A DNA stretch of 64,000 nucleotides, from the IMG/VR virus record IMGVR_UViG_3300024966_000001, positions 9,381 through 73,380 of that record; one strand, given 5' to 3'. The stretch is from a virus. A program made the translations under genes and the position numbers. Positions 1-64,000 of this stretch are shown here, in pieces. A model generated the notes under the pieces. That model was given only the letters and a program-made list of their open reading frames with translations. It made no database searches and was not told the DNA's origin. The first letter of the stretch is position 1. Each line of letters opens with the position of its first letter.

Positions 1-1
1 C

Positions 2-1285
2 GGCAACGACACGCGCAGCGGCTTATTCACCACAGCAATTAGAATTATTCGATGGGCAAGGAAAAATAACGGATGTCGTTTTGCATTATGGGAAAACGTC
101 CCCGGCGCTTTCAGTTCCAACAAAGGAGCAGACTTTGCGCGAGTGGTTAGCGAAATGGCAGGACTCGACGACGTTGCAGCCCCCAAAAACGGTTGGGGCA
201 CAGAAGGCGCAGCGGTTGGCGACAATGGAATGCTCGAGTGGGCTTGTTTGGACGCGCAATGGTCCGGACTGGCGCAGCGGCGCAAGCGCGTGTTCGCTCT
301 CGTCGATTTTGGAGACTGGGCCAGTAGACCGCCGATACTACTTGAGCGCCACAGCTTGCGCGGGGATACTCCGCCGAGCCGAGAAACGGGGCAAGGAGTT
401 ACCTATGATGTTGCACCATGCCTTACAAGCAGTGGCAGAGGGGTTGAGCGAGCAGGGGATACTAGAGGACAAGATCCGGTAGTGGCCGTAGCTTTGCGCG
501 GAAGAAATGGCGGAGCAACAGCAGAGCTTGGTGATGATGTTGGGTTTGCTCTTCGCGCTTCAGGCGGGGGAGGCGATAAGCCGCATGTGTTGTGTTTTGG
601 TGGAAATAACACCAGTGGTCCTGTAGAGGTTTCGTCAACTCTTAACGCACATGGTGTTCGACTTGATTTTGAGTCTGAATTATTTATTGCTCAACAAGAT
701 TCTTATCACAACCTCCCTGGTCCCGACGTATCGGGATGCCTTAACTCAAGCATGGGTAATGGCAAGAATGGACAGGATACTGGCTTGCTGGTACCTGTGC
801 CATATCACTCAACCGGCACCGGATATTGGCAGGAAGGTTTCGGCACTCTAAGAGCGCGGGCTCAGGACAGTCATGAGAACTTAATAGCTTTTTCGTGCAA
901 AGACAGCGGCGCGGATGCTGGGGCAATAAGTCCAACTTTGCGTAGCATGAATAGCGTAAACAGCAATCAAAATGCGGGTGGTCAAGTAGCAATTGCCCTG
1001 CAAACCGATGTAACGCCAAAAGCAAGCGTGGAGTTAGCATTTACACTTAAATTGCCGAGTAAAACCGGTGGTGGTCAGCCAGCAGCTGTAATGGCTCCGG
1101 ATATGGTGGTCCGCAGATTAACGGCAAGGGAGTGCGAGAGATTGATGGGTTTTCCTGACGATTTCACATTGATTTCTGTTCGCGGCAAGCCAGCAGCAGA
1201 TGGGCCAAGGTACAAGGCTTTGGGAAATAGTATGGCGGTATCGGTTATGGCTTATATCGGCCGGCAGATAATTCGGTGCTTATAG
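2..1285 (+). CDS. C5 cytosine DNA methyltransferase, 5' end outside the window, long repetitive variable region
   Basis: Frame is open from base 2 and contains WENVPG (motif VI), QRRKRVF (VIII), RRLTARECERLMGFPD (IX) and YKALGNSMAV (X). Confidence 0.9.
   Translation, partial: GNDTRSGLFTTAIRIIRWARKNNGCRFALWENVPGAFSSNKGADFARVVSEMAGLDDVAAPKNGWGTEGAAVGDNGMLEWACLDAQWSGLAQRRKRVFALVDFGDWASRPPILLERHSLRGDTPPSRETGQGVTYDVAPCLTSSGRGVERAGDTRGQDPVVAVALRGRNGGATAELGDDVGFALRASGGGGDKPHVLCFGGNNTSGPVEVSSTLNAHGVRLDFESELFIAQQDSYHNLPGPDVSGCLNSSMGNGKNGQDTGLLVPVPYHSTGTGYWQEGFGTLRARAQDSHENLIAFSCKDSGADAGAISPTLRSMNSVNSNQNAGGQVAIALQTDVTPKASVELAFTLKLPSKTGGGQPAAVMAPDMVVRRLTARECERLMGFPDDFTLISVRGKPAADGPRYKALGNSMAVSVMAYIGRQIIRCL
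81..482 (+). CDS. Alternative-frame ORF nested in the MTase, putative second MTase polypeptide
   Basis: CSLSSILETGPVDRRYYLSATACAGILRRAEKRGKELP resembles the LxDILE..V..KYYLS segment of C5 MTases; true start uncertain. Confidence 0.55.
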   Translation: MHYGKTSPALSVPTKEQTLREWLAKWQDSTTLQPPKTVGAQKAQRLATMECSSGLVWTRNGPDWRSGASACSLSSILETGPVDRRYYLSATACAGILRRAEKRGKELPMMLHHALQAVAEGLSEQGILEDKIR

Positions 1286-1377
1286 AGTCATCAGCATTCA
1301 GCACTATCAAGTCAATTTTGTAATCAGTAATCAGGAAAGCACTAATGAGCAATTTAAGTTTGATTGGAAATAAAACA

Positions 1378-1644
1378 ATGTCCAGTGTTGAGCCGGTGAA
1401 AACATTACTCGATATTGTGAAAGTAGGTTTAGTCGAGTCTGGATTTGATGGGCTTTTTAATGAATGCGGTGAGTGCGGGTGTGAGGTTTCAGATCTTGCG
1501 CCGGGTGACAAATGTTTTAACGAAGATTGTATTCCAGCTTACAAGCACACTCACTCAAGCAGTAAAGATTTTATCATGAGTACAAAAAAAGAAGGTTTTA
1601 CCGACGCGGATATAGAGGGCGTATTGAATGAAAGCTCTATTTGA
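1378..1644 (+). CDS. Hypothetical Cys-rich phage protein
   Basis: GFDGLFNECGECGC...DLAP...C motif; co-oriented in the operon. Confidence 0.6.
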   Translation: MSSVEPVKTLLDIVKVGLVESGFDGLFNECGECGCEVSDLAPGDKCFNEDCIPAYKHTHSSSKDFIMSTKKEGFTDADIEGVLNESSI

Positions 1645-1746
1645 AACCCTACAAATAGCCGTTGTGATAGCTATTTGCATGTTTGGATTATTCGCGGTGT
1701 TGTGCGTAACAGCACCAAAGCCGCCTATCTCAAGTGGAATTGATTG

Positions 1747-2208
1747 ATGGCACTGGAGATATTTTTCAGAAAACTCTATGACAAGCTGGTACCCGCTGAT
1801 GAATACCAGCTGGAGCTTATGGAAAGCTTGAAAATGAACGGCGAGTACAAGGCTGTTTTAACCCAGCCGCGCAATTATCTATTTCATAAGAAATTCTTTA
1901 AGTTTTTAAATAAGTGCTATCAAAACTATGAGCAGCCGGAAGTTTTTTATCAGGACATTAGGGTGTTTAAAAGTTTTGATCGGTTTCGCGATGAAATCAT
2001 CATTGCTTGCGGGTATTGGGAATTGGGTCTTGATAAGAGAAACAGAGTTATCCAGGTAGCTAAGTCAATCAGCTTTGCAAAGATGGATCAGGTTCAATTT
2101 GAGCAACTTTTCAGCAAAGCCATTGACGTTATTTTAGCTGATTATTTGCCGAACTATGGGCGTGAAGATATGGATGCGCTGGTTGCTGAGATTTTGAGGT
2201 TTTCGTGA
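1747..2208 (+). CDS. DUF1367 / NinB-like protein
   Basis: PRNYLFHKKFF, FDRFR..IIIACGY and AKSISFAKMDQ motifs. Confidence 0.75.
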   Translation: MALEIFFRKLYDKLVPADEYQLELMESLKMNGEYKAVLTQPRNYLFHKKFFKFLNKCYQNYEQPEVFYQDIRVFKSFDRFRDEIIIACGYWELGLDKRNRVIQVAKSISFAKMDQVQFEQLFSKAIDVILADYLPNYGREDMDALVAEILRFS

Positions 2209-2459
2209 TGAGCACAGCAACGGAAAAACGGCACATGGGAAGGGTCGCCGCGCTTGGCTGTTTGATTTGCCAGCAGCCAGCCAATGTGCATCACATTCGC
2301 ACAGAGCGGATCAAGAGCGATTTCCTGGTGATACCGCTTTGCAGAGAGCACCACCAAGGGGATTTTAGTATTCACATGAGTAAGCGTCAGTTTGAGGGTG
2401 TTTACGGCTCTGAGTTACATCTTTTGGCTCAGACGATAGAGAGATTAACAAAAATATGA
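2205..2459 (+). CDS. Ref/DUF968-like HNH-type recombination nuclease
   Basis: CLIC...HHIR...VIPLC.EHH. Confidence 0.7.
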   Translation: MMSTATEKRHMGRVAALGCLICQQPANVHHIRTERIKSDFLVIPLCREHHQGDFSIHMSKRQFEGVYGSELHLLAQTIERLTKI

Positions 2460-2461
2460 AT

Positions 2462-2491
2462 TTGACATGCGCCTGTAACCACGGCTATCCT
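2462..2491 (+). promoter_or_regulatory. Sigma70 promoter of antisense module 1
   Basis: TTGACA 2462-2467, 18-bp spacer, TATCCT 2486-2491. Confidence 0.65.
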
Positions 2492-2496
2492 TTACT

Positions 2497-2730
2497 CACT
2501 GCCCCACATTGGGCAGGCGGGTTTTTGCAGGCTCGGTTGGAACTGGCGCAAAGAAGATATGCGTCAACAGGCGTATGTCTTTTTTTATGCCCTCACTTTT
2601 TATGGTGGGCGGCGTATTTGGGAGGCGAAAGCCTGGCGGCCAGTTCCCGCTCTGCAAACCCGGATATGTTGTCCACCGCCCAAGTTTTTGCAGGCTTGTT
2701 CGGTGGCTTTAATTCACTGAACTGGAGTCT
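2497..2730 (+). ncRNA. C4/IsrK-like antisense RNA leader, module 1 (ash-type region)
   Basis: Seeds CCAGTTC (2640) and CTGCAAA (2652) are complementary to GAACTGG and TTTGCAG upstream (2540, 2524) and downstream (2719, 2687); hairpin plus T-tract near 2555-2588. Confidence 0.6.
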
Positions 2731-2734
2731 GAAA

Positions 2735-2812
2735 ATGAATAACCAATCCCAAGTTACGCCCGTAATCCGCGTAGAAAACACCGACATCCCCGTAACCGTT
2801 TACCAAGCAGAT
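2735..2812 (+). pseudogene. Truncated N-terminus of an ORF6N antirepressor (MNNQSQVTPVIRVENTDIPVTVYQ)
   Basis: Similar to VENIQIPVVVYQ at the start of 3045..3773; similarity stops at the next TTGACA promoter. Confidence 0.5.
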
Positions 2813-2813
2813 A

Positions 2814-3040
2814 TTGACAGCCCGCAAAAACCGGATGATACTGACCGCACTACAACGTTAAGCGGCCAACCGCACCCGACAGCCTTTGCGGTTTTTTTAC
2901 GCCCAAAATTTCATTATGGGCGGGACGATAGGCCAAAATACAAGACCTTCGGGGAATATGCCAGCCGTCTTAACGCGGTAGTTGAGTCCCGCCTTCCCAC
3001 TACTAATGGGAAGGTTTTCAAACTAAACGTTAAGGAGACC
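2814..3040 (+). ncRNA. Sigma70 promoter plus C4-like antisense leader, module 2
   Basis: TTGACA 2814, 17-bp spacer, GATACT 2837; CCGCA..TGCGG-T7 attenuator; seed CTTAACG (2969) matches CGTTAAG at 2856 and at 3028 (over the SD). Confidence 0.65.
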
Positions 3041-3044
3041 TTCA

Positions 3045-3773
3045 ATGGTTGCTCAATCTAGTCACACCCAAAATCCGTCCACCGTTTGCGTGGAAAATAT
3101 CCAAATTCCGGTTGTTGTTTATCAAGATGCTCGTGTAATTACCACGGACTTGCTTGCTCAGGTCTATGGTTCAGAATCAAGACGTATAACAGAAAATTTC
3201 ACTCGCAATCAAGACCGCTTTGAAGTGGGCAAGCACTATTTCAAACTAGAAGGCGAAGAACTAACACGCTTTAAGCGTAGTAGTCCGCAAATCTCAAAAC
3301 AAGCTCGTCATTTAATCCTTTGGACCGAACGCGGCGCAGCCCGCCACGCCAAGATGCTCGACACCGACCAAGCCTGGGACGTGTTCGACAAACTGGAGTC
3401 GGCTTACTTCGAGCCGACAAAAGCGCTACCCACACAGGAACCCGCCAAGCTGCCGCCTGCCGACGACCTCCCTCCCGACGTTTTAGCGGTGATTGACCAC
3501 CGCGCAATGGCGATGTCTATCCGGCACTATGACAAATACAGACAAGAATTGCGCAAGGCGATCAAAAGCTGGGGGCAACATCTGACCGGGCAAATGCTGG
3601 TCGAATTCGTCAAAACCATCGAGATGAAGGACAGCCAGCTGGTTATCGTCCACAGTGACACGTTGTGGCGGCTGTCCACCCGGCTGTCCACGCTGGAAGT
3701 CGTGCAACGCGAAGCGCTGGATGCCGTGCATACGCTGGAGCAAGAAACAGGAAGGTCCTGGTACGGAAGGTAA
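3045..3773 (+). CDS. ORF6N-domain phage antirepressor-like protein
   Basis: RVITTDLLAQVYG...NF.RN..RF..GKHYFKLEGEEL...LWTERGAARHAKMLDTDQAW; SD AAGGAG. Confidence 0.85.
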   Translation: MVAQSSHTQNPSTVCVENIQIPVVVYQDARVITTDLLAQVYGSESRRITENFTRNQDRFEVGKHYFKLEGEELTRFKRSSPQISKQARHLILWTERGAARHAKMLDTDQAWDVFDKLESAYFEPTKALPTQEPAKLPPADDLPPDVLAVIDHRAMAMSIRHYDKYRQELRKAIKSWGQHLTGQMLVEFVKTIEMKDSQLVIVHSDTLWRLSTRLSTLEVVQREALDAVHTLEQETGRSWYGR

Positions 3774-3884
3774 GGAATATTAACGGCCAGGGATGGCTAT
3801 ATGAAAACAGTTTAAATAGTTTGTCAAGTAATTAATTTTAAAGGATAAGTTGTATAATATTGGCTTAAAAATAAAGGATAAAAC

Positions 3885-4379
3885 ATGCTCAATAAAGTTA
3901 TGTTAATTGGCCGATTGGGAGCTGATCCCGAAGTTCGCTACATGCCGAGCGGCGGAGCCGTTACCACAATTCGCATGGCAACGTCGAGGCGCTGGAAAGA
4001 TAAGCAATCGGGTGAGCGCCGCGAAGAAACCGAATGGCATAGGGTGGTGTTTTATAATCGTTTGGCTGAAATTGCCGGCGAGTATTTAAAAAAAGGCAGT
4101 CAGGCTTATGTTGAGGGGCGTATTCGCACTCAGAAATGGCAAGGTCAAGACGGTCAGGATCGCTACACCACGGAAATCATTGCCGATACCATGAATATGC
4201 TGGATAGCCGCAGCGGCGGCACTTCCGAGTTTGGCGGCGAACAGCCGCAGGGCGGATATTCCGCTCCCGCATCAAGACCGGACAACCCGCCCCAGCCATC
4301 GGCGCCGCAAAGCAGTTCCGGCTCCATGCCGCCGCCACCGCCAAATTATGACGATTTTGATGATGATATCCCGTTCTAG
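3885..4379 (+). CDS. ssb: Single-stranded DNA-binding protein
   Basis: [19 protein letters not shown]...TEWHRVV; C-terminal DFDDDIPF. Confidence 0.97.
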
Positions 4380-4391
4380 AGGTCACCTAGC

Positions 4392-4481
4392 ATGGTTCTT
4401 TTAATGGTTTTTATATGGGCGGCTCTTAGTAATCATTGGATGGTTGCTTTGGCGCTGCTTTATTGCATGCTGACATATTAA
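4392..4481 (+). CDS. Small hydrophobic peptide (29 aa)
   Basis: GAGGT SD; MVLLMVFIWAALSNHWMVALALLYCMLTY; fills the gap between ssb and the resolvase. Confidence 0.35.
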   Translation: MVLLMVFIWAALSNHWMVALALLYCMLTY

Positions 4482-4482
4482 T

Positions 4483-4914
4483 ATGACTAAAGTTATCGGC
4501 ATTGACCCAGGCAAGACAACTGGTTTCGCTCTTTGCATTGATGGTCAGTTGACGCATGTTATACCTACTGATTTCTGGGGGTGTATTAGGCTGATTGATG
4601 ATTGCCCGGATGCAACTATAGTTGTCGAACTGCCATTAACAAAGCACGTTTGGCACAACGGCGCTACATCAAAGAGAGCAGTACAGCGTACTGGCGTCAA
4701 TGTTGGGTCGTGTATCCGGGAGGCCGAATTGATAGTCGAGTATCTTCAAAAAAATGGCCGCAACTACATTACTCAAAAACCCAAAGGAAAATTAAATGCT
4801 GAGTCATTTAAAAAAATAACTGGATGGAAAGGACCGACAAACCAGCATGCAAGAGATGCAGCGATGCTGTGCTTTGGGTTAAAAAATTTAAATAAAGTAC
4901 AGGTGAGTCAATGA
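4483..4914 (+). CDS. RuvC-like Holliday junction resolvase
   Basis: VIGIDPGKTTG, IVVE, NQHARDAA acidic triad pattern. Confidence 0.8.
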   Translation: MTKVIGIDPGKTTGFALCIDGQLTHVIPTDFWGCIRLIDDCPDATIVVELPLTKHVWHNGATSKRAVQRTGVNVGSCIREAELIVEYLQKNGRNYITQKPKGKLNAESFKKITGWKGPTNQHARDAAMLCFGLKNLNKVQVSQ

Positions 4915-5114
4915 TCGATCAGAATGAGTTCGCGCATAACGGCGTGGCCTATGTGGCCGAATCATCGCCATCGGTAGGCAGTGTATGTTTTGGCTGTGCA
5001 TTTTTTGATTATGGTTGCTTTTCGCCTGTAGTTGATAGTTATTCGTGTAGATCAAGCGTTAGAACCGATAAGCGCGACATAATCTGGAAAAGAAAGCTTG
5101 GTGCTCATGAGTAA
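4911..5114 (+). CDS. Hypothetical Cys-rich protein
   Basis: CFGCAF...C...R.DKRDIIW; ATGA overlap with the upstream gene. Confidence 0.6.
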   Translation: MIDQNEFAHNGVAYVAESSPSVGSVCFGCAFFDYGCFSPVVDSYSCRSSVRTDKRDIIWKRKLGAHE

Positions 5115-5277
5115 CGATCTTGACACGCATTGGTTCAGGGCTAAGTGCGATGCCAACTATATCCCTGCAAATGCCGACAAAGAGCACGACTTTATCGAGC
5201 GTGTTGGCATGAAGAATGATAGCGGCACTAGCTTAGAGGATTCGAGAAACGAAGCTTGGAAGGAGTGTTTTGCATGA
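5107..5277 (+). CDS. Hypothetical protein (56 aa)
   Basis: MSNDLDTHWFRAKC...DFIERVG...; coupled to both neighbours. Confidence 0.5.
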   Translation: MSNDLDTHWFRAKCDANYIPANADKEHDFIERVGMKNDSGTSLEDSRNEAWKECFA

Positions 5278-5522
5278 GCAGGGTTATAGTTATTGGAACT
5301 GGCATATCTGCGAACGTAAGAGCTTTGATGTTGGCTAAATTATCGCTTATTTGCATAGTTCAAGAGCAAACCAAAATTGATAGCGAGGTTGGGGCACCGG
5401 TGATTATTAGGTGTTTTGATCATCATGACATCGATGCTTCATCTTTTATCAAAAAAAAACACTGTGATGGCCGTGGTTCGTGGCCCGATACTCGAAAAAG
5501 ACATAATTCCAGGAAAAAATGA
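5274..5522 (+). CDS. Hypothetical protein
   Basis: ATGA overlap and AGGAG SD. Confidence 0.5.
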   Translation: MSRVIVIGTGISANVRALMLAKLSLICIVQEQTKIDSEVGAPVIIRCFDHHDIDASSFIKKKHCDGRGSWPDTRKRHNSRKK

Positions 5523-5760
5523 TAGAAACAATAATTGTATTAACCGGTACGGCTGTACTGGTTTATTTTTGGGTTAAGGAGTGGTTGAGTGAGCATGAAG
5601 CCAAAAATTAAAAAGCAGTACGGCAGCTGGGTATGTGTGTGCGATATGGGCATTATTGGGGAAGGCGACATACCGATAATCGCGTTTCTTGATTGGCAGT
5701 TAAAGCGTAAAAAACAAAGGTAAAACAATTTCTGGTTTATTAAAGGAACTTAATCTGCTT

Positions 5761-6810
5761 ATGGTAAGTCAATCCGTTATTGATGATGTAAATGAAACCG
5801 TTCAGTTGATTATTGCTGATATGGTTATTGCAAGTGGCGATGATAACAGAGAGTATTTTGAACGACGTTTTTACCGGGAGCCAGGTATTTACCGGTTACC
5901 GGAACCAATACAGCCGATCATGGTTGATATGGCGCGAAAGATGGGTACCGTACCGGCAATCAAAGCCATGCAACGGGCTTTTACAGCGCATGGCTGCTAT
6001 TTAAAGCCTGATGGCATTATTGGGCCGATCACTGTTTCGGTGTCAAACCTGATGTACCCGGTTTACGGACAACAAGTAAAAGATGCATTGGTAAAGGAAG
6101 TCGTTGAATTTTATGCCCGCAGGTCCGATAAAAAAACAGCTCATAAGCCAATTCTGGATAACCGGATTACCGCGGCATCGTTGAGGGCTGAGCAGGTCGA
6201 AATGGTGAAGGTCATGGGGTCAAGATTCAAGGAAGCCCGTGAGATTTGCAATATGTCGCAGATATTGGCCGCCAAGGAACTGGGTTACTCAAACTCATCG
6301 AAGCTGGCCAAGATCGAGGGTAGCACTGACACCATTTCAGTGCCGCTATGGGTAATACGCCGAGCGGCCAGGTTGTACGATGTATCTATTGATTTCTTAT
6401 TCGGGGAAACCGACGACTGGGAGCGGGATATAACCGCTTCCCGGCAGAACAATGTTGCGCGCTGGCTGGTTGAGTACGGAAAACAGGCTGACGCGGCCAA
6501 GATAAGCGCCTTCCTGGTTCTAAACAATAAGCTTTCAGCGCTGGAAAAGGCGGTCGATGTAGCGGTTAAGCGGTCAAATGAGAATTTAACTGTGTTGCGG
6601 CGCATTCAAGAGCTGAACCCGGAATTTGATGAGCTGAAGGGTGGTTCCAAGCTTGTATTATGTGCTCAAGAGTCAGTGGTTGATGCAAATAAGGCGATGG
6701 CCGAGCTTAAGCGGTTTCATTGTTTGATTGAGGCTTCTCATTCAAATGGGGTTGTGTTGTTCAAGAACGTGGATCTTTTTGATTATAAGGATGATGGGTT
6801 TGATTACTAA
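5761..6810 (+). CDS. XRE-type HTH regulator with an N-terminal peptidoglycan-binding-like segment
   Basis: RFKEAREICNMSQ..AAKELGY.NSS.LAKIE...AARLYDVSIDFLFG; N-terminal AIKAMQRA....LKPDGIIGPIT. Confidence 0.7.
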   Translation: MVSQSVIDDVNETVQLIIADMVIASGDDNREYFERRFYREPGIYRLPEPIQPIMVDMARKMGTVPAIKAMQRAFTAHGCYLKPDGIIGPITVSVSNLMYPVYGQQVKDALVKEVVEFYARRSDKKTAHKPILDNRITAASLRAEQVEMVKVMGSRFKEAREICNMSQILAAKELGYSNSSKLAKIEGSTDTISVPLWVIRRAARLYDVSIDFLFGETDDWERDITASRQNNVARWLVEYGKQADAAKISAFLVLNNKLSALEKAVDVAVKRSNENLTVLRRIQELNPEFDELKGGSKLVLCAQESVVDANKAMAELKRFHCLIEASHSNGVVLFKNVDLFDYKDDGFDY

Positions 6811-6822
6811 GGTTTGTTTTTA

Positions 6823-7650
6823 ATGGCACGGCTAACTAAACAGCAATGGTCCGATGCCCGCAAGGTATGGGAACTTGACCCGCGTGAAGGCCATCAGTGG
6901 CTTGCCGATGATTTGATTGGTAAGGGCTTTGATGTAAACCGGGTAGCCATTGCCAAGGCTGCAAAAAGACAGGAATGGGCTAAGGTCACTCAGGGCGAAA
7001 AAGTCACTGAAAGCGTCACTCAAAAAGTCACTCAGAGTGACAAAAAGTCACTTAAAAAAGTTACTACTAAAAAAACAAAAACGGTACCAGTTATTACCGA
7101 TGCGGTGTGGGAAGAGGTAGATGAAAAGACCGAGCGATTGCATGGGAATTCTCTTTATAAACATGAATATGCTGAGCAAGTTTATAAGTTGTGCTTGTTG
7201 AGTGCTACTGATGTTGAGATAGCAGACTTTTTTAGAGTGTCTGAGCAAACAATTAACAACTGGAAGCATGGTTATCCCGATTTCCTTGAGTCCCTGCACC
7301 GTGGCAAGCTCATGGCTGATGCCAATGTAACGGACAGGCTTTATCAGCGAGCTATGGGCTATTCGCATGCTGATGAAAAGATATTTAATAACATGGGTGA
7401 GATTGTCAGGGCTGAAACCATTAAACACTATCCTCCCGACACTGGCGCTATAAAGTTATGGTTGTTCAATCGTCGACCTAAAGATTGGAAAGCCAACGTT
7501 GAGGCTCCTATTGAAATCAATCTGAATGTATTCCCAGCAAAAGAAGTGCTGGATGGTATTTATGAAAAAGCGCTTGAAGAAGCAGCCAAGCGTGATCAAA
7601 AGCTAATCGGCAGGCGTGAGCGGCTGGGTATATTGATCGAGCACGATTAA
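6823..7650 (+). CDS. Terminase small subunit (PacA-like)
   Basis: ATDVEIADFFRVSEQTINNWK..YPDF...KHYPPDTGA..LWL.NRRP..W; directly before terL. Confidence 0.85.
   Translation: MARLTKQQWSDARKVWELDPREGHQWLADDLIGKGFDVNRVAIAKAAKRQEWAKVTQGEKVTESVTQKVTQSDKKSLKKVTTKKTKTVPVITDAVWEEVDEKTERLHGNSLYKHEYAEQVYKLCLLSATDVEIADFFRVSEQTINNWKHGYPDFLESLHRGKLMADANVTDRLYQRAMGYSHADEKIFNNMGEIVRAETIKHYPPDTGAIKLWLFNRRPKDWKANVEAPIEINLNVFPAKEVLDGIYEKALEEAAKRDQKLIGRRERLGILIEHD
6985..7065. repeat. Cluster of GTCACT hexamers inside terS, candidate pac site
   Basis: GTCACT at 6985, 7003, 7015, 7027 and 7047; inverted AGTGAC at 7036; GTTACT at 7060. Confidence 0.6.
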
Positions 7651-9176
7651 TGTCCGATAAGCGCGTACTACTTCCTGAAGATCCGCGATGGCTTCCGTTT
7701 TGCGAGCGATACGCGGGCGACTTGGAAAAGTTCGCCATTGAAGTGCAGGGGGTTATTCCATCCTCGCAACAAGTTGAGTTATTTGCAAGTGTTTCGCCGT
7801 CACGGTCACGCACGTCGGTGGCTTCTGGTCATGGGACTGGAAAAACCTTTTCAATCGCCAATATCGTACTTTGGCATCTTCTCTGTTACCCGATGTCCGT
7901 AACATTGCTCACGGCAAACGACATGGACCAGCTGAAGGTAACGGTATGGAAAGAAATTGGCATAGCACTGGAGCGTATCAGGCGAGGGCCGCATGGATGG
8001 ATTGCCGAGCACGTTGATATTTTAGCCGACGCTACGTGCCGTGTTGTTGGTTTTGAGGCGGTATGGTTTGTAGAATCTAAGACAGCCAATGAAAAGACTG
8101 CAAACAAGATGGCCGGGCGCCACGGCGAATGGCTGTTAATTATCGGCGACGAAGCATCCTCATTGCCCGAGATTGTGCTGACAACGCTCTCAGGAGCACT
8201 TACTGAGCAGCACAACCGGATGATGTTGACCAGTCAGCCGACCCGTAACGCCGGTTTTTTCTACCGAACACACAATGACCTTTCAAGCAATAACGGCGGC
8301 GAATGGACATCGTTAGTATTTGATTCGTTTGATTCTCCGTTTGTTAGCGATGAGTCGCTTATGGAACTGTGGAATCAGTACGAGGATGACGAGCGTAATG
8401 TCAGGTTGCTTGGCCGGTTTCCACAGGATTCATCAAAGCACATGATGAGCCGGGCTGTTGCTGAGTCAATGTACACGCGAGGCCGTATTATTCAAGATAA
8501 TGAGAATTACGGCTGGCTTTCCCTGGGTGATATTGCGTCTGGTGAGGGGTTACGCGATAAGTCGGCAAACGTCATCGCAAAGGTTGTCGGTTATGGCGAT
8601 ATTGGCCCGGATGCGCGGCGGGTAGAGGTCGTCATCATCCCGCTGTTGACCAATAAAATACGCTCAAATCAGTTTGCGTGGTCAATGGTCGACAATGGTT
8701 CTGATTTTCATAATATTACCTATACGGTTGACTCGGGTGGTCTTGGTATTAATGTGTGCCAGGATCTCGAAGATGCCGATAAGGTTGTTCACCGGGTCAA
8801 CTGGGGCAATCCTTGTTTCAAGAAAAGCAATAAGGATCGATACCTTAATCTTAGGGCTCAAGCCATGCACCAAGCGGCTAGGGCGGCTAAAGAGGGGCGT
8901 TTATCTGTACTGACTGTTGATTTTAAGAACGTAATGCTGGATCAGTCATCGCGCATACCGAAAGACTTTACCGATAAGGGGCGTATTCGAGTGCCGCCCA
9001 AGGGATCTAAAGAATGGGATGGCCTGGGCAGTCCGGATTTGTGGGACGCAGTGTGCTTTGCGTTTCTTGAGAACGTAAATTACATGGTTTGTGAGAGCGA
9101 TAAAGGCGGAGATGGGATTACGGCAGCCGACACAGCCAAGGCCGAGGCCGCGAATATGTTTGCTGATGTGGCTTAA
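7650..9176 (+). CDS. Terminase large subunit (PacB-like)
   Basis: Walker A SVASGHGTGKT, Walker B LIIGDEA, nuclease motifs LGDIA and SPDLWDA. Confidence 0.93.
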   Translation: MSDKRVLLPEDPRWLPFCERYAGDLEKFAIEVQGVIPSSQQVELFASVSPSRSRTSVASGHGTGKTFSIANIVLWHLLCYPMSVTLLTANDMDQLKVTVWKEIGIALERIRRGPHGWIAEHVDILADATCRVVGFEAVWFVESKTANEKTANKMAGRHGEWLLIIGDEASSLPEIVLTTLSGALTEQHNRMMLTSQPTRNAGFFYRTHNDLSSNNGGEWTSLVFDSFDSPFVSDESLMELWNQYEDDERNVRLLGRFPQDSSKHMMSRAVAESMYTRGRIIQDNENYGWLSLGDIASGEGLRDKSANVIAKVVGYGDIGPDARRVEVVIIPLLTNKIRSNQFAWSMVDNGSDFHNITYTVDSGGLGINVCQDLEDADKVVHRVNWGNPCFKKSNKDRYLNLRAQAMHQAARAAKEGRLSVLTVDFKNVMLDQSSRIPKDFTDKGRIRVPPKGSKEWDGLGSPDLWDAVCFAFLENVNYMVCESDKGGDGITAADTAKAEAANMFADVA

Positions 9177-9177
9177 T

Positions 9178-9448
9178 TTGACAACTGCTATAGGTGCGGC
9201 TATGCTTTGTCTCGGAGTCTCGAAATCTCCTCTCAAAGCGGAACCCGCACCCGAAAGACCATGCGGTATTTTTTTGCCTTGCATTTTTCAGATTATCGAT
9301 CAATGTTGGGGATAGGCTAATACAAGACCCGAAAGGGAAATAGGCCTGACTGTCTTTGAGCAGTTTCGAGTCCCCGACACCAAACGGAATAGGGGGTATA
9401 TGGATAATCCACATACCCCTTTAATAATCGAAAATAACTCAAGGAACC
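9178..9448 (+). ncRNA. Sigma70 promoter plus C4-like antisense leader, module 3
   Basis: TTGACA 9178, 17-bp spacer, TATGCT 9201; seeds CTTTGAG (9354) and TTTCGAG (9364) match CTCAAAG (9232), CTCGAAA (9219), TCGAAA (9428) and CTCAAG (9438). Confidence 0.65.
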
Positions 9449-9451
9449 ATC

Positions 9452-10471
9452 ATGACCACTCAAACATTAACCATCAATTTCCACGGCACTGATTTATTCA
9501 TCGTTGAACACGACGGACAGCCTTATACTCCAATGAAAACCATCGTTGAAGGAATGGGTTTAAATTGGGCAAGTCAGTTTGTAAAACTGAAATCAAATGA
9601 ACAAAGATGGGGTATTGTGAAAATCGCAATCCCCACCCTTGGCGACATGCAAGAGGCTATATGTATGCCTTTGCGCAAACTAGCTGGGTGGCTATCAACA
9701 ATCAGCCCAAACAAGGTTAAGGCAGATTTACGCGATACCATTATCTATTATCAAAATGAATGCGATGATGTCTTATGGAATCACTGGACAAAAGAACATG
9801 TTCAATACGGCCTAAAACAACTCCCAGAACCTAAAACCAAAAAAGCCCTGCCCGGCGGACTGACTCTTGAAATGCAGGACGAAATCAAAGCTCTGATCAA
9901 AGAGCGCGTCGAAATGCTACCGCAAGAGAAATGGCGTGGTGCATCAATGCAGCTTTGGGGTAGCATTAAAAAGAAATTCAGCTTAACCAAAGAGCAATCT
10001 TACAAAGATTTATCGCCAGAGCATTATGCCAGCTGCCTTTCCATGCTTACCAGATTGGAGCTAAAAGGCGACCCACTACTTCACGTCACGCCGCTGGAAC
10101 TTGCCGCCCTGGTAGATGAGCGGGTTAAGGCGATTGAGGGCGAATTATTGCCCAAAACAAAGCCCGTGCAATACAACAGCATCACACTAAACCTTGTACC
10201 GATTACCGACGGCAAGATGAAGCGCTTTATGGTAACTCAACATCCTGAGGGTGGGATGGATTTTTGGGCGGTCGGTGACGATAAGAAAATCATGACCGAC
10301 GAGCAAATGATCTTGCATTTACAAAATAATAATTATGTCGTTGTCGAGCGCACACCCGGCGGCATGACCCGTATGGTTGCGCACTATTTGCCTCATCAGG
10401 TCTTGCCGGTTCTATTACGAGCTATTGGTGAGCGAATTGAAAGAACTGAAACGGGTAAATTGCAGGCTTAA
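9452..10471 (+). CDS. P22_AR N-terminal-domain antirepressor-like protein
   Basis: FHG..L..VEHDGQPYTPMK.IVEGMGLNW.SQF.KL...CMPLRKLAGWL.TISPNKV...YQNECDDVLW. Confidence 0.88.
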   Translation: MTTQTLTINFHGTDLFIVEHDGQPYTPMKTIVEGMGLNWASQFVKLKSNEQRWGIVKIAIPTLGDMQEAICMPLRKLAGWLSTISPNKVKADLRDTIIYYQNECDDVLWNHWTKEHVQYGLKQLPEPKTKKALPGGLTLEMQDEIKALIKERVEMLPQEKWRGASMQLWGSIKKKFSLTKEQSYKDLSPEHYASCLSMLTRLELKGDPLLHVTPLELAALVDERVKAIEGELLPKTKPVQYNSITLNLVPITDGKMKRFMVTQHPEGGMDFWAVGDDKKIMTDEQMILHLQNNNYVVVERTPGGMTRMVAHYLPHQVLPVLLRAIGERIERTETGKLQA

Positions 10472-10506
10472 TTGCCGAGTGCCATCAAGCCAAGGATGGC
10501 GTACTC

Positions 10507-10546
10507 GGAAAACGCCAAAAATCATTAATCCAAATCCAATTAACCT
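10507..10546 (+). promoter_or_regulatory. Putative late promoter 1
   Basis: GGAAAAC-N27-TAACCT. Confidence 0.6.
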
Positions 10547-10595
10547 ATCCGCTCATTGTAAAAAAAATGAATTAGTTAATTTTAGGAGACATATC

Positions 10596-10901
10596 TTGAA
10601 GAAAATACCTTATCTTGTTGCACTCATGATTGCGTTTTTTGTTAGCTTGGCTGCTCCAGTAGCCGCTATGGCTGATACCGAAACCGGCTGGGTGGCGCAA
10701 CATCAAAGTAATGAGGTTTCGGCCATTTACGCTGAGCCGGTTATCTTGCATGCAAATCGAAGCGGTATCACAGATACTGTTTTGGATTTTTATGCTGTAT
10801 TGCCTAACGATAGAGGCTATTCTCGACCGAGTTCAGATCAGGTTATGGGTTATAACGGCAAGGCTGTTGTGGCTGGTTACAAAGATCGACCGGGTTGGTA
10901 A
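10596..10901 (+). CDS. Small exported protein
   Basis: AGGAG SD and TTG start; signal peptide MKKIPYLVALMIAFFVSLAAPVAAMA. Confidence 0.6.
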   Translation: MKKIPYLVALMIAFFVSLAAPVAAMADTETGWVAQHQSNEVSAIYAEPVILHANRSGITDTVLDFYAVLPNDRGYSRPSSDQVMGYNGKAVVAGYKDRPGW

Positions 10902-10920
10902 ATGTAGTTTTGACCAACAC

Positions 10921-10959
10921 AAAAAGCCCCTTGCATGAAGAATGTTAAGGGGCTTTTTT
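10921..10959 (+). terminator. Rho-independent terminator, probably bidirectional
   Basis: AAAAAGCCCCTT...AAGGGGCTTTTTT. Confidence 0.85.
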
Positions 10960-10975
10960 ATTGCCCGGCGCATTC

Positions 10976-11015
10976 GGAAAACCGCAAATAAATAGGCAAT
11001 TTACCCGCCTATCAT
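10976..11015 (+). promoter_or_regulatory. Putative late promoter 2
   Basis: GGAAAAC-N27-TATCAT. Confidence 0.65.
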
Positions 11016-11045
11016 TGCCCTGACAGTTTTTAATAGGGTAATGCC

Positions 11046-11912
11046 ATGCCAAAGTCAATCGTACAGCCACCGCTGATAACCTACAACCTGAATGACCGCG
11101 GCCGTAAGCATCGTGGAAAGGACAGAAATTTCAATATCAAGGCTATTTGTGACGCGATAAATAGTCCTGCCTGTCAGGAGCGTGTCAAGACTCGCGCTAT
11201 GCTGGGCTACTACGGGCATTTACCAAGGCGATTAGCCGGACTGGAGCCGGTTGAAAGCTTGGTCAATTCTGGAAAGTACAATGAAATAGAACCGGCCATC
11301 GTAACGACAAGCCTTGAAGCGTTTCCGGATGGAACAATCAGGCATCAAACTGAATTCCTTGATTCTTTTCCAGGCAGAAAAGCCGCTCGAATGTTTGCCA
11401 ATAAGGTCGGCGGATTCAGTTCGGCCATTGATAAAAATAAGCCTGAAATGTTTGGTTTTGACTATGTTTTGGACCCGAACTACTCCACTAACCGTGGATT
11501 CACGCTGGATTCAGCGGGCGTTACCTTTGATGACGCATCCGGGGAAGAGTTAGCGCTTGATCAGGTTATCGAAATTGTTCAGAGTGAGGAGCAAGAGTCT
11601 TTGCTTTCAATAATCGAGCAAAAAAACGCCCAAATCGAGCAAATGGCGCAGGCACTTGATAGCGCAAACGCCGAAAATGAAGAACTGCTTTCGATACTGG
11701 CATCCAAGAACACCAACGCCGTTCTCGATAGCGCGTCTATAGCGCCAATAGCTGTGTCTTTGGATAGCATTGACCGTATCAAAAAAGACACCGAATTCTT
11801 CAGACAGACAGCGAAATTGCCTGGCTTTGTAGCGCCGTTATCCGGCGACCAAAAACAGGCCGAAAAAGAAACTAACGACCTGTTTGGTCGGATGAGTCAG
11901 CGCAATGTTTGA
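11046..11912 (+). CDS. Prohead protease (P1 Pro-like)
   Basis: GYYGH..R, GGFSSAI, GFDYV..PNY..NRG, followed by a coiled scaffold-like C-terminus. Confidence 0.75.
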   Translation: MPKSIVQPPLITYNLNDRGRKHRGKDRNFNIKAICDAINSPACQERVKTRAMLGYYGHLPRRLAGLEPVESLVNSGKYNEIEPAIVTTSLEAFPDGTIRHQTEFLDSFPGRKAARMFANKVGGFSSAIDKNKPEMFGFDYVLDPNYSTNRGFTLDSAGVTFDDASGEELALDQVIEIVQSEEQESLLSIIEQKNAQIEQMAQALDSANAENEELLSILASKNTNAVLDSASIAPIAVSLDSIDRIKKDTEFFRQTAKLPGFVAPLSGDQKQAEKETNDLFGRMSQRNV

Positions 11913-12633
11913 GGCGGTTAAGGTTGGCTTTGGTGGCTACATGGGGGCATTTTATACGTCCATTTCGTCAACAACAATGAAGTCGCTGCATGAGTACACA
12001 GCGCGTGGACTTGCAAAGAGTATCGTTTGGGCGCCATCCAGAATGATTGACCAGGCCGAAGATATGCTGTCTTTATGGCAGCGTAACGATACCGATAGCA
12101 GCGACACTCATCCAGCCAAGTTGCCGGTGGTTATTGTAGCCGTTGCCAGGGATTACACGCCAACTGGCAGGGATTTTACGCGGCAGATTTCTGACTCCAC
12201 ACACGTCATTATCCCAGGCGATACCAAAGAGCGTCATTTTGGCTTACGGACTATTGCCGGGGACATTCGCGCGCAAGTAGCCATATTCGCAGCCGACGAG
12301 CCGACAGCGCACTCTCTTGCATCCCAGTTTTGCCTATTCCTTGATGCTATGCCGAATCGGCGCTTTCATGCCGATTATGCTTTTGCCGGTGTAACGACCG
12401 GGTGGCCGGTGCAGATCGAGTCTCCCGATAGTCCAGTAGCATCCGTCCAAACCGGGTTAAAAAACGTAGTGATTATGGTTGTCGACTTAACTTTAAAGGC
12501 CTCAATCCCGCTATTCGATGCGCCTAAAGTTGGCGACCCTTATAACGACGGCAAAGGAACTCCAGGAACCGATGACCCGGCCGGTTATCAACTGGTTGTC
12601 CAGGTTGATGTGACCGATACGGAGATTCAATGA
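11905..12633 (+). CDS. Morphogenesis protein (tail terminator/completion-like)
   Basis: Coupled ORF in the structural operon; function inferred from context. Confidence 0.5.
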   Translation: MFEAVKVGFGGYMGAFYTSISSTTMKSLHEYTARGLAKSIVWAPSRMIDQAEDMLSLWQRNDTDSSDTHPAKLPVVIVAVARDYTPTGRDFTRQISDSTHVIIPGDTKERHFGLRTIAGDIRAQVAIFAADEPTAHSLASQFCLFLDAMPNRRFHADYAFAGVTTGWPVQIESPDSPVASVQTGLKNVVIMVVDLTLKASIPLFDAPKVGDPYNDGKGTPGTDDPAGYQLVVQVDVTDTEIQ

Positions 12634-12845
12634 TGGTTTTAACGCTAATTGATTTTTCGTTGCGGTACTTCGTGATTGGTTTGGTAACCCTGCTTGTCTT
12701 GATTCAGATCGCTAAAAAGGATGATTACGACTATCAAAGCATGTCTGAAAATCTTGGTCGATTTGTTATTTTTGGGATACTTGGGTGGCCTTATGTGGCG
12801 GTTGTGTGGGTTTTCTCGTGGTCAATCTGGCTCAAGAAATTATGA
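12630..12845 (+). CDS. Small two-TM membrane protein
   Basis: Two hydrophobic segments, LGWP motif, overlaps both neighbours. Confidence 0.55.
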   Translation: MMVLTLIDFSLRYFVIGLVTLLVLIQIAKKDDYDYQSMSENLGRFVIFGILGWPYVAVVWVFSWSIWLKKL

Positions 12846-13342
12846 TTGCCATACAAACCACAATAGTCGGCTATTCGGGCAAGCCCTGTACGCTATTTTC
12901 GGCATATGACCAAGAATCTCAGGTATTGGTTGTGTCGGTCGAGGCGGCATACCGTCGGGACCGGCGCGATGGCTGTATGGTCATTACCAATGATGACAAT
13001 ATCGAACGTGACGGACTGTTCTCGGAAGAAGATTTGCAAACATCCATTACTTCATATTTCAGCATGCTGGGCAGTGTGGCCTTGGACGGAAAAAGCTCCA
13101 GGGTTGTGTTCGCCGACAAGGCGGCGCGGGCAAACCCGGCGCAATCGATTGAAAAAGACGGAATGGACTCGAGTGGTCAGCGCTACCGAATTGCCGAAAC
13201 CATTACCAGTGCTCAAATTGCCGCATTGGCAACCTGTTGGTATACCTCATCACGAGTCAACACCATAGACAAAATGCTAATCATGGCAGACAAGCTGTTA
13301 GACATAGAGCTTCTTAATCGTGGCGGGATTTTAACAATATGA
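12842..13342 (+). CDS. Hypothetical phage protein
   Basis: ATGA-coupled ORF. Confidence 0.6.
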   Translation: MIAIQTTIVGYSGKPCTLFSAYDQESQVLVVSVEAAYRRDRRDGCMVITNDDNIERDGLFSEEDLQTSITSYFSMLGSVALDGKSSRVVFADKAARANPAQSIEKDGMDSSGQRYRIAETITSAQIAALATCWYTSSRVNTIDKMLIMADKLLDIELLNRGGILTI

Positions 13343-13794
13343 ACCAATTAACTTATGCGCGAAAAACGTCGATACTTTTTGCTTTGGCTTTGATGTATTC
13401 GTGCTCGCATCCTGATCCTGTTATGGCGGTCGAATACGGAGATAAGCCAGCAACGGTAATCAAGGTACATGACGGCGATACTATCGCTGTATCAATACCT
13501 GATTGGCCCAGCGTGATCGGCAATAAAATTCCTGTCCGTGTTTATGGGATCGATACGCCGGAACTATTGGGCAAATGCGCCAATGAAAAAGCAAAAGCGC
13601 TATTGGCTAAAGCGTTCACTGAAAACTTTGTCAATTCAAAGCTGGTCACGTTAAAGGCGATCAAGCGCGACAAGTATTTCAGAATCCTGGCAAGTGTTTA
13701 CGTGGGCGATAGCAGCCTTGCCGATGGATTACTTAAAGCAAATCTGGCTCGACCGTATTTTGGCAGTAGCAAATCGAATTGGTGTGCGCCTTAA
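13339..13794 (+). CDS. Thermonuclease (SNase) family exported nuclease
   Basis: VIKVHDGDTI...VRVYGIDTPE...RDKYFRILA.V; N-terminal signal. Confidence 0.9.
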   Translation: MNQLTYARKTSILFALALMYSCSHPDPVMAVEYGDKPATVIKVHDGDTIAVSIPDWPSVIGNKIPVRVYGIDTPELLGKCANEKAKALLAKAFTENFVNSKLVTLKAIKRDKYFRILASVYVGDSSLADGLLKANLARPYFGSSKSNWCAP

Positions 13795-14129
13795 TGAGCG
13801 ATGTAGACAGCCAGGCCGCAAAGGACTTTTACAGGGAAGTACGGCGGTTTTCTGAGCGCACAAAGCTTTGGGAGAAAGCAATATTTCACGAAGTAACGCC
13901 GGATGAAATGCGGGACTTTACCCTTGTTTCGGCGCGTGTTTATGGTCGGCGCGATGAGTATTTGGCTGTTATGGCAGCGGCCGGTATAGATACTGTCGAT
14001 CAGCCTTTGCCACAAAAGACGCTGGTATTGCCGACCGACTCGCAGTTGAGCGTAATTAAGCGCCTGACCGGCTTTGAAAGCCGGGATGAATATCGTCAGG
14101 ATGGCAAGCCAACTTGGAGTGAGGATTAA
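13794..14129 (+). CDS. Baseplate wedge / tail-X LysM-like protein
   Basis: DE..D.TLVSARVYGRRDE.LAVMAAAGID...LVLPT. Confidence 0.55.
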   Translation: MSDVDSQAAKDFYREVRRFSERTKLWEKAIFHEVTPDEMRDFTLVSARVYGRRDEYLAVMAAAGIDTVDQPLPQKTLVLPTDSQLSVIKRLTGFESRDEYRQDGKPTWSED

Positions 14130-14131
14130 AT

Positions 14132-15238
14132 ATGGCCGATAACTCATGGCTTGGTAGCTTAAAAGGGTCGGCTTCAGAGGCGAAGCAGCGGGCAAAAGAA
14201 GATGCCGCACAGCGCAAGGCTGAAGGGCAGCGAAAGGATAGTATCATCCTAAATCAGAAGGATATACAAACCGGCAGCTGGGATGCAACAAAGGTTTTAT
14301 TTACAACTATCGGCGGGCAGCTTCGACCTATAACGGCCGATGATTTGGCAGCATTCCGGCGCAACATTGCTTCGGCGCAGTCACAAACAGGAAGATTTGC
14401 AAAAGGTGTTACAGCAAAGCAGGTTATAGACTGGTCGGCCGGTATTGTTCAGGGCACACAGTTTGCAGTTTATGGTATTCAAAAATCTGATTTAGACCGG
14501 GCAACTCGCGAGATAACGATGGCCGTCCCGGTATCGGCTCAAAACAGTGTCGATGGGCAGGGCGCAAAGGTACGATTTATCACCAATGCTGGACCTGATT
14601 CCGATGTGTCTCGGCATCATATCCTGGTTGAGTTCATGAACTATGGCCCCGAAGCAGCATCCGGGCTTACCGATCCGCGTAAATCAGCTATGCGCTTACG
14701 CAACGGCCCGCTAAAAATTGAGTGCGATTGCGGTCGCTGGCGCTACTGGTTTAGATATTTGGCTACGATCGGCGGCTATAACGCCGGGCGACCAGAAACG
14801 GGTTACCCAAAAATACGCAACCCAAAACTACAAGGAATAGCCTGTAAGCACATTGTCAGGGTTATGTCTGAGGTTAAGTCTGGATCGGCAACGCTTAATT
14901 TTTTAACCAAATTAATGGACAAGGCCAAGTCAAGCGACGAGGCCAAGGCGGCTCTACGAAGTAAACAATCAGAGGCCGAAAAACTAATTAAAAACCAATC
15001 CAGGCGCACGGCCGGCAACGAGATTAAAGCCAGTGAACAAAAACGACTGGAGCGCTCAGCAAAGAACGCCGCCAACGCCACCAAGCAAGCCGCAAAACCG
15101 AAAAAAGAAAAGCGCATGTCCAAAAAAATAGCCGGAATGACTCCAGATCAAAGGGAGGCGGCTTTACGCGCGTCGATGGCTCAGTTTGGAGCGGTGCCGA
15201 CACCTGAGCAGATATCCGGAGTAAGAAATGCTAAATAA
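14132..15238 (+). CDS. SWIM-type zinc-finger protein
   Basis: CDC..WRYWF.Y...PKIRNP.L.G.ACKH. Confidence 0.7.
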   Translation: MADNSWLGSLKGSASEAKQRAKEDAAQRKAEGQRKDSIILNQKDIQTGSWDATKVLFTTIGGQLRPITADDLAAFRRNIASAQSQTGRFAKGVTAKQVIDWSAGIVQGTQFAVYGIQKSDLDRATREITMAVPVSAQNSVDGQGAKVRFITNAGPDSDVSRHHILVEFMNYGPEAASGLTDPRKSAMRLRNGPLKIECDCGRWRYWFRYLATIGGYNAGRPETGYPKIRNPKLQGIACKHIVRVMSEVKSGSATLNFLTKLMDKAKSSDEAKAALRSKQSEAEKLIKNQSRRTAGNEIKASEQKRLERSAKNAANATKQAAKPKKEKRMSKKIAGMTPDQREAALRASMAQFGAVPTPEQISGVRNAK

Positions 15239-15701
15239 TGTCCCTGAAGCCATTAATAAAATGGCTCGAAATGTCGTCATCAATCACCCTAATTCTTACA
15301 ACTGCATTGCAGTGCGCAAGCGGGTAACTCGTCCGGGCGCAGTAGTCAGTGGATTGCCAACTCTTGGCGGCATGGGTGTAATCAGTTCGGACGATGAAGA
15401 GTCTATCGAATGGGATTTACTGGGCAACGGCTATGCGCTAAAAGCAGATCCGTTCGGCGTTTCGCAGATGATGGACCGGCAGGATGCAAACAATGGATCG
15501 GAGGACGAGTTCCGGTTCTTAATCGAACCCGAAGAGGAAGGTTTGTTCGCCATAAAAAAACACGACGTAATCTACCTTGTGTTCGGTGATGTTCGCTTGG
15601 CCTTCCAGATTGTCGGCGTTGAAACAACCAGTGATATTCCGCCATACACCCAGCGCTATGTCTGCAACCGGCGGGATGATCTGCATTTCGTAGAAGGATA
15701 G
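15228..15701 (+). CDS. Head closure/completion-like protein
   Basis: Beta-rich ORF immediately before the capsid operon. Confidence 0.5.
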   Translation: MLNNVPEAINKMARNVVINHPNSYNCIAVRKRVTRPGAVVSGLPTLGGMGVISSDDEESIEWDLLGNGYALKADPFGVSQMMDRQDANNGSEDEFRFLIEPEEEGLFAIKKHDVIYLVFGDVRLAFQIVGVETTSDIPPYTQRYVCNRRDDLHFVEG

Positions 15702-15740
15702 CCCATTAAATTACAGGGCGAACTTGTACTTTTCACACTC

Positions 15741-15780
15741 GGAAAACCTCACAAAAAGGCAAATTTTTAGAACTCAGAAT
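15741..15780 (+). promoter_or_regulatory. Putative late promoter 3 (capsid)
   Basis: GGAAAAC-N27-CAGAAT. Confidence 0.65.
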
Positions 15781-15832
15781 TAAACCATGCCGTTGAAGAC
15801 GGCATTTGTTTAACTTCTTGGGACATAAAAAA

Positions 15833-17536
15833 ATGCCAACTTCTATCCGGCGCTCGCAGCGCATCGTAAACAGCGCCACGGCTATCGGCGCGGCTCAATT
15901 CTTTGATAGTTTGAAAGACAATAAAATTGCAACATTTGATTCCGCTAATGACGCTTCATTGGCTGTATTCGACTCGGCGGCGGCCAATGAGCTTGTTTCG
16001 GCTACGGATACGAATGTGCCGGAAAACCTGCAAATGGTTTTCGACGAAATCGGCGCTGAAAAAACAGCCGATGTTGTTAAGGCGATTCTTTGCGGGGCAA
16101 ACGAATACGAAAGCAGACATGGCGTATCGGTCCCAGCTGACGTACTGAATTATGCGTTTAGCTTGGCGGCCGGAACAACCGATCAAGCCCGTGCGGTGAT
16201 GGCCCTCGACTCGGCCAACAGCTTGCATGGCGACAACTTATCGATGCAACCCAATCGCGCAGTGATCGCTGTTTATGCAGCCTTAATGGAAGCGATTCCT
16301 TTTGCGCATTATCTGCCGGTGGATATTGGCTCCAATGAAGCAAAGTTGGGCATTGTTACGCACCAAGCTGGCGGCCATTTCGGTATGTATGCGGCTAACG
16401 GCGGCATGGACGGCATCTCTTCTGGCGATCCGTACATCACGTCTTCGCGTATCCATGCCACGACCAATAGTTCCGGTGCTCATACCGGACAATTAACTTC
16501 CGTTCAAACCGACCGCGACACTTGCGCCGCAGTCAGTGGCGATGTGGTTGCTGTTAAGTTGCTGCGAGGCCGTACTCAGGTTTACGTCAATGGCCGTATC
16601 GTTGCCCGCGAGGTCAGTTCGGCTGGCTCTGGCTTATCGACCGTTAGCGGTTCCGTGGTTATCTCCGGCACAACCTATCAAATCGGCGGAACAGTAAACA
16701 CCGATACGGGCGCCATTGCACTGACCTCTACGCCTGCGCTTGGCGACAGCGTACCGGTGCATGTTGAAGGCTTCCTCGATTACGACCGCCAACCCTCGTT
16801 GACACCAACTATCGTAACCAACGCGGAAATGTTCTCCATTTTTGCCAAACCTTGGCAGGTGGCTACACAAATCGGCATGTCGAGCAGAACGCAAATGGCG
16901 AACGAGCTTGGTTTGGATGCGCATTGCGAAAGCTTGCTGACTATTCAGTCCCAGTTCGCGAACGAGCGTCATTACGAGGTGCTGGATAAAGCGCTGCGCC
17001 TTGCTACTTACAGCGGCAATACCGCTACTTTCGACTTTGCCTGGTCAACCCAAAGCGCGCAAAAAACGCGTGCCGATGTGTTGCAGGATCTCCAGTCTCA
17101 CTTGGGCGTCGTGTCTCAACAAATGGCAATTGACACCATGTCTTACGGCGTTACACACCTCTACGTCGGTAAGTATCTCGGCGCAATGATGTTGGGATTG
17201 CCTACAACCATCTGGCAGCCGTCCGGTGTGCGTCATCGCCCAAGCATTTACCGCTTAGGCCGCTTGTTTGGTCTGTACGACGTTTACTACACGCCAAAAA
17301 TCATCACCGAATCCAGCTCAGCCGGTCAAATCCTGTGTATCGGTCAAGCGCCTGACGTTGCTCGCAACCCGTTTGTCTTGGGTGATGCGGTTCCACCAAC
17401 ACTGGTTGTATTGGGTGTTGGCATGGACCTGAAACAAGGTAACGGCTTCTACGGTCGTAACTTTACTGAAACCAATCCGCACGGACCTTCTTCAATGGGT
17501 TGCGCACTGATTAATGTCACCAACATGGGTCTTTAA
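15833..17536 (+). CDS. Major capsid protein (P1 gp23-like)
   Basis: 567 aa; position before the sheath; HK97-like C-terminus (YRLGRLFGLYDVYYTP...PFVLGDAVPP). Confidence 0.75.
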   Translation: MPTSIRRSQRIVNSATAIGAAQFFDSLKDNKIATFDSANDASLAVFDSAAANELVSATDTNVPENLQMVFDEIGAEKTADVVKAILCGANEYESRHGVSVPADVLNYAFSLAAGTTDQARAVMALDSANSLHGDNLSMQPNRAVIAVYAALMEAIPFAHYLPVDIGSNEAKLGIVTHQAGGHFGMYAANGGMDGISSGDPYITSSRIHATTNSSGAHTGQLTSVQTDRDTCAAVSGDVVAVKLLRGRTQVYVNGRIVAREVSSAGSGLSTVSGSVVISGTTYQIGGTVNTDTGAIALTSTPALGDSVPVHVEGFLDYDRQPSLTPTIVTNAEMFSIFAKPWQVATQIGMSSRTQMANELGLDAHCESLLTIQSQFANERHYEVLDKALRLATYSGNTATFDFAWSTQSAQKTRADVLQDLQSHLGVVSQQMAIDTMSYGVTHLYVGKYLGAMMLGLPTTIWQPSGVRHRPSIYRLGRLFGLYDVYYTPKIITESSSAGQILCIGQAPDVARNPFVLGDAVPPTLVVLGVGMDLKQGNGFYGRNFTETNPHGPSSMGCALINVTNMGL

Positions 17537-17565
17537 GACACCGGTCTTAGCTTAGGAGCGAACTA

Positions 17566-17988
17566 ATGAATATTGTGAAATTAGGCGCTCCTTCCCTAAC
17601 CGGGAAGGACGCAAACGATTTAGTGGCAGAAGCTTTCAAAGATGCCGCATTCCCATTACAGATTAAAGCAACGAATTTAGTTGCTCATCCGCTGAGCTTT
17701 CCTGAAGTGTCCGGTATGTATTTGGATCCTTGCACGCATGGCGACAAAGCGACCGTAGTGGTCACCGTGACAAGCAACGACGCGCTGCAAAGACTGGCTT
17801 CCAGTATCGAGCAAATCGCGGAATTGAATCATCATGAGGCAATGCTGGAGCTGTCGGCATATGACGCCGAAGCGAAATTGGTTGACGAAGCGTCGGAAGA
17901 GCAACCGGAAGTAGACGCTACCGGTTCCGATACTGATACAGCCGAAGCGGGTGACAAAAAAACTCGTTCTGCAAAATCAAAAATCTAA
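17566..17988 (+). CDS. Hypothetical virion protein
   Basis: AGGAG SD; lies between capsid and sheath. Confidence 0.6.
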   Translation: MNIVKLGAPSLTGKDANDLVAEAFKDAAFPLQIKATNLVAHPLSFPEVSGMYLDPCTHGDKATVVVTVTSNDALQRLASSIEQIAELNHHEAMLELSAYDAEAKLVDEASEEQPEVDATGSDTDTAEAGDKKTRSAKSKI

Positions 17989-18002
17989 CTGGAGTTTAGG
18001 CT

Positions 18003-19850
18003 ATGACAACCGCTTTTGTTAGGCAATTAGGTGCGGAAGCGGGTGTTCAGCTGAACCCGTTACGCGACAATTCAGAAATACCGACACAGGACAATTACGA
18101 TCAGGTGTTTGGAATCATGATGCGGGCCACACGCGGACGCATCGATAAACCGTTTAAAGTTAACCGTGCCAACGTAGCAAGTAAGCTCGGCAAGGGCGAA
18201 CAAATCCGCGTTTCAGCGTTAAATGAAGCGTGGGTGCATGTGGTCGAGGCGTTAAACAATGGCGCTTATGAGGCCGTTGTTCAGCGCCTGATAACTTCGT
18301 CAGCGGTAATTAAGTACGCCGTCTGCTACATGGGTTCTGGTTTGGTTTTGGGTACGCCGGTTGTTTCCAGCGGTGCCGTTACCAGCATTCCGATTACCAG
18401 TGGCGGTACCGGTTACGGCGTTGCACCTGACATCACTATTACTGGCGTTGGAACAGGGGCATCGGCAACGGCAACTGTTGTTGCCGGTGTGGTTACCGCG
18501 CTGACCATAGTGGGCGGAACCGGTTATACCTCAGCTCCGACTGTCACTGTAGCAGATACGCCTAAATTTTTGGCCGAAACGGCGTTACCCAGCATCCCAT
18601 ACCTGTTTGCCGTTAAGCATCTTGAATGCTTTAACGACGGCATTAAAGTTGATTTTAGGGCGGATGAAAAACGCTCTGGCGGCGTCAGTGCTGCCAACGA
18701 TCAAATCACGCTGATTATCAGGGATATTGACGGCAATGCGCTGTATGAGTTTACCGGTTCGCTAAGTTCTACGGCACAGGATGATTATAACAATTCGGCC
18801 TATCTGGCTGATGTTGTATCGGGCAGGACCGATGCTGTCGAGGTGACTGTTGGCTTGCTGGGCACGATTCCGACTACATCAACCGCATATGGCTACAGCG
18901 ACACGACCGGTCAGCCCAATTGGGCAAAATCCGGCACGCTGGCTTGCTTTACCGAGGGCGGTACCGGTTATTCGACATCCGATTACTCGGCTGCGCGAGT
19001 AAAACTGCAATATTCGCCTCAGAATTATGCCTATATCAGTTCTGGCGGCTCTCAGTCGGCGGCATTATTGGCACAGCTGGCGCAATTGTCATTTGATACC
19101 AACAGACAGCTAAGATTAGACGTGCCCGGCGGACTTACTGTGGACGCAGCCATTACATTCGTTGAGCAGTTAAACATGGGGGCAAGCCAGACATCGCATT
19201 TGATGCATCAGTTTTGGCCTTTGTTTAAGTCTGATGACCCTACAGGCATCAACGGTAAGGGATATTACGGAACGGCAACACTGAATATTGCTTATGCCTG
19301 TGCGCGTAACGCTCAAACCAATGCTAAGGGATTTGCGCCAAAGAACTATCCGATAGCTGGTAAGCAATGGCCAGTAAGGCGCACAGGTATTGTTCATGAT
19401 GCACGGCCTTCTGATCAGGATTTAAACGCCCTGGCCAGAGCCAAGATCAACCCTGTTATGTTTGAAACTTACACCGGTGGCGGCCGTACTGTGTTTCGCG
19501 ATTCTTTAACTGCGGCACAGGTTGAATCAAGCTCGAAAAAACTGATCGCTGTTGCAGACATGTCTTCGTCAATTGATGATGCCGTGACCCGGTTTAGCAA
19601 CGACGCGTTGCAGCTGCCGATGGATATTGCAGTGAAGCGCACCAAGGATTATCTGAAGGCGTTATTTGAAGGCGCTCAGGCGGCTGGCTGGATTGTTCCA
19701 TCGTCTGATCCGAGCATGAATGGTGCTGCGTTTATCTATGAGGTCAAGCCAAATGATGTAAGGCCGTATGACCGTATGGATGTGAGCTATGGCTTGCGCT
19801 ACGACGGCACCGTAAGGCAAATTTTTGTAACTCAAACGCTACCCAAATAA
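18003..19850 (+). CDS. Contractile tail sheath protein
   Basis: Sheath C-terminus (L..AKINPV...FRDSLT...[18 protein letters not shown]) with an inserted GGTGY..AP.VT domain. Confidence 0.85.
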
Positions 19851-19863
19851 GGGGCAATAAAAA

Positions 19864-20553
19864 ATGAACGACTTTTTACGAGAAATGCTGAAGCCTAAAA
19901 AAGCGGCCAAAAACAAACCGGCTTTGGATGGCTGCGGCGAGGATAAAGACAAGGAAATGCCGGTTCTGGATGGCGCTGTTGATTACACAACGGCCGACAT
20001 TTCGCTGAAGTCAGTGGCGGCGGTACAGCAATGGGTTGAAACCGATGACCTTGACGAAGGCGAAACTTTGGTCGACCGCCTGATGAATATGTTTGTCGGC
20101 ATTGCCGACGCCAATAAAGACGGCGAAATCAGTGAAGACGAGCAGGGCGTAGTTGATATTGCCCTGAACGAAGCCTGGGGTTATCTGGAGCAGTACGGCG
20201 TTGCAGAGGACGATATTTCAGCGTTACTGAACGACTGGGATAACGATGCCGCTGAACGCATTCGCGATTTACTGGCCGCGTCTTTGCCGGAAGGCGAAGC
20301 GGCCGATGCTGATATTGACGGCTTTGTTTTCGGTAGCGGCGATCAAGAGCCAGCCCTGGATGCTGTCTATAAAAAGACCATGGCAGTCCGTGACGGCAAA
20401 AAAGTCAGAATCAATAAGCGTATCAGTGGAACTGTTAGGCTTTCAGCCAAGCAAAAAATAGCTATCCGCAAGGCCGGAATGAAATCGCATAGCGCAATGG
20501 CAATGATGCATCGCGCTAAATCAATGAAAGTCCGCAAAAGAACCGGGCTGTAA
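19864..20553 (+). CDS. Prohead core-like protein (acidic body, basic tail)
   Basis: C-terminal KK..VRDGKKV...RAKSMKVRKRTGL resembles T4 gp68-type core proteins. Confidence 0.55.
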   Translation: MNDFLREMLKPKKAAKNKPALDGCGEDKDKEMPVLDGAVDYTTADISLKSVAAVQQWVETDDLDEGETLVDRLMNMFVGIADANKDGEISEDEQGVVDIALNEAWGYLEQYGVAEDDISALLNDWDNDAAERIRDLLAASLPEGEAADADIDGFVFGSGDQEPALDAVYKKTMAVRDGKKVRINKRISGTVRLSAKQKIAIRKAGMKSHSAMAMMHRAKSMKVRKRTGL

Positions 20554-20555
20554 TT

Positions 20556-21275
20556 GTGGCTGAGCCGCCGCTGTCATCCTTATGGGACGGGCTATCGCCG
20601 CATCTGATCGCCTCGTTCTATGAAGTTAATCGTGACGGCTCTCGCGTTAATTACGACTTGACCGTTAAAGCGCCGTTGATGGATGTCAATATCGACGTGA
20701 CGCAGAACTGGCAAAGCCCTTTTGAGAATGTAGGGCAAAGCAATTTCCCTACGTTGCAGCAATTGTTACAGAGCGGAGCCGCTTTACCGTTAGCGCAAAT
20801 AGCGGATGACAAATTAGGCACGGATCTTAAGAGGCTGGTTGCATCCGTCGATGGCAAGAGCAGCGTAACCAAGCTGAACTCTATTCAGGTATGGAGCGGC
20901 GCGCCGCCGGCAAAAATTCAAGGCACGGCGGTTTTTCGCGCCTGGAAAGATGCCGTGTCAGAAGTTGAAAACCCTGTCGATCAACTCATGAAGTGGTCCT
21001 TGCCAGTTAATCTGGCCGCTGACGGGTTAATTTTTTCCAGGCTTGCCGACAAAGGCGCGAGCGTGGATACCGTGCTTCCGTCCGAAGTGCCAGTGCTGAT
21101 CGCCATGAAATACAAAAACAGAACTTATTCGCCAATGGTTATCGAATCCATAGGTATGCCGTTGTCCAGCCCGGTTAATGCCGATGGCCGGTATGTTGAG
21201 TTATCCGTGCCAATTACGCTCTGCACTTTAACCGCCATTGACCGGTCAGACTGGATCAACTACACAAAAATCTAA
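20556..21275 (+). CDS. Baseplate tail-tube initiator-like protein
   Basis: NWQSPFE...QVWSG.PP...PMVIESI..P; structural context. Confidence 0.55.
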   Translation: MAEPPLSSLWDGLSPHLIASFYEVNRDGSRVNYDLTVKAPLMDVNIDVTQNWQSPFENVGQSNFPTLQQLLQSGAALPLAQIADDKLGTDLKRLVASVDGKSSVTKLNSIQVWSGAPPAKIQGTAVFRAWKDAVSEVENPVDQLMKWSLPVNLAADGLIFSRLADKGASVDTVLPSEVPVLIAMKYKNRTYSPMVIESIGMPLSSPVNADGRYVELSVPITLCTLTAIDRSDWINYTKI

Positions 21276-21289
21276 CAAGGTATAGCGTC

Positions 21290-22066
21290 TTGAAACACTT
21301 TCCCATCCTGAGAACCCGGCGATTAACGGTACAGCTCAAAGAGCTGAGTATCGGTGACGCTATTGCAATTGCCAATATGCCTGAGCACATGGCAGAGGCT
21401 GAACTCGCTGCATTTATTCGCTGCATAACCGCCGAAGTAACGGCCGGACCGACTGATCCGGCAGACTGGACCGTGCAGGAACGAACATTGGTTGTTTCTC
21501 ATTATTTAGCATCCGTAGTCGATGATGGCCCGGACTTTTCATTAGGCGCTGGTAAATACTCGGATTACCTGGACGGTGCCGCCGATATATCGCTGGCGTT
21601 TACGCAAGTGCCTATTGGCGAAGTAGGCGGAGACCGGTGGGAAATAAGACACTTAACCGGCGCAATGGCGGAATCTATCGAGCGGCTACAGGGTGAAATC
21701 GACCGGCTTGAATCGAGGCTGCACTGGATTGTCGGCGCTATGGCCGCGCAATTAACAAGGTCCGGGGAAGAAATACCGGAGCTATCGGCAGACGGTGGCT
21801 ATGATGAATGGCTTTTAGGGCGCATTAATATCCTGATTGGATTCCCTGAAAGCGACTTTGAGAAGTTGATGGGCAGCTATCAGGCGGGGCGCGAAAAGCT
21901 GCATCATCTATTCGCCTTTACCTTTGATGATGGCGGTATTGTTATCTTGCCGAAACAAGGAGGTGCGGAAGGATTACCTCCCGCACGATTTCCGGTACGC
22001 ACCTGCTTGTCAAAACTCGCGTGCTCAATGGCGGGAAAACCTAACGGATTTGGCAGTCAGCCTTAG
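21290..22066 (+). CDS. Tail/baseplate assembly chaperone-like protein
   Basis: Structural context; TTG start with AAGG SD. Confidence 0.5.
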   Translation: MKHFPILRTRRLTVQLKELSIGDAIAIANMPEHMAEAELAAFIRCITAEVTAGPTDPADWTVQERTLVVSHYLASVVDDGPDFSLGAGKYSDYLDGAADISLAFTQVPIGEVGGDRWEIRHLTGAMAESIERLQGEIDRLESRLHWIVGAMAAQLTRSGEEIPELSADGGYDEWLLGRINILIGFPESDFEKLMGSYQAGREKLHHLFAFTFDDGGIVILPKQGGAEGLPPARFPVRTCLSKLACSMAGKPNGFGSQP

Positions 22067-22268
22067 TTTATATTCGTCAACGTCGCTTAATGATGCACTA
22101 AATTTGCCGGTTTCCATAGCAATGCGGTTTTTCGAATCAAAGCCGTTTTCGGACTGGAAAAAATCAAGAGAATCTGAAAACAAAATACAGGTAGCCATCA
22201 TCGACAGGCTGAACGGGGTCATTAGGTCGTTCGGAGTTTTTGCAAAAGCAATCGCGGGGAGGAGATAA
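21924..22268 (+). CDS. Small baseplate assembly protein overlapping the previous gene
   Basis: LSLY...SL.DAL.LP.S.A.RFF.S..F.DWKK; start uncertain. Confidence 0.45.
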   Translation: MMMAVLLSCRNKEVRKDYLPHDFRYAPACQNSRAQWRENLTDLAVSLSLYSSTSLNDALNLPVSIAMRFFESKPFSDWKKSRESENKIQVAIIDRLNGVIRSFGVFAKAIAGRR

Positions 22269-22270
22269 AT

Positions 22271-22444
22271 ATGACATTAGGTATAGATTTTAGTCAACGT
22301 ACAACAAGACTTGGCGCTCTAGTGTTGCTGGGCGTTGTTATAGCACTGCTTTTTTTGGCATTCAGCACGCCTGAAAAAGCCTTTGCCGTCATGACGATCA
22401 TTGGAACTGCATCTGGACTATTGGGTCTGGCAGTAAAAGACTAA
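22271..22444 (+). CDS. Putative holin (57 aa, two TM)
   Basis: GGAGGAG SD; MTLGIDFSQRTTRLGALVLLGVVIALLFLAFS...IIGTASGLLGLAVKD; heads the lysis cluster. Confidence 0.6.
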   Translation: MTLGIDFSQRTTRLGALVLLGVVIALLFLAFSTPEKAFAVMTIIGTASGLLGLAVKD

Positions 22445-22944
22445 TGCCAATCATGACCGAGGTTAAGTTAGTCGTATTGGCGTTATCCGCGGCTTCCATT
22501 TTTGGGGCTGGATTTGGACTTTCGCATAAAATCGATGAGGCTAAAATTCAGCGCATGGAGTTTGGTATTTTGATGGCTAACAATGAGGCGAAATCACTGC
22601 TTCAGTTAGCCTCAGAACGAGCGGAAACGGCCACGGCCAATGCAAAAAAGTTAAATTCAGAGTTGGATGAAGCCCATGAAGCATTTATTAAAACTGCTGT
22701 TGATTACGATCAGCAGCTTGATTCTATCCGCTTGTACGCCGACCGTAGGCCGTGTGGTTCTGGCGCCGCGACAGCAAGTAATTCTACCGGAATTTCTCAA
22801 GAAGCCGCCCGTGAAGCCGAACTTGACTCAGAAATTGATAGAACTATCAAAGAGGCGGCAGTTGTTGCGGACATTGCCGCCGACTACGCTCACAACGCCT
22901 ACACGTTCGCCAATGTAAATAACTGCGGAATACTAAGGGAATGA
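22444..22944 (+). CDS. Rz-like inner-membrane spanin
   Basis: N-terminal TM plus coiled coil; embedded lipoprotein gene. Confidence 0.75.
   Translation: MPIMTEVKLVVLALSAASIFGAGFGLSHKIDEAKIQRMEFGILMANNEAKSLLQLASERAETATANAKKLNSELDEAHEAFIKTAVDYDQQLDSIRLYADRRPCGSGAATASNSTGISQEAAREAELDSEIDRTIKEAAVVADIAADYAHNAYTFANVNNCGILRE
22676..22918 (+). CDS. Rz1-like outer-membrane lipoprotein spanin (embedded, +1 frame)
   Basis: MKHLLKLLLITISSLILSAC lipobox; Pro-rich mature part. Confidence 0.7.
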   Translation: MKHLLKLLLITISSLILSACTPTVGRVVLAPRQQVILPEFLKKPPVKPNLTQKLIELSKRRQLLRTLPPTTLTTPTRSPM

Positions 22945-23189
22945 ATATGCCAAGTGATGAATGTAGAATTGCAAAACTTGAACAGCGCATGGATGGTTTG
23001 TGCCGTGAACGCAATGAAGATAAAGCCGAAACCAAAGATCTGATCGATAAAATATTCGCCAAGCTTGATGCGATTCTCGATACACAATCAAAACAAAAAG
23101 GATTCTGGTCTGGAGTGGCTTTTATCCTATCTGCGATAGCAGGATCATTCGGCATTATTATATATTTTGTAACGGGGAAGTCGGCATGA
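22941..23189 (+). CDS. Holin/antiholin-like protein (coiled coil plus C-terminal TM)
   Basis: RIAKLEQ...KQKGFWSGVAFILSAIAG; immediately before the endolysin. Confidence 0.6.
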   Translation: MNMPSDECRIAKLEQRMDGLCRERNEDKAETKDLIDKIFAKLDAILDTQSKQKGFWSGVAFILSAIAGSFGIIIYFVTGKSA

Positions 23190-23599
23190 TAAACAGCAGA
23201 AACATTAATGATTTAACGACAAAGGCTGCCGACTTGTGTTACTTGTTTATCGCTAAATGCGCCAAGCAGGGAATTGACGTTATCGTTACCAGCACCTATC
23301 GCGACGCCGATTCTCAAAATGCTTTGTACGCTCAAGGACGCACAAAGCCAGGGCCTAAAGTAACAAATGCTAAAGCTGGAGAATCCTTTCATAACTACCG
23401 TGTTGCTTTTGACTTTTGCCCAATTGTCAACGGCAAGGCAGCCTGGAACGATACCATGTTGTTTGAGCGTTGCGGTGAGATAGCCGAATCAATCGGCCTG
23501 GAGTGGGCTGGACGCTGGAAGTCATTTAAAGAGCTGGCGCATTGTCAAATGAGCGGCTACACGCTTGCCGAATTAAAGGCAGGAAAGGCGGTTGTTTAA
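23186..23599 (+). CDS. Endolysin, M15 (L-Ala-D-Glu) peptidase
   Basis: TSTYR...QNALYAQGRTKPGPKVTNAKAGESFHNY..AFD...LEWAGRW..FKE..H. Confidence 0.92.
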   Translation: MINSRNINDLTTKAADLCYLFIAKCAKQGIDVIVTSTYRDADSQNALYAQGRTKPGPKVTNAKAGESFHNYRVAFDFCPIVNGKAAWNDTMLFERCGEIAESIGLEWAGRWKSFKELAHCQMSGYTLAELKAGKAVV

Positions 23600-23602
23600 T
23601 TT

Positions 23603-23965
23603 ATGAGTCAATTATCTGCAATTTTGCGAGATACCGAAGGCAACGGGATTATGTTCTGGTGCCCCGGTTGTGATGGCGCTCACCGTATCCAGCATGGCGC
23701 TGGTACTGGGCCGCGCTGGGGTTGGAACGGCGATACTGAAAAGCCAACGTTTACACCTTCTGTTTTGGTTAACGCTACTGAGCTGACCGAAAAAGGCGAA
23801 CAAGAGCGTCGGGATTGGGTTGATGCCGGTTATCCGAAGCTTGAAAAACCTTTAGACTCGGTACCGACTGTTTGTCACTCATTCGTAACCGATGGAAACA
23901 TCCAATTCTTAACTGATAGCACTCATTCGCTGTCCGGACAAACCGTACCATTGCCAGAGTGGTAA
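23603..23965 (+). CDS. DUF6527-like Zn-binding protein
   Basis: FWCPGC..AH...W.WNGD..KPTFTPSVL...CHSFVTDG.IQFL.DSTH.L.GQTVPLP. Confidence 0.75.
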   Translation: MSQLSAILRDTEGNGIMFWCPGCDGAHRIQHGAGTGPRWGWNGDTEKPTFTPSVLVNATELTEKGEQERRDWVDAGYPKLEKPLDSVPTVCHSFVTDGNIQFLTDSTHSLSGQTVPLPEW

Positions 23966-24075
23966 AAATCGCCATAATCCTGTGCGAAAACCCTATGCAT
24001 CAACTCTAATTAGGGCAATCAATCCAGGCTGCCGTGGGCGATTTAATACGCGGCAGACAAATATTAGTAACACTC

Positions 24076-24115
24076 GGAAAACCCCACCAAAACCAAAAAA
24101 TTCACATAATAAAGT
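24076..24115 (+). promoter_or_regulatory. Putative late promoter 4 (tail tube)
   Basis: GGAAAAC-N27-TAAAGT. Confidence 0.6.
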
Positions 24116-24147
24116 TATGGCACATTTTCAATTACTGGAATACCGCC

Positions 24148-24648
24148 ATGACCATCAGCAACGCCGCTTACTTGAAAATCTTTCACGATACCGCAAAAGC
24201 AAGCGGCGCGAAGGCTATTTCATCTGACTTTTCTTTCGAGATTGAAGGGTTTGAAGCCAACTGGATACTGACCAAGCAATGCCCTTGGCCGGTAGTTTCC
24301 ACCGCTGGCGAAATTGAAGTACCCATGCCGCTGGGATCAACCGGATGGGAAATGCAGCAAGCCAAGGTTAATCAGCAAGGGGCCATTGCCTTTATGGAAA
24401 CCACCGTGGGCAGTATTGATCAGATGATGGTCAATTTAATCGCTCAAGGCGGCAAGTTCAACGCCAAAATCTATGAAGGAACTCCGCAGAAATTCTTGCG
24501 GGCAAAGCGTATTGAAGATTGTTACATTCAGCTCGATAACGCAGACCGTGATTGGGAAAACCGTTCGCAAATTTTAATGTTCAGCGGAACCCTGTTTTTC
24601 CACTATTTTGGAGAAATTATTCAAGGCAATTCCAACGATTACCGCTAA
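24148..24648 (+). CDS. Tail tube protein (P1-like)
   Basis: 166 aa, tube-like beta pattern (SSDFSFEIEG...EIEVPMP.G...KIYEGTP...FSGTLFFHYFG). Confidence 0.65.
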   Translation: MTISNAAYLKIFHDTAKASGAKAISSDFSFEIEGFEANWILTKQCPWPVVSTAGEIEVPMPLGSTGWEMQQAKVNQQGAIAFMETTVGSIDQMMVNLIAQGGKFNAKIYEGTPQKFLRAKRIEDCYIQLDNADRDWENRSQILMFSGTLFFHYFGEIIQGNSNDYR

Positions 24649-24684
24649 TTTTATTTTTAACTTACTTAAAGAGGATTAAATCTC

Positions 24685-25047
24685 ATGCCAGGACCAAATG
24701 ATTCACCGGCTTATATTGGACCAATCTCCGTTCCTCCTGGAGCAACAGGCGACTTGGTTCCACAGCGCCAAGAAATTGATGCGGAATTTACAAAGAAAAC
24801 CGGGCTTGTTATTTCCGAGGCGGCAAATGGCAAGCAGGGCGTAGCAACATTAGTAGCTGGAACCCAGGTGGTTTCAAATACCAGTATCACGGCAAACAGC
24901 CGCATCTTTTTGACCACCAACACGCCAGGCGGTACACCGGGTTGGTTACAGGTTTCCGCAAGAACAGCCGGAACAAACTTTACAATTTTATCTAGCAGCA
25001 ATACCGATACCAGTGTTGTTGCTTATGAAATTTTCGAGCCAGCTTAA
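24685..25047 (+). CDS. Virion/fibre-associated protein
   Basis: G.ATLVAGT..VSNTSITANSRIFLT...SARTAGT.FTI.SS; GAGGA SD. Confidence 0.6.
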   Translation: MPGPNDSPAYIGPISVPPGATGDLVPQRQEIDAEFTKKTGLVISEAANGKQGVATLVAGTQVVSNTSITANSRIFLTTNTPGGTPGWLQVSARTAGTNFTILSSSNTDTSVVAYEIFEPA

Positions 25048-25067
25048 GTAAATGACAACTACTGGCA

Positions 25068-25382
25068 ATGGCGTTTCTTAAAATAAAACAAGGTGAGTCA
25101 TTTACTCTGAATGGGCGGTATTTGGAGGATGATGGGATTACCTCTAAATCACTGGACGGAGTAACACTGAAAAGCCAGATAAGGCTTGAAAGCAAACTAA
25201 TATCGACCTTGACAGTTACAGTACTTAATTCAGCGGAAGGCACTTACAGGCTCGATGCAGTAGAAGGCACCGCAAATTGGCCTGTCGGCACTTTATCTTG
25301 GGATATAAAAGAACGGGTATTAGGGGTTGATAGGCTAACGGAAACCCATCAGATCAGCGTAAAAAAAGCGGTTACGATATGA
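25068..25382 (+). CDS. BppU-like small structural protein
   Basis: IKQGESF...SQIR...TANWPVG.L.WDI...TET..I.V...VT. Confidence 0.6.
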   Translation: MAFLKIKQGESFTLNGRYLEDDGITSKSLDGVTLKSQIRLESKLISTLTVTVLNSAEGTYRLDAVEGTANWPVGTLSWDIKERVLGVDRLTETHQISVKKAVTI

Positions 25383-25858
25383 GCATGCATAGATTTGCCA
25401 TCCCCCCATCATCAACTATTCAGGTAGTCGGTGGGGGGGCGGGTAATGTTGTAGTATTTTCATCTTTTTCGCCACCACCAGGCCTTAGTGCGTATCAGAT
25501 CGCCGTTAAAAACGGCTTTATAGGTGGCGAAGCTGAATGGCTGGTGTCGTTATCCGGTCCGGCAGGTAATCCATCGGGTAGCGATATAGATGCGCTGCTA
25601 GAGCAAAGGTTATCCGATTTGGCCGCTGCGGTCGCCATTGATATAGCCGACCTCAATCAAAAAACAGCCAAGTATGAACACCATCAAGCGACACCGGAAG
25701 TGCAATGGGTGGCGCAGCACAACTTGAACAAAATACCAAGTATTACCGTGCTTGACTCGGCGGGGAGCGAAGTGGAAGGGGACTACAGCTACCCTTCATT
25801 GGATCAAACACATCTACAATTTTCCTCACCGTTTGGTGGGGTGGCTTACTTTAAATAA
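25379..25858 (+). CDS. Fibre-associated protein
   Basis: GLSAYQIAVKNGF.G.E.EWL.SL.GP motif; C-terminal W...HNL.K.PS.TV. Confidence 0.65.
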   Translation: MSMHRFAIPPSSTIQVVGGGAGNVVVFSSFSPPPGLSAYQIAVKNGFIGGEAEWLVSLSGPAGNPSGSDIDALLEQRLSDLAAAVAIDIADLNQKTAKYEHHQATPEVQWVAQHNLNKIPSITVLDSAGSEVEGDYSYPSLDQTHLQFSSPFGGVAYFK

Positions 25859-25867
25859 GGATCAATC

Positions 25868-26965
25868 ATGGCGAAGAAACTGCTGACCAATTTGGATCTC
25901 AATAAAAACGAACTGCAAAATGCCAGGACTCAGAATTTAGCGGCGCCCCCAGGTGCCCCCGTCGCGGGTTTGCGCTACCACGATACCCTTTTACTGTCTG
26001 AGCATTTTTACAACGGAACCAGCTGGGTGCCGTGCGATGCGCGACTCCGTAACGGCATCCCTATAACCAATTTAGCCACCGACCCGCTGGCCCGAGGCAA
26101 TCATACCGGCACTCAAGTCGCTTCGACTATTTCCGACTTGGCTACGGTTGTGCAGACTTATCGACTTGATCAGTTTGCAATGCCGACCGCGTCTGTCGCT
26201 TTTAATGGACAGAAAATTACCGGCTTAGGGACTCCGACGGCGGGCTCCAATGATGCCGCCCGTATTGTGGATGTTGAGAACGCCGTCCAGTCGTCGGCTG
26301 CGGGGATTGACTCCAAGCCGTCGGTGCGGGTGGTCTCGGTTGCCAACATCGCCACCTTGTCCGGATTACCTACTATCGATGGCATTACATTGCTATCAGG
26401 GGAGCGCATCTTGTTGACGGGACAGACGACTTCAGCCCAGAACGGCCCGTATTCCGTGGCAGCGGGGGCCTGGTCGCGCGTGGTCGATGCCGATCAAACC
26501 GGAGAAGTCACCCCTGGCGCATTTTGGATGATAGAAGAAGGTACGCTGTACAATAAGACTCAATGGCGGTGCGGCAACTCCGGGGCCATTACATTAGGCA
26601 CTACGGCCATCACTATCACCCAATTTGGTGCGGCCAGTATGTACACGGGGGGCGCAGGTCTAGTGCTGACCGGTGTGGATTTCTCTGTCGGCCAAGGCGC
26701 AGGCATTATTGTTGCGGACGATACGGTCAGTATCGATACCGCTGTCGTGGTCCGCAAGTATGCAGCAACGATTGGCGACGGCGCAGCTACTTCGATCACT
26801 GTCACGCACAGTCTTAACACGCAAGATGTTACTTACAGTATTCGCGAGGTGGCGACTAATAGTATGGTGGATTGCGACGTGCAAGCTAACGGGGTTAATA
26901 CGGTAGTGCTCACCTTCGCCAGCGCCCCGGCTAATAACTCATTACGTGTTGTGGTGCATGGCTAA
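25868..26965 (+). CDS. Tail/head fibre protein
   Basis: PLARGNHTGTQ; K.SVRV....NI.TLSG..TIDG..L..GERIL...QT...QNG; C-terminal TVTHSLNT.DV. Confidence 0.75.
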   Translation: MAKKLLTNLDLNKNELQNARTQNLAAPPGAPVAGLRYHDTLLLSEHFYNGTSWVPCDARLRNGIPITNLATDPLARGNHTGTQVASTISDLATVVQTYRLDQFAMPTASVAFNGQKITGLGTPTAGSNDAARIVDVENAVQSSAAGIDSKPSVRVVSVANIATLSGLPTIDGITLLSGERILLTGQTTSAQNGPYSVAAGAWSRVVDADQTGEVTPGAFWMIEEGTLYNKTQWRCGNSGAITLGTTAITITQFGAASMYTGGAGLVLTGVDFSVGQGAGIIVADDTVSIDTAVVVRKYAATIGDGAATSITVTHSLNTQDVTYSIREVATNSMVDCDVQANGVNTVVLTFASAPANNSLRVVVHG

Positions 26966-27702
26966 TGAAGAGCTTATCGTATAAAACAGCTCCTAGTATT
27001 GCGACTTTGCCTGAAGCAATTAGTGCGTTGGCAGGAGCTATCGCCAGGCTAACTAACAATAACCGTCCATTTTGGTGTACAGGTTCGACGTGGATTGACC
27101 TAATGCCGGTACCCGGCGAAATACGCATGTACGCCGGAGCCTCCGCCCCGGAAGGCTGGTTGATCTGCGATGGATCGCAAATACTGATAGCGACGTACCC
27201 GGCACTGGCCGCTGCGATCGGCACCACGTACGGAGGTAATGGCACGACGCACGTGGCGCTGCCCGATTTGCGTGGTCGCATGGCGATGGGCGCGAGCACC
27301 GCACATGCCCTTGGAGCTACAGGCGGGGCAGAGTCAGCTACCCTGACTACCGCGCAAGTGCCGCTGGCTGCGCATACGCACACGGCTACGTTTACACCCG
27401 GCGCGGATGTTTCGGTTAATATCGCTATCCCTGCGGTTTCCGGCGCTGACGCAACAACCAATTCACCCGGTACAGGAGTAAACCTTGGCGTAGGCTTGGC
27501 GGATCTTAACGGTGTTGGAGCCGGTACCGGGCCAGCCAATATTTACAGCACCAGCGCAGCGAATACCACATTGAAACCGTTTTCGGTGTCGGTGCCTGCC
27601 AGCTCCGGTACGGTTGCGGTCAACGCCAACACTGCATCGTCCGCAAGCCCCGTTTCGCTACTGAACCCGTTCTGTGCGCTGAATTTCATTATTGCTACAT
27701 GA
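26965..27702 (+). CDS. Tail-collar-domain fibre protein
   Basis: PGEIRMYAG..APEGWLICDG...YPAL..AIGTTYGGNG.T..ALPDLRGR...NPFCALNFII. Confidence 0.88.
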   Translation: MKSLSYKTAPSIATLPEAISALAGAIARLTNNNRPFWCTGSTWIDLMPVPGEIRMYAGASAPEGWLICDGSQILIATYPALAAAIGTTYGGNGTTHVALPDLRGRMAMGASTAHALGATGGAESATLTTAQVPLAAHTHTATFTPGADVSVNIAIPAVSGADATTNSPGTGVNLGVGLADLNGVGAGTGPANIYSTSAANTTLKPFSVSVPASSGTVAVNANTASSASPVSLLNPFCALNFIIAT

Positions 27703-27727
27703 AAGAACGTGGTGAAAAGGAAGTAAA

Positions 27728-28141
27728 ATGCTCTTAATTGAACTTGTAGATCGCTTTGAATCTCAGGAACATCCAATCGGAATGCTGGACACCACAGTTA
27801 TTCTTGCGCAGGCTATCGCCGCCGTCAGCTTTTACGCGGGTTATGCTGTACTTGCTGCGCATCTGGCAATACCGATTGCCGATCCTGCGCCGGTAACGCC
27901 GACTCCATACCCGGAGATAACGGAGGCCACCGATATAAGCGTGTCTGAATGGGCACTTATCCGGCCACTTTTTCTGTTGTATGTAGAGCGAGAAAATGCA
28001 TTGCAGCTTGAAGCATCGCGCGGTATGGGTATTGACCCATTTGGTCGGACATCGTCCGAGGTTGCCGCCGATATTGCGCTAATGGAAAGCAGTACGGAGC
28101 TGCCGCATAGGGCATCTTGTAGTCCTATTATTACAATTTAG
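27728..28141 (+). CDS. Head-tail adaptor-like protein
   Basis: SEWALIRPLF.LYVERE.A..LEASRG.G.D.FGR; context. Confidence 0.55.
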   Translation: MLLIELVDRFESQEHPIGMLDTTVILAQAIAAVSFYAGYAVLAAHLAIPIADPAPVTPTPYPEITEATDISVSEWALIRPLFLLYVERENALQLEASRGMGIDPFGRTSSEVAADIALMESSTELPHRASCSPIITI

Positions 28142-28151
28142 CAGAACCGCA

Positions 28152-29042
28152 ATGATCCTAACCCCATCTAACGGCAAAGCCTTACGCGGCGATATTATCA
28201 AATCGGCAGTATTGCGCTACGACCTGTCACCGGTGCCGTCCACACTTGAGGCCGAAATACGCGTTGATGATGAATTGCGCAAGTTATTGGCCGAAGGTCA
28301 GATAATCAACTGCAACGGCGATGATTTTCGCATCATCAAGCCCGTGGGCGGATCGGGTAAAGATGCCCAGGGGCAGCACGATTTAAGCGTTTTGCAGATC
28401 ACAGCTTTGCTGAATGCTTGCCATGCGGTAACGTTCGTGCGGCAAAGGGCCATTATTAAAGAAAACGCGGTGTTATCTGAAATCTACCGTGCGGCCGGGG
28501 CGACGCTTCGACCTGTGGACGGTGATTTTAAGGTTGACCGGTTTAACTGCATGGTCGGCGGCACGCCAAGCTTTCATATCGCAAAATTATTGCAGGAAGA
28601 GGGCGGCGTGGTGCGTTGGAAAAACGGCAAGCTCGGATTTTTACGCCTGCCTGATTTGTTTAAGCAGAAAGCGGCCATGTTGCTACCGGACAACGCCAGT
28701 GAAAACGTAGTCAGTGGATTCCTTGAGCGCCATGAAATAGCGGCGTTTTATTCAATTTCTCCGACCGGAGAAGTTGTACATGGCAATCGTGAAAAGCCAC
28801 GGTCGGCCGAATTTGTGCTGGGCAAAAACCAATTGCAGCTGATTAATATGTCGCGTTGCTTGGTTCAGCGAAAAATATCAAAGACTTCATATAACGAAAA
28901 GCTGCACGCCGGTGACCTGATTGATTTTGTCGGTTCCGGTCCGCTGGTTATCGTTACCGCTGCGCATGTCTTTCAAGGCGGAACTGATGGGGCAGGCAGC
29001 AATCAGTACACAAAGCTCTGGTTGAGCGGATTATCATCATGA
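28152..29042 (+). CDS. Baseplate hub protein
   Basis: Precedes the spike gene; gp27/gpD-like size and order. Confidence 0.65.
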   Translation: MILTPSNGKALRGDIIKSAVLRYDLSPVPSTLEAEIRVDDELRKLLAEGQIINCNGDDFRIIKPVGGSGKDAQGQHDLSVLQITALLNACHAVTFVRQRAIIKENAVLSEIYRAAGATLRPVDGDFKVDRFNCMVGGTPSFHIAKLLQEEGGVVRWKNGKLGFLRLPDLFKQKAAMLLPDNASENVVSGFLERHEIAAFYSISPTGEVVHGNREKPRSAEFVLGKNQLQLINMSRCLVQRKISKTSYNEKLHAGDLIDFVGSGPLVIVTAAHVFQGGTDGAGSNQYTKLWLSGLSS

Positions 29043-29578
29043 CAAGTTACGGAACCTATCCGGGGAAATACCCGGCCTTCGTCGAATCCTACGAAAAAAC
29101 AACCCGGCAGGTGCGCGTGTCGATACCCGGTATTACCGACGGAAAGGACGTGTTCCCGGTGTCCGAAATCGAATACCCAATAGGCGACAAGTCGCGCATT
29201 GTAGAGGGGCAGCATTCAACTGAAATAGAAATTCTGCCCGGTGACCATGTTTGGGTGATGTTTATCCGCGGCGATGAACGCTGTCCGATTATTACCGGCT
29301 ACCGAAACCCCAATGCGCCCAGTTCAAATTCAATCGACTGGCGCCGGTTTCATCATGCCAACATAGAACTGACAGCCGACGGCGTTATGCGCCTTAATGC
29401 GAATGCCATTGAGATTAATGCAGCGACGACAATTACTACCAATGCGGCCAATGCCATTATTAACGCCAATACCGACATTAACGGATCAACGCTAACCCAC
29501 AACGACAAGTCAGTGGGAGACAATCATCAGCATTCTGGGGTTCAACCAGGATCAGGAAACACAGGGGCACCAACATAA
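29039..29578 (+). CDS. Baseplate central spike (gpV/gp5-like)
   Basis: OB-fold (GD.VWV.F..GD...PII.G) and C-terminal H.HSGVQPG.G.TGAP. Confidence 0.88.
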   Translation: MTSYGTYPGKYPAFVESYEKTTRQVRVSIPGITDGKDVFPVSEIEYPIGDKSRIVEGQHSTEIEILPGDHVWVMFIRGDERCPIITGYRNPNAPSSNSIDWRRFHHANIELTADGVMRLNANAIEINAATTITTNAANAIINANTDINGSTLTHNDKSVGDNHQHSGVQPGSGNTGAPT

Positions 29579-30081
29579 TGAACCAGCCAAGCAAATCAAA
29601 TTTATTGTTCACCTTCGCCGATATGTCGGTTAAGGACAAAGCCGCCAAGCAGGTAATGAAATACTTCGCCAGAGCTGGCACTAATGTCGTATCGCAAGAT
29701 GTATCGACGCAGGTAAAACGCACATCCGGTATCAGTTACCGGGAAATGCTATTGACCTTTGGTGACTCTCAAAAAGTGCTGTTTAGAATTAAGCAGTCTG
29801 GCGACATTTATCAAGTATTGCTGAACGGCAAGCTGGTCCCGATCAAACGCCAAGATGACCATATTGGTGCTGTCACCGAGATAGTGCAAATGATGGACTC
29901 CGGACGCACTAAGTTTCAAGCAAAGCTGGCGGCCGCGGTGGTCAAGATTCCGCCGGCTATAAAAACAGCTGCACCGAAAATGCTTCAGGTGTTGACTGAA
30001 AAGCGCGATAGCCTGAGGTCGGCCATTGCCGATGTTAGGGCTGAAATAGCGCAGATTCGCGGCGATTCTGCCAGTGCATAA
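29578..30081 (+). CDS. Hdf-like protein (DarA N-terminal homologue)
   Basis: KRTSGISYRE..L.F.DSQ.V...IKQSGDIYQV.LNGK..PIK; directly before darA as in P1. Confidence 0.65.
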   Translation: MNQPSKSNLLFTFADMSVKDKAAKQVMKYFARAGTNVVSQDVSTQVKRTSGISYREMLLTFGDSQKVLFRIKQSGDIYQVLLNGKLVPIKRQDDHIGAVTEIVQMMDSGRTKFQAKLAAAVVKIPPAIKTAAPKMLQVLTEKRDSLRSAIADVRAEIAQIRGDSASA

Positions 30082-30213
30082 TGCCCATGTAGCCCTGCAT
30101 TACCGGTTCCTATGTTGGCTTTCCGAAAAGCAGCGTAAGCCAGGCGCAGCTTCACTATTACACGCTGGCGATGCGTGAAGAAGATCCGGAATGGAAGCCT
30201 GCCCACTTGCCCA

Positions 30214-30253
30214 GGAAAACCGGCCAATAATTCCACTAAGTCATGGCGATAAT
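30214..30253 (+). promoter_or_regulatory. Putative late promoter 5 (darA), probably leaderless
   Basis: GGAAAAC-N27-GATAAT; ATG 6 nt downstream. Confidence 0.65.
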
Positions 30254-30259
30254 ACCGTC

Positions 30260-33097
30260 ATGACTAAAAATATAATCAACGACTTCATTAAGATCGAAAA
30301 CGCCGCGCATGACGGCGCTTTCGGTGACAATCCGCGAGCAATCCCCACCGATGCTCAGTCCGTAGCGGGAAATTATAAACTTGGCCGGGTTACCGCTTAC
30401 GGGCTACCTATCGCCATCGAACAACCACGCAATTCATATCGTACCGGCATAGACCAGAAGACCGGCAAGCGCTGGACAAACCGAATGGCGGCGCATTATG
30501 GCTACTTTTCCGGCACCAAAGGCGCAGACGGTGACGGAGTAGACTGCTTTATCGGTTTCTATCCGCAATCGGAGTACGTTTACATCATCAATCAGTTTGT
30601 TGGTGGGCGTTTCGATGAGCACAAGGTTTGTCTTGCGTTTCCTGATGAACAATCCGCAATAAACGCATACCTGAATAGTTACGACAAAGGCTGGAAAGGT
30701 TTGCACTCAATTATTACAGCATCCATCACCCAATTTAAGTGGTGGCTAAAAAACGGCAACATGAAGAACCCAATTGCACTCAATCATTTACCCTTTGAAG
30801 GACTTGAAACCATGAGACAACAAGTAGCCTGGGACAGCACTGAAAACCCAAAAGGCATGACCTTGGATAAGGTGCTGTACGAAATAAAGCGCGCCGATGG
30901 CGGCAATAATTTGATATTCGACGCAATCTGTATGCGGGATATTTTGGATGATGCTGACAGCGTAATTACGTTTGATGCCCTGGTTACGCCTTACGCACAA
31001 CTTGAGCGAAAGATGCAGGTACTAAAAAACATAATGGATCGTTCTGGTGGTGCAATCAAGACAGCGGCGCTACAGATCAGTGACCCATTCAAGCAAAGCG
31101 GAGTAGCGCAAGTGGCGGCGGTATTTGAGCTATCGGACGGGCAAACTGTATCGATATTTTTCCATAACCCGGATGTGGACCCGCGCAAGATCCAGCAAGG
31201 CGACGAATTGATCAGCTGGAAGTGGCTGCTCAATAAAAAGGACATCACAATTGTGGTTGCCCCAGAAAAAGGCGTTGACTTGAACATCATGAATGTTGCC
31301 CAGCGCATCATGAAGCTGGCGGAGAAAAACAGCGCGGCATTTATCCGTGCGAACGGTAAGCGGGCAGAAAAAATGCAGGCTATTGAGGATATAAAGGTTG
31401 AAATTGTTGGTCTTGAGGCTGAATTAAAGACAGTTCTACATGAACTTGAAGTCGCCAAGGTTGAGGCCGAGGATGTGGCGGTTGTTGACCCCGTTGTTGA
31501 TCCACAGTCCGTTGAAGGTGATGACGCAGACCCAGTAATAACGCCTGAATCTGAATTAACTCCTGCCCCTGAGATTACTCCTGACCCAGCGGCCGAAACA
31601 GAAGCGCTAAAACAAGCAACCTTACAAGCTCTGGTTGATAATTTTGGCTGGAAAAATCAGTCAACCGTTGGCGGCCCGTTATTTTGGGTGACCAAAGAAA
31701 TTGGCGGCGGACACAAGGGCGGAATGGTTAACCCTGATGGAATTCGCCGGGTAAGCGCCAAGTTTGAGGAATCTAGCATGATTGCCATGCACGGCGACAA
31801 TGTTGTGGCTCGGTCATGGTTTGATGTTAGCAAAACCCCTGAAGAAAACGCAGATGAACTCAACCGGGTAGTTAATTCGATTGATCCCAATTATGTTAAG
31901 CCTGATGAAAGCGAGGTTGTTGACCCTAAGCCGGAACTAGAATTAACGCCTGTGCCAGAAATTACACCTGATCCTGAAGTAATTCCAGAACCAGAAACAA
32001 TAATTCCAACTGAAGAGCAAACCAATGAGCAAGAAAACGAGCAAGCAGAAATTACGCCGGAAACAGAAACGGGCGGAGCGGAAGGCGATTTAGTTTCGAC
32101 CAAACCATTTGATGATTATGTGTCGGATGCCAATGGCGATTTATATGATGCAGCAAAAAATTATTTCAAGTCAGAATTACAGAATAAGGTTGTAAGAACA
32201 GTTATTGGTGATGTTTATATTATTGGATCAACCTTTACCGAAATGAAGCGTGGATTAAAACGCGATGAGATTAAGGCTAATTTATTTTCGTTTATTGAGC
32301 CTATCTTGACGAATGGATCTTATAAAGGAAAAGAGGAGCTAAATAAACTACGCAATGATAGTTTTATAGCATTTCACTTTTTTGAATTGGATAATATTAA
32401 GATAGGTGAGTATTTAGTCAATGCGGGTGTTACCGTTGCTCAGCGAGTAAGCGGAGAGCTTGAGTTTGATTTATCTGCCTATGGGTTAGGCCATAGTAAT
32501 GAAGTAAGGTGGCAAAAAAGAAAAGGGGGTAGCCCGCTACTCCGGTCAAGAGCCGAAGACGAATTACCCCCCATAGAGTCAGCAGAGCCAGCTCTTGATT
32601 CAAGTTTAGATCAAGAAAGCGAATCAATCAATTTAATCATCTTAAAAGTAACGGATTTAGATGGTAATGAGCTTGTAGAGTTGGAGGATGATGTTAATGA
32701 GCATGAGCAAATCGACGAACCTGAAACAGAAAACGAACCCATACCGGTTACCGCCGGTAGTGACGAAACTATTACTCCTGCGGGCGAAAAGTCCGACGAA
32801 ATGGATAGCCAAGTTAAAGAACCGATCAACGAAGCCCAAGCGGTGGAAGATCTGGCACCGGCCGTAAGTGAAGCGGCAATAGAGCCACAAGTTAACCCAA
32901 TAAAAGCGGGATTTGAGGCGGAGCTTGAGGCGCTAAAGCTTGAAACCGACATTGAGACATACGATAAGCGACTGGATGAGATTTATGAGCGCATTGAAGC
33001 TGCCGGGTTAGCTGAAGAAATGGATGCTAAACTGCATGAAACGGCTGACGTACTGACTGAGTTACTGATGGAGGCTGAGAAGAATTTCCAGGAATAG
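30260..33097 (+). CDS. darA: DarA-like polyvalent antirestriction protein
   Basis: N-terminal PPase-like domain (GNYKLG...HYGY..GT.GADGD.VD..FDEHKV); DarA domain (FELSDGQTVSIFFHNPD...ISWKWLLNKKDIT.VVAPE.G); LPD-like C-terminal part. Confidence 0.75.
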   Translation: MTKNIINDFIKIENAAHDGAFGDNPRAIPTDAQSVAGNYKLGRVTAYGLPIAIEQPRNSYRTGIDQKTGKRWTNRMAAHYGYFSGTKGADGDGVDCFIGFYPQSEYVYIINQFVGGRFDEHKVCLAFPDEQSAINAYLNSYDKGWKGLHSIITASITQFKWWLKNGNMKNPIALNHLPFEGLETMRQQVAWDSTENPKGMTLDKVLYEIKRADGGNNLIFDAICMRDILDDADSVITFDALVTPYAQLERKMQVLKNIMDRSGGAIKTAALQISDPFKQSGVAQVAAVFELSDGQTVSIFFHNPDVDPRKIQQGDELISWKWLLNKKDITIVVAPEKGVDLNIMNVAQRIMKLAEKNSAAFIRANGKRAEKMQAIEDIKVEIVGLEAELKTVLHELEVAKVEAEDVAVVDPVVDPQSVEGDDADPVITPESELTPAPEITPDPAAETEALKQATLQALVDNFGWKNQSTVGGPLFWVTKEIGGGHKGGMVNPDGIRRVSAKFEESSMIAMHGDNVVARSWFDVSKTPEENADELNRVVNSIDPNYVKPDESEVVDPKPELELTPVPEITPDPEVIPEPETIIPTEEQTNEQENEQAEITPETETGGAEGDLVSTKPFDDYVSDANGDLYDAAKNYFKSELQNKVVRTVIGDVYIIGSTFTEMKRGLKRDEIKANLFSFIEPILTNGSYKGKEELNKLRNDSFIAFHFFELDNIKIGEYLVNAGVTVAQRVSGELEFDLSAYGLGHSNEVRWQKRKGGSPLLRSRAEDELPPIESAEPALDSSLDQESESINLIILKVTDLDGNELVELEDDVNEHEQIDEPETENEPIPVTAGSDETITPAGEKSDEMDSQVKEPINEAQAVEDLAPAVSEAAIEPQVNPIKAGFEAELEALKLETDIETYDKRLDEIYERIEAAGLAEEMDAKLHETADVLTELLMEAEKNFQE

Positions 33098-33156
33098 TCT
33101 TGCTAAAATGACGGTCAAGATTGGTTAAGCGTCATTCTTACCGGTTTTTTAATAAC

Positions 33157-33180
33157 AAGCCTCTTAATTGAGGCTTTTTT
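33157..33180 (+). terminator. Rho-independent terminator
   Basis: AAGCCTC-ttaatt-GAGGCTTTTTT. Confidence 0.85.
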
Positions 33181-33189
33181 ATGCGAGCA

Positions 33190-33229
33190 GGAAAAGCGGG
33201 CGTTTCCATGCTCCGCAGCGCCCTAAGAT
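33190..33229 (+). promoter_or_regulatory. Putative late promoter 6 (darB)
   Basis: GGAAAAG-N27-TAAGAT. Confidence 0.6.
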
Positions 33230-33253
33230 ATTGGCACAATCGCCATTATCAGG

Positions 33254-36200
33254 ATGCAACAAATGCTATCGTTTTCAGAAAAAAGAACCTCCCAGCGCAT
33301 TATCGTTGAGCAAAACAAAATCCTTTCTGGTTCTCCATTATTTACAGCTAAACGCAACGCCCAAAAGGTCAAGCTTGAGGCTATGGCTAAGTTGGGGATG
33401 GTTGCAAAAACTGTTGCAGGGATACAGCTTGAGCCAAGCGATGATGGTGCTTTTTATGAAATAAAAAATGCAACACCAGGGCGAGAAGATCAGTTTATTA
33501 ATAAGTCACCGCTTTGGGAGCGCACCGGGCCCAGTGCGTCGTCAGAATCCGAAGATCAGACCTTCTTACTCCCAGAAGCCAAAGACGGCTTAAATAAAAG
33601 TGTAGACCAAAATTCAAATATCAGCAACTCAAACTACGGGCTGCAAACCAGCGGCATTAAGACCAGAGAAAAAATAAACGACCAAGTTAAAGCCGTTGCC
33701 AATCAAATCCAAGCTGGGAAAGACCCGGCAACATTGACTGCTGACGAGGTGGCGCTGCTTAAGCAGTATTCCGGAAAGGGCGGCTTAACCATCAATTCGC
33801 AGTTCGAGTATTTTACACCAACCCCGGTTGCTGAGGGTACTTGGGATGCACTTAAAATTAACGGGTTTGAAAACGGGAATGTTCTTGAGCCGAGTACCGG
33901 TGCAGGCGTGTTCCTGGCTACCAAGCCGGCCGGCGTTATTGCCACCGGTACCGAGATTGACCCGACAAGCGCCACAGTCGCCCAAGTGCTTAACCCGACC
34001 GATCAAGTTTCAAACCAGTCTTTTGAAAAGCTGGCGGTCAATGCCCCGGATAACAGCTTCGATGCAGTCATCGGCAACGTTCCGTTCGGTAACGCGCGCG
34101 GTCCGTCAGCGCACGATGATCCGGCCTATAAATCAGAAAAGCTGATTGAGCGCTATTTTGTCAACCGGGTTATTGATAAGGTTCGTCCGGGCGGCTTGAT
34201 TGCGTTGGTTGTGCCGGTCAATATCATCCGGGCCAAAGGCAAGGCTTGGGAAAAGTTTCGCATTGCAATCAGCAAAAAAGCCGAGTTTTTGGGCGCCCAT
34301 AAGCTTCCTTCGAAAACTTTCGCCAAGCAAGGCACCGATACCGTTGTTGATGTTCTGGTTATGCGTAAGCACAGCGCCGATTTCCTGAGCACTATTAACG
34401 ACCTTCCATTCGATACATTGATAGCGGCCAATGTGGTATGGCCGGAATTCATCGAAGGCCGATACTGGCAAGGCGAAGGCAAGCGCTTTATTCATGGTGA
34501 ATTTGTACCCAAAGACCCGACCAAGTTCCGCGACACGGACAAGGTTATTGCCGGCGAGAATTTTACTGACGAGTCATTAAAGCGCGCGCTGGCTGTTAAG
34601 TTTTCCAGTCGCATTGACTGGACCATGTTGGATGCCGCCGAGCCCATTGTCCGTAATTATACCGAAGGCGACCGCCGGGAAATGAACGGCCTTGATTATG
34701 AACTGAAAGACGGCGTATGGATGAAGGTCGCTTATACAGACAATACGGTTGCGCTGGATTCGGCCATCTATGGCGTTGAATCTATGACCGCATTGCAGTC
34801 AATCATGCAATCGGAATCGGGCATTTTGTCGCTTGGCTGGGGGCATATTGAGTCAATAGCAGAAACATTCCCGAACATGGTCCCGCAAAGCGTTAAAGAT
34901 GCGCTCAAGTTCTCCCGCCTACAGCCGGATGATGTGCAGTGGAGGGCATTCCGAGGCGCTGTCATCGGAGCAAAGATTGAGGCCTATACCAATGGCCGAA
35001 CCGACGATCCAGGCGAATTGGCTGAATTAAAAGAGCTGATTCTGCATGAAGTTATCCAGTATGGCCCCCCGAAAGATATTAAGGGTTTGGTACTGGCCGG
35101 AAACGACTCTAAGCGCCTGGGCATGTTTATCAACTCAGTGGACGAGTCCGGTAATTTCTCCGCTTTGATCGAAGCTGGCTCCATCCAGCAAGAAACCGAC
35201 AGCTTTAACTCTAAAGACGTGCTGTCGATTATCGATTACTTGTTCGAGCAGAACCAATACCCGATTGAACTTGGGGTCGTACTATCACTTTACGACGGCG
35301 ACATGCTCATAGAGGACCTTGGCGACATAGTTACCAAAATACCTGGACTGGCCGTTTCTCCGGATGGATTCATTTACCCATTCGACCAATACTGTTCTGG
35401 GCTGATTTATCCAAAACTCAACGCGATGCGCGATGCGATGGTGCAGGAAAAGGACAAGCGCATTATTGAGCAGTACAAAAAGCAAATTGAAAGCATTGAT
35501 ACTAAGTGCCGCAAAACGCCGACCGAAAATATTACGTTTGGGATGCGGCAAAAATGGTTCAACCATACTGCTTACGCGCTGGAGTTCTTGAAAGCCAACG
35601 GCTATAACCGAGCCATCGACTATAACGAAGAGCGCGGCGAATTCGTATCCAACAGCACCGGTGGCATTGCATCACAAATCGTCAATTATCTGAACGATAA
35701 GCCGGTAATGGGCGGCGTCAAGGTATCTGAGTACAAAGACGGTATTCGTGCGCTGGAAGAGCAATTTGACGCCTTCATGAAGTCGCACGCCGATAGCGAA
35801 GACTTGACCAGCGAATATAATCGTAAATTTAACGGTTATGTCGAGTTCGATTACAGTTCAAGTGATTTGAAGCTGAAAAATATCGATGATAGATTGGTTC
35901 CGCACAGCTATCAAAACGAGGCGATACGACGATTATCACGTGAAGGGATCGGTATTTTAGGGTTCGATGTCGGCCTGTGAAAAACCCTAAGTTCGTTTGC
36001 GCTGCAAGCTTACAACGAACAAATGGACCGGTCTAAGCGGACTTGTATCGTGGTTCCTGATGCGGTGCTGGCGAATTGGTATCATGAACACCGGGCGTTT
36101 TATAAAGACACATCGAAGATGCTGTTTGTTGGCATGTCGCCTAAAACAAATAAAGACGGCGGCATTCAACGCGAGCCAATACTGGACGAGCAGGGCAATC

Positions 36201-39200
36201 CAAAGCTGGTCAATGATAAGGAAATCTATCAAGACATCCTGACTAAGGACAACAAGGACATTATCTGGGATAAGATGCACAAAATCCCGCAGTCTAACTT
36301 TTCCTTGGTGGTGATGTCGCATTCTCGGTTCGGCATGATTCCGGTAAAGGGCGACACCAAGCGTAAATACGCAGACCTGATGATGTCGCGTGAGTTATTA
36401 AGTGCCGGCGAGGCCGACAAGCTGATGAGCGCGAATCCAGGGAAAGTATCGTATGCAGATGCGCAAAATAATGACCGGTTAGGGCAGAAATACTCGGACG
36501 AAGGCACGACCAAGCAGGATGCTTACCCATATTTTGAAGATATGGGTTTTGATACGGTTATCGTGGATGAGGCGCATTTTTTTAAAAATTCATTTTCTCC
36601 GGGTAAAGAATCGCAACGCATAGCGTACCTGCCAACACCGAACCCATCACAACGCGCTATCGATATGTCGCTGAAAATGTCCCATATCCGGGAGATTAAT
36701 GGCGGTAGGGGAGTAATTTTACTTTCAGCCACTCCTGTTACAAACAGTCCTTTGGAGATTTACAACATGCTGTCTTTGTTGATCCCAATGGAAGAGTTTG
36801 AGGCGTTTGGGGTGTACACGCCTGATGATTTCGTACGCGTGTTCGGCGATATTCAGCACATAGAAAAAATGAAGGTATCCGGGGAAATCGGCAATGTTGA
36901 TGCAATGGTTGGCTTCCAGAACCTTGACGGTTTGCGTTCGCTGTTCCACAAATATTCCATTATCAAGAATGCCGACGATGTGAAACTGCCATTGCCGGAT
37001 TCAGAAGAAGTTCAGGCAACCGTGGAATTGTCGGATGAGCAACAGGAAATTTATGTAGGGTTAAGAGCTGAAGCCAAAGACGCCACATCAGGCGATCAGA
37101 AGGTACGCGAAGCGGCAAGGCCGCTTTTTTCCATCATCCGGGACATGGATAGGACTACGACAGACCTTGATATGTTCCACAAGCGCATTACCTTTATTTT
37201 CAAATCAGAGTTTAAAGATGCTGTTAATTCAGCGCTGGTTAAGATGCCAAAAACCGTGCAGCGCAAAGAATACGACTCCGATCAGGAAAAGGATGTTGTT
37301 ATCACAGTACCGTTTGAATATGAAGTCACCGAGAATAATGGCAAGATTATTGTGATGATGACCGATGCCGGCGAAGAGGATATGGTTAATGCTATCCAGA
37401 AAGTCGGTATTCCAGAAGATGAGGTAGCGCACCCAATTACGCCAAAGTATGCCGAGTTGCTTAAAAATCTGGCTCATGAAATGGAATTGGGCGGCAAGCA
37501 GATCATTTTTATCGAGGAAAAAACCCAGCACAAAAAGTTGGCTCGAATCCTGGTCCATTTTCTGCCGATTACCTTAGCGAACATTGGCATTATCAATGCA
37601 ACCGATGCCGCCGGCGAAAAGTTGCAGCGTATTTCCGACGATTATAATGCTGGAAAAATCAAGATTGTGATTGCCAACAAAAAAGCCGAGGTCGGAGTAA
37701 ACCTGCAAAAAGGTACGTCAGCGATCCACCATTTAACTTTCCCTTGGGTACCGGCCAGTATGCAGCAGCGCAATGGCCGAGGCATCAGGCAAGGCAATAC
37801 CGTCGAAACAGTGCGTATTTACCATTATATCGGCAAGGGTTCGTTTGACCTATTCAGGCTAAACCTGATCAACCAAAAAGGCAGCTGGATTAACGATATT
37901 TTGCGCGGTACCGAGTCCAATATGGAAAGCAAGGGCGACGGGCATTTGTCGGCCGAAGATGTGATGGTGCTGCTGTCGGATAATCCAGAAGAAGCGCGCG
38001 CGAGAATGGAAGAGTCCAAGGCCAAGCGCGAGAAGGCTAAAAAGGGAAAAGCCGATAAAGCGATGGTGATTAACTTGAACCAGCTTATCGAAGCGCGGCG
38101 CAAGTTATCCTTGCTGTCTGGATGGAAAGCTGACGAAAAAACCAAGATTGAAGACGAAATCAGCAAGCTGAATGCCCGCATCGAGGCCCACCAAGACGAC
38201 GGCACCGAAGATGCCAAAAACAAACTGATCGACTTAAAACGCAAGCGTACGATTCAGGCGAATAAACTATCAGGGCTGGATGCCAAATACCAAGCTATCG
38301 AAGAATCGGCGGCGTCTTCCGTGAAGCAGAAGACAGTATTCCTAAAGGCTAAGGCTGCTTCCGGTGAACTGCCGTTTGATACCGGTGCCATTGATAACCC
38401 GGATTCCGTGTTGATTACTCGGGATGGCCGGGTAATACGTGCCGGCATGGTGTTCGATTTCACCACGGAAAAATACGGCGGAACGGCCATTACCGGGTTG
38501 CGCCTGGTTTCGGCGATTGATTCAAAAACTCAAGCGGTATCGTTGCTGTCCAAGGGCTCAACCTATGTGCAAAATATCGGCCTGGGCGAGCTTTACCGTT
38601 ACGCTATGAAGACGGTGGCGATGACAACCGAAGAATGGGATCTAATGTCTAAATTGTCGCGGGAATTATCGCTACAGGAAGTCATTGACCTGGGCCGCGA
38701 TACCGTTGATAAATTCAAGTCCGAAATCAAGCTGAAGTACGCTGAATATTACCTTGTGGATGCCGGTGACGGCGAAGTGCTGATAGTAAAAAACAACAGC
38801 TCTTATGAGACACTGGACAAAAAGGCGTTCACTTGGCCGGAACTGAAAAACGAGGCGCAAAAATGTAGCGTTGCCAAGTATTACCTGGGCAATACGCTGT
38901 ATGGTGTTGATGATTTTATGGCGTTATTGTTTGGCGCTGAATGGAAAACGGTGATTGAGCAATTTGCCGAAAATGCGACTCAAGAGGATGTTATTAAATC
39001 CTGCAATGCGGCTTATCTGGACATTGTTAAGCGTGTTTCTAGTGGCGATGAATTTCTATTTATGTCATCAAACGCCAATTACAACCTATCGAGTGTTATA
39101 AATCAGATTGTACCGGATATTACTGGCGACAACCGGCAGCAAATAAAAACTTGGGTTTCCGAGTTTATATCCGGCCGTAAAGTCTGGTACGACGAAGAGA

Positions 39201-39763
39201 GTATTAAGCGCAAAGCCGAAGCCGACCAAAAAGCACGAGAAGCGCTTAAAAGCAGTCCTGACTACAAAGAGGTTCCTGCTGATGTGACCAGCCGACTCGC
39301 AGCAAAAGGCATTACAGCAAAATACAATGCCAGTTCTATTTATGCACGCCGTAATTGGCCTGCTTTCTCGTTGCTATTACTTCAAGATGAAAGCGGTAAG
39401 AATGGCTTGCTGTTTGCTACCAAGGACCGGTTAAAGAGTTCATTTGGCGCTCAGTTTGGTGCCGATATTTCCGGTGATTTCCGGGGCGCTTGGTGGTATG
39501 TTTCATCTAGCACTGATATTAATGCGCTGGTTTCGGTTGTGCTTGATGAAAAAGAAGTAGAGCTGGTTAATGCCAACAAGGGCGCCCCAGAAAAACTTAA
39601 AATCCCGGCTGGCAAGGTTGCTGTTGGCGATATGTTAGCGGGATTTACCGTAAATAGCCTAGGAAAAACCTGGGAAGCCAAAAGCTATGATATAAGTTCA
39701 GTAAAACGAGATTCCGGCTTCGATATTGAAGAAGGTGATTTAATTCAATATGCAAGGTTCTAA
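33254..39763 (+). pseudogene. darB: DarB-like N6-MTase plus SNF2 helicase, interrupted by one in-frame TGA at 35978-35980
   Basis: EYFTP, VLEPSTGAG and IGNVPFG (MTase); FDVGL*KT (Walker A); VDEAH, LSATP, QRNGRGIRQGN; both ORF halves are in the same frame. Confidence 0.85.
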
Positions 39764-39764
39764 C

Positions 39765-40172
39765 ATGCGACTTTATAACAAACAGGATTTACAGGACCCA
39801 TTATTCGAGGCGCTGGACAATAACAAAAGCGAGGTCGAATTTATCAAAAAATACGCTACCAATGTCGGTAAAATCATCAAGAAAAAGCCGCAGTTTTACC
39901 GCTATTTTGGTCCGTACTGGTGGGCTTTAAAAGCCATTATGCTTAAGTATGATGTGCCGGGAATTGATGACTTTATCGACTTGGAGTGGCTTGATCGAAT
40001 CAATCTTGCCGGCGATTCTTACGTTTGTGTAGCGGCATGGGCCATGCAGGAGAGCCGAATAGAGGCCATGGAGTTACCTACTAATTTGGTTATGTTGGAA
40101 GATGAAGACGGCAATGTAACCGAGTGCGTAGTCATTGACCCATTTCTTGAGGCGCTAGTTAAGAGCGGTTGA
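39765..40172 (+). CDS. ulx: Ulx-like protein
   Basis: K.P..YR.FGPYW..K motif as recalled for P1 Ulx; directly downstream of darB. Confidence 0.6.
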   Translation: MRLYNKQDLQDPLFEALDNNKSEVEFIKKYATNVGKIIKKKPQFYRYFGPYWWALKAIMLKYDVPGIDDFIDLEWLDRINLAGDSYVCVAAWAMQESRIEAMELPTNLVMLEDEDGNVTECVVIDPFLEALVKSG

Positions 40173-40225
40173 ATGCAATTAATGCGACTTCGATAAGTCA
40201 TAACATCGACTAGCCATATTCCACC

Positions 40226-40265
40226 GGAAAACCAACCAAAAAAACCACAACTGACGCTCCATAAT
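40226..40265 (+). promoter_or_regulatory. Putative late promoter 7 (portal)
   Basis: GGAAAAC-N27-CATAAT. Confidence 0.65.
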
Positions 40266-40294
40266 TAGCCAAACTACCATCATAGCGGCTAATT

Positions 40295-41830
40295 ATGGCG
40301 AAAATCTTCTCACAGCTTGGTATATCAAAGCGTCAATTTATGACGACGCATGTTGATCCTGCTAAGCAAATTTCACAGGCCGATACATTCCTTTACGGTT
40401 CTGGAACCACCACAGTAGCAACGCTGTTAGGTTCCGGTAGGCGCGTAGCCAAGGCCCGGCAACTGATCTATGAAAAGTGGTCGACCATGGAGGCTGACGC
40501 AATATGCTCATCGGCTTTGATGCTACTTGTTACCACGGCACTCGGCGGGCATGAAACCACCGGGCAAATGGTCTTCATCGAAAAAAACCCAAAGCACCAA
40601 GACGACAAGCGCATGACTGCTATGGTCGACGAGATTGCCGAAGATTTGACCGGGCTATTTAATCGTGTCGCCTATCAAATGGCCTATACCGGGTCCGCAT
40701 TCGGCGACTCTTATGCACGTATTTACAGCAATGGCCGTGGCGTTATCGACCTTTACACGGACGAAATGGTTCGTCCGCCACTGGTACAGCCGTTTGAGCG
40801 CGGTAGTCGCACTGTCGGCTACGCGGTCTATGTCGGAGAGCGTAATTTCGAAAAACTGGACGTTACCCAGCTGGCCCGGTTAAAAATGCCGCGTACCCAG
40901 TGGGTGCCGCAGAACGGCGTTGTCGAAAAATCATTGCGGATTGCGATTACTGAAGACGATCCTGATAAGCTGCCAATTATGCCCGCTATGGCCGGCGGCT
41001 CATTGCTTTATAACGCCGAAGAATCATATGACAACATGGTTGCATCCTTAATGGGCTTGGTCGGCCAGCGCTGGATGGATTCGATTGATGAAAAAATGCT
41101 CTCGGTCAATCTGGAGTCCATGACCGTTGACCAACAAGACAAGTTCGTCGGCTCGATTGTAAAAATGCTCAAGCGGTCAAAGGAGCTGGCCGAAAATGCC
41201 GTCAAGGGCGGAAAGCCGATCATGGAGCGTATCCGGCATATCATTCCGGTATTCAATGAAAAGCAAGTCACGCAAATTGACGCATCCGGCGCACAAACAG
41301 GCCGTTCCGGGACTATTTCCATTGAAGATGTCATCCTACATGCCCGGCTAATGTCCGGCGCTATTGGCGTTGATTTGGCGATGCTGGGTTTTGCCGACCA
41401 GCTCAGCGGCGGACTTGGTGATGGTGGTTTTTTCAGGGTATCGGCTCAGGCCGCAGAGCGCGCGCGGGTGATTCGTTCGGCACTGGCCGATTTCTTCAAC
41501 GATGTCATCGATATTCATACCCTTAAGCGCTATGGCGTGGTTTTCCCGGCCAATGACCGGCCTTGGGCAATGAATTTTTATGGCTCCATTTCCTCACTCG
41601 AAGCCGAAAGGCAGCGCAGCAAAGTAGACGGCGCCAACGCGGGAATGGTCTTGGCGCAAGCCATTCAAATGTTCAAAGACATGGGCTGCACGTCTGAAAT
41701 TTTAGCGGACATACTCAGCAAAGAATTTCTGCTAGACGAAGAGCAAGCCAAAATGTACGCCAAGATTTTGGATGTTAAGCCGCCCGAGCCGCCTGAAGGC
41801 GATGGCGGCAATGGCGGTGGGTTTCGATGA
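40295..41830 (+). CDS. Portal protein (P1 Prt-like)
   Basis: R..IY.KW..ME.D...SSAL; FGDSYARIY; GGS.L..AEE.Y; LGFAD.LSGGLG.GGFFR.S. Confidence 0.8.
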   Translation: MAKIFSQLGISKRQFMTTHVDPAKQISQADTFLYGSGTTTVATLLGSGRRVAKARQLIYEKWSTMEADAICSSALMLLVTTALGGHETTGQMVFIEKNPKHQDDKRMTAMVDEIAEDLTGLFNRVAYQMAYTGSAFGDSYARIYSNGRGVIDLYTDEMVRPPLVQPFERGSRTVGYAVYVGERNFEKLDVTQLARLKMPRTQWVPQNGVVEKSLRIAITEDDPDKLPIMPAMAGGSLLYNAEESYDNMVASLMGLVGQRWMDSIDEKMLSVNLESMTVDQQDKFVGSIVKMLKRSKELAENAVKGGKPIMERIRHIIPVFNEKQVTQIDASGAQTGRSGTISIEDVILHARLMSGAIGVDLAMLGFADQLSGGLGDGGFFRVSAQAAERARVIRSALADFFNDVIDIHTLKRYGVVFPANDRPWAMNFYGSISSLEAERQRSKVDGANAGMVLAQAIQMFKDMGCTSEILADILSKEFLLDEEQAKMYAKILDVKPPEPPEGDGGNGGGFR

Positions 41831-42732
41831 GCCTATACGACGACATTTCAAACTCACTTTCCACAAAAGGACTGACAACCGCAGTAGGCGACGGAGTTAA
41901 CTCGGCGCTGGGCGGCGTCGGTGAAGGTATAGCTGGAGCGCTGGGTGGCGGCACATTCGGCAAGGCCGTTTCCAATATCGGCACCAGCATGGCTCGTAAT
42001 GCCGCCGTCGGCCTGGTCAATAAATACGTACCAGCCAAAGTGCAGCGCCTGGCGAATGCCGGTACCGGTGCATTGGGCGACATCATGAACGGCGATTTTA
42101 ACAATGCCGGTCTTCGCCTGCTGGATTCTGGACTGCTCAGCGAGTTTCTGCCCGGCATGGATGGCGTCGGTTCTCAAGCTCGATACTGGGGAACGCCGAC
42201 GCCGCTATTTGGCGGCATAACCCCGGCAGAAGCACGAAGCATCTATCAAGAAATGCGCAGCAATCAATATTGTCGTAAGAATTTATGGCTGATTGAGGTT
42301 GAAAGCTGGCTGCTTGATGATGTTTCAGGCCGATTCAATATGTTTGCTATCGATCTTGAATATACGCCGCTGACTATCTCCGGCGAAAAACGTAAGATCG
42401 GCGCAGCCCATGTGGATTGCGTCAACTCGTCCGATCCGATTGAACTGCGAATGACCACGATGGATGATACCAGTGGATTTGTTAAAAGCTGGTTCCGCAC
42501 CCATTGCGCCGCCGCAGCCGCACCAGACGGCACTGTAGGCGTTCCATCCGAATATGCTATCAAGATAAAAGTCGTTCACGGCTTCATTACCCAGAGCAGT
42601 AACCTTGGCGGTTATCAGGATCTTGGGTTATTCCGTTGCGCATCAATGGACGTAAGCCTGTCCCGTCGTGAAGATGGGTTGCAAGAACTACCGTTAACAT
42701 TTGTCCAGTTGGACACCTTTATTAAACCGTAA
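41827..42732 (+). CDS. Tail tube-like/baseplate protein
   Basis: Gly-rich N-terminus and tube-like C-terminus; lies before the tape measure gene. Confidence 0.55.
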   Translation: MSLYDDISNSLSTKGLTTAVGDGVNSALGGVGEGIAGALGGGTFGKAVSNIGTSMARNAAVGLVNKYVPAKVQRLANAGTGALGDIMNGDFNNAGLRLLDSGLLSEFLPGMDGVGSQARYWGTPTPLFGGITPAEARSIYQEMRSNQYCRKNLWLIEVESWLLDDVSGRFNMFAIDLEYTPLTISGEKRKIGAAHVDCVNSSDPIELRMTTMDDTSGFVKSWFRTHCAAAAAPDGTVGVPSEYAIKIKVVHGFITQSSNLGGYQDLGLFRCASMDVSLSRREDGLQELPLTFVQLDTFIKP

Positions 42733-42735
42733 ATC

Positions 42736-45312
42736 ATGCCTCTACAATCCGACTCACAAGGCTTTTTAATCGGCGATGTCGTTACCGATATTCGCCGTGC
42801 AACCGATCATCTTCTGGCAATCCGCGCCGATATAAGGGCAATTAAAAACGCAGTTTCCGGCGTGTCGCCTGGGAGCCGAGAAAGCGGCAATGCTCGCGGT
42901 TCCGACAGCGGAGGCAGTATCCGCGCCAATAGTCTCCGCAGTAGCACTGCTACACCAACCGGCTCGGTAGGTGGAAATCCAAGTCCGGCGATTAGGGATT
43001 TATCATTGATAAATTCCAATGAAGTGGCTACGCCAGGTGGAAGAACCCGTGATGCTTCTGGAAGATTTATTGCAAACAGAAATGCCGGGGCGGATTCATC
43101 TGGAGCGCCAGGTGATGATCCCGAGGATAAAAATAAAAATAAAGAAAAAGAACAGGGTCGCCTTTTAAATGGCTTCGCAAACCGGATTGCCACAGCCATA
43201 ACCGCAACAACTGCTGGCGCCGAAGAAGCCGATCCAACCATCAAAGCATTTAAAGAAGTCGCTGAACCGCTTGCCCGAGGTTATGAAATATTTGCCGGTG
43301 GTGACAAAAAAGAGCGCTGGTATAGGAAAATATTTGGCGTACTCAATAAGATTAGAGGAGAAGAATCGATATTCAACCGCATAGCCAGAAGTTTGCATAA
43401 TATTGAGAATAACCCTGGCGGATCGGGTGGTGCCGGTGGAAGTGGCGGTAGTGGTGGAGTAGGTGGCGGCTTAATAGGCATGTTGGCCGGGCTGATGGGT
43501 GGTAGAGGCTTGCTTGGCGCGGGTAGAGGATTGCTTGGTGCTGGAGCGGGATTATTAGGCGGCGCAGGAAGGGGTTTGCTTGGTGCAGGCAAGGGATTAT
43601 TTAAGAGAATACCTATTCTTGGCGCCCTACTTGGTGGCATGACAGCCGCTTCTGATGTTTACGGGGCTGAAAATGATAATACCTTAGCGCGCGGGGAAAA
43701 AGACAGGCGAGACGGCAAAGCGGCCGGCGGCTTGGCCGGAAGCTTCGCGGGGATGGCAGCAGGAGCTAAGCTGGGTGCAATGGCGGGAGCTTTTGGTGGC
43801 CCCATTGGTGCGGCTATAGGGGGGGTAGTCGGCGGCGCAGCGGGAATGTTCTTCGGTGATCAAGCTGGGCAAATTATCGGCGAGAAAATGGGGGAATGGA
43901 CAACCCAACTTCGTGAGGCGGACATACCTGGCAAGATTGTTGGGGCGTGGGAAACAACAACCAGTGCCATAAAAAGCGGCTGGGACGGCGCTTTAAAGCT
44001 GATGTCAGATACTTGGGGCAAAGCCAAAGACCTTGGCAATGCGGCTAATGACTTTGTGAAGGACAAGACCGGGATTGATGTAAAAGCAGAAGTTAAAAAC
44101 GCCTATGACGACGTAGTTAAATATACCACAGATACCGTTATTCCATCCTTAGTAGACCTGAAAAACAAGGGGGTTGATGCAGCGGGAAAGGGTGCTCAAT
44201 GGGTTGGTGAGAACACGACAGTAGGCAAAGGAGCCAAGGCCGCATGGAATGGAATGAAATCAATTGGTGATATTTTACGTGGTGGCGAAAGTGGTAAGGA
44301 GGGCTATAACGCATATAACCGCGGTACTGGGTTAGGATCAAATGGGCATAGAGATTTAACCAATATGACCATTGCTGATATTCAATCAGCTCAAGAATTA
44401 CCAAAGAGCGATAAAGGCAGATTAATGGCTGTTGGCAAATATCAAATGATGCCGTCAACATTAAAAGAGGGGGCTGAAGCATTGAAGCTTGGGTCGGATG
44501 CAAAATTCGATGAAGCAACTCAAGAGAAGCTATTTAGTCAGTACCTACTTGGCAAGAAGCGCCCACAAATTCAAGATTACATCACAGGTAAAAGCGATGA
44601 TGCGCAAGCTGCTCAAATAGCCGGCGCAAAAGAATGGAGGTCGATTGCTGACCCGCGAACAGGAAAAACCTATGCAGATAAAGGCGCTTCCGGCAATAAA
44701 GCATCTATTTCATCGGATGACTGGTTGTCGTCGATGGATGCAGCTAAAAAACAATACCAAGAGAACCTAAAGCTGGGTTTAAATGAAACAGAGGCATACA
44801 GCAAGGCCGTTTCCGGACTACAAGCGGTCACCGCTATTAATGAAGCGGGAACGCCAACCGCCATGCCGTCTTTAGCCGACGATCCAACCCAGAGCGGCCG
44901 CTTCAAATACGAAACGCTTGAAGGCGGAACTGTTCAAGTAACTGATAGTCAAGATGGTACGATTTCACTTGCCAGCGACGAGCAGGCCAACGCCTACAGA
45001 AAGCAGCAGGGTAAGCCGTATTTAGATGCGTTTGCTAAGGCCAATAACCCGGATTCTTACAGGTCGCTTAATAGCTTCGTATCGGGACCAGGCAACGCCG
45101 CCCAGGTGCAAGTTGCCTCAGCACCGCCCATAAAACCGCCGGTATTCGCGCCGCCTCCGCCAATTCCCGAAGCACCGCCGATAATCGAGCCGCTGGCCAG
45201 TAATTCAAACCGCAGTATGACGGTATCGATGCCAGCACAGGATGTTGGACAGGATGTTAAGGATAGAGGGATTGCGCACATTGTTACAGGAGGATATTCA
45301 AGTCGCGGGTAA
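42736..45312 (+). CDS. Tape measure-like protein with a lysozyme-like domain (P1 Sit-like)
   Basis: Gly/Ala-rich repeats; GESG..GYNAYNRG...AVGKYQ.MP.TL...KFD..TQE...EWRS. Confidence 0.8.
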   Translation: MPLQSDSQGFLIGDVVTDIRRATDHLLAIRADIRAIKNAVSGVSPGSRESGNARGSDSGGSIRANSLRSSTATPTGSVGGNPSPAIRDLSLINSNEVATPGGRTRDASGRFIANRNAGADSSGAPGDDPEDKNKNKEKEQGRLLNGFANRIATAITATTAGAEEADPTIKAFKEVAEPLARGYEIFAGGDKKERWYRKIFGVLNKIRGEESIFNRIARSLHNIENNPGGSGGAGGSGGSGGVGGGLIGMLAGLMGGRGLLGAGRGLLGAGAGLLGGAGRGLLGAGKGLFKRIPILGALLGGMTAASDVYGAENDNTLARGEKDRRDGKAAGGLAGSFAGMAAGAKLGAMAGAFGGPIGAAIGGVVGGAAGMFFGDQAGQIIGEKMGEWTTQLREADIPGKIVGAWETTTSAIKSGWDGALKLMSDTWGKAKDLGNAANDFVKDKTGIDVKAEVKNAYDDVVKYTTDTVIPSLVDLKNKGVDAAGKGAQWVGENTTVGKGAKAAWNGMKSIGDILRGGESGKEGYNAYNRGTGLGSNGHRDLTNMTIADIQSAQELPKSDKGRLMAVGKYQMMPSTLKEGAEALKLGSDAKFDEATQEKLFSQYLLGKKRPQIQDYITGKSDDAQAAQIAGAKEWRSIADPRTGKTYADKGASGNKASISSDDWLSSMDAAKKQYQENLKLGLNETEAYSKAVSGLQAVTAINEAGTPTAMPSLADDPTQSGRFKYETLEGGTVQVTDSQDGTISLASDEQANAYRKQQGKPYLDAFAKANNPDSYRSLNSFVSGPGNAAQVQVASAPPIKPPVFAPPPPIPEAPPIIEPLASNSNRSMTVSMPAQDVGQDVKDRGIAHIVTGGYSSRG

Positions 45313-45313
45313 A

Positions 45314-46025
45314 TCATTTTCCTTTCAAAGCATCCCGTAAGCCAGCAATTCCTTTTTTATGGGATTCTGCGTTAAACGCTTTTGGCTCTGTTTTTTTCGG
45401 TGCTTTTGAACGTGAATCTTCGAGCGCTTTGCGAACAGATAGTCCTTTATCAAACGATACCTGCGCGCAATCTTGAATACCGCGAACATCAAATTCATCT
45501 ATTTCTTCGGAAGCCAAAGCTTCGGCAAGGCCAATGGCCGCCAATGAAGACATTTTTGCATGGTCGCGGATGTTTATTTTTTTTGGAAGATTTGGCTTGT
45601 TCTCGCGAATGCCTTGTTCTATTTCAGATTTATTCTTGTTAAAAATGCCCTTGTAAATCTTATTGGTGCATTGGCCTATTTCATGGCCGGGCTTAACATC
45701 ATGCTCTATCAGAGTTGATGTATAAACTTTACGTGTGTCGATATACTGCTCGCGCTTAGAGATCCATTGATCGTCATGCCCTTGATTTTTCCATGACGCC
45801 TTTGCTCTTTCTCGGCTCCGAGTTATACCAAGCTCGGGATCTATAGTTTCTTCGAGTCTTTCCTTAAACACCTGATTAACAGCAAGATGAAGCTCTGGAG
45901 AAAGATATTGCGCATAAGACAAAGCGAGCTGCCAGTGCGCCCAGGTGCCGCCATTAACTCCACGTCTTGTTTTTAAAACGGGGGATTTACCCCCATTTAT
46001 TGATTCTATTACCTTTTTGGCACTA
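45314..46025 (-). pseudogene. KilA-N domain protein, apparently 5'-truncated
   Basis: KTRRG.NGGTWAHWQLAL.YAQYLSPELH is present; the first half of KilA-N and a credible start are missing where the DUF6471-like gene begins. Confidence 0.55.
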
Positions 46026-46050
46026 ATTAACCTGACATGAGATTTAAACC

Positions 46051-46272
46051 ATGCAAACACAAGACTGGCAGGCGACCGCAAAGAACATTCTAAAAGCAGA
46101 GCTAAAGCGTAAGGGGGTTGATTACGAAACCCTTGCTGAGAAGCTTAAGGGATTTGGGATAGAGGAAAGCTATAACAGCATCAATACCAAGATCAACCGG
46201 GGAACCTTTACCTTTCAGTTCTTCTTGCAGTGCATGAAGGCTATCGGAGTTAATGACATTAGACTTTACTAG
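46051..46272 (+). CDS. DUF6471-like small HTH protein
   Basis: W...AKNILKAELKRKGV.Y..LAEKL...GI.ES...I..KINRGTF...FFLQC..AIG. Confidence 0.8.
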   Translation: MQTQDWQATAKNILKAELKRKGVDYETLAEKLKGFGIEESYNSINTKINRGTFTFQFFLQCMKAIGVNDIRLY

Positions 46273-46371
46273 AGGAAGCATAAAAATATAAATGGGAATA
46301 ATTTGGGAATATTTTGCTATAAATTTTCAGTTTTTGTGTATAATGGATTATCGAAAAAAGGTAAGAGGATT

Positions 46372-46995
46372 ATGATGATTTCAAGCGCTGAAGCTGTAGA
46401 AATTTTAGAGTTACATTTTGCTGCATTTCATAAAGTCGCGCATGATGCGTGGGATGCATATTTGGAAATACCTGAGAAATCCAGAATGGGACTCTCCAAG
46501 CGTTCAAGAGCTAGCATAGTGCATGATTACATGATTCTTGAAGCTGCAAAATATGCGGACTCAGCAGATGGAATTAAGTTATTTAATCTTAAAATGCTAT
46601 ACGGATTGGTAATTGACAATGTTGCCATAAGGTTTAAAAAATTTAATGAGCTCAATTTATCAAGCAATAATTTAACCGCTCAAGTTAAAAATTTTAGGAA
46701 CCAGCTTCAAATAGAAGGAATTCCAGCCATTTGCCACCTAGAAGTTGGATATAGCCTAGATGATCATGAAAAAGAAATTTCTCAAGTTACGCTGGCATGT
46801 CCGGGTGGAGTAAGAAGTAACATTTGGGAAATGGAGCTCAATGGGGCAGAAGCTATTCCATTAGTTGAAAACATATTTGATTCAATTAAAAAGGACGACA
46901 TAAAACCTTCAATAATCAAATCGAAGAAAAAAGGCGAGGTTATCCCGATTGGAATAGCCTCAGGAGAGCAAAAAGATGGTAACGACGACAAGTAA
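46372..46995 (+). CDS. Hypothetical protein, putative toxin/effector paired with the HTH-peptidase
   Basis: RSRASIVHDYM...IRFKKF...SSN..T.Q...F..Q...GY.LD; overlaps the next gene; AT-rich. Confidence 0.6.
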   Translation: MMISSAEAVEILELHFAAFHKVAHDAWDAYLEIPEKSRMGLSKRSRASIVHDYMILEAAKYADSADGIKLFNLKMLYGLVIDNVAIRFKKFNELNLSSNNLTAQVKNFRNQLQIEGIPAICHLEVGYSLDDHEKEISQVTLACPGGVRSNIWEMELNGAEAIPLVENIFDSIKKDDIKPSIIKSKKKGEVIPIGIASGEQKDGNDDK

Positions 46996-48082
46996 AATTA
47001 ATGGAGACCTACTAATTCTTGCTAGAGAATATCGTGCAATAACGCAAGAAGAACTCGCAAAAAAAATAAATATTGCCCAATCTACTATCGCAAAAATTGA
47101 AAATGGCATTAAAAATGATGTTGATAATGAGATGGCTGAATTAATATCCAGAGAACTAGACTTTCCCGTCGAGTTTTTTTATCAGCAAGAGGATATTTTG
47201 AGTTTTGGATCGAGCGCTTATTTTTATAGAAAGAGGGCAACAATGCCTGCATCTGAGCGAAAAAGAATCCATAGCATTGTTAATATCACAAGAATAGGTA
47301 TAAAAAAAATTCTTAAATTTGTTGATATTGAGCCTACCTTGTCTCTTCCTGAAGTAGAAATTGATGAATATGGCAATAGCGCCTCACAAGTTGCAAAAGC
47401 GATCAGGGTTTTTTGGCATTTAGCCGACGGCCCAATAAAAAATCTTACAGGATTGTTAGAAAGCGCAGGAATTATAATAATTCCATGTGATTTTGGCACG
47501 AGAGCAATCGACGCGACCAGCTTAAGACTCTCTGAGATGCCGCCGCTTATCTTTATAAATAGAGACATTCCTGGGGATAGATGGCGATTTACTTTAGCTC
47601 ATGAGTTAGCTCATCTGATCATGCATCGAATTCCTCACGAGAGAATGGAGCAAGAGGCAGATGAATTCGCAGCAGAATTTTTAGTTCCTGAAATTGAGGT
47701 TAAACCCCAATTCAGAATGATTCCAACTTTAAAACTACCGGATTTAATAAAATTAAAAGAATTTTGGAAGGTTTCTATAGCTATGCTTGTAATGCGCGCA
47801 AAGTCGCTGGATATAATTAATGACACACAAGTGCGCTATCAATTCATGATGTTAAGTAAAAGTGGTTATCGTATTAATGAACCAGCTCCTTTACAAAAAG
47901 AAGTTACAAGTAGTATTGGCAGGATTCTATCTGCAATGGTTGATGACAGCGGATTAACAAAAGAAGATATAGCAACAGCACTCAAGTGGTCTGTTCGCGA
48001 TACGGAATATTTACTTCCTTTACCGTTTCAGGTCAATAGAACTCAGTTACGACTTGTAAGGCAGGGTAATAAAAGATATTAA
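46976..48082 (+). CDS. XRE-HTH plus ImmA/IrrE (M78) metallopeptidase
   Basis: LAREYR..TQ.ELA...IAKIENG; RWRFTLAHELAHL (HEXXH); E.EAD.FAAEFL.P. Confidence 0.92.
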   Translation: MVTTTSKINGDLLILAREYRAITQEELAKKINIAQSTIAKIENGIKNDVDNEMAELISRELDFPVEFFYQQEDILSFGSSAYFYRKRATMPASERKRIHSIVNITRIGIKKILKFVDIEPTLSLPEVEIDEYGNSASQVAKAIRVFWHLADGPIKNLTGLLESAGIIIIPCDFGTRAIDATSLRLSEMPPLIFINRDIPGDRWRFTLAHELAHLIMHRIPHERMEQEADEFAAEFLVPEIEVKPQFRMIPTLKLPDLIKLKEFWKVSIAMLVMRAKSLDIINDTQVRYQFMMLSKSGYRINEPAPLQKEVTSSIGRILSAMVDDSGLTKEDIATALKWSVRDTEYLLPLPFQVNRTQLRLVRQGNKRY

Positions 48083-48242
48083 TAAGATTCGAGCCAATGA
48101 CGCGCCAACGTCATTGGCTCCTAGTGACATGGAAGTCGAGCATCCCTCTGTCACCTACAGCTTGTCCTAGCAGACTCCATGAATAATAGTCTATTCATAG
48201 GTTGTAGGCAAATATTGCTCTCCATATTACTTGGAGATAAAC

Positions 48243-48371
48243 ATGAGAAATGTTTACAACAGAGTAAAAGATGTATTTGTTAACAAATATACTCGATTCC
48301 GTTTCGGACGTATCGAGCATGTTTGCCAACATTGGCGGTCGCATCCTGGGCAGCTAGATTTGTTTAATTAA
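48243..48371 (+). CDS. 42-aa basic peptide with a C-terminal QLDLF motif (not in the ORF track)
   Basis: GGAG SD; MRNVYNRVKDVFVNKYTRFRFGRIEHVCQHWRSHPGQLDLFN; followed by a terminator. Confidence 0.7.
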   Translation: MRNVYNRVKDVFVNKYTRFRFGRIEHVCQHWRSHPGQLDLFN

Positions 48372-48382
48372 TACTGCTATTT

Positions 48383-48420
48383 TGCCGTGCCATTTGAAAA
48401 TAATGGCGCGGCATTTTTAT
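48383..48420 (+). terminator. Terminator hairpin between convergent genes
   Basis: TGCCGTGCCATT...AATGGCGCGGCA-TTTTT. Confidence 0.7.
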
Positions 48421-48473
48421 TTCCGCCTTTGTGCGGCTGCTACATAATACTGAAAAATAACGAAAGTTGTCAA

Positions 48474-48767
48474 TTACTCGGATTTTTTAACAAGTTCAAC
48501 TGATATTAATTTTTTAAGTGTTCCGCCATATTCATTTTTTTCCACCATTGCAGTGGCTTTGCAAACATCGCCGCCATGACATTTATCAAATATTTTTTTT
48601 GACTTTGGGTCATTAGAAATAAAGGTTATGTCATTGCCACTTTCGTCAGTAATTGATGAGTCTAACGTACCGTATTGCAATACTCCGGTGACAGTTACTT
48701 TCTCATCTTTTGCTTGAGCAGAAAACGCAATAAATAATCCTAACGCCATAACAACAACTTTTTTCAT
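48474..48767 (-). CDS. Small exported protein (moron)
   Basis: GGAG SD; signal peptide MKKVVVMALGLFIAFSAQA; C..G..C. Confidence 0.75.
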   Translation of the reverse strand: MKKVVVMALGLFIAFSAQAKDEKVTVTGVLQYGTLDSSITDESGNDITFISNDPKSKKIFDKCHGGDVCKATAMVEKNEYGGTLKKLISVELVKKSE

Positions 48768-48862
48768 ACCATTCTCCAAATTTAATCGCTAACAAAAATC
48801 ATAAGCCGCGCATGGTCGCCGAAGCTGGGCGTTATGTCAATCGTGTTAGGGTGCATAAAGTC

Positions 48863-48902
48863 GGAAAATCAGAGAAAAGCTTTATAAATCCATGAATATA
48901 AT
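48863..48902 (+). promoter_or_regulatory. Putative late promoter 8, antisense to 48942..49256
   Basis: GGAAAAT-N27-TATAAT. Confidence 0.55.
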
Positions 48903-48941
48903 AAAGCCAACTATCGGGGCGTGTCGCTTGCTCGGTCGTAC

Positions 48942-49256
48942 TTAGTTTGTTTGCAGTAAAGACATGACATTGCAGGCCAAGCCAATAATTTGCATGAAAA
49001 AACCGGCTGCTAATAACTTGGTCCCGGTTTTTTCTGCCTCATTGACTTGGTTATGCATACCATGAATCTGAATATTACGAATATTCTCCCCCCTTGCTCT
49101 GGCGGCATTGACTTGAAAATTAATATCCAGCGCCCGGACAGCCAAAGAGAGCGAGCCAAGAATTTTTGTAACCCTCCACGATACAAGCAAGGTTCCAATA
49201 AACATGAAAACAGCACTCAGTATTTTTAATAGATTTACATCAATTTCGAGGATCAT
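48942..49256 (-). CDS. Two-TM membrane protein (moron)
   Basis: Hydrophobic N- and C-terminal helices. Confidence 0.6.
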   Translation of the reverse strand: MILEIDVNLLKILSAVFMFIGTLLVSWRVTKILGSLSLAVRALDINFQVNAARARGENIRNIQIHGMHNQVNEAEKTGTKLLAAGFFMQIIGLACNVMSLLQTN

Positions 49257-49260
49257 AAAA

Positions 49261-49476
49261 ATGTGGCCATTTAAAAAAAGTAAAAAATCAGAACCTGTAA
49301 AAGATTTATATTCGTTTACTCCTCAAGACGATATTACCGCTCTTGAATGTGCTGATTTCTTAAGTGATTCGACTAGGTTCAGAATTATAACCGAAGACTA
49401 TGTAAGCAATCTTCCCGACTCGATGAAAAGGCATTTCCAAAAAATATCTGCATCCGATTGCGAGTCCAAGCAATAG
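49261..49476 (+). CDS. Hypothetical protein (MWPFKK...)
   Basis: GAGGA SD; F.PQ.DITA.E.A...LP...KRHF. Confidence 0.55.
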   Translation: MWPFKKSKKSEPVKDLYSFTPQDDITALECADFLSDSTRFRIITEDYVSNLPDSMKRHFQKISASDCESKQ

Positions 49477-49504
49477 CTCGGGATAAGCCGCTTTTTTCGC
49501 CATA

Positions 49505-49544
49505 GGAAAACGGTGTAAATACAACTAAATTTAGGCAATAACAT
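49505..49544 (+). promoter_or_regulatory. Putative late promoter 9
   Basis: GGAAAAC-N27-TAACAT. Confidence 0.55.
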
Positions 49545-49574
49545 AATGACTCTATAATTTTTACGGAGTCAATT

Positions 49575-50201
49575 GTGAGCAATTTAATCAAAAGCAACGC
49601 GGTCGCAAGACTTCTTTCTGTGACCATGCATACTATCCGCGACATGCGGCGTGACGGACTTCTTCCGCTGCCTGTTGTTGTTGGAAAAAGCGAGTTATGG
49701 GTTGATGCTGAGATCGAATCCTGGCTAAAGTGCAAGTTAGCCGAAAGAGAGGGGTGCAACATGGATGTTGTTAACGACCTGCCTTGGCCTCCTGTTTTGT
49801 TGAGTGGCAGACAGGTAGCAAGTATTTTTAAGGTAATGGATGATACCGTCTTGGTCCTTGCCAAGGCCGGTAAATTACCAGGCGCAATTATCATCGCAAA
49901 GAAAAATTCTTACCGATGGGTTAAGTCTGAAGTTTATGACCTCATTAAAAAGCTTCTTTTAGAGAGAGGTTGCGCTAATGAAATACCTTCCGAGCCTGTT
50001 TTGATTGGCGCAAATGAAGTCGCTATAAAATTAGGTTTCACAAATTCCGGCTATATATCAGCGCTCAGCAAGAAAGGGGTACTGCCCAAGCCAATCACGA
50101 TAGGAGGCAAGCTACTTTTTTGGGTTGAGTCTGAGATTCAGGAATATGCTGACAGCAAAATAGCGGAGCGTGACGCGGCTGTTGATGGGGGTGCGGAATG
50201 A
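49575..50201 (+). CDS. Protein with three tandem AlpA/Xis-like wHTH domains
   Basis: Three repeats of VA..L......G.LP.P...G....W..SE(I/V). Confidence 0.75.
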   Translation: MSNLIKSNAVARLLSVTMHTIRDMRRDGLLPLPVVVGKSELWVDAEIESWLKCKLAEREGCNMDVVNDLPWPPVLLSGRQVASIFKVMDDTVLVLAKAGKLPGAIIIAKKNSYRWVKSEVYDLIKKLLLERGCANEIPSEPVLIGANEVAIKLGFTNSGYISALSKKGVLPKPITIGGKLLFWVESEIQEYADSKIAERDAAVDGGAE

Positions 50202-50953
50202 GCCAGTTAATTCCATTCGAGTTTGAAAGTTCGTCTGTTCGCATAATTACCAATGATAATGGCGATCCATTATTTGTGGCGAAGGATGTTTCTGAAGCGC
50301 TGGGTTACGCTTGGTCCGGTGCCGCTACGATCAGGCATATACCGAATGAATGGAAGGGGGTTGATTCGGTTCCAACCCCCTCCGGAAACCAAGAAATGTC
50401 AGTACTTACAGAGCAAGGCTTGTACTTTTTCCTTGGTAGAAGTGACAAGCCAAAAGCGCTCCCAATGCAAAAATGGATTGCAGGCGATGTTTTGCCATCA
50501 ATCCGCAAAACCGGCAAATACGAACTAAATCCAGCTGATCAACAATACAAATTGCCCGGCAATTATATCGAAGCTCTTGAGGCTCTACTTGAGTCTGAAA
50601 AGCAAAGAGCCCTGGATGCGCCAAAAGTCCGACTAGCCACACTCATTTCAGAGTCATCAAATTCTCGCTGCATTAGGGTTTGGGTTAAAGCCATGAAAAA
50701 CGAGAATAACCTATGTGTTGGTGAGCGCGACGTTTTCAAATATTTGATCGATAAAAAGTACATCTTCAAGCCGAAAGGTGAAAAAGGCTATCTCCCATAT
50801 TCCCGCCACGAATCAACAGGAACGGGTTTTTTCGCGGTTGTTGTCGATGAAATTAACGGAAAGCCAAGGCGAATGCTCAAGATAACAGGAAAAGGGGTTT
50901 TGAACTTAACCGCCAAAGTGATTGAGCATTTCAATGAGGATATAGCTGCTTAG
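50198..50953 (+). CDS. BRO-N plus KilAC(ANT) antirepressor-like protein
   Basis: PLFVAKDV..ALGY...LTEQGLYFFLGRSDKPKA...WI..DVLPSIRKTG.Y; APKV...KITGKG. Confidence 0.9.
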   Translation: MSQLIPFEFESSSVRIITNDNGDPLFVAKDVSEALGYAWSGAATIRHIPNEWKGVDSVPTPSGNQEMSVLTEQGLYFFLGRSDKPKALPMQKWIAGDVLPSIRKTGKYELNPADQQYKLPGNYIEALEALLESEKQRALDAPKVRLATLISESSNSRCIRVWVKAMKNENNLCVGERDVFKYLIDKKYIFKPKGEKGYLPYSRHESTGTGFFAVVVDEINGKPRRMLKITGKGVLNLTAKVIEHFNEDIAA

Positions 50954-50959
50954 CTACTC

Positions 50960-50999
50960 GGAAAACCCGACAAAGCAACAGAATCATGCCTCATATACT
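50960..50999 (+). promoter_or_regulatory. Putative late promoter 10 (baseplate operon), probably leaderless
   Basis: GGAAAAC-N27-TATACT; ATG 6 nt downstream. Confidence 0.65.
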
Positions 51000-51005
51000 T
51001 GAGCC

Positions 51006-51299
51006 ATGAATAAAATTACCGGAAGTGAAGTTCAGGGTATGGTTGAGCACTGGCTGAATACGCCAACCTGCGGCTATTTGGGGTCCGACTACGGTCAGGA
51101 TGCTAAGGCATTACTGCAACTTCCGCAATCCGACGGTGCAGCCGATGACTTCCTGCGAAAATTGCGCGATGACGTTCAGATTTTGCAGGCATACCCGCCT
51201 GGAAGCCTGAATATTTACGGTGTGCACTCTGGAGCTGACCGGTTGGATCTATTTATCGAGGTAGCCGGGCCGGCTATTTCTGTGCCGGGCGTCAAATAA
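51006..51299 (+). CDS. Baseplate wedge gp25/gpW-like protein
   Basis: HWL.TP..GYLGSDYG; precedes the J-like gene. Confidence 0.7.
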   Translation: MNKITGSEVQGMVEHWLNTPTCGYLGSDYGQDAKALLQLPQSDGAADDFLRKLRDDVQILQAYPPGSLNIYGVHSGADRLDLFIEVAGPAISVPGVK

Positions 51300-52792
51300 T
51301 GCTGATTAAGGCTGATTTTTCAAAAGCGATTGCTGATTCTATAGTCAAATACCCGGCTATCGGCCCATTGTACCAGGCGGGAGATCCACGCATATTACAA
51401 GGACTAGATGCCATGGCAACCATGCTGGCAATGATGTCGGCGCAAATGGAAGCAGCCCAAGCCGAACCCTTTGAAAAAGTGCGTGACGCTACTGTGCTGG
51501 CCGACTCGGCCATGCGCGGCATCATCCGTAAGGCGGCACCGGGCCGGGTTAGAGTACGGGTCAGTAATAGCAACAACTCCAGTTTTACTGTGGAAACCGG
51601 CCGGGTTATCTTTGATTCGGTCGGCAATCCCTATATTGTCGAAACGGCGGCGGTTATTGCGGCGGGCAACAGCGGTACTTTTTACGCGATCCAGGTTAAG
51701 CACGACGTGATTACCCATACCGTTACCGGCAGCGTGCCGTTTTACGCCATTGAAATTACCGATCCCGGCGACGGCTCTTATTTAAGCGGGATTGCCGTCA
51801 GTGATTCGGGCGGCGAATATGAATACCGTGAGCGTTACGTCAACACTTGGCCGGATGAGCGGGTTTTTCACGTTGAGGTGGATGATAAGCAGCGAGTTTA
51901 TGTGCGCTTCGGGCAAACTGATATTGTCAGTGTTCAGCCGTTGGACGGGCAGGTTATAACGCTCACTATTTCGCGCACGGACGGGGAAATAGCGCCGGCA
52001 TCCGGCTCGCCGTTTTCGTTTGAATACCTTCAGTCGCCCTTGGAGTCCGGCATTGATCTGACAATGGATGCCTTGGTATTTAAGGGCCAAAACCCGCCCG
52101 ATATGGCGACTTTGCGCGACCTGATTAAATACCCCTCTGTTTACGACCATAACGCGGTTTACCTGGGCGAGTTCGATTTCGTGGTGCGCCGGGCCTATCC
52201 CGATGTGAAATTTTTGTCGGTCTGGAATGAGTCTATTGAAGAAATGGTGCGCGGCGCTGATGTCGATAACATTAATACGCTGTTTGTCGCGGTGCTGTCA
52301 GCCGATGATAGCGAAACGGTTTTAACGGAGCCGGACCCAAATAATCCGGTAAGCCCAATAGTCATTCCTGAGTCTGAGTATACGGCAACTCATGTGGGTA
52401 TAAAAAACACGATAAATGCAGCAGATGATAGCTACCGCGTAAGGTTTTTAACGCCGGTCAGATCGTTAATAGAAGTAACAGTCTCGGCTACGGTATCGAC
52501 CAGCTATGTTGCCAGTGATGTCAGGTCAAAAATTATTGATGTCTTGCTTGCTGAATACGGTGAAGGCGCTGCGGCGTCAAGCCGGGGCTCGAATAAACTA
52601 CTGTACCGCCTCATATATGCCTTACTGAAAGAAAGGGTGCCAGCGCTATCCGATGGCAATGCCGATATTAGACTCACGGTTGCTGATCCAGTTGGCGAGT
52701 TACGTCCTGAACTTTGGCGTTGCGTTTCGACCGACAGTCTTACTGTGACCGTTACGCCGGTGAATATCACCCTGCCATCCTGGGGCCGATAG
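51299..52792 (+). CDS. Baseplate J-like protein (P1 BplA-like)
   Basis: K.RD.TVLAD...RG; VRFG; size and gene order. Confidence 0.75.
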   Translation: MLIKADFSKAIADSIVKYPAIGPLYQAGDPRILQGLDAMATMLAMMSAQMEAAQAEPFEKVRDATVLADSAMRGIIRKAAPGRVRVRVSNSNNSSFTVETGRVIFDSVGNPYIVETAAVIAAGNSGTFYAIQVKHDVITHTVTGSVPFYAIEITDPGDGSYLSGIAVSDSGGEYEYRERYVNTWPDERVFHVEVDDKQRVYVRFGQTDIVSVQPLDGQVITLTISRTDGEIAPASGSPFSFEYLQSPLESGIDLTMDALVFKGQNPPDMATLRDLIKYPSVYDHNAVYLGEFDFVVRRAYPDVKFLSVWNESIEEMVRGADVDNINTLFVAVLSADDSETVLTEPDPNNPVSPIVIPESEYTATHVGIKNTINAADDSYRVRFLTPVRSLIEVTVSATVSTSYVASDVRSKIIDVLLAEYGEGAAASSRGSNKLLYRLIYALLKERVPALSDGNADIRLTVADPVGELRPELWRCVSTDSLTVTVTPVNITLPSWGR

Positions 52793-53503
52793 ATGGATTT
52801 TCAAAACACCGAACTGCCTAAATTAACGCCGTTAAAATACAGTTTTGCGGCTGATGACGTTGAAAATGACCTACGCAATTTATTCATCGACCTATTTGAG
52901 ACGTTACTGGCCGGTCAGGCATTCGATATAAATGTCTTGGGCGCGGCGCATCTTGGTAGCCTTGATCTGGTTCGTAAAATGGTCAATGCGGACGGTTTGG
53001 TTCTGATTGAAGGTGACCGGGAAGAGGCGGCAACCCGCTACCTGTATCGGGCATGGAAAGCTAGGAACTGTCAGGGCAGGGGCTTTCATTTCCTACGCAC
53101 TTACTTACAGTTGCTGTTCCCGAATGCGGCTACGGTTGAGCAAATGGCACAATCAAAAATATCGCCATATCCAACCGGATTAAAGCCACTTCAAAGCACC
53201 GAGCCAGCAAGCCATTATTCCACAAGCCGAGTACGAGTAACCATAGATGCAAGGGTTACGTCATGGGAAAACGTCGAGAAAATGCACCCCATACTGCGCT
53301 CTATAATACCCGCACGGTTTTTACTCTATTTCACACTGCTTACTGTCTGGAACCAAAAGACTTATGCCGGGGCCGCAATGCTGTCATCTGGTATCGCAAC
53401 GATTTATCCGGCAGCCAGTCAGCCTACGGAATGGAGTAGCAATACATTTATAGGTGCAGCAATGTCCAGTATTTCAACGATTACTATCTACCCACAATCA
53501 TGA
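52793..53503 (+). CDS. Baseplate I-like protein
   Basis: RG..FLRTYLQ.L...SIIPAR; between the J-like gene and the fibre. Confidence 0.65.
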   Translation: MDFQNTELPKLTPLKYSFAADDVENDLRNLFIDLFETLLAGQAFDINVLGAAHLGSLDLVRKMVNADGLVLIEGDREEAATRYLYRAWKARNCQGRGFHFLRTYLQLLFPNAATVEQMAQSKISPYPTGLKPLQSTEPASHYSTSRVRVTIDARVTSWENVEKMHPILRSIIPARFLLYFTLLTVWNQKTYAGAAMLSSGIATIYPAASQPTEWSSNTFIGAAMSSISTITIYPQS

Positions 53504-54858
53504 GTGTTTACTACACCCTATTAACAGCTGTAGGCGCGTCTGCGATGTCATACGCCGCCGCTCACGGCACGCCAGTAGTGCTGACCGAAATCGCCCTGGG
53601 TGATGGCGGCGGGTCGGTGCCGTCACCGACAAAAGACACGACTGCGCTGGTCAACGAGGTATACCGAGCTGACATTAATTCGATAACTCAAGATCCTGTG
53701 AATTCATCCTGGTTTATCGTTGAGTTGGTTATTCCGCCCGAGGTGGGCGGATTTACGATACGCGAATTCAGGATCGACGATGCAGCCGGAAATGCAATTT
53801 ACGTCGGTAACTGCGCGGCCGAAACCAAGCCGGTTTTGCCCGAAGGTATGACACGAGACAGTATTTATCGCTTAATTGTTGAAACCAGCAATGCAGCGAC
53901 AATCAATCTATCGGTTGACCCTACAATAGCCATTGCTACGCATGATTACGTACAGGGCGAGCTACAGAAACTTGATCATAAACAGTCGGTAAGAGTTGCT
54001 TCAACCGCCAATATCCCAACGCTATCCGGGCTGTTAACGATTGACGGCGTATTGCTTGTTGAGGGTGATCGGGTACTTGTCAAAAACAATACCACGGCCA
54101 GCCAAAACGGGATTTATATCGCATCGCCCGGTGGATGGTTGCGTGACGTCGATGCTAATTCAGCATTAAAAATCAATGCCGGAATGACGTTTGTTATTGA
54201 GGCCGGTACCGCCAATGCGGATACGGTTTGGATGTTGCTGACTAATAACCCCATTACGATCGGCACTACGGCACTGACATTCGACTGGATTGCCGGTGTT
54301 AGGGTCACAATGCCATTAGGGACCAGTGATGCTACAAATGCGTCAACCGCATTTGTGCAAAATACCGTAGGCGGCATGGTAACAAAGTCGGTCACAGGCG
54401 TTGGCGCAACCTTAACGCTGACTTCAGTTGAAGCTGGCAACGCAACAATTAAGCTGACCGGAACGTTAACGACAAACCTGAATGTTATTGTCCCGGCCGC
54501 CGTAACGCGCGGCTGGACCGTCATTAATGCGACTACTGGGGCTTATTCGCTCACCGTTAAACCTTCTGGCGGTGCTGGAATAGTCACCACCCAGGGTAAT
54601 TCGATCAAGGTTTACTCTGACGGGACAAACGTTACCTCGTCAGAAAGAGACATTATTGCTGAACATGTGTCGGCTGCCGATCCTCATGCTCAGTACACAA
54701 CGACAGCGGAAGCGGAAGCTTTAGCCGCTGATGCGATTTTTGCACATAACGCTTCATCTGACCCACACCCTCAATACACATCTGATGCTGAAGTTGACGC
54801 AAAAATTGCGGCATCAACGACTGCGTTGGGAATTCTTTACTTCATGGGACAACTTTAA
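53500..54858 (+). CDS. Tail fibre protein (P2 gpH-like N-terminus)
   Basis: YYTLLT.VG...IALGDGGG..P.P....TALVNEVYR...IPPEVGGFTIRE; H....DPH.QY repeats. Confidence 0.88.
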   Translation: MSVYYTLLTAVGASAMSYAAAHGTPVVLTEIALGDGGGSVPSPTKDTTALVNEVYRADINSITQDPVNSSWFIVELVIPPEVGGFTIREFRIDDAAGNAIYVGNCAAETKPVLPEGMTRDSIYRLIVETSNAATINLSVDPTIAIATHDYVQGELQKLDHKQSVRVASTANIPTLSGLLTIDGVLLVEGDRVLVKNNTTASQNGIYIASPGGWLRDVDANSALKINAGMTFVIEAGTANADTVWMLLTNNPITIGTTALTFDWIAGVRVTMPLGTSDATNASTAFVQNTVGGMVTKSVTGVGATLTLTSVEAGNATIKLTGTLTTNLNVIVPAAVTRGWTVINATTGAYSLTVKPSGGAGIVTTQGNSIKVYSDGTNVTSSERDIIAEHVSAADPHAQYTTTAEAEALAADAIFAHNASSDPHPQYTSDAEVDAKIAASTTALGILYFMGQL

Positions 54859-55175
54859 TGCCTGGGATGATTGGAAAGGCCGCGCTCGCGGCATCAACTT
54901 ATACGTCGGTTGCGACCGTCACCACCGAAAAAACGCTGAATATTCGCGTGGTCAATCGCGACCTGATCAATCCGGCCGCAATACGATTGGCTATCTGTCC
55001 GTCCGGTTATGTGGCTCCGACAGCACCGGCGAACGCCGACCATATCGAACCAATCGACATCATACTGGCGGCAGGTGAAGTGATCGAAGAAACTGGGATA
55101 GCGGTCAGCGCAGGTGAGGTCGTGGTTGCCTATTCAAGTACGGACACAGTGACAGTCCGTGTTCACGGACATTAA
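54858..55175 (+). CDS. Small fibre-associated protein
   Basis: N..VVNR...A.IRLA...IE.TG.....GE.VV.Y. Confidence 0.65.
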   Translation: MPGMIGKAALAASTYTSVATVTTEKTLNIRVVNRDLINPAAIRLAICPSGYVAPTAPANADHIEPIDIILAAGEVIEETGIAVSAGEVVVAYSSTDTVTVRVHGH

Positions 55176-55190
55176 TAATAAGGAGCTATT

Positions 55191-56867
55191 ATGGGACGTT
55201 TTTCAAACAAAGGTTCTGGCGGTTCTAGCAGTGTCGGCGGATCGTCGATACCTGCGATTACCTCCACGGTGACAGCGGGCGAAGTCGTCTCGCAAGGCCG
55301 ACTGGCGGTGTTGGGGGCCGATAATCTCGCTTATATGGGCGATGATCCAAGTGTCGCCTTGAACGCAGTCCGGCCGATACTAAATAAGGCTATTGTGACT
55401 AATACGTTTTTATCGACGCTACCGACCAAGCCAGCCGGGGCGCTGGCTGTGAATGCGTCGAATGCGTCGAACACTTTGGGCCGTAGCCTTTACGGCGGCG
55501 CTGCGCTATCTAACGGCAATTATGTCGTCGCATGGCAGCTGAATGCTACGCCGTACACGGTTCAATTCGCCATCTTTAATAATGCCGGCGTGCAACAAGG
55601 GAGCGTTATATCGGTCGATGCGCTGACCGCAACCGACAATTCCGGGTTTAATATCTCTATTGCCGCATTGACCGGCGGTGGGTTTGCGCTTGCTTTTTCG
55701 CGTAACTTAACGCCTTGGGCGCATTATGCGGTTTACGATAATGCGGGCAGTGTCGTAAAGGCGCTGACAACATTAAAAACGGGCCTGTCGGGGGTGACGA
55801 CGGTTAAAACGCTGGCGCTCAGCAATGGCGGTTTTGCTGTTGTCTATATGTCATTGGCCGATTCATTACAGAATTTCGTGACCTTCGATGCGTCCGGCAC
55901 CATCGTAACAACTCACACCGCTATCGGCGGCGGTTACACGTCCGGATTCGTCGAAGCCGCAGCATTTACGGCGGCGCAGGGCGGTGGCTTTGTTGTGGCC
56001 TACAGCACATCGACAACCACAAGAGCTATAAAATACAGTAACGCTGGCGCTGTTGTGGTGGCTACGCAACCGACCGGCGGTGCGGCGTCAGGGTATAGCA
56101 ATGTGTGCGTGCTGGCGGGTGGCGGTTATGCGGTGGCAACACTGACAGGCACGGATGTCGATGTCAGCGTGTTCAACAGCGCGGGGGTGCAGTTAGGTTC
56201 GACGACATCCACGGGTACAAGCGTGGCGGGAACTCCCGCCCCGGTGTTGGCGCCACTCAGCAACGGTGATGTTGCCGTCGCTGCGGGCGGGGCGGCGGGC
56301 AATACCACACTCAGTTATTGGAGCGGCACGACGGGGCTTAAATATGTATCAGTTCTCTATGCTACGCTGCCTCTTGCAGTCAATACGCCGGTGTCCATTT
56401 TGCCCATAAAAGCCGGAGGCGTCAGTGTTATATCCGGCAGCGCCCAAGCTGTTTTTGATGCCTCTGGGGCTCTTGTCAATGATGTCGGTACGGTAAATTC
56501 ATCGTACGGCACAAGCGGCACATACGCCGTGCCTGCATTGCTGTTTACTTTAACCAGTTCCATCAAAGCTGCTGCTGATGTTGCGGCATACGGTTCGGTT
56601 TTGTCGGGGGTGTTGACGGTAGGGCAACTGAATATGTACATGCAAAAGCTGACGCCCATTGGTGTGTTCGCCGGGAGCGCGGCGGCGGGAGTGCCGGTAC
56701 CCATCCAATACACCGGCAATGCAACCTTAACGACCGCATTTGCGCAGCCGATTAATATTGATGCCCAGGCGCTAAAGCCGCCGGGACAACGGATGAGTAT
56801 TATAGGGAATAGCGTGATTATGCAGGGACTGCAACCAGCGAACGCATCAAAACGTAACATCAATTAA
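55191..56867 (+). CDS. Putative receptor-binding beta-propeller protein
   Basis: Repeated L.NG/GGF.V.Y......(Y/F)D..G blades; AAGGAG SD. Confidence 0.65.
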   Translation: MGRFSNKGSGGSSSVGGSSIPAITSTVTAGEVVSQGRLAVLGADNLAYMGDDPSVALNAVRPILNKAIVTNTFLSTLPTKPAGALAVNASNASNTLGRSLYGGAALSNGNYVVAWQLNATPYTVQFAIFNNAGVQQGSVISVDALTATDNSGFNISIAALTGGGFALAFSRNLTPWAHYAVYDNAGSVVKALTTLKTGLSGVTTVKTLALSNGGFAVVYMSLADSLQNFVTFDASGTIVTTHTAIGGGYTSGFVEAAAFTAAQGGGFVVAYSTSTTTRAIKYSNAGAVVVATQPTGGAASGYSNVCVLAGGGYAVATLTGTDVDVSVFNSAGVQLGSTTSTGTSVAGTPAPVLAPLSNGDVAVAAGGAAGNTTLSYWSGTTGLKYVSVLYATLPLAVNTPVSILPIKAGGVSVISGSAQAVFDASGALVNDVGTVNSSYGTSGTYAVPALLFTLTSSIKAAADVAAYGSVLSGVLTVGQLNMYMQKLTPIGVFAGSAAAGVPVPIQYTGNATLTTAFAQPINIDAQALKPPGQRMSIIGNSVIMQGLQPANASKRNIN

Positions 56868-56878
56868 CAGGATCTATC

Positions 56879-57139
56879 ATGTCAACAGGACTCATTGCGG
56901 CGCTCAGCGCATCGACTTCGGTAACGTTCACCCCTGATTATAATGCCAAAGTGCTTATAAACGGGACGTGCCTGACAACCGCCGGAACAATCACTGTGAA
57001 CAGTATCGGTGCGCTTTATCTGCCGAGTAATTCGTCTAATTCAATCACATTTTACGCGGCGGTGGGCATGCCGGTCACTATTGCTACCCCGGCGAATGTG
57101 ACAGCTATCGTTTCTTCCCTTGAAGAGAGTTTATTATGA
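56879..57139 (+). CDS. Small fibre-associated protein
   Basis: Co-oriented, beta-rich. Confidence 0.55.
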   Translation: MSTGLIAALSASTSVTFTPDYNAKVLINGTCLTTAGTITVNSIGALYLPSNSSNSITFYAAVGMPVTIATPANVTAIVSSLEESLL

Positions 57140-57678
57140 AAGCTATTTTTGTTGTTAACGGCGTAGTGGTAGGCCTCGGTACGGTTTATGCCGATGGTGT
57201 AACTATTGCGTCGCATATAGAAGACGCTCAGCGGGTTGATGTGCCTGACAACTCACCGGTCGGAATCGGCTGGATGATGACTATCCCTGAAATTATTTCA
57301 GATCCCGATGCTGAGATTGATCCTGTGTTGGCGATTGATGACAGCCCAATCGAGCCGGTCTTTAGCGCTCCGATCATACCGGTCATTAATTTCAGTTACC
57401 CGCAAGCAGCCGCGAAGGATGCTGACATTACGGTCAATTTGTCGGTTGTCAATCCGGCCGGTAATGCGCCGGTGCCAGTTAACGAAACCTATTATGTACC
57501 GCTGATGAATGTCATCACTGGAGCAATGGATCAAATGCTGGTTGTGCCTATTATTGACGGTGATGGACACGTTACGTTCAGCGTACCAGCGCCTGGGCGA
57601 TACAGCATAAAAACCGATCTGATTTTGCCTAAGCCAACTGCACGATTCTCAGAAACGCCGGATATTGCAATTTATTAG
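57136..57678 (+). CDS. Tail fibre assembly-like protein
   Basis: V.NGVVV...VPD...VGIGW...VFSAP. Confidence 0.55.
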   Translation: MKAIFVVNGVVVGLGTVYADGVTIASHIEDAQRVDVPDNSPVGIGWMMTIPEIISDPDAEIDPVLAIDDSPIEPVFSAPIIPVINFSYPQAAAKDADITVNLSVVNPAGNAPVPVNETYYVPLMNVITGAMDQMLVVPIIDGDGHVTFSVPAPGRYSIKTDLILPKPTARFSETPDIAIY

Positions 57679-57754
57679 CGCTCAAAACAAAAACGATTAC
57701 GCTTTTTTTCTAAAAGATTAAAGCATTTATTCATTATTCCAACGGGTAAAAACA

Positions 57755-58225
57755 ATGGCCGCAAAAACTGATTATTTTGAAAATAAATTAACCGACTTCC
57801 TTTTTAGAGGTCAAACGCTGGTGATTGGCGGCTCTACCGCGACATGGTCAGCGGCACCCACGTTTTACATTGGGCTGCACACTACTTCGCCAACCGATAG
57901 CTCAGCAGGAACGGAAACCTCTGGCGGCTCTTATGCAAGACAGCCCATTGCGGCTTCTTTAGCGAATATGGCGGGCACACAGTCGGACGGGTCAACGACT
58001 GCAAGTACTGGGACAAACGCCACGACCAGTAACAATAACGTCATCACATTTACGAACATGCCGGATACGTCAACCGTCGGCTTAGTGTCATTCGGTATTT
58101 ACGACGCGGTTTCGGGCGGAAACTTGCTTGAGTATGCGGCGTTAACCGGTCAACCGATCAAGGCAAGTGCAGGTGCAACATTGACTTTCGCGGCAGGCGC
58201 TTTGACGATTCAGGAAGACAACTAA
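57755..58225 (+). CDS. Virion structural protein (TDYFENK family)
   Basis: DYFENK..D.LFRG...YIGLHT..P.D...GTE.SGGSYARQ...FGIYDA.SGGNLL...FAAGAL. Confidence 0.75.
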   Translation: MAAKTDYFENKLTDFLFRGQTLVIGGSTATWSAAPTFYIGLHTTSPTDSSAGTETSGGSYARQPIAASLANMAGTQSDGSTTASTGTNATTSNNNVITFTNMPDTSTVGLVSFGIYDAVSGGNLLEYAALTGQPIKASAGATLTFAAGALTIQEDN

Positions 58226-58252
58226 GCTCGACGAATAAAAGGGGAATTTAAA

Positions 58253-59089
58253 GTGCCTGAATATAAAGACGCGGTAAAAGACCAAACGACAACCACGGGA
58301 ACCGGAACGCTTACTATTGCAGGCGTTGCTCCCGCAGGTGCGCGCACTATTGCATCGGCTCATACCAATGGCGCAACAGTGCGGTATCGAATCAATACCT
58401 CTGACCAGTCGGCATGGGAAGTCGGGCAAGGCGTTTGGAACTCCTCAACGACAACGCTAACACGGGATGTTGTTTACGCTTCTAGTAATGCTGGGTCTTT
58501 AGTCAGCTTTGCTGCGGGCACCAAGGCTGTTATCACAGGTTTAACCGCTGCCGACATGAATATTACGCCCACGGCGCTTGTTCTGCTTGCAACGCTTACG
58601 CCTACTGCCGCAGCAAATGTTGATGCTTTGTCGGTATTTACTTCTGCTTATGATAACTATCTGATTATCGGTGAAGGGCTTCAATGCGGCGTCAGTCAGG
58701 ACATCCCGCAGTTTAGATTGGCCGTAGCGGGTGCCGCTGATACAGGTTCGAACTACTACAATATCAGAATCTCTATAGGAAGTTACAACACCACTACAGC
58801 TCAGACGCTGGGCGAAGTATCTGGGGGTGTGTATATGAGTGACTGGGCCGGATCAAATGCTGCTCGGGTACTTAATTTCAAATTGGAAGTGTTAAATGTT
58901 AATAGCAGCACCCAAAATAAAACAGTTCTTACAAGCTGTAGCGGGGTCGGTAATAGCACCCCTACATTCGAGGCAAGAATGGGGGTTACTCACTACGTAA
59001 ATACGGCAGTTGTTACGGGCATACGGTTTTTCTGGAATACACAGAATTTCGTAGCTGGCGGAAAAATTCGCATATATGGTTACAACTAG
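58253..59089 (+). CDS. Fibre/adhesin-like protein
   Basis: D.VK..TTTTGTGTLT...WEVG.G.....TLTR..V..SSN.G..VSF.AG.K; C-terminal G.IRIYG. Confidence 0.7.
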   Translation: MPEYKDAVKDQTTTTGTGTLTIAGVAPAGARTIASAHTNGATVRYRINTSDQSAWEVGQGVWNSSTTTLTRDVVYASSNAGSLVSFAAGTKAVITGLTAADMNITPTALVLLATLTPTAAANVDALSVFTSAYDNYLIIGEGLQCGVSQDIPQFRLAVAGAADTGSNYYNIRISIGSYNTTTAQTLGEVSGGVYMSDWAGSNAARVLNFKLEVLNVNSSTQNKTVLTSCSGVGNSTPTFEARMGVTHYVNTAVVTGIRFFWNTQNFVAGGKIRIYGYN

Positions 59090-59097
59090 GAGAAATT

Positions 59098-59481
59098 ATG
59101 ACCTATAAAGTTTGTTATTGGGATAGCGACTTGCAGAAACAGCTTGAGCGCGATGCTACCGAAGATGAAGCACTTGAAATCGATGCGCGCAAGGTTCCTG
59201 ACCCAGCCAGGTTTCAGGCACAAATAGTTCAAGCAGCGCAGGATCTGTTAGACAATTTTGCAAAAACAAGAGGCTACGACGGTATTCTATCAGCTTGTAG
59301 TTATGCAGCATCCCCGACAGCAAAATTCTCATCCGAAGGACAGTATTGCCTTTCGGCAAGGGATTCTGTGTGGGGCACTCTCACGACTTTTCTTGGGGCG
59401 GTTGAATCGGGATCTGCATCAATGCCGTCCACGGTAGATGAAGTACTGGCAACACTTCCTGAATTATCCTGGCCTGAGTAG
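59098..59481 (+). CDS. Tail fibre assembly chaperone-like protein
   Basis: Q..LD.FA..RGYD.I.SACSYA.S....F..EG......RD.VW...LP.L.WP. Confidence 0.75.
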   Translation: MTYKVCYWDSDLQKQLERDATEDEALEIDARKVPDPARFQAQIVQAAQDLLDNFAKTRGYDGILSACSYAASPTAKFSSEGQYCLSARDSVWGTLTTFLGAVESGSASMPSTVDEVLATLPELSWPE

Positions 59482-59487
59482 CTTTAG

Positions 59488-61824
59488 ATGCTTGGCTTAT
59501 CGCCGTTTGGTGCTTCGCCATTTGGCGGCGAGCCTGATGACATAATAATTGGTATAGCCGGCGGTGCTGTTAGTGTTGCCAGCGCTACTGGTTCGGCTAC
59601 CGATAAGCTAAGCCTATCCGGTTCCGCTACAGCAACGGCGACAGACTCCAGCACCACATCGCTCAAAGTTTCGGCAGCGGGTTCGGCCGGTGCCGTTGCC
59701 AGTGATGGTGGCGTTGCTGTTGCGGTAGACAGCGTCAGAAGCGCCAACATATCGGCATCTATGTTTGGGGCGTCATCGTTTGGTGCGGAACCATTCGGTG
59801 CGGAGGGAGAAGGCGTTATCAATGGGTTTGACGGCCTCTTCGGAAGTGTTGCGAGTGCGGCAGGGGCAACCACAATAACCCTCGGTATATCCGGTTCTTT
59901 CGCAGCAACGGCGAATGAATCCGGCGTAGCATCGATAAGCCTATCAGCGGCGGGTTCCGTCACTTCTGTTTCGAGTGATACGGGAGCCGTAAAAAACACT
60001 CTCGGAGTATCTGGATCTGTCGCATCATCATCGTCGGATTCCGGCGCAGTATCGCTAAAAATCCCCCTCTCGGGTTCTTCCGCTTCCGTTTCCAGTGATG
60101 CAGGAGTCGCCACAAATACCCTCGGCGTATCCGGTGCAGCAGCAGCTATGGGTTCTGATGCAGCGACACTCGGCGTATCCATAGGTGGTTCGGCAACTTC
60201 CGTTTCAAACGATAGTGGCGCCGCGGTAATTATTGATAGCGTTACTTGTGCCAGCATATCGGCTTCAATGTTTGGAGCGTCGTCATTTGGGTCGTCGTCA
60301 TTCGGTGCTGAGGGTGATGGTGTAATAAATGGTTTTGATGGCAGTGCTAACAGCATTGCCAGTGGTTCCGGCGTTGCCACCAACACGCTCGGATTATCCG
60401 GCTCGGTAACAGCAACGGCGACGGATACCGGTGCTTTAGCAATAGCTGAGGCATTAAGCGGATCGCCAACCGCCATTACCACCACCACTGGCACGGCTGT
60501 CGCTGTCGATAGCGTCAAGAGCGCAAGCATATCAGCCGCAATGTTCGGTGCTTCATCATTCGGGGCGATGTCGTTCGGCTCTGAAGGCGATGGCGTAATA
60601 AATGGCTTCGATGGTGTTTTTGCTTCCTTTGCCAGCGACACTGGTGCCGCTACCGTTGCTCTGTCTATATCTGGTTCGGGTGCATCGGTTGCGACGGATT
60701 CCGGAGCGCCGGTGGTCGTAATATCTACGAGTGGATCGGCTACCGCTGTTTCAAGCGATACCGGCACTGTCACCAATACGAATAGCTTATCCGGATCTAG
60801 CGCGGCGATAGCAACGGATTCCGGCACGGCGACACTCGGCATATCCCTAAGTAGCACGGCTGCTGCCACAGCCAGCGATACCGGTACCGGTATTGCCGTT
60901 GATAGTATTTCCTGCGCCAGCATATCGGCTTCAATGTTTGGAGCGTCGTCATTTGGTAGTTCATCATTCGGCGCTGAGGGTGATGGTGTAATAAATGGTT
61001 TTGATGGCAGTGCTAACAGCATTGCCAGTGGTTCCGGCGTTGCCACCAACACGCTCGGATTATCCGGCTCGGTAACAGCAACGGCGACGGATACCGGTGC
61101 TTTAGCAATAGCTGAGGCATTAAGCGGATCGCCAACCGCCATTACCACCACCACTGGCACGGCTGTCGCTGTCGATAGCGTCAAGAGCGCAAGCATATCG
61201 GCCGCAATGTTCGGTGCTTCATCATTCGGGGCAATGTCGTTCGGCTCTGAAGGCGATGGCGTCATAAACGGCTTCGATGGTGTTTTTGCTTCCTTTGCCA
61301 GTGACACTGGTGCCGCTACCGTTGCTCTGTCTATATCTGGTTCATGTGCATCGGTTGCGACGGATTCCGGAGCGCCGGTGGTCGGCATATCCGCGAGCAG
61401 CTCGGCCGGTGCCGTTGCCAATGACGGCGGCGCTGTAACAATTGCGAAAAATTTGCTTGGCGGTGCTGAATCCATAGCAACGGATACTGGACATATAGCA
61501 AGGCAAAATTTGCAAGGTGATGCTCAGACAGATTCTGAGTCCTTGGGCGAGGTACAATTATCTATCTCGGTTGAAGGGGGTTCCGCTTCCTCCAATTCTG
61601 CCACTACTGGAAATTTAACGGAGATTATTCGCAGTGCAAAAAGCGTAACTCCAGTAAGGACGGCAATTAGTGTAACGAAAAAACTAAGCGCAAGAAGTGT
61701 AATGCCGGTAAAAAATATAATCAATGTTGCGTCAAAATTAAGTGCTATTGACACTACACGCCAATACAGCGCCACAAGTCATACAATAATAAGAAGTTTA
61801 AGGATATTTGATGTCGCAGCTTGA
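59488..61824 (+). CDS. Large Ser/Ala/Gly-rich repeat virion protein
   Basis: MLGLSPFGASPFGG start; five MFGASSFG..(S/P)FG.EG.GVINGFDG units. Confidence 0.75.
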   Translation: MLGLSPFGASPFGGEPDDIIIGIAGGAVSVASATGSATDKLSLSGSATATATDSSTTSLKVSAAGSAGAVASDGGVAVAVDSVRSANISASMFGASSFGAEPFGAEGEGVINGFDGLFGSVASAAGATTITLGISGSFAATANESGVASISLSAAGSVTSVSSDTGAVKNTLGVSGSVASSSSDSGAVSLKIPLSGSSASVSSDAGVATNTLGVSGAAAAMGSDAATLGVSIGGSATSVSNDSGAAVIIDSVTCASISASMFGASSFGSSSFGAEGDGVINGFDGSANSIASGSGVATNTLGLSGSVTATATDTGALAIAEALSGSPTAITTTTGTAVAVDSVKSASISAAMFGASSFGAMSFGSEGDGVINGFDGVFASFASDTGAATVALSISGSGASVATDSGAPVVVISTSGSATAVSSDTGTVTNTNSLSGSSAAIATDSGTATLGISLSSTAAATASDTGTGIAVDSISCASISASMFGASSFGSSSFGAEGDGVINGFDGSANSIASGSGVATNTLGLSGSVTATATDTGALAIAEALSGSPTAITTTTGTAVAVDSVKSASISAAMFGASSFGAMSFGSEGDGVINGFDGVFASFASDTGAATVALSISGSCASVATDSGAPVVGISASSSAGAVANDGGAVTIAKNLLGGAESIATDTGHIARQNLQGDAQTDSESLGEVQLSISVEGGSASSNSATTGNLTEIIRSAKSVTPVRTAISVTKKLSARSVMPVKNIINVASKLSAIDTTRQYSATSHTIIRSLRIFDVAA
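60250..61383 (+). repeat. Near-identical internal duplication of about 470 bp, offset 666 bp
   Basis: 60250-60717 matches 60916-61383 with few substitutions. Confidence 0.9.
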
Positions 61825-62125
61825 AGAATTTGTCCATTTAGGATGCATAAATACCATCGAATTATCCTTGCTCGTCGATGAGGCTGTAATTACTCATACA
61901 TCAATTACACGATGCCAGATAAAAATCGGCATCGTCTTGATAGATAGCGACATACTACCCGATGCATTTGATTTTACACATCCAGAAAAGCTTATTCTGA
62001 AATTTGGCGATGTGGGACTTACAGAGGGTGAATACCAGTCGAAACTTTATGTGTTTGAGGTTAATACTGAAGGTCGTATTTTCTGGTGCGACCTGAAGAT
62101 AACGGTTATTGATGATGGTTTTTAG
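61811..62125 (+). CDS. Hypothetical structural protein
   Basis: AGGA SD; last gene of the rightward operon. Confidence 0.55.
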   Translation: MSQLEEFVHLGCINTIELSLLVDEAVITHTSITRCQIKIGIVLIDSDILPDAFDFTHPEKLILKFGDVGLTEGEYQSKLYVFEVNTEGRIFWCDLKITVIDDGF

Positions 62126-62242
62126 TTTGCTTGTCGATATAGGCACACAAATCGGTGTAGTTTACGGTTTTTAGGCATGTAGACACCTAAAATGGCGTCT
62201 ACATCGCGTTAGGCCTCGCCACCGAAGCAGCGGGGCCGGTTG

Positions 62243-62944
62243 TTAATCTCGTCCGTACCACGGCATCCCTGTTTCTTGCTCCAGCGCATTAATTGAGCTT
62301 AATGCTTTCTTTTGCGCTATATCGAGGTAGGCAAGGCATGATGTCAACTGCCACAAGGTATCTCGGTGGACGATGACCAGTTTACTGTCGGGCAGGTCTA
62401 TATGCTGGATGAACTCCACCAGCTTTTGCCCTTCCAGGTCTTTGCCCCATTTCCGTATCGCTTCGCGTAACTGCTCTTTGATCTTGTCGTATTGGCGCAG
62501 GCTCAAGGTGTGGGCGCGGCGCTCGATGGCGGATTCTACTTCTTTAGCAAATGGTCCGGCAGGCGGCAAGGTTTTGGCTGTTTCCGTAGCCTTGCCGTGC
62601 AGTTCGCTTTCCATGCGATTGAAGGTGGTGATGTAGGCTTCTTTCCATTGCGCGGCTTTTGCGCCAGTGAAGCCCATCGCCAAGAACATAAAACCGTCTC
62701 GGGTGATTTCGTACATGGTTTCTTCGCGGCTGGCGTTCTTACCTCCTACGACTTGGTATTTGCTAACGCCAAAATTGGCGGCAGCAAATTCTGGCGAGCA
62801 TTCCAAACTCTCAATAGCTCGTAAAACTCGATAATGAGCTTTGCCAAAATGTTCGGCAATTTTCAGCGAAGTAGTTTTAATTTCACCGTTGATGATGGCG
62901 AGTTCTGGATTTAGTTCGGGCGTGGTTTGGGGCGTGGTATTCAT
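62243..62944 (-). CDS. Rha-family phage regulatory/antirepressor-like protein
   Basis: TTSLKIAEHFGK.H..VLRAIESL.CS.EF...NF...MYEITRDGFMFLAMGFTG.KAA.WKE.YI..FN.ME. Confidence 0.9.
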   Translation of the reverse strand: MNTTPQTTPELNPELAIINGEIKTTSLKIAEHFGKAHYRVLRAIESLECSPEFAAANFGVSKYQVVGGKNASREETMYEITRDGFMFLAMGFTGAKAAQWKEAYITTFNRMESELHGKATETAKTLPPAGPFAKEVESAIERRAHTLSLRQYDKIKEQLREAIRKWGKDLEGQKLVEFIQHIDLPDSKLVIVHRDTLWQLTSCLAYLDIAQKKALSSINALEQETGMPWYGRD

Positions 62945-62945
62945 G

Positions 62946-63208
62946 ATTGCGACCTTTAAAAACGAGTTTAAAACCCGCCTCCAAACGATGCCAATCATAA
63001 GGAGACGGACTGAACGAAGTTGGCATACCGAGGTCGCACCCGGCCACCCTTGCGGGTGCTCCATCCAGCCCGTCATAACTGGGGGCCGTGCGTTGGACAC
63101 AAAAAAACCGCAAGGTTGCGGCTGTGCCGCGACATTCAGGATGCCAATCCCGCCTGCCCAATGTGGGGCAGTGGGTAAATGGTAGTCTTGTTTTATCGCG
63201 GCTGTCAA
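62946..63208 (-). ncRNA. Sigma70 promoter plus C4/IsrK-like antisense leader, module 4
   Basis: TTGACA (63208-63203), 18-bp spacer, TACCAT; same 25-nt 5' end as module 1; seeds TGCGACC and ATGCCAA match GTCGC and TTGGCAT upstream and downstream. Confidence 0.65.
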
Positions 63209-63225
63209 TATCATGTGTTTTCCAA

Positions 63226-63347
63226 GCCTAACAAGTCGGTCAAAGGGACTGGCCGAGCTGTGGCGGTTTTAAAGTTCAGTGGTGGTTCAATCGTTCGGGC
63301 TTCGTTCAGCGTCCGTGTCCGGCCAGCCCCTTACCGTGGCGTTAGGC
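63226..63347 (+). other. attC recombination site (122 bp)
   Basis: R'' GCCTAAC, L'' GGTCAAAG, arms AAGGGACTGGCCG / CGGCCAGCCCCTT, L' CCTTACC, R' GTTAGGC. Confidence 0.8.
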
Positions 63348-63381
63348 CCCGCCACCGAAGCAGCGGGGGCGGTTGTTAAAT

Positions 63382-63872
63382 TTACGCCGCCAATTTACTC
63401 AGCAGCTCCGATTTTTTGACCACGATATAGCCGCGCTCCTGGGTCATGTATTTAATCCATTGCTGTTCGTTTAATGCGATGGCATCCAGCGCCACCGGCG
63501 TTAATTGGGGCTTCATGTTGTCGGGGTTGAACGACAACAACCAGCGCGATTGCCATAACATGCTTGCCGCCAATCCGGTAATGGTCTGCTCATTCATCAC
63601 AGGCCATGCCGGAGGTGTTACCCCTGCCTGCTTCATGTCAGCATGGCAAGCGTCCAGGTGCGCGTTGATGGCCTCGCGGGCTTCGTGGCGGTAAGCGTTG
63701 TCGGTCAGGAACGGGTCGGGTTCTTTGTCCAGCAGTTCCCCTTCAATCGGCAGGCGGCTAAGCAAGCTCAGGATGTTGACAAAGTTATCAGGGCTTACCT
63801 CTTTGTAAGTACAGCCAAATTTCTTTTTGATCGCGCTCCACTGCTTGATGATTGCTCCGGCCTGTTTTTCCT
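63382..63872 (-). pseudogene. 3' part of an antirepressor-like gene interrupted by an IS
   Basis: Frame is open to the IS junction: KEKQAGAIIKQWSAIKKKFGCTYKEVSPDNF..ILSLLSRL..EGELL, homologous to the middle of 9452..10471. Confidence 0.75.
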
Positions 63873-63874
63873 TA

Positions 63875-64000
63875 GAAGCTGTTTAAAAACCTAACAAATT
63901 CCGCGTAAAAGACGATGTACCTCAGTAATTTTGATAAATACTTCGGCCGTATCGGTTAGGCGCTCATAATCCTTGGAAAGCCGTCTGGAGTTTCCAAGCC
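63875..64000 (-). mobile_element. End of an IS5-family element (IS1031-like) with transposase C-terminus 63891..64000
   Basis: LGNSRRLSKDYERLTDTAEVFIKI...LLRGIC*; end GAAGCTGTTTAAAAAC next to a TTA target at 63872-63874. Confidence 0.8.

Follow-up and report, generated by a model that had tools for sequence, protein, structure and literature searches.

We find four C4/IsrK-like modules (M1 to M4), predicted to lock antirepressor genes, in a single temperate phage, each with a separate pairing code. The window is a 64,000-nucleotide stretch of a 73,380-bp viral record, and a covariance-model search of the whole record returned M1 to M4 as all of its C4- or sRNA-Xcc1-class RNAs. Covariance-model matches, exact complementarity, Pfam and PHROG gene calls and co-variation in relatives support, at the level of sequence, the reading of M1 to M4 as antisense modules that pair with their own upstream and downstream sites. 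Only three of the modules are complete switches, M1 preceding a gene remnant, and the device itself is already known as the P1 c4/Gifsy-1 IsrK circuit.

The original prediction had placed the modules in one region, but they occupy three loci across 60 kb. Its contrast with the single immI locus of P1 is true but not special, as multi-module phages are frequent in IMG/VR, where 5 of 50 surveyed viral records hold four to six such modules; four modules per phage are unexceptional and multi-lock phages common. One RNA (metatranscriptome) run contains the phage, as low-depth contigs.

Shared architecture of the four modules

The common layout that had been claimed is confirmed in M1 to M4, with the order promoter, leader with the target sites a1 and b1, terminator-like hairpin, structured RNA of 82 to 86 nt, and a second target pair, a2 and b2. 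The seed b' lies in the loop of hairpin 2 and the seed a' in the single-stranded 3' linker, both being complementary to a1/b1 and a2/b2. The promoter scan found the predicted TTGACA promoter in all four modules, with 10/12 consensus matches each, compared to a mean of 0.1 to 0.9 sites in shuffled promoter regions, and no separate promoter between the leader terminator and the RNA in the module regions. The predicted hairpin with a T-tract was recovered by the strict terminator scan in M4, where a looser RNAfold test missed it, and by the looser test only in M1, M2, and M3, which the strict scan missed. In Infernal searches with Rfam models, all four RNAs match the C4 or the sRNA-Xcc1 model, in line with the predicted class, two of them under the curated cut-offs. 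For M1 and M4, minimum-energy folding yields the C4 architecture, in which a long outer stem surrounds two hairpins and is followed by about 7 nt of single-stranded linker, and 14 further C4-type RNAs adopt the same fold.

Module M1 with its downstream frame (2462-3061, +) comprises the following features:
2462-2491 (+): promoter, TTGACA, 18 nt, TATCCT
2499-2516 (+): leader hairpin CTGCCC-ACAT..GGGCAG, common to M4
2524-2547 (+): upstream sites, a1 TTTGCAG (2524-2530) and b1 GGAACTGGC (2539-2547)
2555-2586 (+): leader terminator-like hairpin with T7 run at 2580-2586 (RNAfold, -11.9 kcal/mol)
2598-2683 (+): C4-class RNA, b' CCAGTTC (2640-2646, loop of hairpin 2) and a' CTGCAAA (2652-2658, linker)
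2687-2727 (+): downstream sites, a2 (2687-2693) and b2 (2719-2725), the latter overlapping GGAG (2724-2727)
2735-3061 (+): 108-codon frame, traversing the M2 module past about codon 25

The C4 match of M1 is full length and scores 42.6 bits, below the gathering threshold of 45 (E 1.4e-6 in a 1-kb search and 2.5e-8 in the whole record), and the RNA folds with a z score of -3.48. Exact complements of both 7-mers are found upstream (2524 and 2540) and downstream (2687 and 2719). The first 25 or so codons of the downstream frame resemble the N-terminus of ORF6N antirepressors (9/12 identical, VENxxIPVxVYQ), and the PHROG search matched no family to the frame. Judged by its sequence, the frame begins with a remnant of about 25 codons of a putative ORF6N-type gene, cut off by the M2 cassette. 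M1 would be a stacked orphan, with RNA and sites intact and its gene truncated by the M2 cassette landing inside it.

Module M2 with its gene (2814-3773, +) follows:
2814-2842 (+): promoter, TTGACA, 17 nt, GATACT
2849-2862 (+): a1 ACTAC and b1 CGTTAAG, by complementarity
2868-2898 (+): leader terminator-like hairpin with T7 run (looser RNAfold test, -8.6 kcal/mol)
2919-3001 (+): sRNA-Xcc1-class RNA, b' CTTAACG (2969-2975) and a' GTAGTT (2978-2983)
3021-3037 (+): a2 AACTA (3021-3025) and b2 CGTTAAG (3028-3034), b2 overlapping AAGGAG
3045-3773 (+): ORF6N-type antirepressor gene (PF10543, 6.6e-22; anti-repressor PHROGs)

The M2 RNA scores 48.2 bits with the sRNA-Xcc1 model (E 2.7e-7), below the gathering threshold of 53. 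Its fold is weak (z -1.29), the family structure being absent from the minimum-energy fold. The leader contains a weak isrK match (2824-2898, 15 bits). The complement of CTTAACG is exact upstream and downstream, but for GTAGTT the pairing is limited to 5 nt at both places.

Module M3 with its gene (9178-10471, +) has a promoter that begins 2 nt past the terminase stop codon:
9178-9206 (+): promoter, TTGACA, 17 nt, TATGCT
9219-9238 (+): a1 CTCGAAA and b1 CTCAAAG, by complementarity
9243-9275 (+): leader terminator-like hairpin with T7 run (looser test, -7.2 kcal/mol)
9305-9386 (+): sRNA-Xcc1-class RNA, b' CTTTGAG (9354-9360) and a' TTTCGAG (9364-9370)
9428-9444 (+): a2 TCGAAA and b2 CTCAAGG (with a single G-U pair), covering the ribosome-binding site
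9452-10471 (+): P22-Ant-type antirepressor gene (PF10547, 6.5e-40; phrog_524)

With 65.3 bits, the M3 RNA passes the sRNA-Xcc1 gathering threshold of 53, and its fold has a z score of -2.98. Both 7-mers are matched upstream; downstream, the pairing involves a 6-mer and, with a single G-U pair, a 7-mer. The closest terminase relatives lack the M3 cassette (9172-10501) and have other DNA in its slot.

Module M4 with its gene (63208-62243, -) lies on the opposite strand:
63179-63208 (-): promoter, TTGACA, 18 nt, TACCAT
63099-63171 (-): IsrK-like leader, with hairpin 63171-63154 and terminator 63123-63106 plus T run
63147-63128 (-): upstream sites, a1 TTGGCAT (63147-63141) and b1 GTCGCG (63133-63128)
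62998-63080 (-): C4-class RNA, b' TGCGACC (63038-63032) and a' ATGCCAA (63026-63020)
62948-62994 (-): downstream sites, a2 (62994-62988) and b2 AGGTCGCA (62955-62948), the latter over the ribosome-binding site
62243-62944 (-): Rha-type regulator/antirepressor gene (PF09669, 1.7e-26; PHROG call)

The M4 RNA passes the C4 gathering threshold (59.2 bits against 45), matches over the full length of the model (1-87), and has a fold z score of -4.05. Its leader scores 43.9 bits with isrK (cut-off 50) and 26.3 bits with c4-a1b1, each under the cut-off; the isrK model yields no match in the M1 and M3 leaders (E limits of 10 and 5). ATGCCAA is matched exactly on both sides, and TGCGACC exactly downstream and over 6 nt with one G-U pair upstream.

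The claim that each seed pair matches its own targets stands exactly throughout for M1, with only 5 nt for GTAGTT of M2 and partly with G-U pairs or 6-nt matches for M3 and M4. The second pair was also claimed to cover the Shine-Dalgarno sequence of an antirepressor-like gene, which applies to M2, M3, and M4 but not to M1 with its downstream stub. The genes of these three modules carry antirepressor-family N-domains (ORF6N, P22_AR_N, and Rha; Pfam and PHROG anti-repressor families), and b2 is located 7 to 11 nt ahead of the start codon. There is no icd-like coupled leader ORF between b2 and the antirepressor in M2 to M4, the M1 frame being a gene stub, which in those three modules places b2 on the ribosome-binding site of the antirepressor itself.

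Orthogonality of the four modules appears plausible from their sequences. Exact seeds match cognate leaders only, and on the sense strand of the 73-kb record, site a followed by site b within 45 nt is confined to the module's own two leaders. A crude duplex-energy matrix weakly separates predicted cognate from non-cognate pairs: downstream, the cognate is best in 4/4 rows, with a margin down to 1 kcal/mol, and upstream in 3/4 rows only, the M2 seeds favouring the upstream leader of M1 over their own.

Co-variation in relatives

Seed/target covariation, which had been suggested as a check of the original prediction, is found in both sRNA-Xcc1-type and C4-type relatives, the predicted seeds co-varying with their putative targets. 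Among sRNA-Xcc1-type modules from IMG/VR, with related modules handled as independent in all co-variation counts given here, b' forms a Watson-Crick run of at least 6 with the upstream flank in 70/95 cognate versus 243/1425 non-cognate pairs and with the downstream flank in 69/95 versus 191/1425. When each distinct loop is represented by one module, matches in both flanks are seen in 47/69 cognate pairs, compared to 198/4692 non-cognate pairs. Downstream sites were assessed in the 69 modules having a start codon within 80 nt, chosen by a rule demanding a Shine-Dalgarno-like motif; b2 matches in 58 of them and ends 7 to 15 nt ahead of the start codon in 51 of these 58. Both a2 and b2 match in 41/69 cognate pairs, with a2 preceding b2 in every case, versus 7/1035 non-cognate pairs. 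The C4-type modules show matches at both downstream sites in 12/16 cognate versus 2/240 non-cognate pairs and at both upstream sites in 11/16 versus 11/240.

In 49/95 modules the RNA is preceded by a terminator-like element, compared to 4/95 in the downstream control (looser RNAfold test). The Pfam domains of 75 downstream proteins include Bro-N (13), KilA-N (12), Rha (11), AntA (10), P22_AR_N (9), and ORF6N (8).

Comparison with known systems

The P1/P7 immI operon encodes the c4 antisense RNA with a1/b1 and a2/b2, followed by icd-ant, and we take its Rfam families to be C4 (RF01695) and c4-a1b1 (RF03163). The modules described here resemble it in the layout of promoter, a1 and b1, structured RNA, a2 and b2, and antirepressor gene, in the position of b' in a hairpin loop and of b2 on the ribosome-binding site, and in the few seed bases setting specificity. 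They differ in the terminator-like hairpin that separates a1/b1 from the RNA, in number (four modules at three loci versus one in P1), and in the downstream genes, which are of the ORF6N, P22-Ant, and Rha types. In satellite phage P4, the CI RNA (seqA/seqC) causes transcription termination of replication genes. By description it is similar, being a processed RNA pairing with duplicated sites up- and downstream of itself, whereas its action by termination sets it apart. Excerpts of the literature describe the trans-repressor mechanism and RNase P processing of c4 (PMC5320573, 10.1101/2020.03.17.996009) and name P4 CI as a structural analogue of IsrK (PMC4825925).

The mechanism of Gifsy-1 IsrK/orf45 (STnc1160)/AnrP (isrK, RF01394) is documented in excerpts of PMC4825925. 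There, as proposed here, a short RNA made next to the promoter stops at a terminator, and a fraction of transcripts continues past it to cover a structured region and a gene resembling antirepressors. In contrast, the mechanism given there is activation via alternative folds and not a trans repressor (PMC4825925). In both systems the short RNA, which is a predicted one in our modules, can pair with the RNA encoded downstream of it, and the M4 leader reaches its 43.9 bits on isrK, whereas all four leaders stay under the isrK cut-off and M2 to M4 lack an orf45-type coupled ORF.

sRNA-Xcc1 (RF02221) was reportedly first described in a Xanthomonas integron, the founding paper said to be that of Chen et al. 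in 2011. In the excerpted literature it is a virulence-linked trans sRNA, whereas here and in the 95 viral modules its sequence context points to a cis-linked C4-type antirepressor lock; our literature search found no paper presenting it as this kind of lock. Multiple C4-class RNAs per replicon, differing in a'/b' and possibly stacked in tandem, are known from excerpts on the Acinetobacter baumannii Group 1 sRNAs (PMC5320573), the five tandem sRNA-Xcc1 copies of Xylella Temecula1 (PMC12189769), and APSE phages, which combine c4, isrK, and sRNA-Xcc1, some having an ORF6N gene downstream of sRNA-Xcc1 (10.1101/2020.03.17.996009). The copies are not presented in these excerpts as separate locks, each flanked by decoy and target sites of its own and acting on different antirepressor genes within a single phage.

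Alternative readings and proposed mechanism

We consider it highly probable that M1 to M4 each form a self-contained cassette of immI type, akin to P1 c4/Gifsy-1 IsrK. The signature of a1/b1, seeds, and a2/b2 would be identical if regulation were in cis only, with read-through mRNA refolding to hide or expose the ribosome-binding site, no excised trans repressor or immunity function, and the short leader RNA, an activator, as the sole trans regulator. The Gifsy-1 isrK locus has been explained in this way experimentally, through structures A and B, with IsrK raising anrP translation 100-fold or more (excerpts of PMC4825925). For the phage modules we regard this as improbable, since the RNAs show matches to C4, a family whose founders are described as RNase P-processed trans repressors (excerpts of PMC5320573 and 10.1101/2020.03.17.996009), and the outer stem with its 3' tail is kept in all 16 C4-type RNAs folded; moreover, a stable processed RNA, STnc1160, is reported downstream of and complementary to IsrK itself (excerpts of PMC4825925). 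It is very improbable indeed that the M2 and M3 RNAs are trans sRNAs for host or unlinked genes and lie next to antirepressors incidentally, as might be argued from excerpts that discuss sRNA-Xcc1 as a trans sRNA linked to virulence and predict targets for it in host and plant (PMC12189769) or place it upstream of symE in Xanthomonas integrons (10.1101/2025.06.18.660453). The variable loop and linker match, and co-vary with, sites flanking the same RNA in 69 to 95 modules, up to 63/75 of the proteins encoded downstream have an N-domain of antirepressor type, provided that the six Pfam counts are non-overlapping, and the sense strand of the phage record holds no further paired sites.

Somewhat less doubtful, yet still unlikely, is that some modules are non-functional relics of cassette turnover, M1 having lost its gene and M2 being a degraded copy. 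The M1 gene is a stub, M1 and M2 score under the Rfam cut-offs, M2 folds poorly, and cassettes come and go, as the absence of the M3 cassette from the closest terminase relatives illustrates. Yet M1 retains a perfect -35 hexamer, a fold z score of -3.5, and four exact sites of 7 to 9 nt, and two-RNA stacks without an intervening gene recur in four other viral records, suggesting that such stacks are kept.

In the favoured immI-type cassette, by analogy with P1/P7 and IsrK, the leader terminator would stop most transcripts, giving a short decoy RNA, and the structured RNA would come from read-through transcripts, excised probably by RNase P. It would bind a2/b2 and block translation of the antirepressor in the lysogen, and likewise that of an incoming phage sharing its code. 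By competing for the antisense RNA, the decoy would be able to turn the gene on. We propose that M2, M3, and M4 may lock three different antirepressors, of the ORF6N, P22-Ant, and Rha types, independently in this phage.

Four C4-class RNAs and their leaders

The four antisense modules, M1 (2462-2730), M2 (2814-3040), M3 (9178-9448) and M4 (62946-63208, minus strand), each hold a structured RNA with two seeds, a' and b', facing a1 and b1 sites upstream and a2 and b2 sites downstream, and they carry the same sequence signature as immI of P1/P7 and the Gifsy-1 isrK locus. The original prediction of four C4-like RNAs is borne out by covariance-model matches for all four, those of M1 and M2 lying below the curated cut-offs:

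9305-9386: M3 RNA, sRNA-Xcc1 (RF02221), 65.3 bits, passing the Rfam gathering threshold
62998-63080, minus strand: M4 RNA, C4 (RF01695), 59.2 bits, passing the Rfam gathering threshold
2598-2683: M1 RNA, C4, 42.6 bits, E 1.4e-6, full-length match below the curated cut-off (permissive search of 2300-3300)
2919-3001: M2 RNA, sRNA-Xcc1, 48.2 bits, E 2.7e-7, full-length match below the curated cut-off (permissive search of 2300-3300)

Neither model finds a further C4 or sRNA-Xcc1 RNA in the whole record. Among the families to which the original prediction pointed, C4 is recognised on M4, while the C4 match on M1 and the matches of the M4 leader to isrK (RF01394, 43.9 bits) and c4-a1b1 (RF03163, 26.3 bits) stay under their cut-offs; the M2 leader scores 15 bits with isrK. 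The folds of M1, M3 and M4 show the family architecture (z -3.5, -3.0 and -4.1, respectively), and that of M2 does not (z -1.3).

All four modules open with a perfect TTGACA, with the -10 hexamer at 17-18 nt (10/12 matches in the promoter scan). Each leader has a hairpin followed by T7 between its upstream sites and the RNA, as had been proposed for every module; the strict terminator scan passes M4 alone, and the leader hairpins of M1, M2 and M3 pass a looser RNAfold test (-11.9, -8.6 and -7.2 kcal/mol). The promoter scan of the M1-M4 regions revealed no separate promoter for the RNAs, which fits their production by read-through. A further promoter-like site (62994-62965, minus strand; TTGGCA, 18 nt, TAAACT; 9/12) overlaps the a2 site of M4 and might give the downstream Rha gene a transcript of its own that still includes b2.

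Seeds and paired sites

The seeds are placed as in the C4 family: the second hairpin carries b' in its loop, and a' occupies the single-stranded linker ahead of the closing stem. The expectation that each seed matches its own upstream and downstream targets holds fully for M1, where both 7-mers have exact complements on both sides; in the other modules some pairings are shorter or include G-U pairs. Both M3 seeds are exact upstream and pair downstream as a 6-mer and a 7-mer with one G-U pair. Of the two M4 seeds, one has exact matches upstream and downstream; the other is exact downstream and pairs across 6 nt with a G-U upstream. The b' 7-mer of M2 is exact on both sides, and its a' pairs across 5 nt only. 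The site order is a then b in all four modules; 7-11 nt ahead of the start codon, the downstream b site covers part of the Shine-Dalgarno sequence.

Throughout the 73-kb record, an a site with its matching b site within 45 nt is found only in the cognate upstream and downstream leaders, apart from a trivial antisense-strand occurrence within the RNA gene. This restriction is far beyond chance. A scan of viral contigs for the M1 a2..b2 pattern gave at least 118 single hits, which is the chance level for a 14-base gapped pattern and uninformative on whether the M1 code is shared. The leader hairpin motif of M1/M4 matched 2 loci, both regarded as chance matches since neither has a C4-class RNA.

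Co-variation in relatives

Seeds and targets also co-vary in sRNA-Xcc1 and C4 relatives, as the original prediction required of real switches, with cognate matches far exceeding non-cognate ones in counts that treat related modules as independent and come from a heuristic parser. The sRNA-Xcc1 sample was drawn from viral sequences by the hairpin-1 core motif (at least 106 stretches, 4 motif matches with short flanks being dropped); the matches listed comprise 105 segments, in which 95 modules, 69 hairpin-2 loops and 29 linkers are distinct.

Table. Modules with a Watson-Crick run of at least 6 between seed and flank (sRNA-Xcc1, among the matches listed).
b', upstream flank: cognate 70/95, non-cognate 243/1425
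b', downstream flank: cognate 69/95, non-cognate 191/1425
a', upstream flank: cognate 67/95, non-cognate 266/1425
a', downstream flank: cognate 67/95, non-cognate 305/1425

Taking one module per loop among the matches listed, b' matches both flanks in 47/69 cognate against 198/4692 non-cognate combinations. A frame of at least 70 codons starts within 260 nt in 76 of the 95 listed modules and within 80 nt in 69, start codons being picked in both classes by a rule that requires a Shine-Dalgarno-like motif. Of these 69, 58 have a b2 match, whose end is 7-15 nt upstream of the start codon in 51, and 47 have an a2 match; both sites match in 41/69 cognate cases, a2 always upstream of b2, against 7/1035 non-cognate ones. 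The 75 distinct proteins encoded downstream of the listed modules include Bro-N (13), KilA-N (12), Rha (11), AntA (10), P22_AR_N (9) and ORF6N (8) proteins, and a terminator-like element precedes the RNA in 49/95 modules, compared with 4/95 in a downstream control.

The C4 sample consists of 14 hits from other records together with M1 and M4, and all 16 RNAs share one fold. Both seeds match the downstream leader in 12/16 cognate and 2/240 non-cognate pairs, and the upstream leader in 11/16 and 11/240, respectively. A protein search of viral contigs with the Ant protein returned 2 relatives only, too few for co-variation.

The phage and its host

The linear IMG/VR virus record (73,380 bp), of which the window covers positions 9381-73380, has an estimated completeness of 83%, and nearly all long frames of the window lie on the plus strand. 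Two of its genes bear on lifestyle and host:

7650-9176: terminase large subunit (PHROG match)
G000:3138-3827 (coordinates of the whole record, outside the window), minus strand: cI/LexA-like repressor (HTH_3 and Peptidase_S24)

Among bacterial genomes, the terminase has its nearest relatives in Methylobacter MAGs (identities of 88% and 84%), followed by Nitrosomonas and others. These relatives and the repressor suggest a temperate phage with a methanotroph-like host from freshwater. No tyrosine integrase was found in the record. No sequence of the phage collection matched 2300-10500 in a near-identity search.

An island at 46000-50000 has a GC content of 0.37-0.40, compared with about 0.49 elsewhere in the window, and looks like a block acquired separately. 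It contains a KilA-N gene (45314-46081, minus strand) and the frame of an HTH_3 protein (46976-48082), with a Bro-N gene (50198-50953) at its edge; the Bro-N and KilA-N genes also belong to antirepressor families, and no C4-class RNA was found near them at E up to 1. At 59484-61824, long frames of 663 aa (minus strand) and 778 aa (plus strand) overlap nearly fully, neither with a convincing family match.

Downstream genes and cassette behaviour

An antirepressor-like gene had been proposed under each second target pair, and this applies to M2, M3 and M4, which are followed by genes for an ORF6N, a P22_AR_N and a Rha protein (Pfam), respectively, all three matching PHROG anti-repressor or regulator families. 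M1 is followed by a probable gene stub:

2735-3061, plus strand: 108-codon frame with ATG at 2735, crossing the whole M2 module and ending 17 nt inside the ORF6N gene

Residues 13-24 of this frame are identical to the N-terminus of the ORF6N protein at 9/12 positions (E 0.001 for that single comparison), and the similarity stops about 7 nt before the -35 hexamer of M2. From these sequences we interpret the M1 gene as one of ORF6N type that was truncated when the M2 cassette arrived, which would make M1 a stacked orphan. The frame could instead be a coupling ORF of the icd/orf45 type, and we estimate the chance of about 80 codons staying open across "non-coding" RNA sequence at about 0.02; it has no family match, and no equivalent frame is present in 4 other stacks examined. 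The 108-codon frame is probably a remnant.

Compared with the closest Methylobacter prophage, similarity ends at 9171, 5 bases short of where the terminase gene ends, and restarts at 10502. The M3 module and its gene (1330 bp, 9172-10501) are replaced in that prophage by 835 bp (locus L128:4523-5357) with an unrelated 166-aa frame and without a C4-class RNA. Since the similarity breaks there, the M3 cassette starts essentially at its own -35 hexamer. The slot directly after the terminase gene differs among the related prophages (the window, L128 and L129); at L129:2190-2621, in a second Methylobacter MAG, an int-alpA RNA (43.7 bits) is matched there on the opposite strand. The cassettes behave like compact, mobile units, each beginning at its -35 hexamer, and are able to stack.

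Number of modules per phage

Both models were run (E up to 1e-4) on 50 viral records, each about 25 kb long or longer. With both families summed, at least two RNAs occur in 21/50 records, at least three in 9/50 and at least four in 5/50, in a sample skewed to at least one copy because 48 records were chosen for the Xcc1 core motif and 2 came from other searches. The top counts are six in one 78-kb provirus, five in two records and four in two. The six-RNA provirus (G006, loci L122-L127), rated 100% complete, has three sRNA-Xcc1 and three C4 RNAs with different seeds; a frame lies within about 50 nt after at least four of the six, and two N-termini are Bro-N-like by eye.

Gene-less two-RNA stacks recur in four records (L115-L118), and other tandem pairs have short antirepressor genes in between. 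At L115 (viral record G020:1900-5000), a C4 and an sRNA-Xcc1 RNA, 140 nt from each other, precede a single ORF6N-like gene, and a second C4 RNA follows before a paralogous gene, an arrangement that mirrors the M1-M2 stack.

Parts of the literature report multiple copies as well: sRNA-Xcc1 in five tandem copies in Xylella Temecula1, with an sRNA-Xcc1/isrK/C4 run in strain De Donno (PMC12189769), c4 and isrK in APSE phages, in some also sRNA-Xcc1 before an ORF6N gene (10.1101/2020.03.17.996009), and many C4-like sRNAs with differing a' in Acinetobacter baumannii (PMC5320573). Given our survey and these Xylella, APSE and Acinetobacter tables, multiplicity is visible in the data and has in part been published.

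Predicted mechanism and orthogonality

The basic circuit belongs to textbook phage biology, as immI of P1, and its Salmonella relative, IsrK, is well studied. Passages of the IsrK paper describe a promoter giving a short terminated RNA, with partial read-through that reaches both a structured region and an antirepressor-like gene, the latter transcribed yet untranslated in Gifsy-1; the short RNA in trans raises translation >100-fold, and STnc1160 is a stable processed RNA downstream, complementary to IsrK (PMC4825925). For c4, processing by RNase P is described, with b' occluding the ribosome-binding site and a' conferring specificity (parts of PMC5320573 and of the APSE preprint, 10.1101/2020.03.17.996009). 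By analogy with these descriptions, the structured RNA would repress the adjacent antirepressor gene, and the terminated leader would serve as a decoy for it.

A freshwater-sediment metatranscriptome, the single RNA run with the phage, holds 0.29 of the sampled words. Its contigs at 100% identity (e.g., 2408-2630 and 2880-3188, depth 4-5, with DNA carry-over possible) cannot resolve RNA ends, strand or level and are hence uninformative on small RNAs.

With exact seeds, no non-cognate leader among M1-M4 has both sites. In a duplex-energy matrix, a crude sum over 10-nt seed oligonucleotides, the cognate downstream leader ranks first in 4/4 rows (margins 1.0 to 7.7 kcal/mol) and the cognate upstream leader in 3/4 rows only, the M2 seeds scoring higher on the M1 leader; several cognate energies are unremarkable against shuffles (e.g., M2 downstream, 109/1000). 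Orthogonality of the four codes is a reasonable expectation, not a result.

Meaning of the modules

The observation is real and its reading correct in the core, with one of the four modules an orphan and one weak. Judged from sequence, nothing in M1-M4 is categorically new: they are new members of a known circuit, the sRNA-Xcc1 class being an undescribed variant, and their functions are predicted. The parts of the literature covered, the founding sRNA-Xcc1 paper and supplementary files apart, contain no statement of sRNA-Xcc1 as a C4-type lock, i.e., an antisense RNA silencing an antirepressor gene, with its own decoy and target sites. They likewise contain no description of one phage with several differently coded locks on different antirepressors. 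The Weinberg 2010 additional file on c4 and c4-a1b1 may cover some of these points. Such a natural set of locks on different antirepressor types offers candidate orthogonal RNA regulators.

sRNA-Xcc1 has a separate Rfam entry, and plant-pathogen papers treat it as a virulence-linked trans sRNA (parts of PMC12189769). In the window and its relatives it shows the full C4 signature (decoy sites, ribosome-binding-site targets and co-varying seeds) before antirepressor genes, which suggests a different reading of this RNA in Xanthomonas, Xylella and APSE.

A wider interpretation, which we consider unlikely, is that the modules together encode immunity and anti-immunity in a multi-channel RNA code, in which each antirepressor has its own antisense lock and decoy, orphans such as M1 are kept to silence the matching antirepressor of a rival phage in trans, and stacks and arrays make up a heritable repertoire of superinfection immunity with sRNA-Xcc1 as one lock class. 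If this were true, cassette stacks and arrays, with two to six copies per phage in our material and five in tandem in Xylella, would amount to heritable RNA-based superinfection immunity, and the present view of sRNA-Xcc1 as a virulence sRNA would give way to that of a lock class.

Follow-up and report, generated by a model that had tools for sequence, protein, structure and literature searches.

The 64,000-nt stretch of viral DNA analysed here (the window; positions 9,381 to 73,380 of IMG/VR record IMGVR_UViG_3300024966_000001) raises the question of whether phage antirepressor genes under the control of their own RNAs can be carried as integron cassettes, and whether such cassettes belong to the phage. 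The function of integron cassettes is mostly unknown, and many have recently been assigned to anti-phage defence. The original prediction, made from the letters of the window alone, described two antirepressor units near its end, separated by an attC site and mobilised by integron recombination. We found that the region is probably an integrase-less integron platform at the late-block end of a temperate Methylobacter-type phage, holding inverted, self-expressed and C4-gated antirepressor cassettes whose mobility would be provided by a host IntI.

Recombination sites and cassette boundaries

The platform and its boundaries consist of the following elements.

61808-62125, plus strand: final ORF (105 aa) in the late block of the phage, immediately before the platform
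62126-62215, plus strand: attI-like site; its last bases are the GTTAGGC core (62209-62215), the starting point of cassette 1
62210-63341: cassette 1 (1,132 bp), with its own attC
62216-62242, minus strand: stem-loop following gene 1 (UUCG loop on a 9-bp stem; no U-tract)
63226-63347, plus strand: attC of cassette 1 (122 nt), from covariance model R2 and folds
63348-63381, minus strand: the stem-loop again, following gene 2 (repeat D1)

The attC site was examined with covariance model R2, which was built from four attC sites adjoining intI in three other genomes, all in one length class, and is specific to this type of site and not a general attC model. When both strands of the window were searched at E<=10, R2 had a single match, at 63226-63347 on the plus strand (93.6 bits, E 3e-28). 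The fold of this element follows the order R''/spacer/L''...L'/spacer/R', with two extra bases (C and A) in the 5' arm of the plus strand, and these extra bases lie in the same arm of the intI-adjacent reference sites. The arms are almost base-for-base like those of intI-adjacent attC sites in three genomes, and the inner stem carries paired changes. A well-formed 122-bp attC at this position had been predicted, with scoring by a covariance model as its check; the R2 score and the fold both agree with it. The R' core (63341-63347) is the start of cassette 2, and cassettes are delimited at the G|TT within the core site.

Other approaches to attC detection were set aside. A loosened finder combining regular expressions with folding was too noisy, and covariance models were used instead. 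An alignment of 13 attC sequences yielded consensus pairs limited to the R-box, and R2 was therefore restricted to the four sites of equal length. A candidate short attC at 63889-63962 (ACCTAAC...GTTAGGC) folded no better than shuffled sequences (z +0.5) and is the end of an insertion sequence (IS).

The other end of cassette 1 was located with attI profile R1, built from nine intI-adjacent attI sites. Its sole match in the window was 62177-62214 on the plus strand (15.1 bits, E 0.0015), a modest score from a match covering model positions 70-107 alone. The motif ACACC..GGYGTMTA, which adjoins the start of intI in nine genomes, occurs once in the window, at 62183. Since 62177-62214 fits the attI profile, the array appears to begin there. 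The element at 62126-62215 is also homologous to positions 2939-3030 of SV96 locus L001. A first alignment of this element with the MAG region beside intI was unconvincing, the attI there being split by a 5-kb insertion. The attI-like site had been missed by the original prediction. Against the definition of a CALIN, at least two attC sites over a few kb without intI, the window shows one attC and one attI-like site, and the contig stops in the IS within cassette 2.

Both cassettes start alike. A direct repeat of 41 nt at 95% identity (62206-62246 and 63339-63379) contains the 39-bp pair reported earlier (62208-62246 and 63341-63379, 37/39 identical), and the core site plus stem-loop constitutes the common 39-41-bp cassette start. 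The UUCG hairpin that had been noted on the minus strand of the repeat was recovered, in the minus-strand RNA directly after the stop codon, with a 9-bp stem that uses two G-U pairs as read from the sequence. Because the pairing needs G-U, the stem-loop fits the minus-strand RNA alone, and because it has no U-tract it is not a classical terminator.

The platform is preceded by the 105-aa ORF, which had no Pfam or PHROG match and no relatives in viral contigs, and this ORF in turn by a 778-aa tail-fibre-like ORF at 59488-61824. The prediction that the window is without intI was extended to the whole 73,380-bp record, estimated to be about 83% complete, in which neither intI nor any other tyrosine recombinase was matched (TIGR02249 and PF00589, 0 matches). 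An IntI above the curated cut-off was present in 69 of the 121 sampled genomes of the host family. Neither an excision joint nor a skip between the core sites was seen in contigs of four public runs, which cannot reveal rare forms; the one listed joint, 62286 to 63149, traced to this phage's own module 1, a paralogue.

Control elements and gene of cassette 1

Cassette 1 appears to be a full P1 immI-type control unit and, like cassette 2, is inverted with respect to the array. Its elements, in the direction of transcription, are listed below.

63208-63179, minus strand: sigma-70-like promoter, TTGACA-18-TACCAT
63101-63172, minus strand: leader, with 5' hairpins (a1/b1-like, isrK-like) followed by an intrinsic terminator
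62998-63080, minus strand: C4-type antisense RNA
62945-62997, minus strand: 5' UTR with two C4 target words
62243-62944, minus strand: gene 1, antirepressor-like (233 aa), with an N-terminal Phage_pRha domain and a C-terminal domain common to antirepressor-like proteins

The sigma70 promoter expected for the complete unit was recovered at 10/12 consensus positions, and its C4-like RNA was identified as Rfam RF01695 with 59.2 bits, above the gathering score of 45. Between leader and C4, a terminator scan located the intrinsic terminator (stem 63123-63106 plus a T-run). The leader itself scored below gathering against Rfam isrK (43.9 bits, gathering 50) and against c4-a1b1 (RF03163; 26.3 bits, E 5e-4, gathering 46.7). 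The 25 nt said to be shared by the C4-like RNA and module 1 are indeed identical (63172-63148 and 2497-2521), but they belong to the a1/b1- and isrK-like leader and not to the C4 RNA, which Rfam places some 70 nt further downstream.

Two words in the 5' UTR are exact complements of single-stranded parts of C4. UUGGCAU (62994-62988) is near the start of the UTR, and AGGUCGCA (62955-62948) lies over the Shine-Dalgarno region, 6-13 nt upstream of the AUG. The target words were complementary to C4 in 3/3 homologues. The UUGGCAU site was an exact complement in all three, with two compensatory double changes in L003, the homologue from a MAG. Duplex energy between C4 and the UTR was not used as support, as 111, 135 and 76 of 300 shuffles were equally good; the evidence for C4 targeting consists of the exact words and the covariation alone. 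No ORF, P1-like icd or other, is present in the 53 nt that separate C4 from the start codon of the Rha gene.

The product of gene 1 matched Pfam PF09669 Phage_pRha (E 1.7e-26), TIGR02681, and the PHROG Rha and anti-repressor families. Its C-terminal approximately 125 aa share 45% identity (E 7e-40) with the product of 3045-3773, in agreement with the domain sharing predicted. The cassette proteins are termed antirepressors here by family names alone. Leader-plus-gene modules also occur outside cassettes at two places in the phage early region (2456-3773 and 9178-10471), where they are attC-less. Metatranscriptome contigs covered 62549-62818 and 62990-63153 with 0 differences, a weak hint of expression because DNA carry-over is possible.

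Cassette 2 and the insertion sequence

The second cassette is visible in part.

63382-63876, minus strand: gene 2, 3' part (about 164 aa), P22_AR-type antirepressor-like (phrog_245, phrog_2812)
63870-64000: end of a high-copy IS, with terminal inverted repeat and transposase C-terminus (minus strand); the contig stops inside it

The antirepressor likeness of gene 2 is moderate (phrog_245, E 3.7e-7), and a Pfam search with it gave no match. It shares 42% identity (E 1e-10) with residues 158-209 of the P22_AR_N protein encoded at 9452-10471. An inverted antirepressor-like gene had been predicted for each unit; this holds for gene 1 with its Phage_pRha domain, and for gene 2 with moderate likeness over the 3' part alone.

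Gene 2 is interrupted at about 63870-63877 by the IS, not by the end of the window, and the IS hides its 5' part. The original prediction had missed the IS. Depth rose from 49.8 to 870-1229 at the IS, with many different flanks at 63870-63875. A small copy of the IS with both inverted repeats was found in SV96 locus L055 (1501-1905), and a weak match to DDE_Tnp_1_2 (E 0.017) was obtained for the IS end in the window. The small-share runs X3 and X4 held mostly the IS.

Recurrence of the cassettes in other genomes

A search for further antirepressor cassettes had been proposed with the original prediction. The 28-nt core (core site plus UUCG hairpin) was found at nine further places outside the window, giving 11 cassettes with the window's two included. 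Ten of the 11 could be examined for cargo and all ten encode antirepressor-type proteins (Rha, ORF6N, ANT, AntA, Bro-N or P22_AR-like). Upstream of the 11 cassette starts we found attC by covariance model (6) or by eye (1), and an attI-like site by profile (3) or by motif (1). The leaders vary: one relative (L004) uses an sRNA-Xcc1 leader, and in another (L066) the leader matches isrK above the gathering score. The attC length differs too, with 122 nt in the window and about 87-90 nt in homologous units of SV96 and L003. Since homologous units have different attC types, the association of gene and attC is not simple. A search of a phage collection returned short matches to the Rha gene and nothing beyond.

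A homologue of the window cassette resides in a bacterial chromosomal integron (L047, 6600-8383), 6.6 kb from an intI of 496.9 bits. It is 86% identical to the window over 416 nt, and the homology begins at window position 62207, at the GTTAGGC core. The attC sites of L047 scored 117-142 bits by model on the array strand versus 26-39 on the opposite strand, and the window attC has the orientation of arrays read outward from intI. A frameshift is present in the chromosomal copy, and another gene pair occupies the same cassette. With such a close copy in a chromosomal integron, it seems that phage control genes are exchanged via the integron system. Comparison with L047 and the 11 recurrent starts upheld one part of the predicted integron-mobilised immunity units, namely attC-bounded cassettes with self-contained C4-regulated antirepressor units. 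The analysis shows the anatomy of the region, the attC and attI family membership of its sites, the recurrence of the cassettes and the complementarity to C4; recombination, C4 action and antirepressor activity are inferences.

Function and origin of the array

According to our reading, in a cell already holding cassette 1 most transcripts would end at the leader terminator, and C4 from read-through transcripts would block translation of the Rha gene. The antirepressor protein would be made transiently, for instance on entry of the DNA into a cell without C4, and may then act on the repressor of the same or another prophage. The phage has an S24-type repressor at record positions 3105-3881. 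A host-supplied integron integrase would shuttle the cassettes between chromosomal integrons and the phage attI site. A tentative and rather doubtful extension is that the phage keeps an integrase-less attI dock, borrows the stress-induced IntI of its host and swaps RNA-gated antirepressor cassettes, so that the integron would be a common store of "immunity-breaking keys" for prophage competition, comprising six or more different N-terminal domains.

The cassettes might instead be RNA-controlled toxic or abortive-infection modules, serving addiction or anti-phage defence and not antirepression, in the manner of inverted cassettes with promoters of their own that keep arrays stable or protect the host; we consider this unlikely. 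An inverted, self-promoted symE cassette with an sRNA leader is described as the commonest in Xanthomonas integrons in the available text of 10.1101/2025.06.18.660453, where chromosomal integrons are also reported to store defence cassettes. The ORF6N relatives weakly matched the candidate defence family PDC-S05 (E 4e-9 to 8e-7), and a language-model look-up led to a Bro-N/BstA_C cluster with a low score (0.83). That lead, however, was under the tool's own reliability line, PADLOC had 0 matches for the two window proteins, and the best matches of these proteins were phage antirepressor and Rha families. Moreover, the leader-plus-gene design recurs at the two non-cassette places in the early region of this phage.

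It is also improbable that the cassettes are not of the phage at all, the record being a prophage plus host flank with the phage end between 62125 and about 62177, beside or in a chromosomal integron remnant. The record is linear, incomplete by estimate and without integrase; the attI-like match misses the 5' two-thirds of the model, as though cut; and in metagenome locus L067 a tRNA gene is found some 50 nt away from the attI-like site. There is also a published example of a prophage that ends where it borders on a chromosomal attC cluster (PMC9892861, available text). Against this, on a related MAG contig (L014) a Rha cassette is linked to rdgC and rusA, two genes with 76-80% identity to the beginning of the record. 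The array there lies about 2.5 kb from these two genes, whose orientation agrees with that at the record's other end, and with the records combined the array is therefore flanked by phage genes on both sides. Units of attI-like site plus antirepressor are further found next to a phage integrase and recT/recE in L003, and in SV96 they adjoin an integrase together with phage-like genes. Depth in the run that is probably the source was flat at 49.8 over 61700-63855, weak evidence as a single contig figure.

Chance palindromes, terminators or a non-integron repeat family are extremely improbable as the origin of the repeat and the 122-bp element: folding of the element by itself gives modest z-scores (-2.1 and -1.4) and no integrase is nearby, but the model of integrase-adjacent attC matched with 93.6 bits on a single strand, the arms and paired changes are those of reference attC sites, and homology to the chromosomal cassette starts at the core site.

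An integron platform of the phage remains the preferred reading. It describes a coherent cassette family with phage regulatory genes, on phages and in a chromosomal integron, which suggests that genes move both ways and that the family takes part in conflicts among prophages or between phage and host. Cassette and attC-less versions of the module in the same phage can be compared for how a gene gains an attC, and may offer before-and-after pairs for cassette birth. The attI defined from nine genomes, together with copies away from an integrase, provides concrete substrates for recombination assays.

Comparison with known systems

The immI region of phages P1 and P7 comprises c4 RNA, a/b target sites, icd and ant. 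Like P1 immI, cassette 1 has a promoter, C4, targets at the ribosome-binding site and an antirepressor-type gene, and upstream of C4 it has putative a1/b1-like hairpins that score below gathering. It differs in several respects: C4 is followed by the gene with no icd-like ORF in between, an intrinsic terminator separates the leader from C4, the protein is of Rha type instead of P1 Ant, and integron recombination sites form the boundaries of the unit. In the IsrK-orf45-anrP system of Salmonella Gifsy-1, a short terminated sRNA forms the 5' end of a longer mRNA for an antirepressor-like protein. The window leader resembles isrK, below the gathering score, whereas C4 is additionally present in the window unit. 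The C4 mechanism of P1/P7 immI is mentioned in the available text of 10.1101/2020.03.17.996009.

Among the literature titles searched, we found no description of antirepressor cassettes in integrons or of C4 antisense RNA together with an integron. The original claim that no such system had been described was nevertheless too strong, as both phage-borne integron parts (PMC9892861) and an inverted, sRNA-led cassette (10.1101/2025.06.18.660453) are published. The latter is the symE plus sRNA-Xcc1 cassette of Xanthomonas integrons. Like it, as described in the available text, the window cassette has a gene and an upstream structured sRNA inverted relative to the array promoter and self-expressed; it differs in its antirepressor-type gene, its C4 leader with target words and its platform on a phage.

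Phage-borne integron parts were reported by Qi et al. 2023 (PMC9892861), among them a prophage array that has an attI of its own but no integrase. In the available text, Shewanella prophage M16-3 carries a CALIN with attI at its start, flanked by tail, capsid and terminase genes. The window array is similar to these phage-borne arrays in having attC and an attI-like site without an integrase, within the phage structural genes or next to them. The main text of that article contains none of the words antirepressor, anti-repressor and Rha, and its available text gives the cargo as methyltransferases and unknown ORFs. In contrast, the cargo of the window-type cassettes is inverted, RNA-regulated antirepressor units, and the host family has a close copy of the window cassette in a chromosomal integron.

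The antirepressor-type units are probably integron cassettes

Between the two antirepressor-type units lies a 122-bp element whose fold has an outer stem of 7 bp, spacers left unpaired and a long inner stem; its + strand 5' arm carries two extra bases. The features of this region are as follows.

Features at the right end of the phage record
62177-62214: attI-like match
62210-63341: cassette 1, with a Rha gene and a C4 RNA
62243-62944, minus strand: Rha gene
63148-63172: 25-nt leader hairpin
63226-63347, + strand: attC site
63341 onward: cassette 2, beginning at the core site GTTAGGC
63382-63876, minus strand: antirepressor-like gene fragment
63870-64000: insertion sequence

Thirteen attC sites were gathered from arrays starting beside integrase (intI) genes in related genomes. 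A covariance model was built from four of them (three genomes) in the length class of the window element, whose arms they matched almost base for base. The only window match of the model spanned precisely 63226-63347, + strand (93.6 bits, E 3e-28), in agreement with the well-formed attC of the original prediction. In the chromosomal array of a complete genome (G034), the model gave 117-142 bits on the array strand versus 26-39 bits on the other, and it therefore discriminates strands. The + strand is thus the top strand of the window array, and the minus-strand genes are inverted, as had been predicted.

Both units were said to share a 39-bp start; the repeat is 41 nt, with 95% identity between the two window copies. 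This core-site-plus-hairpin start was found in nine further places, giving 11 instances: one in Methylobacter tundripaludum SV96, two on contigs of a Methylobacter MAG, one on a viral contig (recovered again in the metagenome scan), four more on metagenome contigs, and one in G034. Among 301 genomes sampled from the host family, two carried the pattern. The left neighbour was an attC in seven of the 11 instances (six by covariance model, one by eye) and an attI-like site in four (three by profile, one by motif only). On the promoter side, every complete unit ended at another attC.

In G034 the copy belongs to an array and is 6.6 kb away from intI (496.9 bits). Over 416 nt it shares 86% identity with the window, the homology begins at 62207, the core site, and the tail genes of the phage are absent from G034. 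This pattern would be expected of a mobile cassette present on both a chromosomal integron and a phage, and it agrees with the predicted identity of the antirepressor units as integron cassettes. Three observations argue against so simple a reading: in G034 a frameshift separates the two domains of the gene, the cassette there (L047, 6600-8383) contains a forward gene pair as well, with no attC in between, and attC types differ among homologous units. The forward pair consists of small overlapping ORFs (L047, 7687-7959 and 7844-8254), which we take to resemble a toxin-antitoxin pair.

An attI-like site precedes cassette 1

The last phage ORF and the first GTTAGGC are separated by ~90 bp homologous to sequence that, in many host-family genomes, immediately adjoins the start codon of intI. 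A profile of nine intI-adjacent attI sites matched the window only at 62177-62214 (E 0.0015), a modest match spanning only the crossover-proximal third of the model. The profile had further matches at the corresponding position of SV96 (E 7e-4) and on a metagenome contig (E 1.5e-4). The window match stops at the core site that opens cassette 1, which is the position required of an attI; the original prediction overlooked this site. Since the attI-plus-cassette unit is known in at least four different neighbourhoods, there is a hint that the whole platform moves. In one MAG contig (L003) the unit lies beside recT/recE and a phage integrase, and in SV96 it adjoins integrase and phage-like genes, the attI-like site directly following a 416-aa integrase gene. 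On a metagenome contig (L067, 2574-2806) an attI-like site lies ~50 nt from a tRNA gene. In a MAG contig with intI (L013), the intI-adjacent attI is split into halves (178-235 and 5323-5373) by a ~5-kb insert with two large inverted ORFs, a transposase-like ORF and a 149-aa ORF, and the cassette array begins only past the second half.

Cargo and predicted RNA control of the cassettes

Cargo was examined in 10 of the 11 cassettes, the other lying on a contig too short, and all 10 encoded antirepressor-type proteins. Five cassettes had a C4 leader that passed the Rfam gathering score, and one had an sRNA-Xcc1 leader that did so.

Cargo of the examined cassettes
Window cassette 1: Rha
MAG contig L014: Rha (85% identity, tblastn)
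G034: shared C-terminal domain (the scan covered the C-terminal part)
SV96 and MAG contig L003: ORF6N
Viral contig: ANT, then a 92-aa ORF
Metagenome contig L066: AntA
Metagenome contigs L067 and L070: Bro-N
Window cassette 2: P22_AR-like fragment

On L066 (1782-7216), inverted AntA (isrK and C4 leaders) and Rha (C4) cassettes are adjacent, and beside them lies a forward cassette holding a C-5 cytosine methylase together with an ORF of 331 aa.

The cassette 2 fragment matched PHROG antirepressor families and aligned with the central part of the P22_AR_N antirepressor at 9452-10471. What cuts this unit is not the window end, which coincides with the record end, but an insertion sequence that the original prediction missed: its terminal inverted repeat starts at ~63870-63877, where contig depth rose from 49.8 to 870-1229 with many different flanks. 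The last 35 codons weakly matched a DDE transposase domain. The contig terminates in this very high-copy element. A ~400-bp derivative in SV96 (L055, 1501-1905) has both terminal inverted repeats and no transposase.

The sigma70 promoter and C4-like RNA predicted for cassette 1 were both found: the C4 RNA scored above the Rfam gathering score, and upstream of it lie a promoter (TTGACA-18-TACCAT) and an intrinsic terminator. The predicted domain sharing also held, the C-terminal ~125 residues of the Rha product being 45% identical to the ORF6N protein at 3045-3773. The first 25 nt of the C4-like RNA had been equated with 2497-2521; the identity stood and the placement did not, the 25 nt lying outside C4 at 63172-63148, in a leader matching isrK (43.9 bits) and c4-a1b1 (26.3 bits), both under gathering scores. 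The hairpin is identical in both modules while its flanks have diverged, and in the SV96 version (L001, ~4003-4029) the loop is kept and one stem pair is altered on both sides. Besides being a candidate C4 target, the hairpin may serve as a site where a phage factor binds (operator or antitermination hairpin).

Seven single-stranded bases of C4, between its second hairpin and closing stem, showed exact complementarity to a word near the beginning of the 5' UTR in each of the three homologues compared, and in the MAG copy two positions of this pair were altered on both sides. The loop of the second hairpin was complementary to AGGUCGCA, 6-13 nt upstream of the start codon. In phage P1 immI, C4 blocks the ribosome-binding site. 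C4 of cassette 1 would act by the same logic, pairing with both of these sites, and the extra leader terminator resembles the isrK arrangement. Contigs of a public metatranscriptome from the same kind of habitat (X2) gave zero-difference matches within 61912-63841, covering parts of a 105-aa ORF, the Rha gene, C4 with its leader, and gene 2; DNA carry-over is possible.

Two further modules of this design, lacking attC sites and the hairpin of the cassette start, lie in the phage early region, at 2456-3773 (C4-like, 42.6 bits, and sRNA-Xcc1-like, 48.2 bits, leaders with an ORF6N gene) and at 9178-10471 (sRNA-Xcc1, 65.3 bits, ahead of the P22_AR_N gene). Promoter, leader, terminator and structured RNA are common to both. 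Because both RNAs precede antirepressor-type genes in these modules, sRNA-Xcc1 looks like a functional counterpart of C4. The products would act as antirepressors on some putative repressor target, and IntI would move the cassettes. A role in defence or addiction is a real rival to antirepression; against it, neither of the two window cassette proteins had a PADLOC match.

Probable phage setting of the array

The linear 73,380-bp record, of which the window is the final 64 kb, reads as a temperate phage. Its left end carries, on the minus strand, rdgC and a repressor of the S24 type; next come replication genes and a methylase, then the structural and tail genes as far as 61824. At 59488-61824, a 778-aa tail-fibre-like ORF has a long internal duplication (a block of >100 residues present twice), and a 663-aa antisense ORF fully overlapping it is probably an artefact of this composition. 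A 28-nt pattern from the repeat region is also present in SV96 and a Methylobacter MAG, and the host therefore probably belongs to this genus. On a MAG contig (L014), attC sites and a Rha cassette are followed ~2.5 kb farther by rdgC and rusA, 76-80% identical to the start of the record and in like orientation. In the window, tail genes flank the opposite side, so the two records combined give the array the late block as one neighbour and the early-left genes as the other. That the cassettes lie in host flank rather than in the phage is unlikely, and is entertained because the record, estimated 83% complete, has no integrase.

Comparison with known systems

The original prediction knew of no system like this one. 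The platform type and regulatory design are already known, and that statement went too far; no description of antirepressor or C4 cassettes was found in the literature searched. Integron parts in phages have been described before, among them a prophage array that lacks an integrase and has its own attI, in a paper whose main text does not mention antirepressors (PMC9892861). In Xanthomonas, an inverted cassette with an sRNA leader (symE with sRNA-Xcc1) is reported as the commonest cassette (10.1101/2025.06.18.660453), and in APSE phages sRNA-Xcc1 is reported to precede an ORF6N gene and C4 to precede ant (10.1101/2020.03.17.996009). As far as we have seen, what is new is the cargo family, its occurrence in phage and chromosome alike, and an attI copy carried by a phage of this group.
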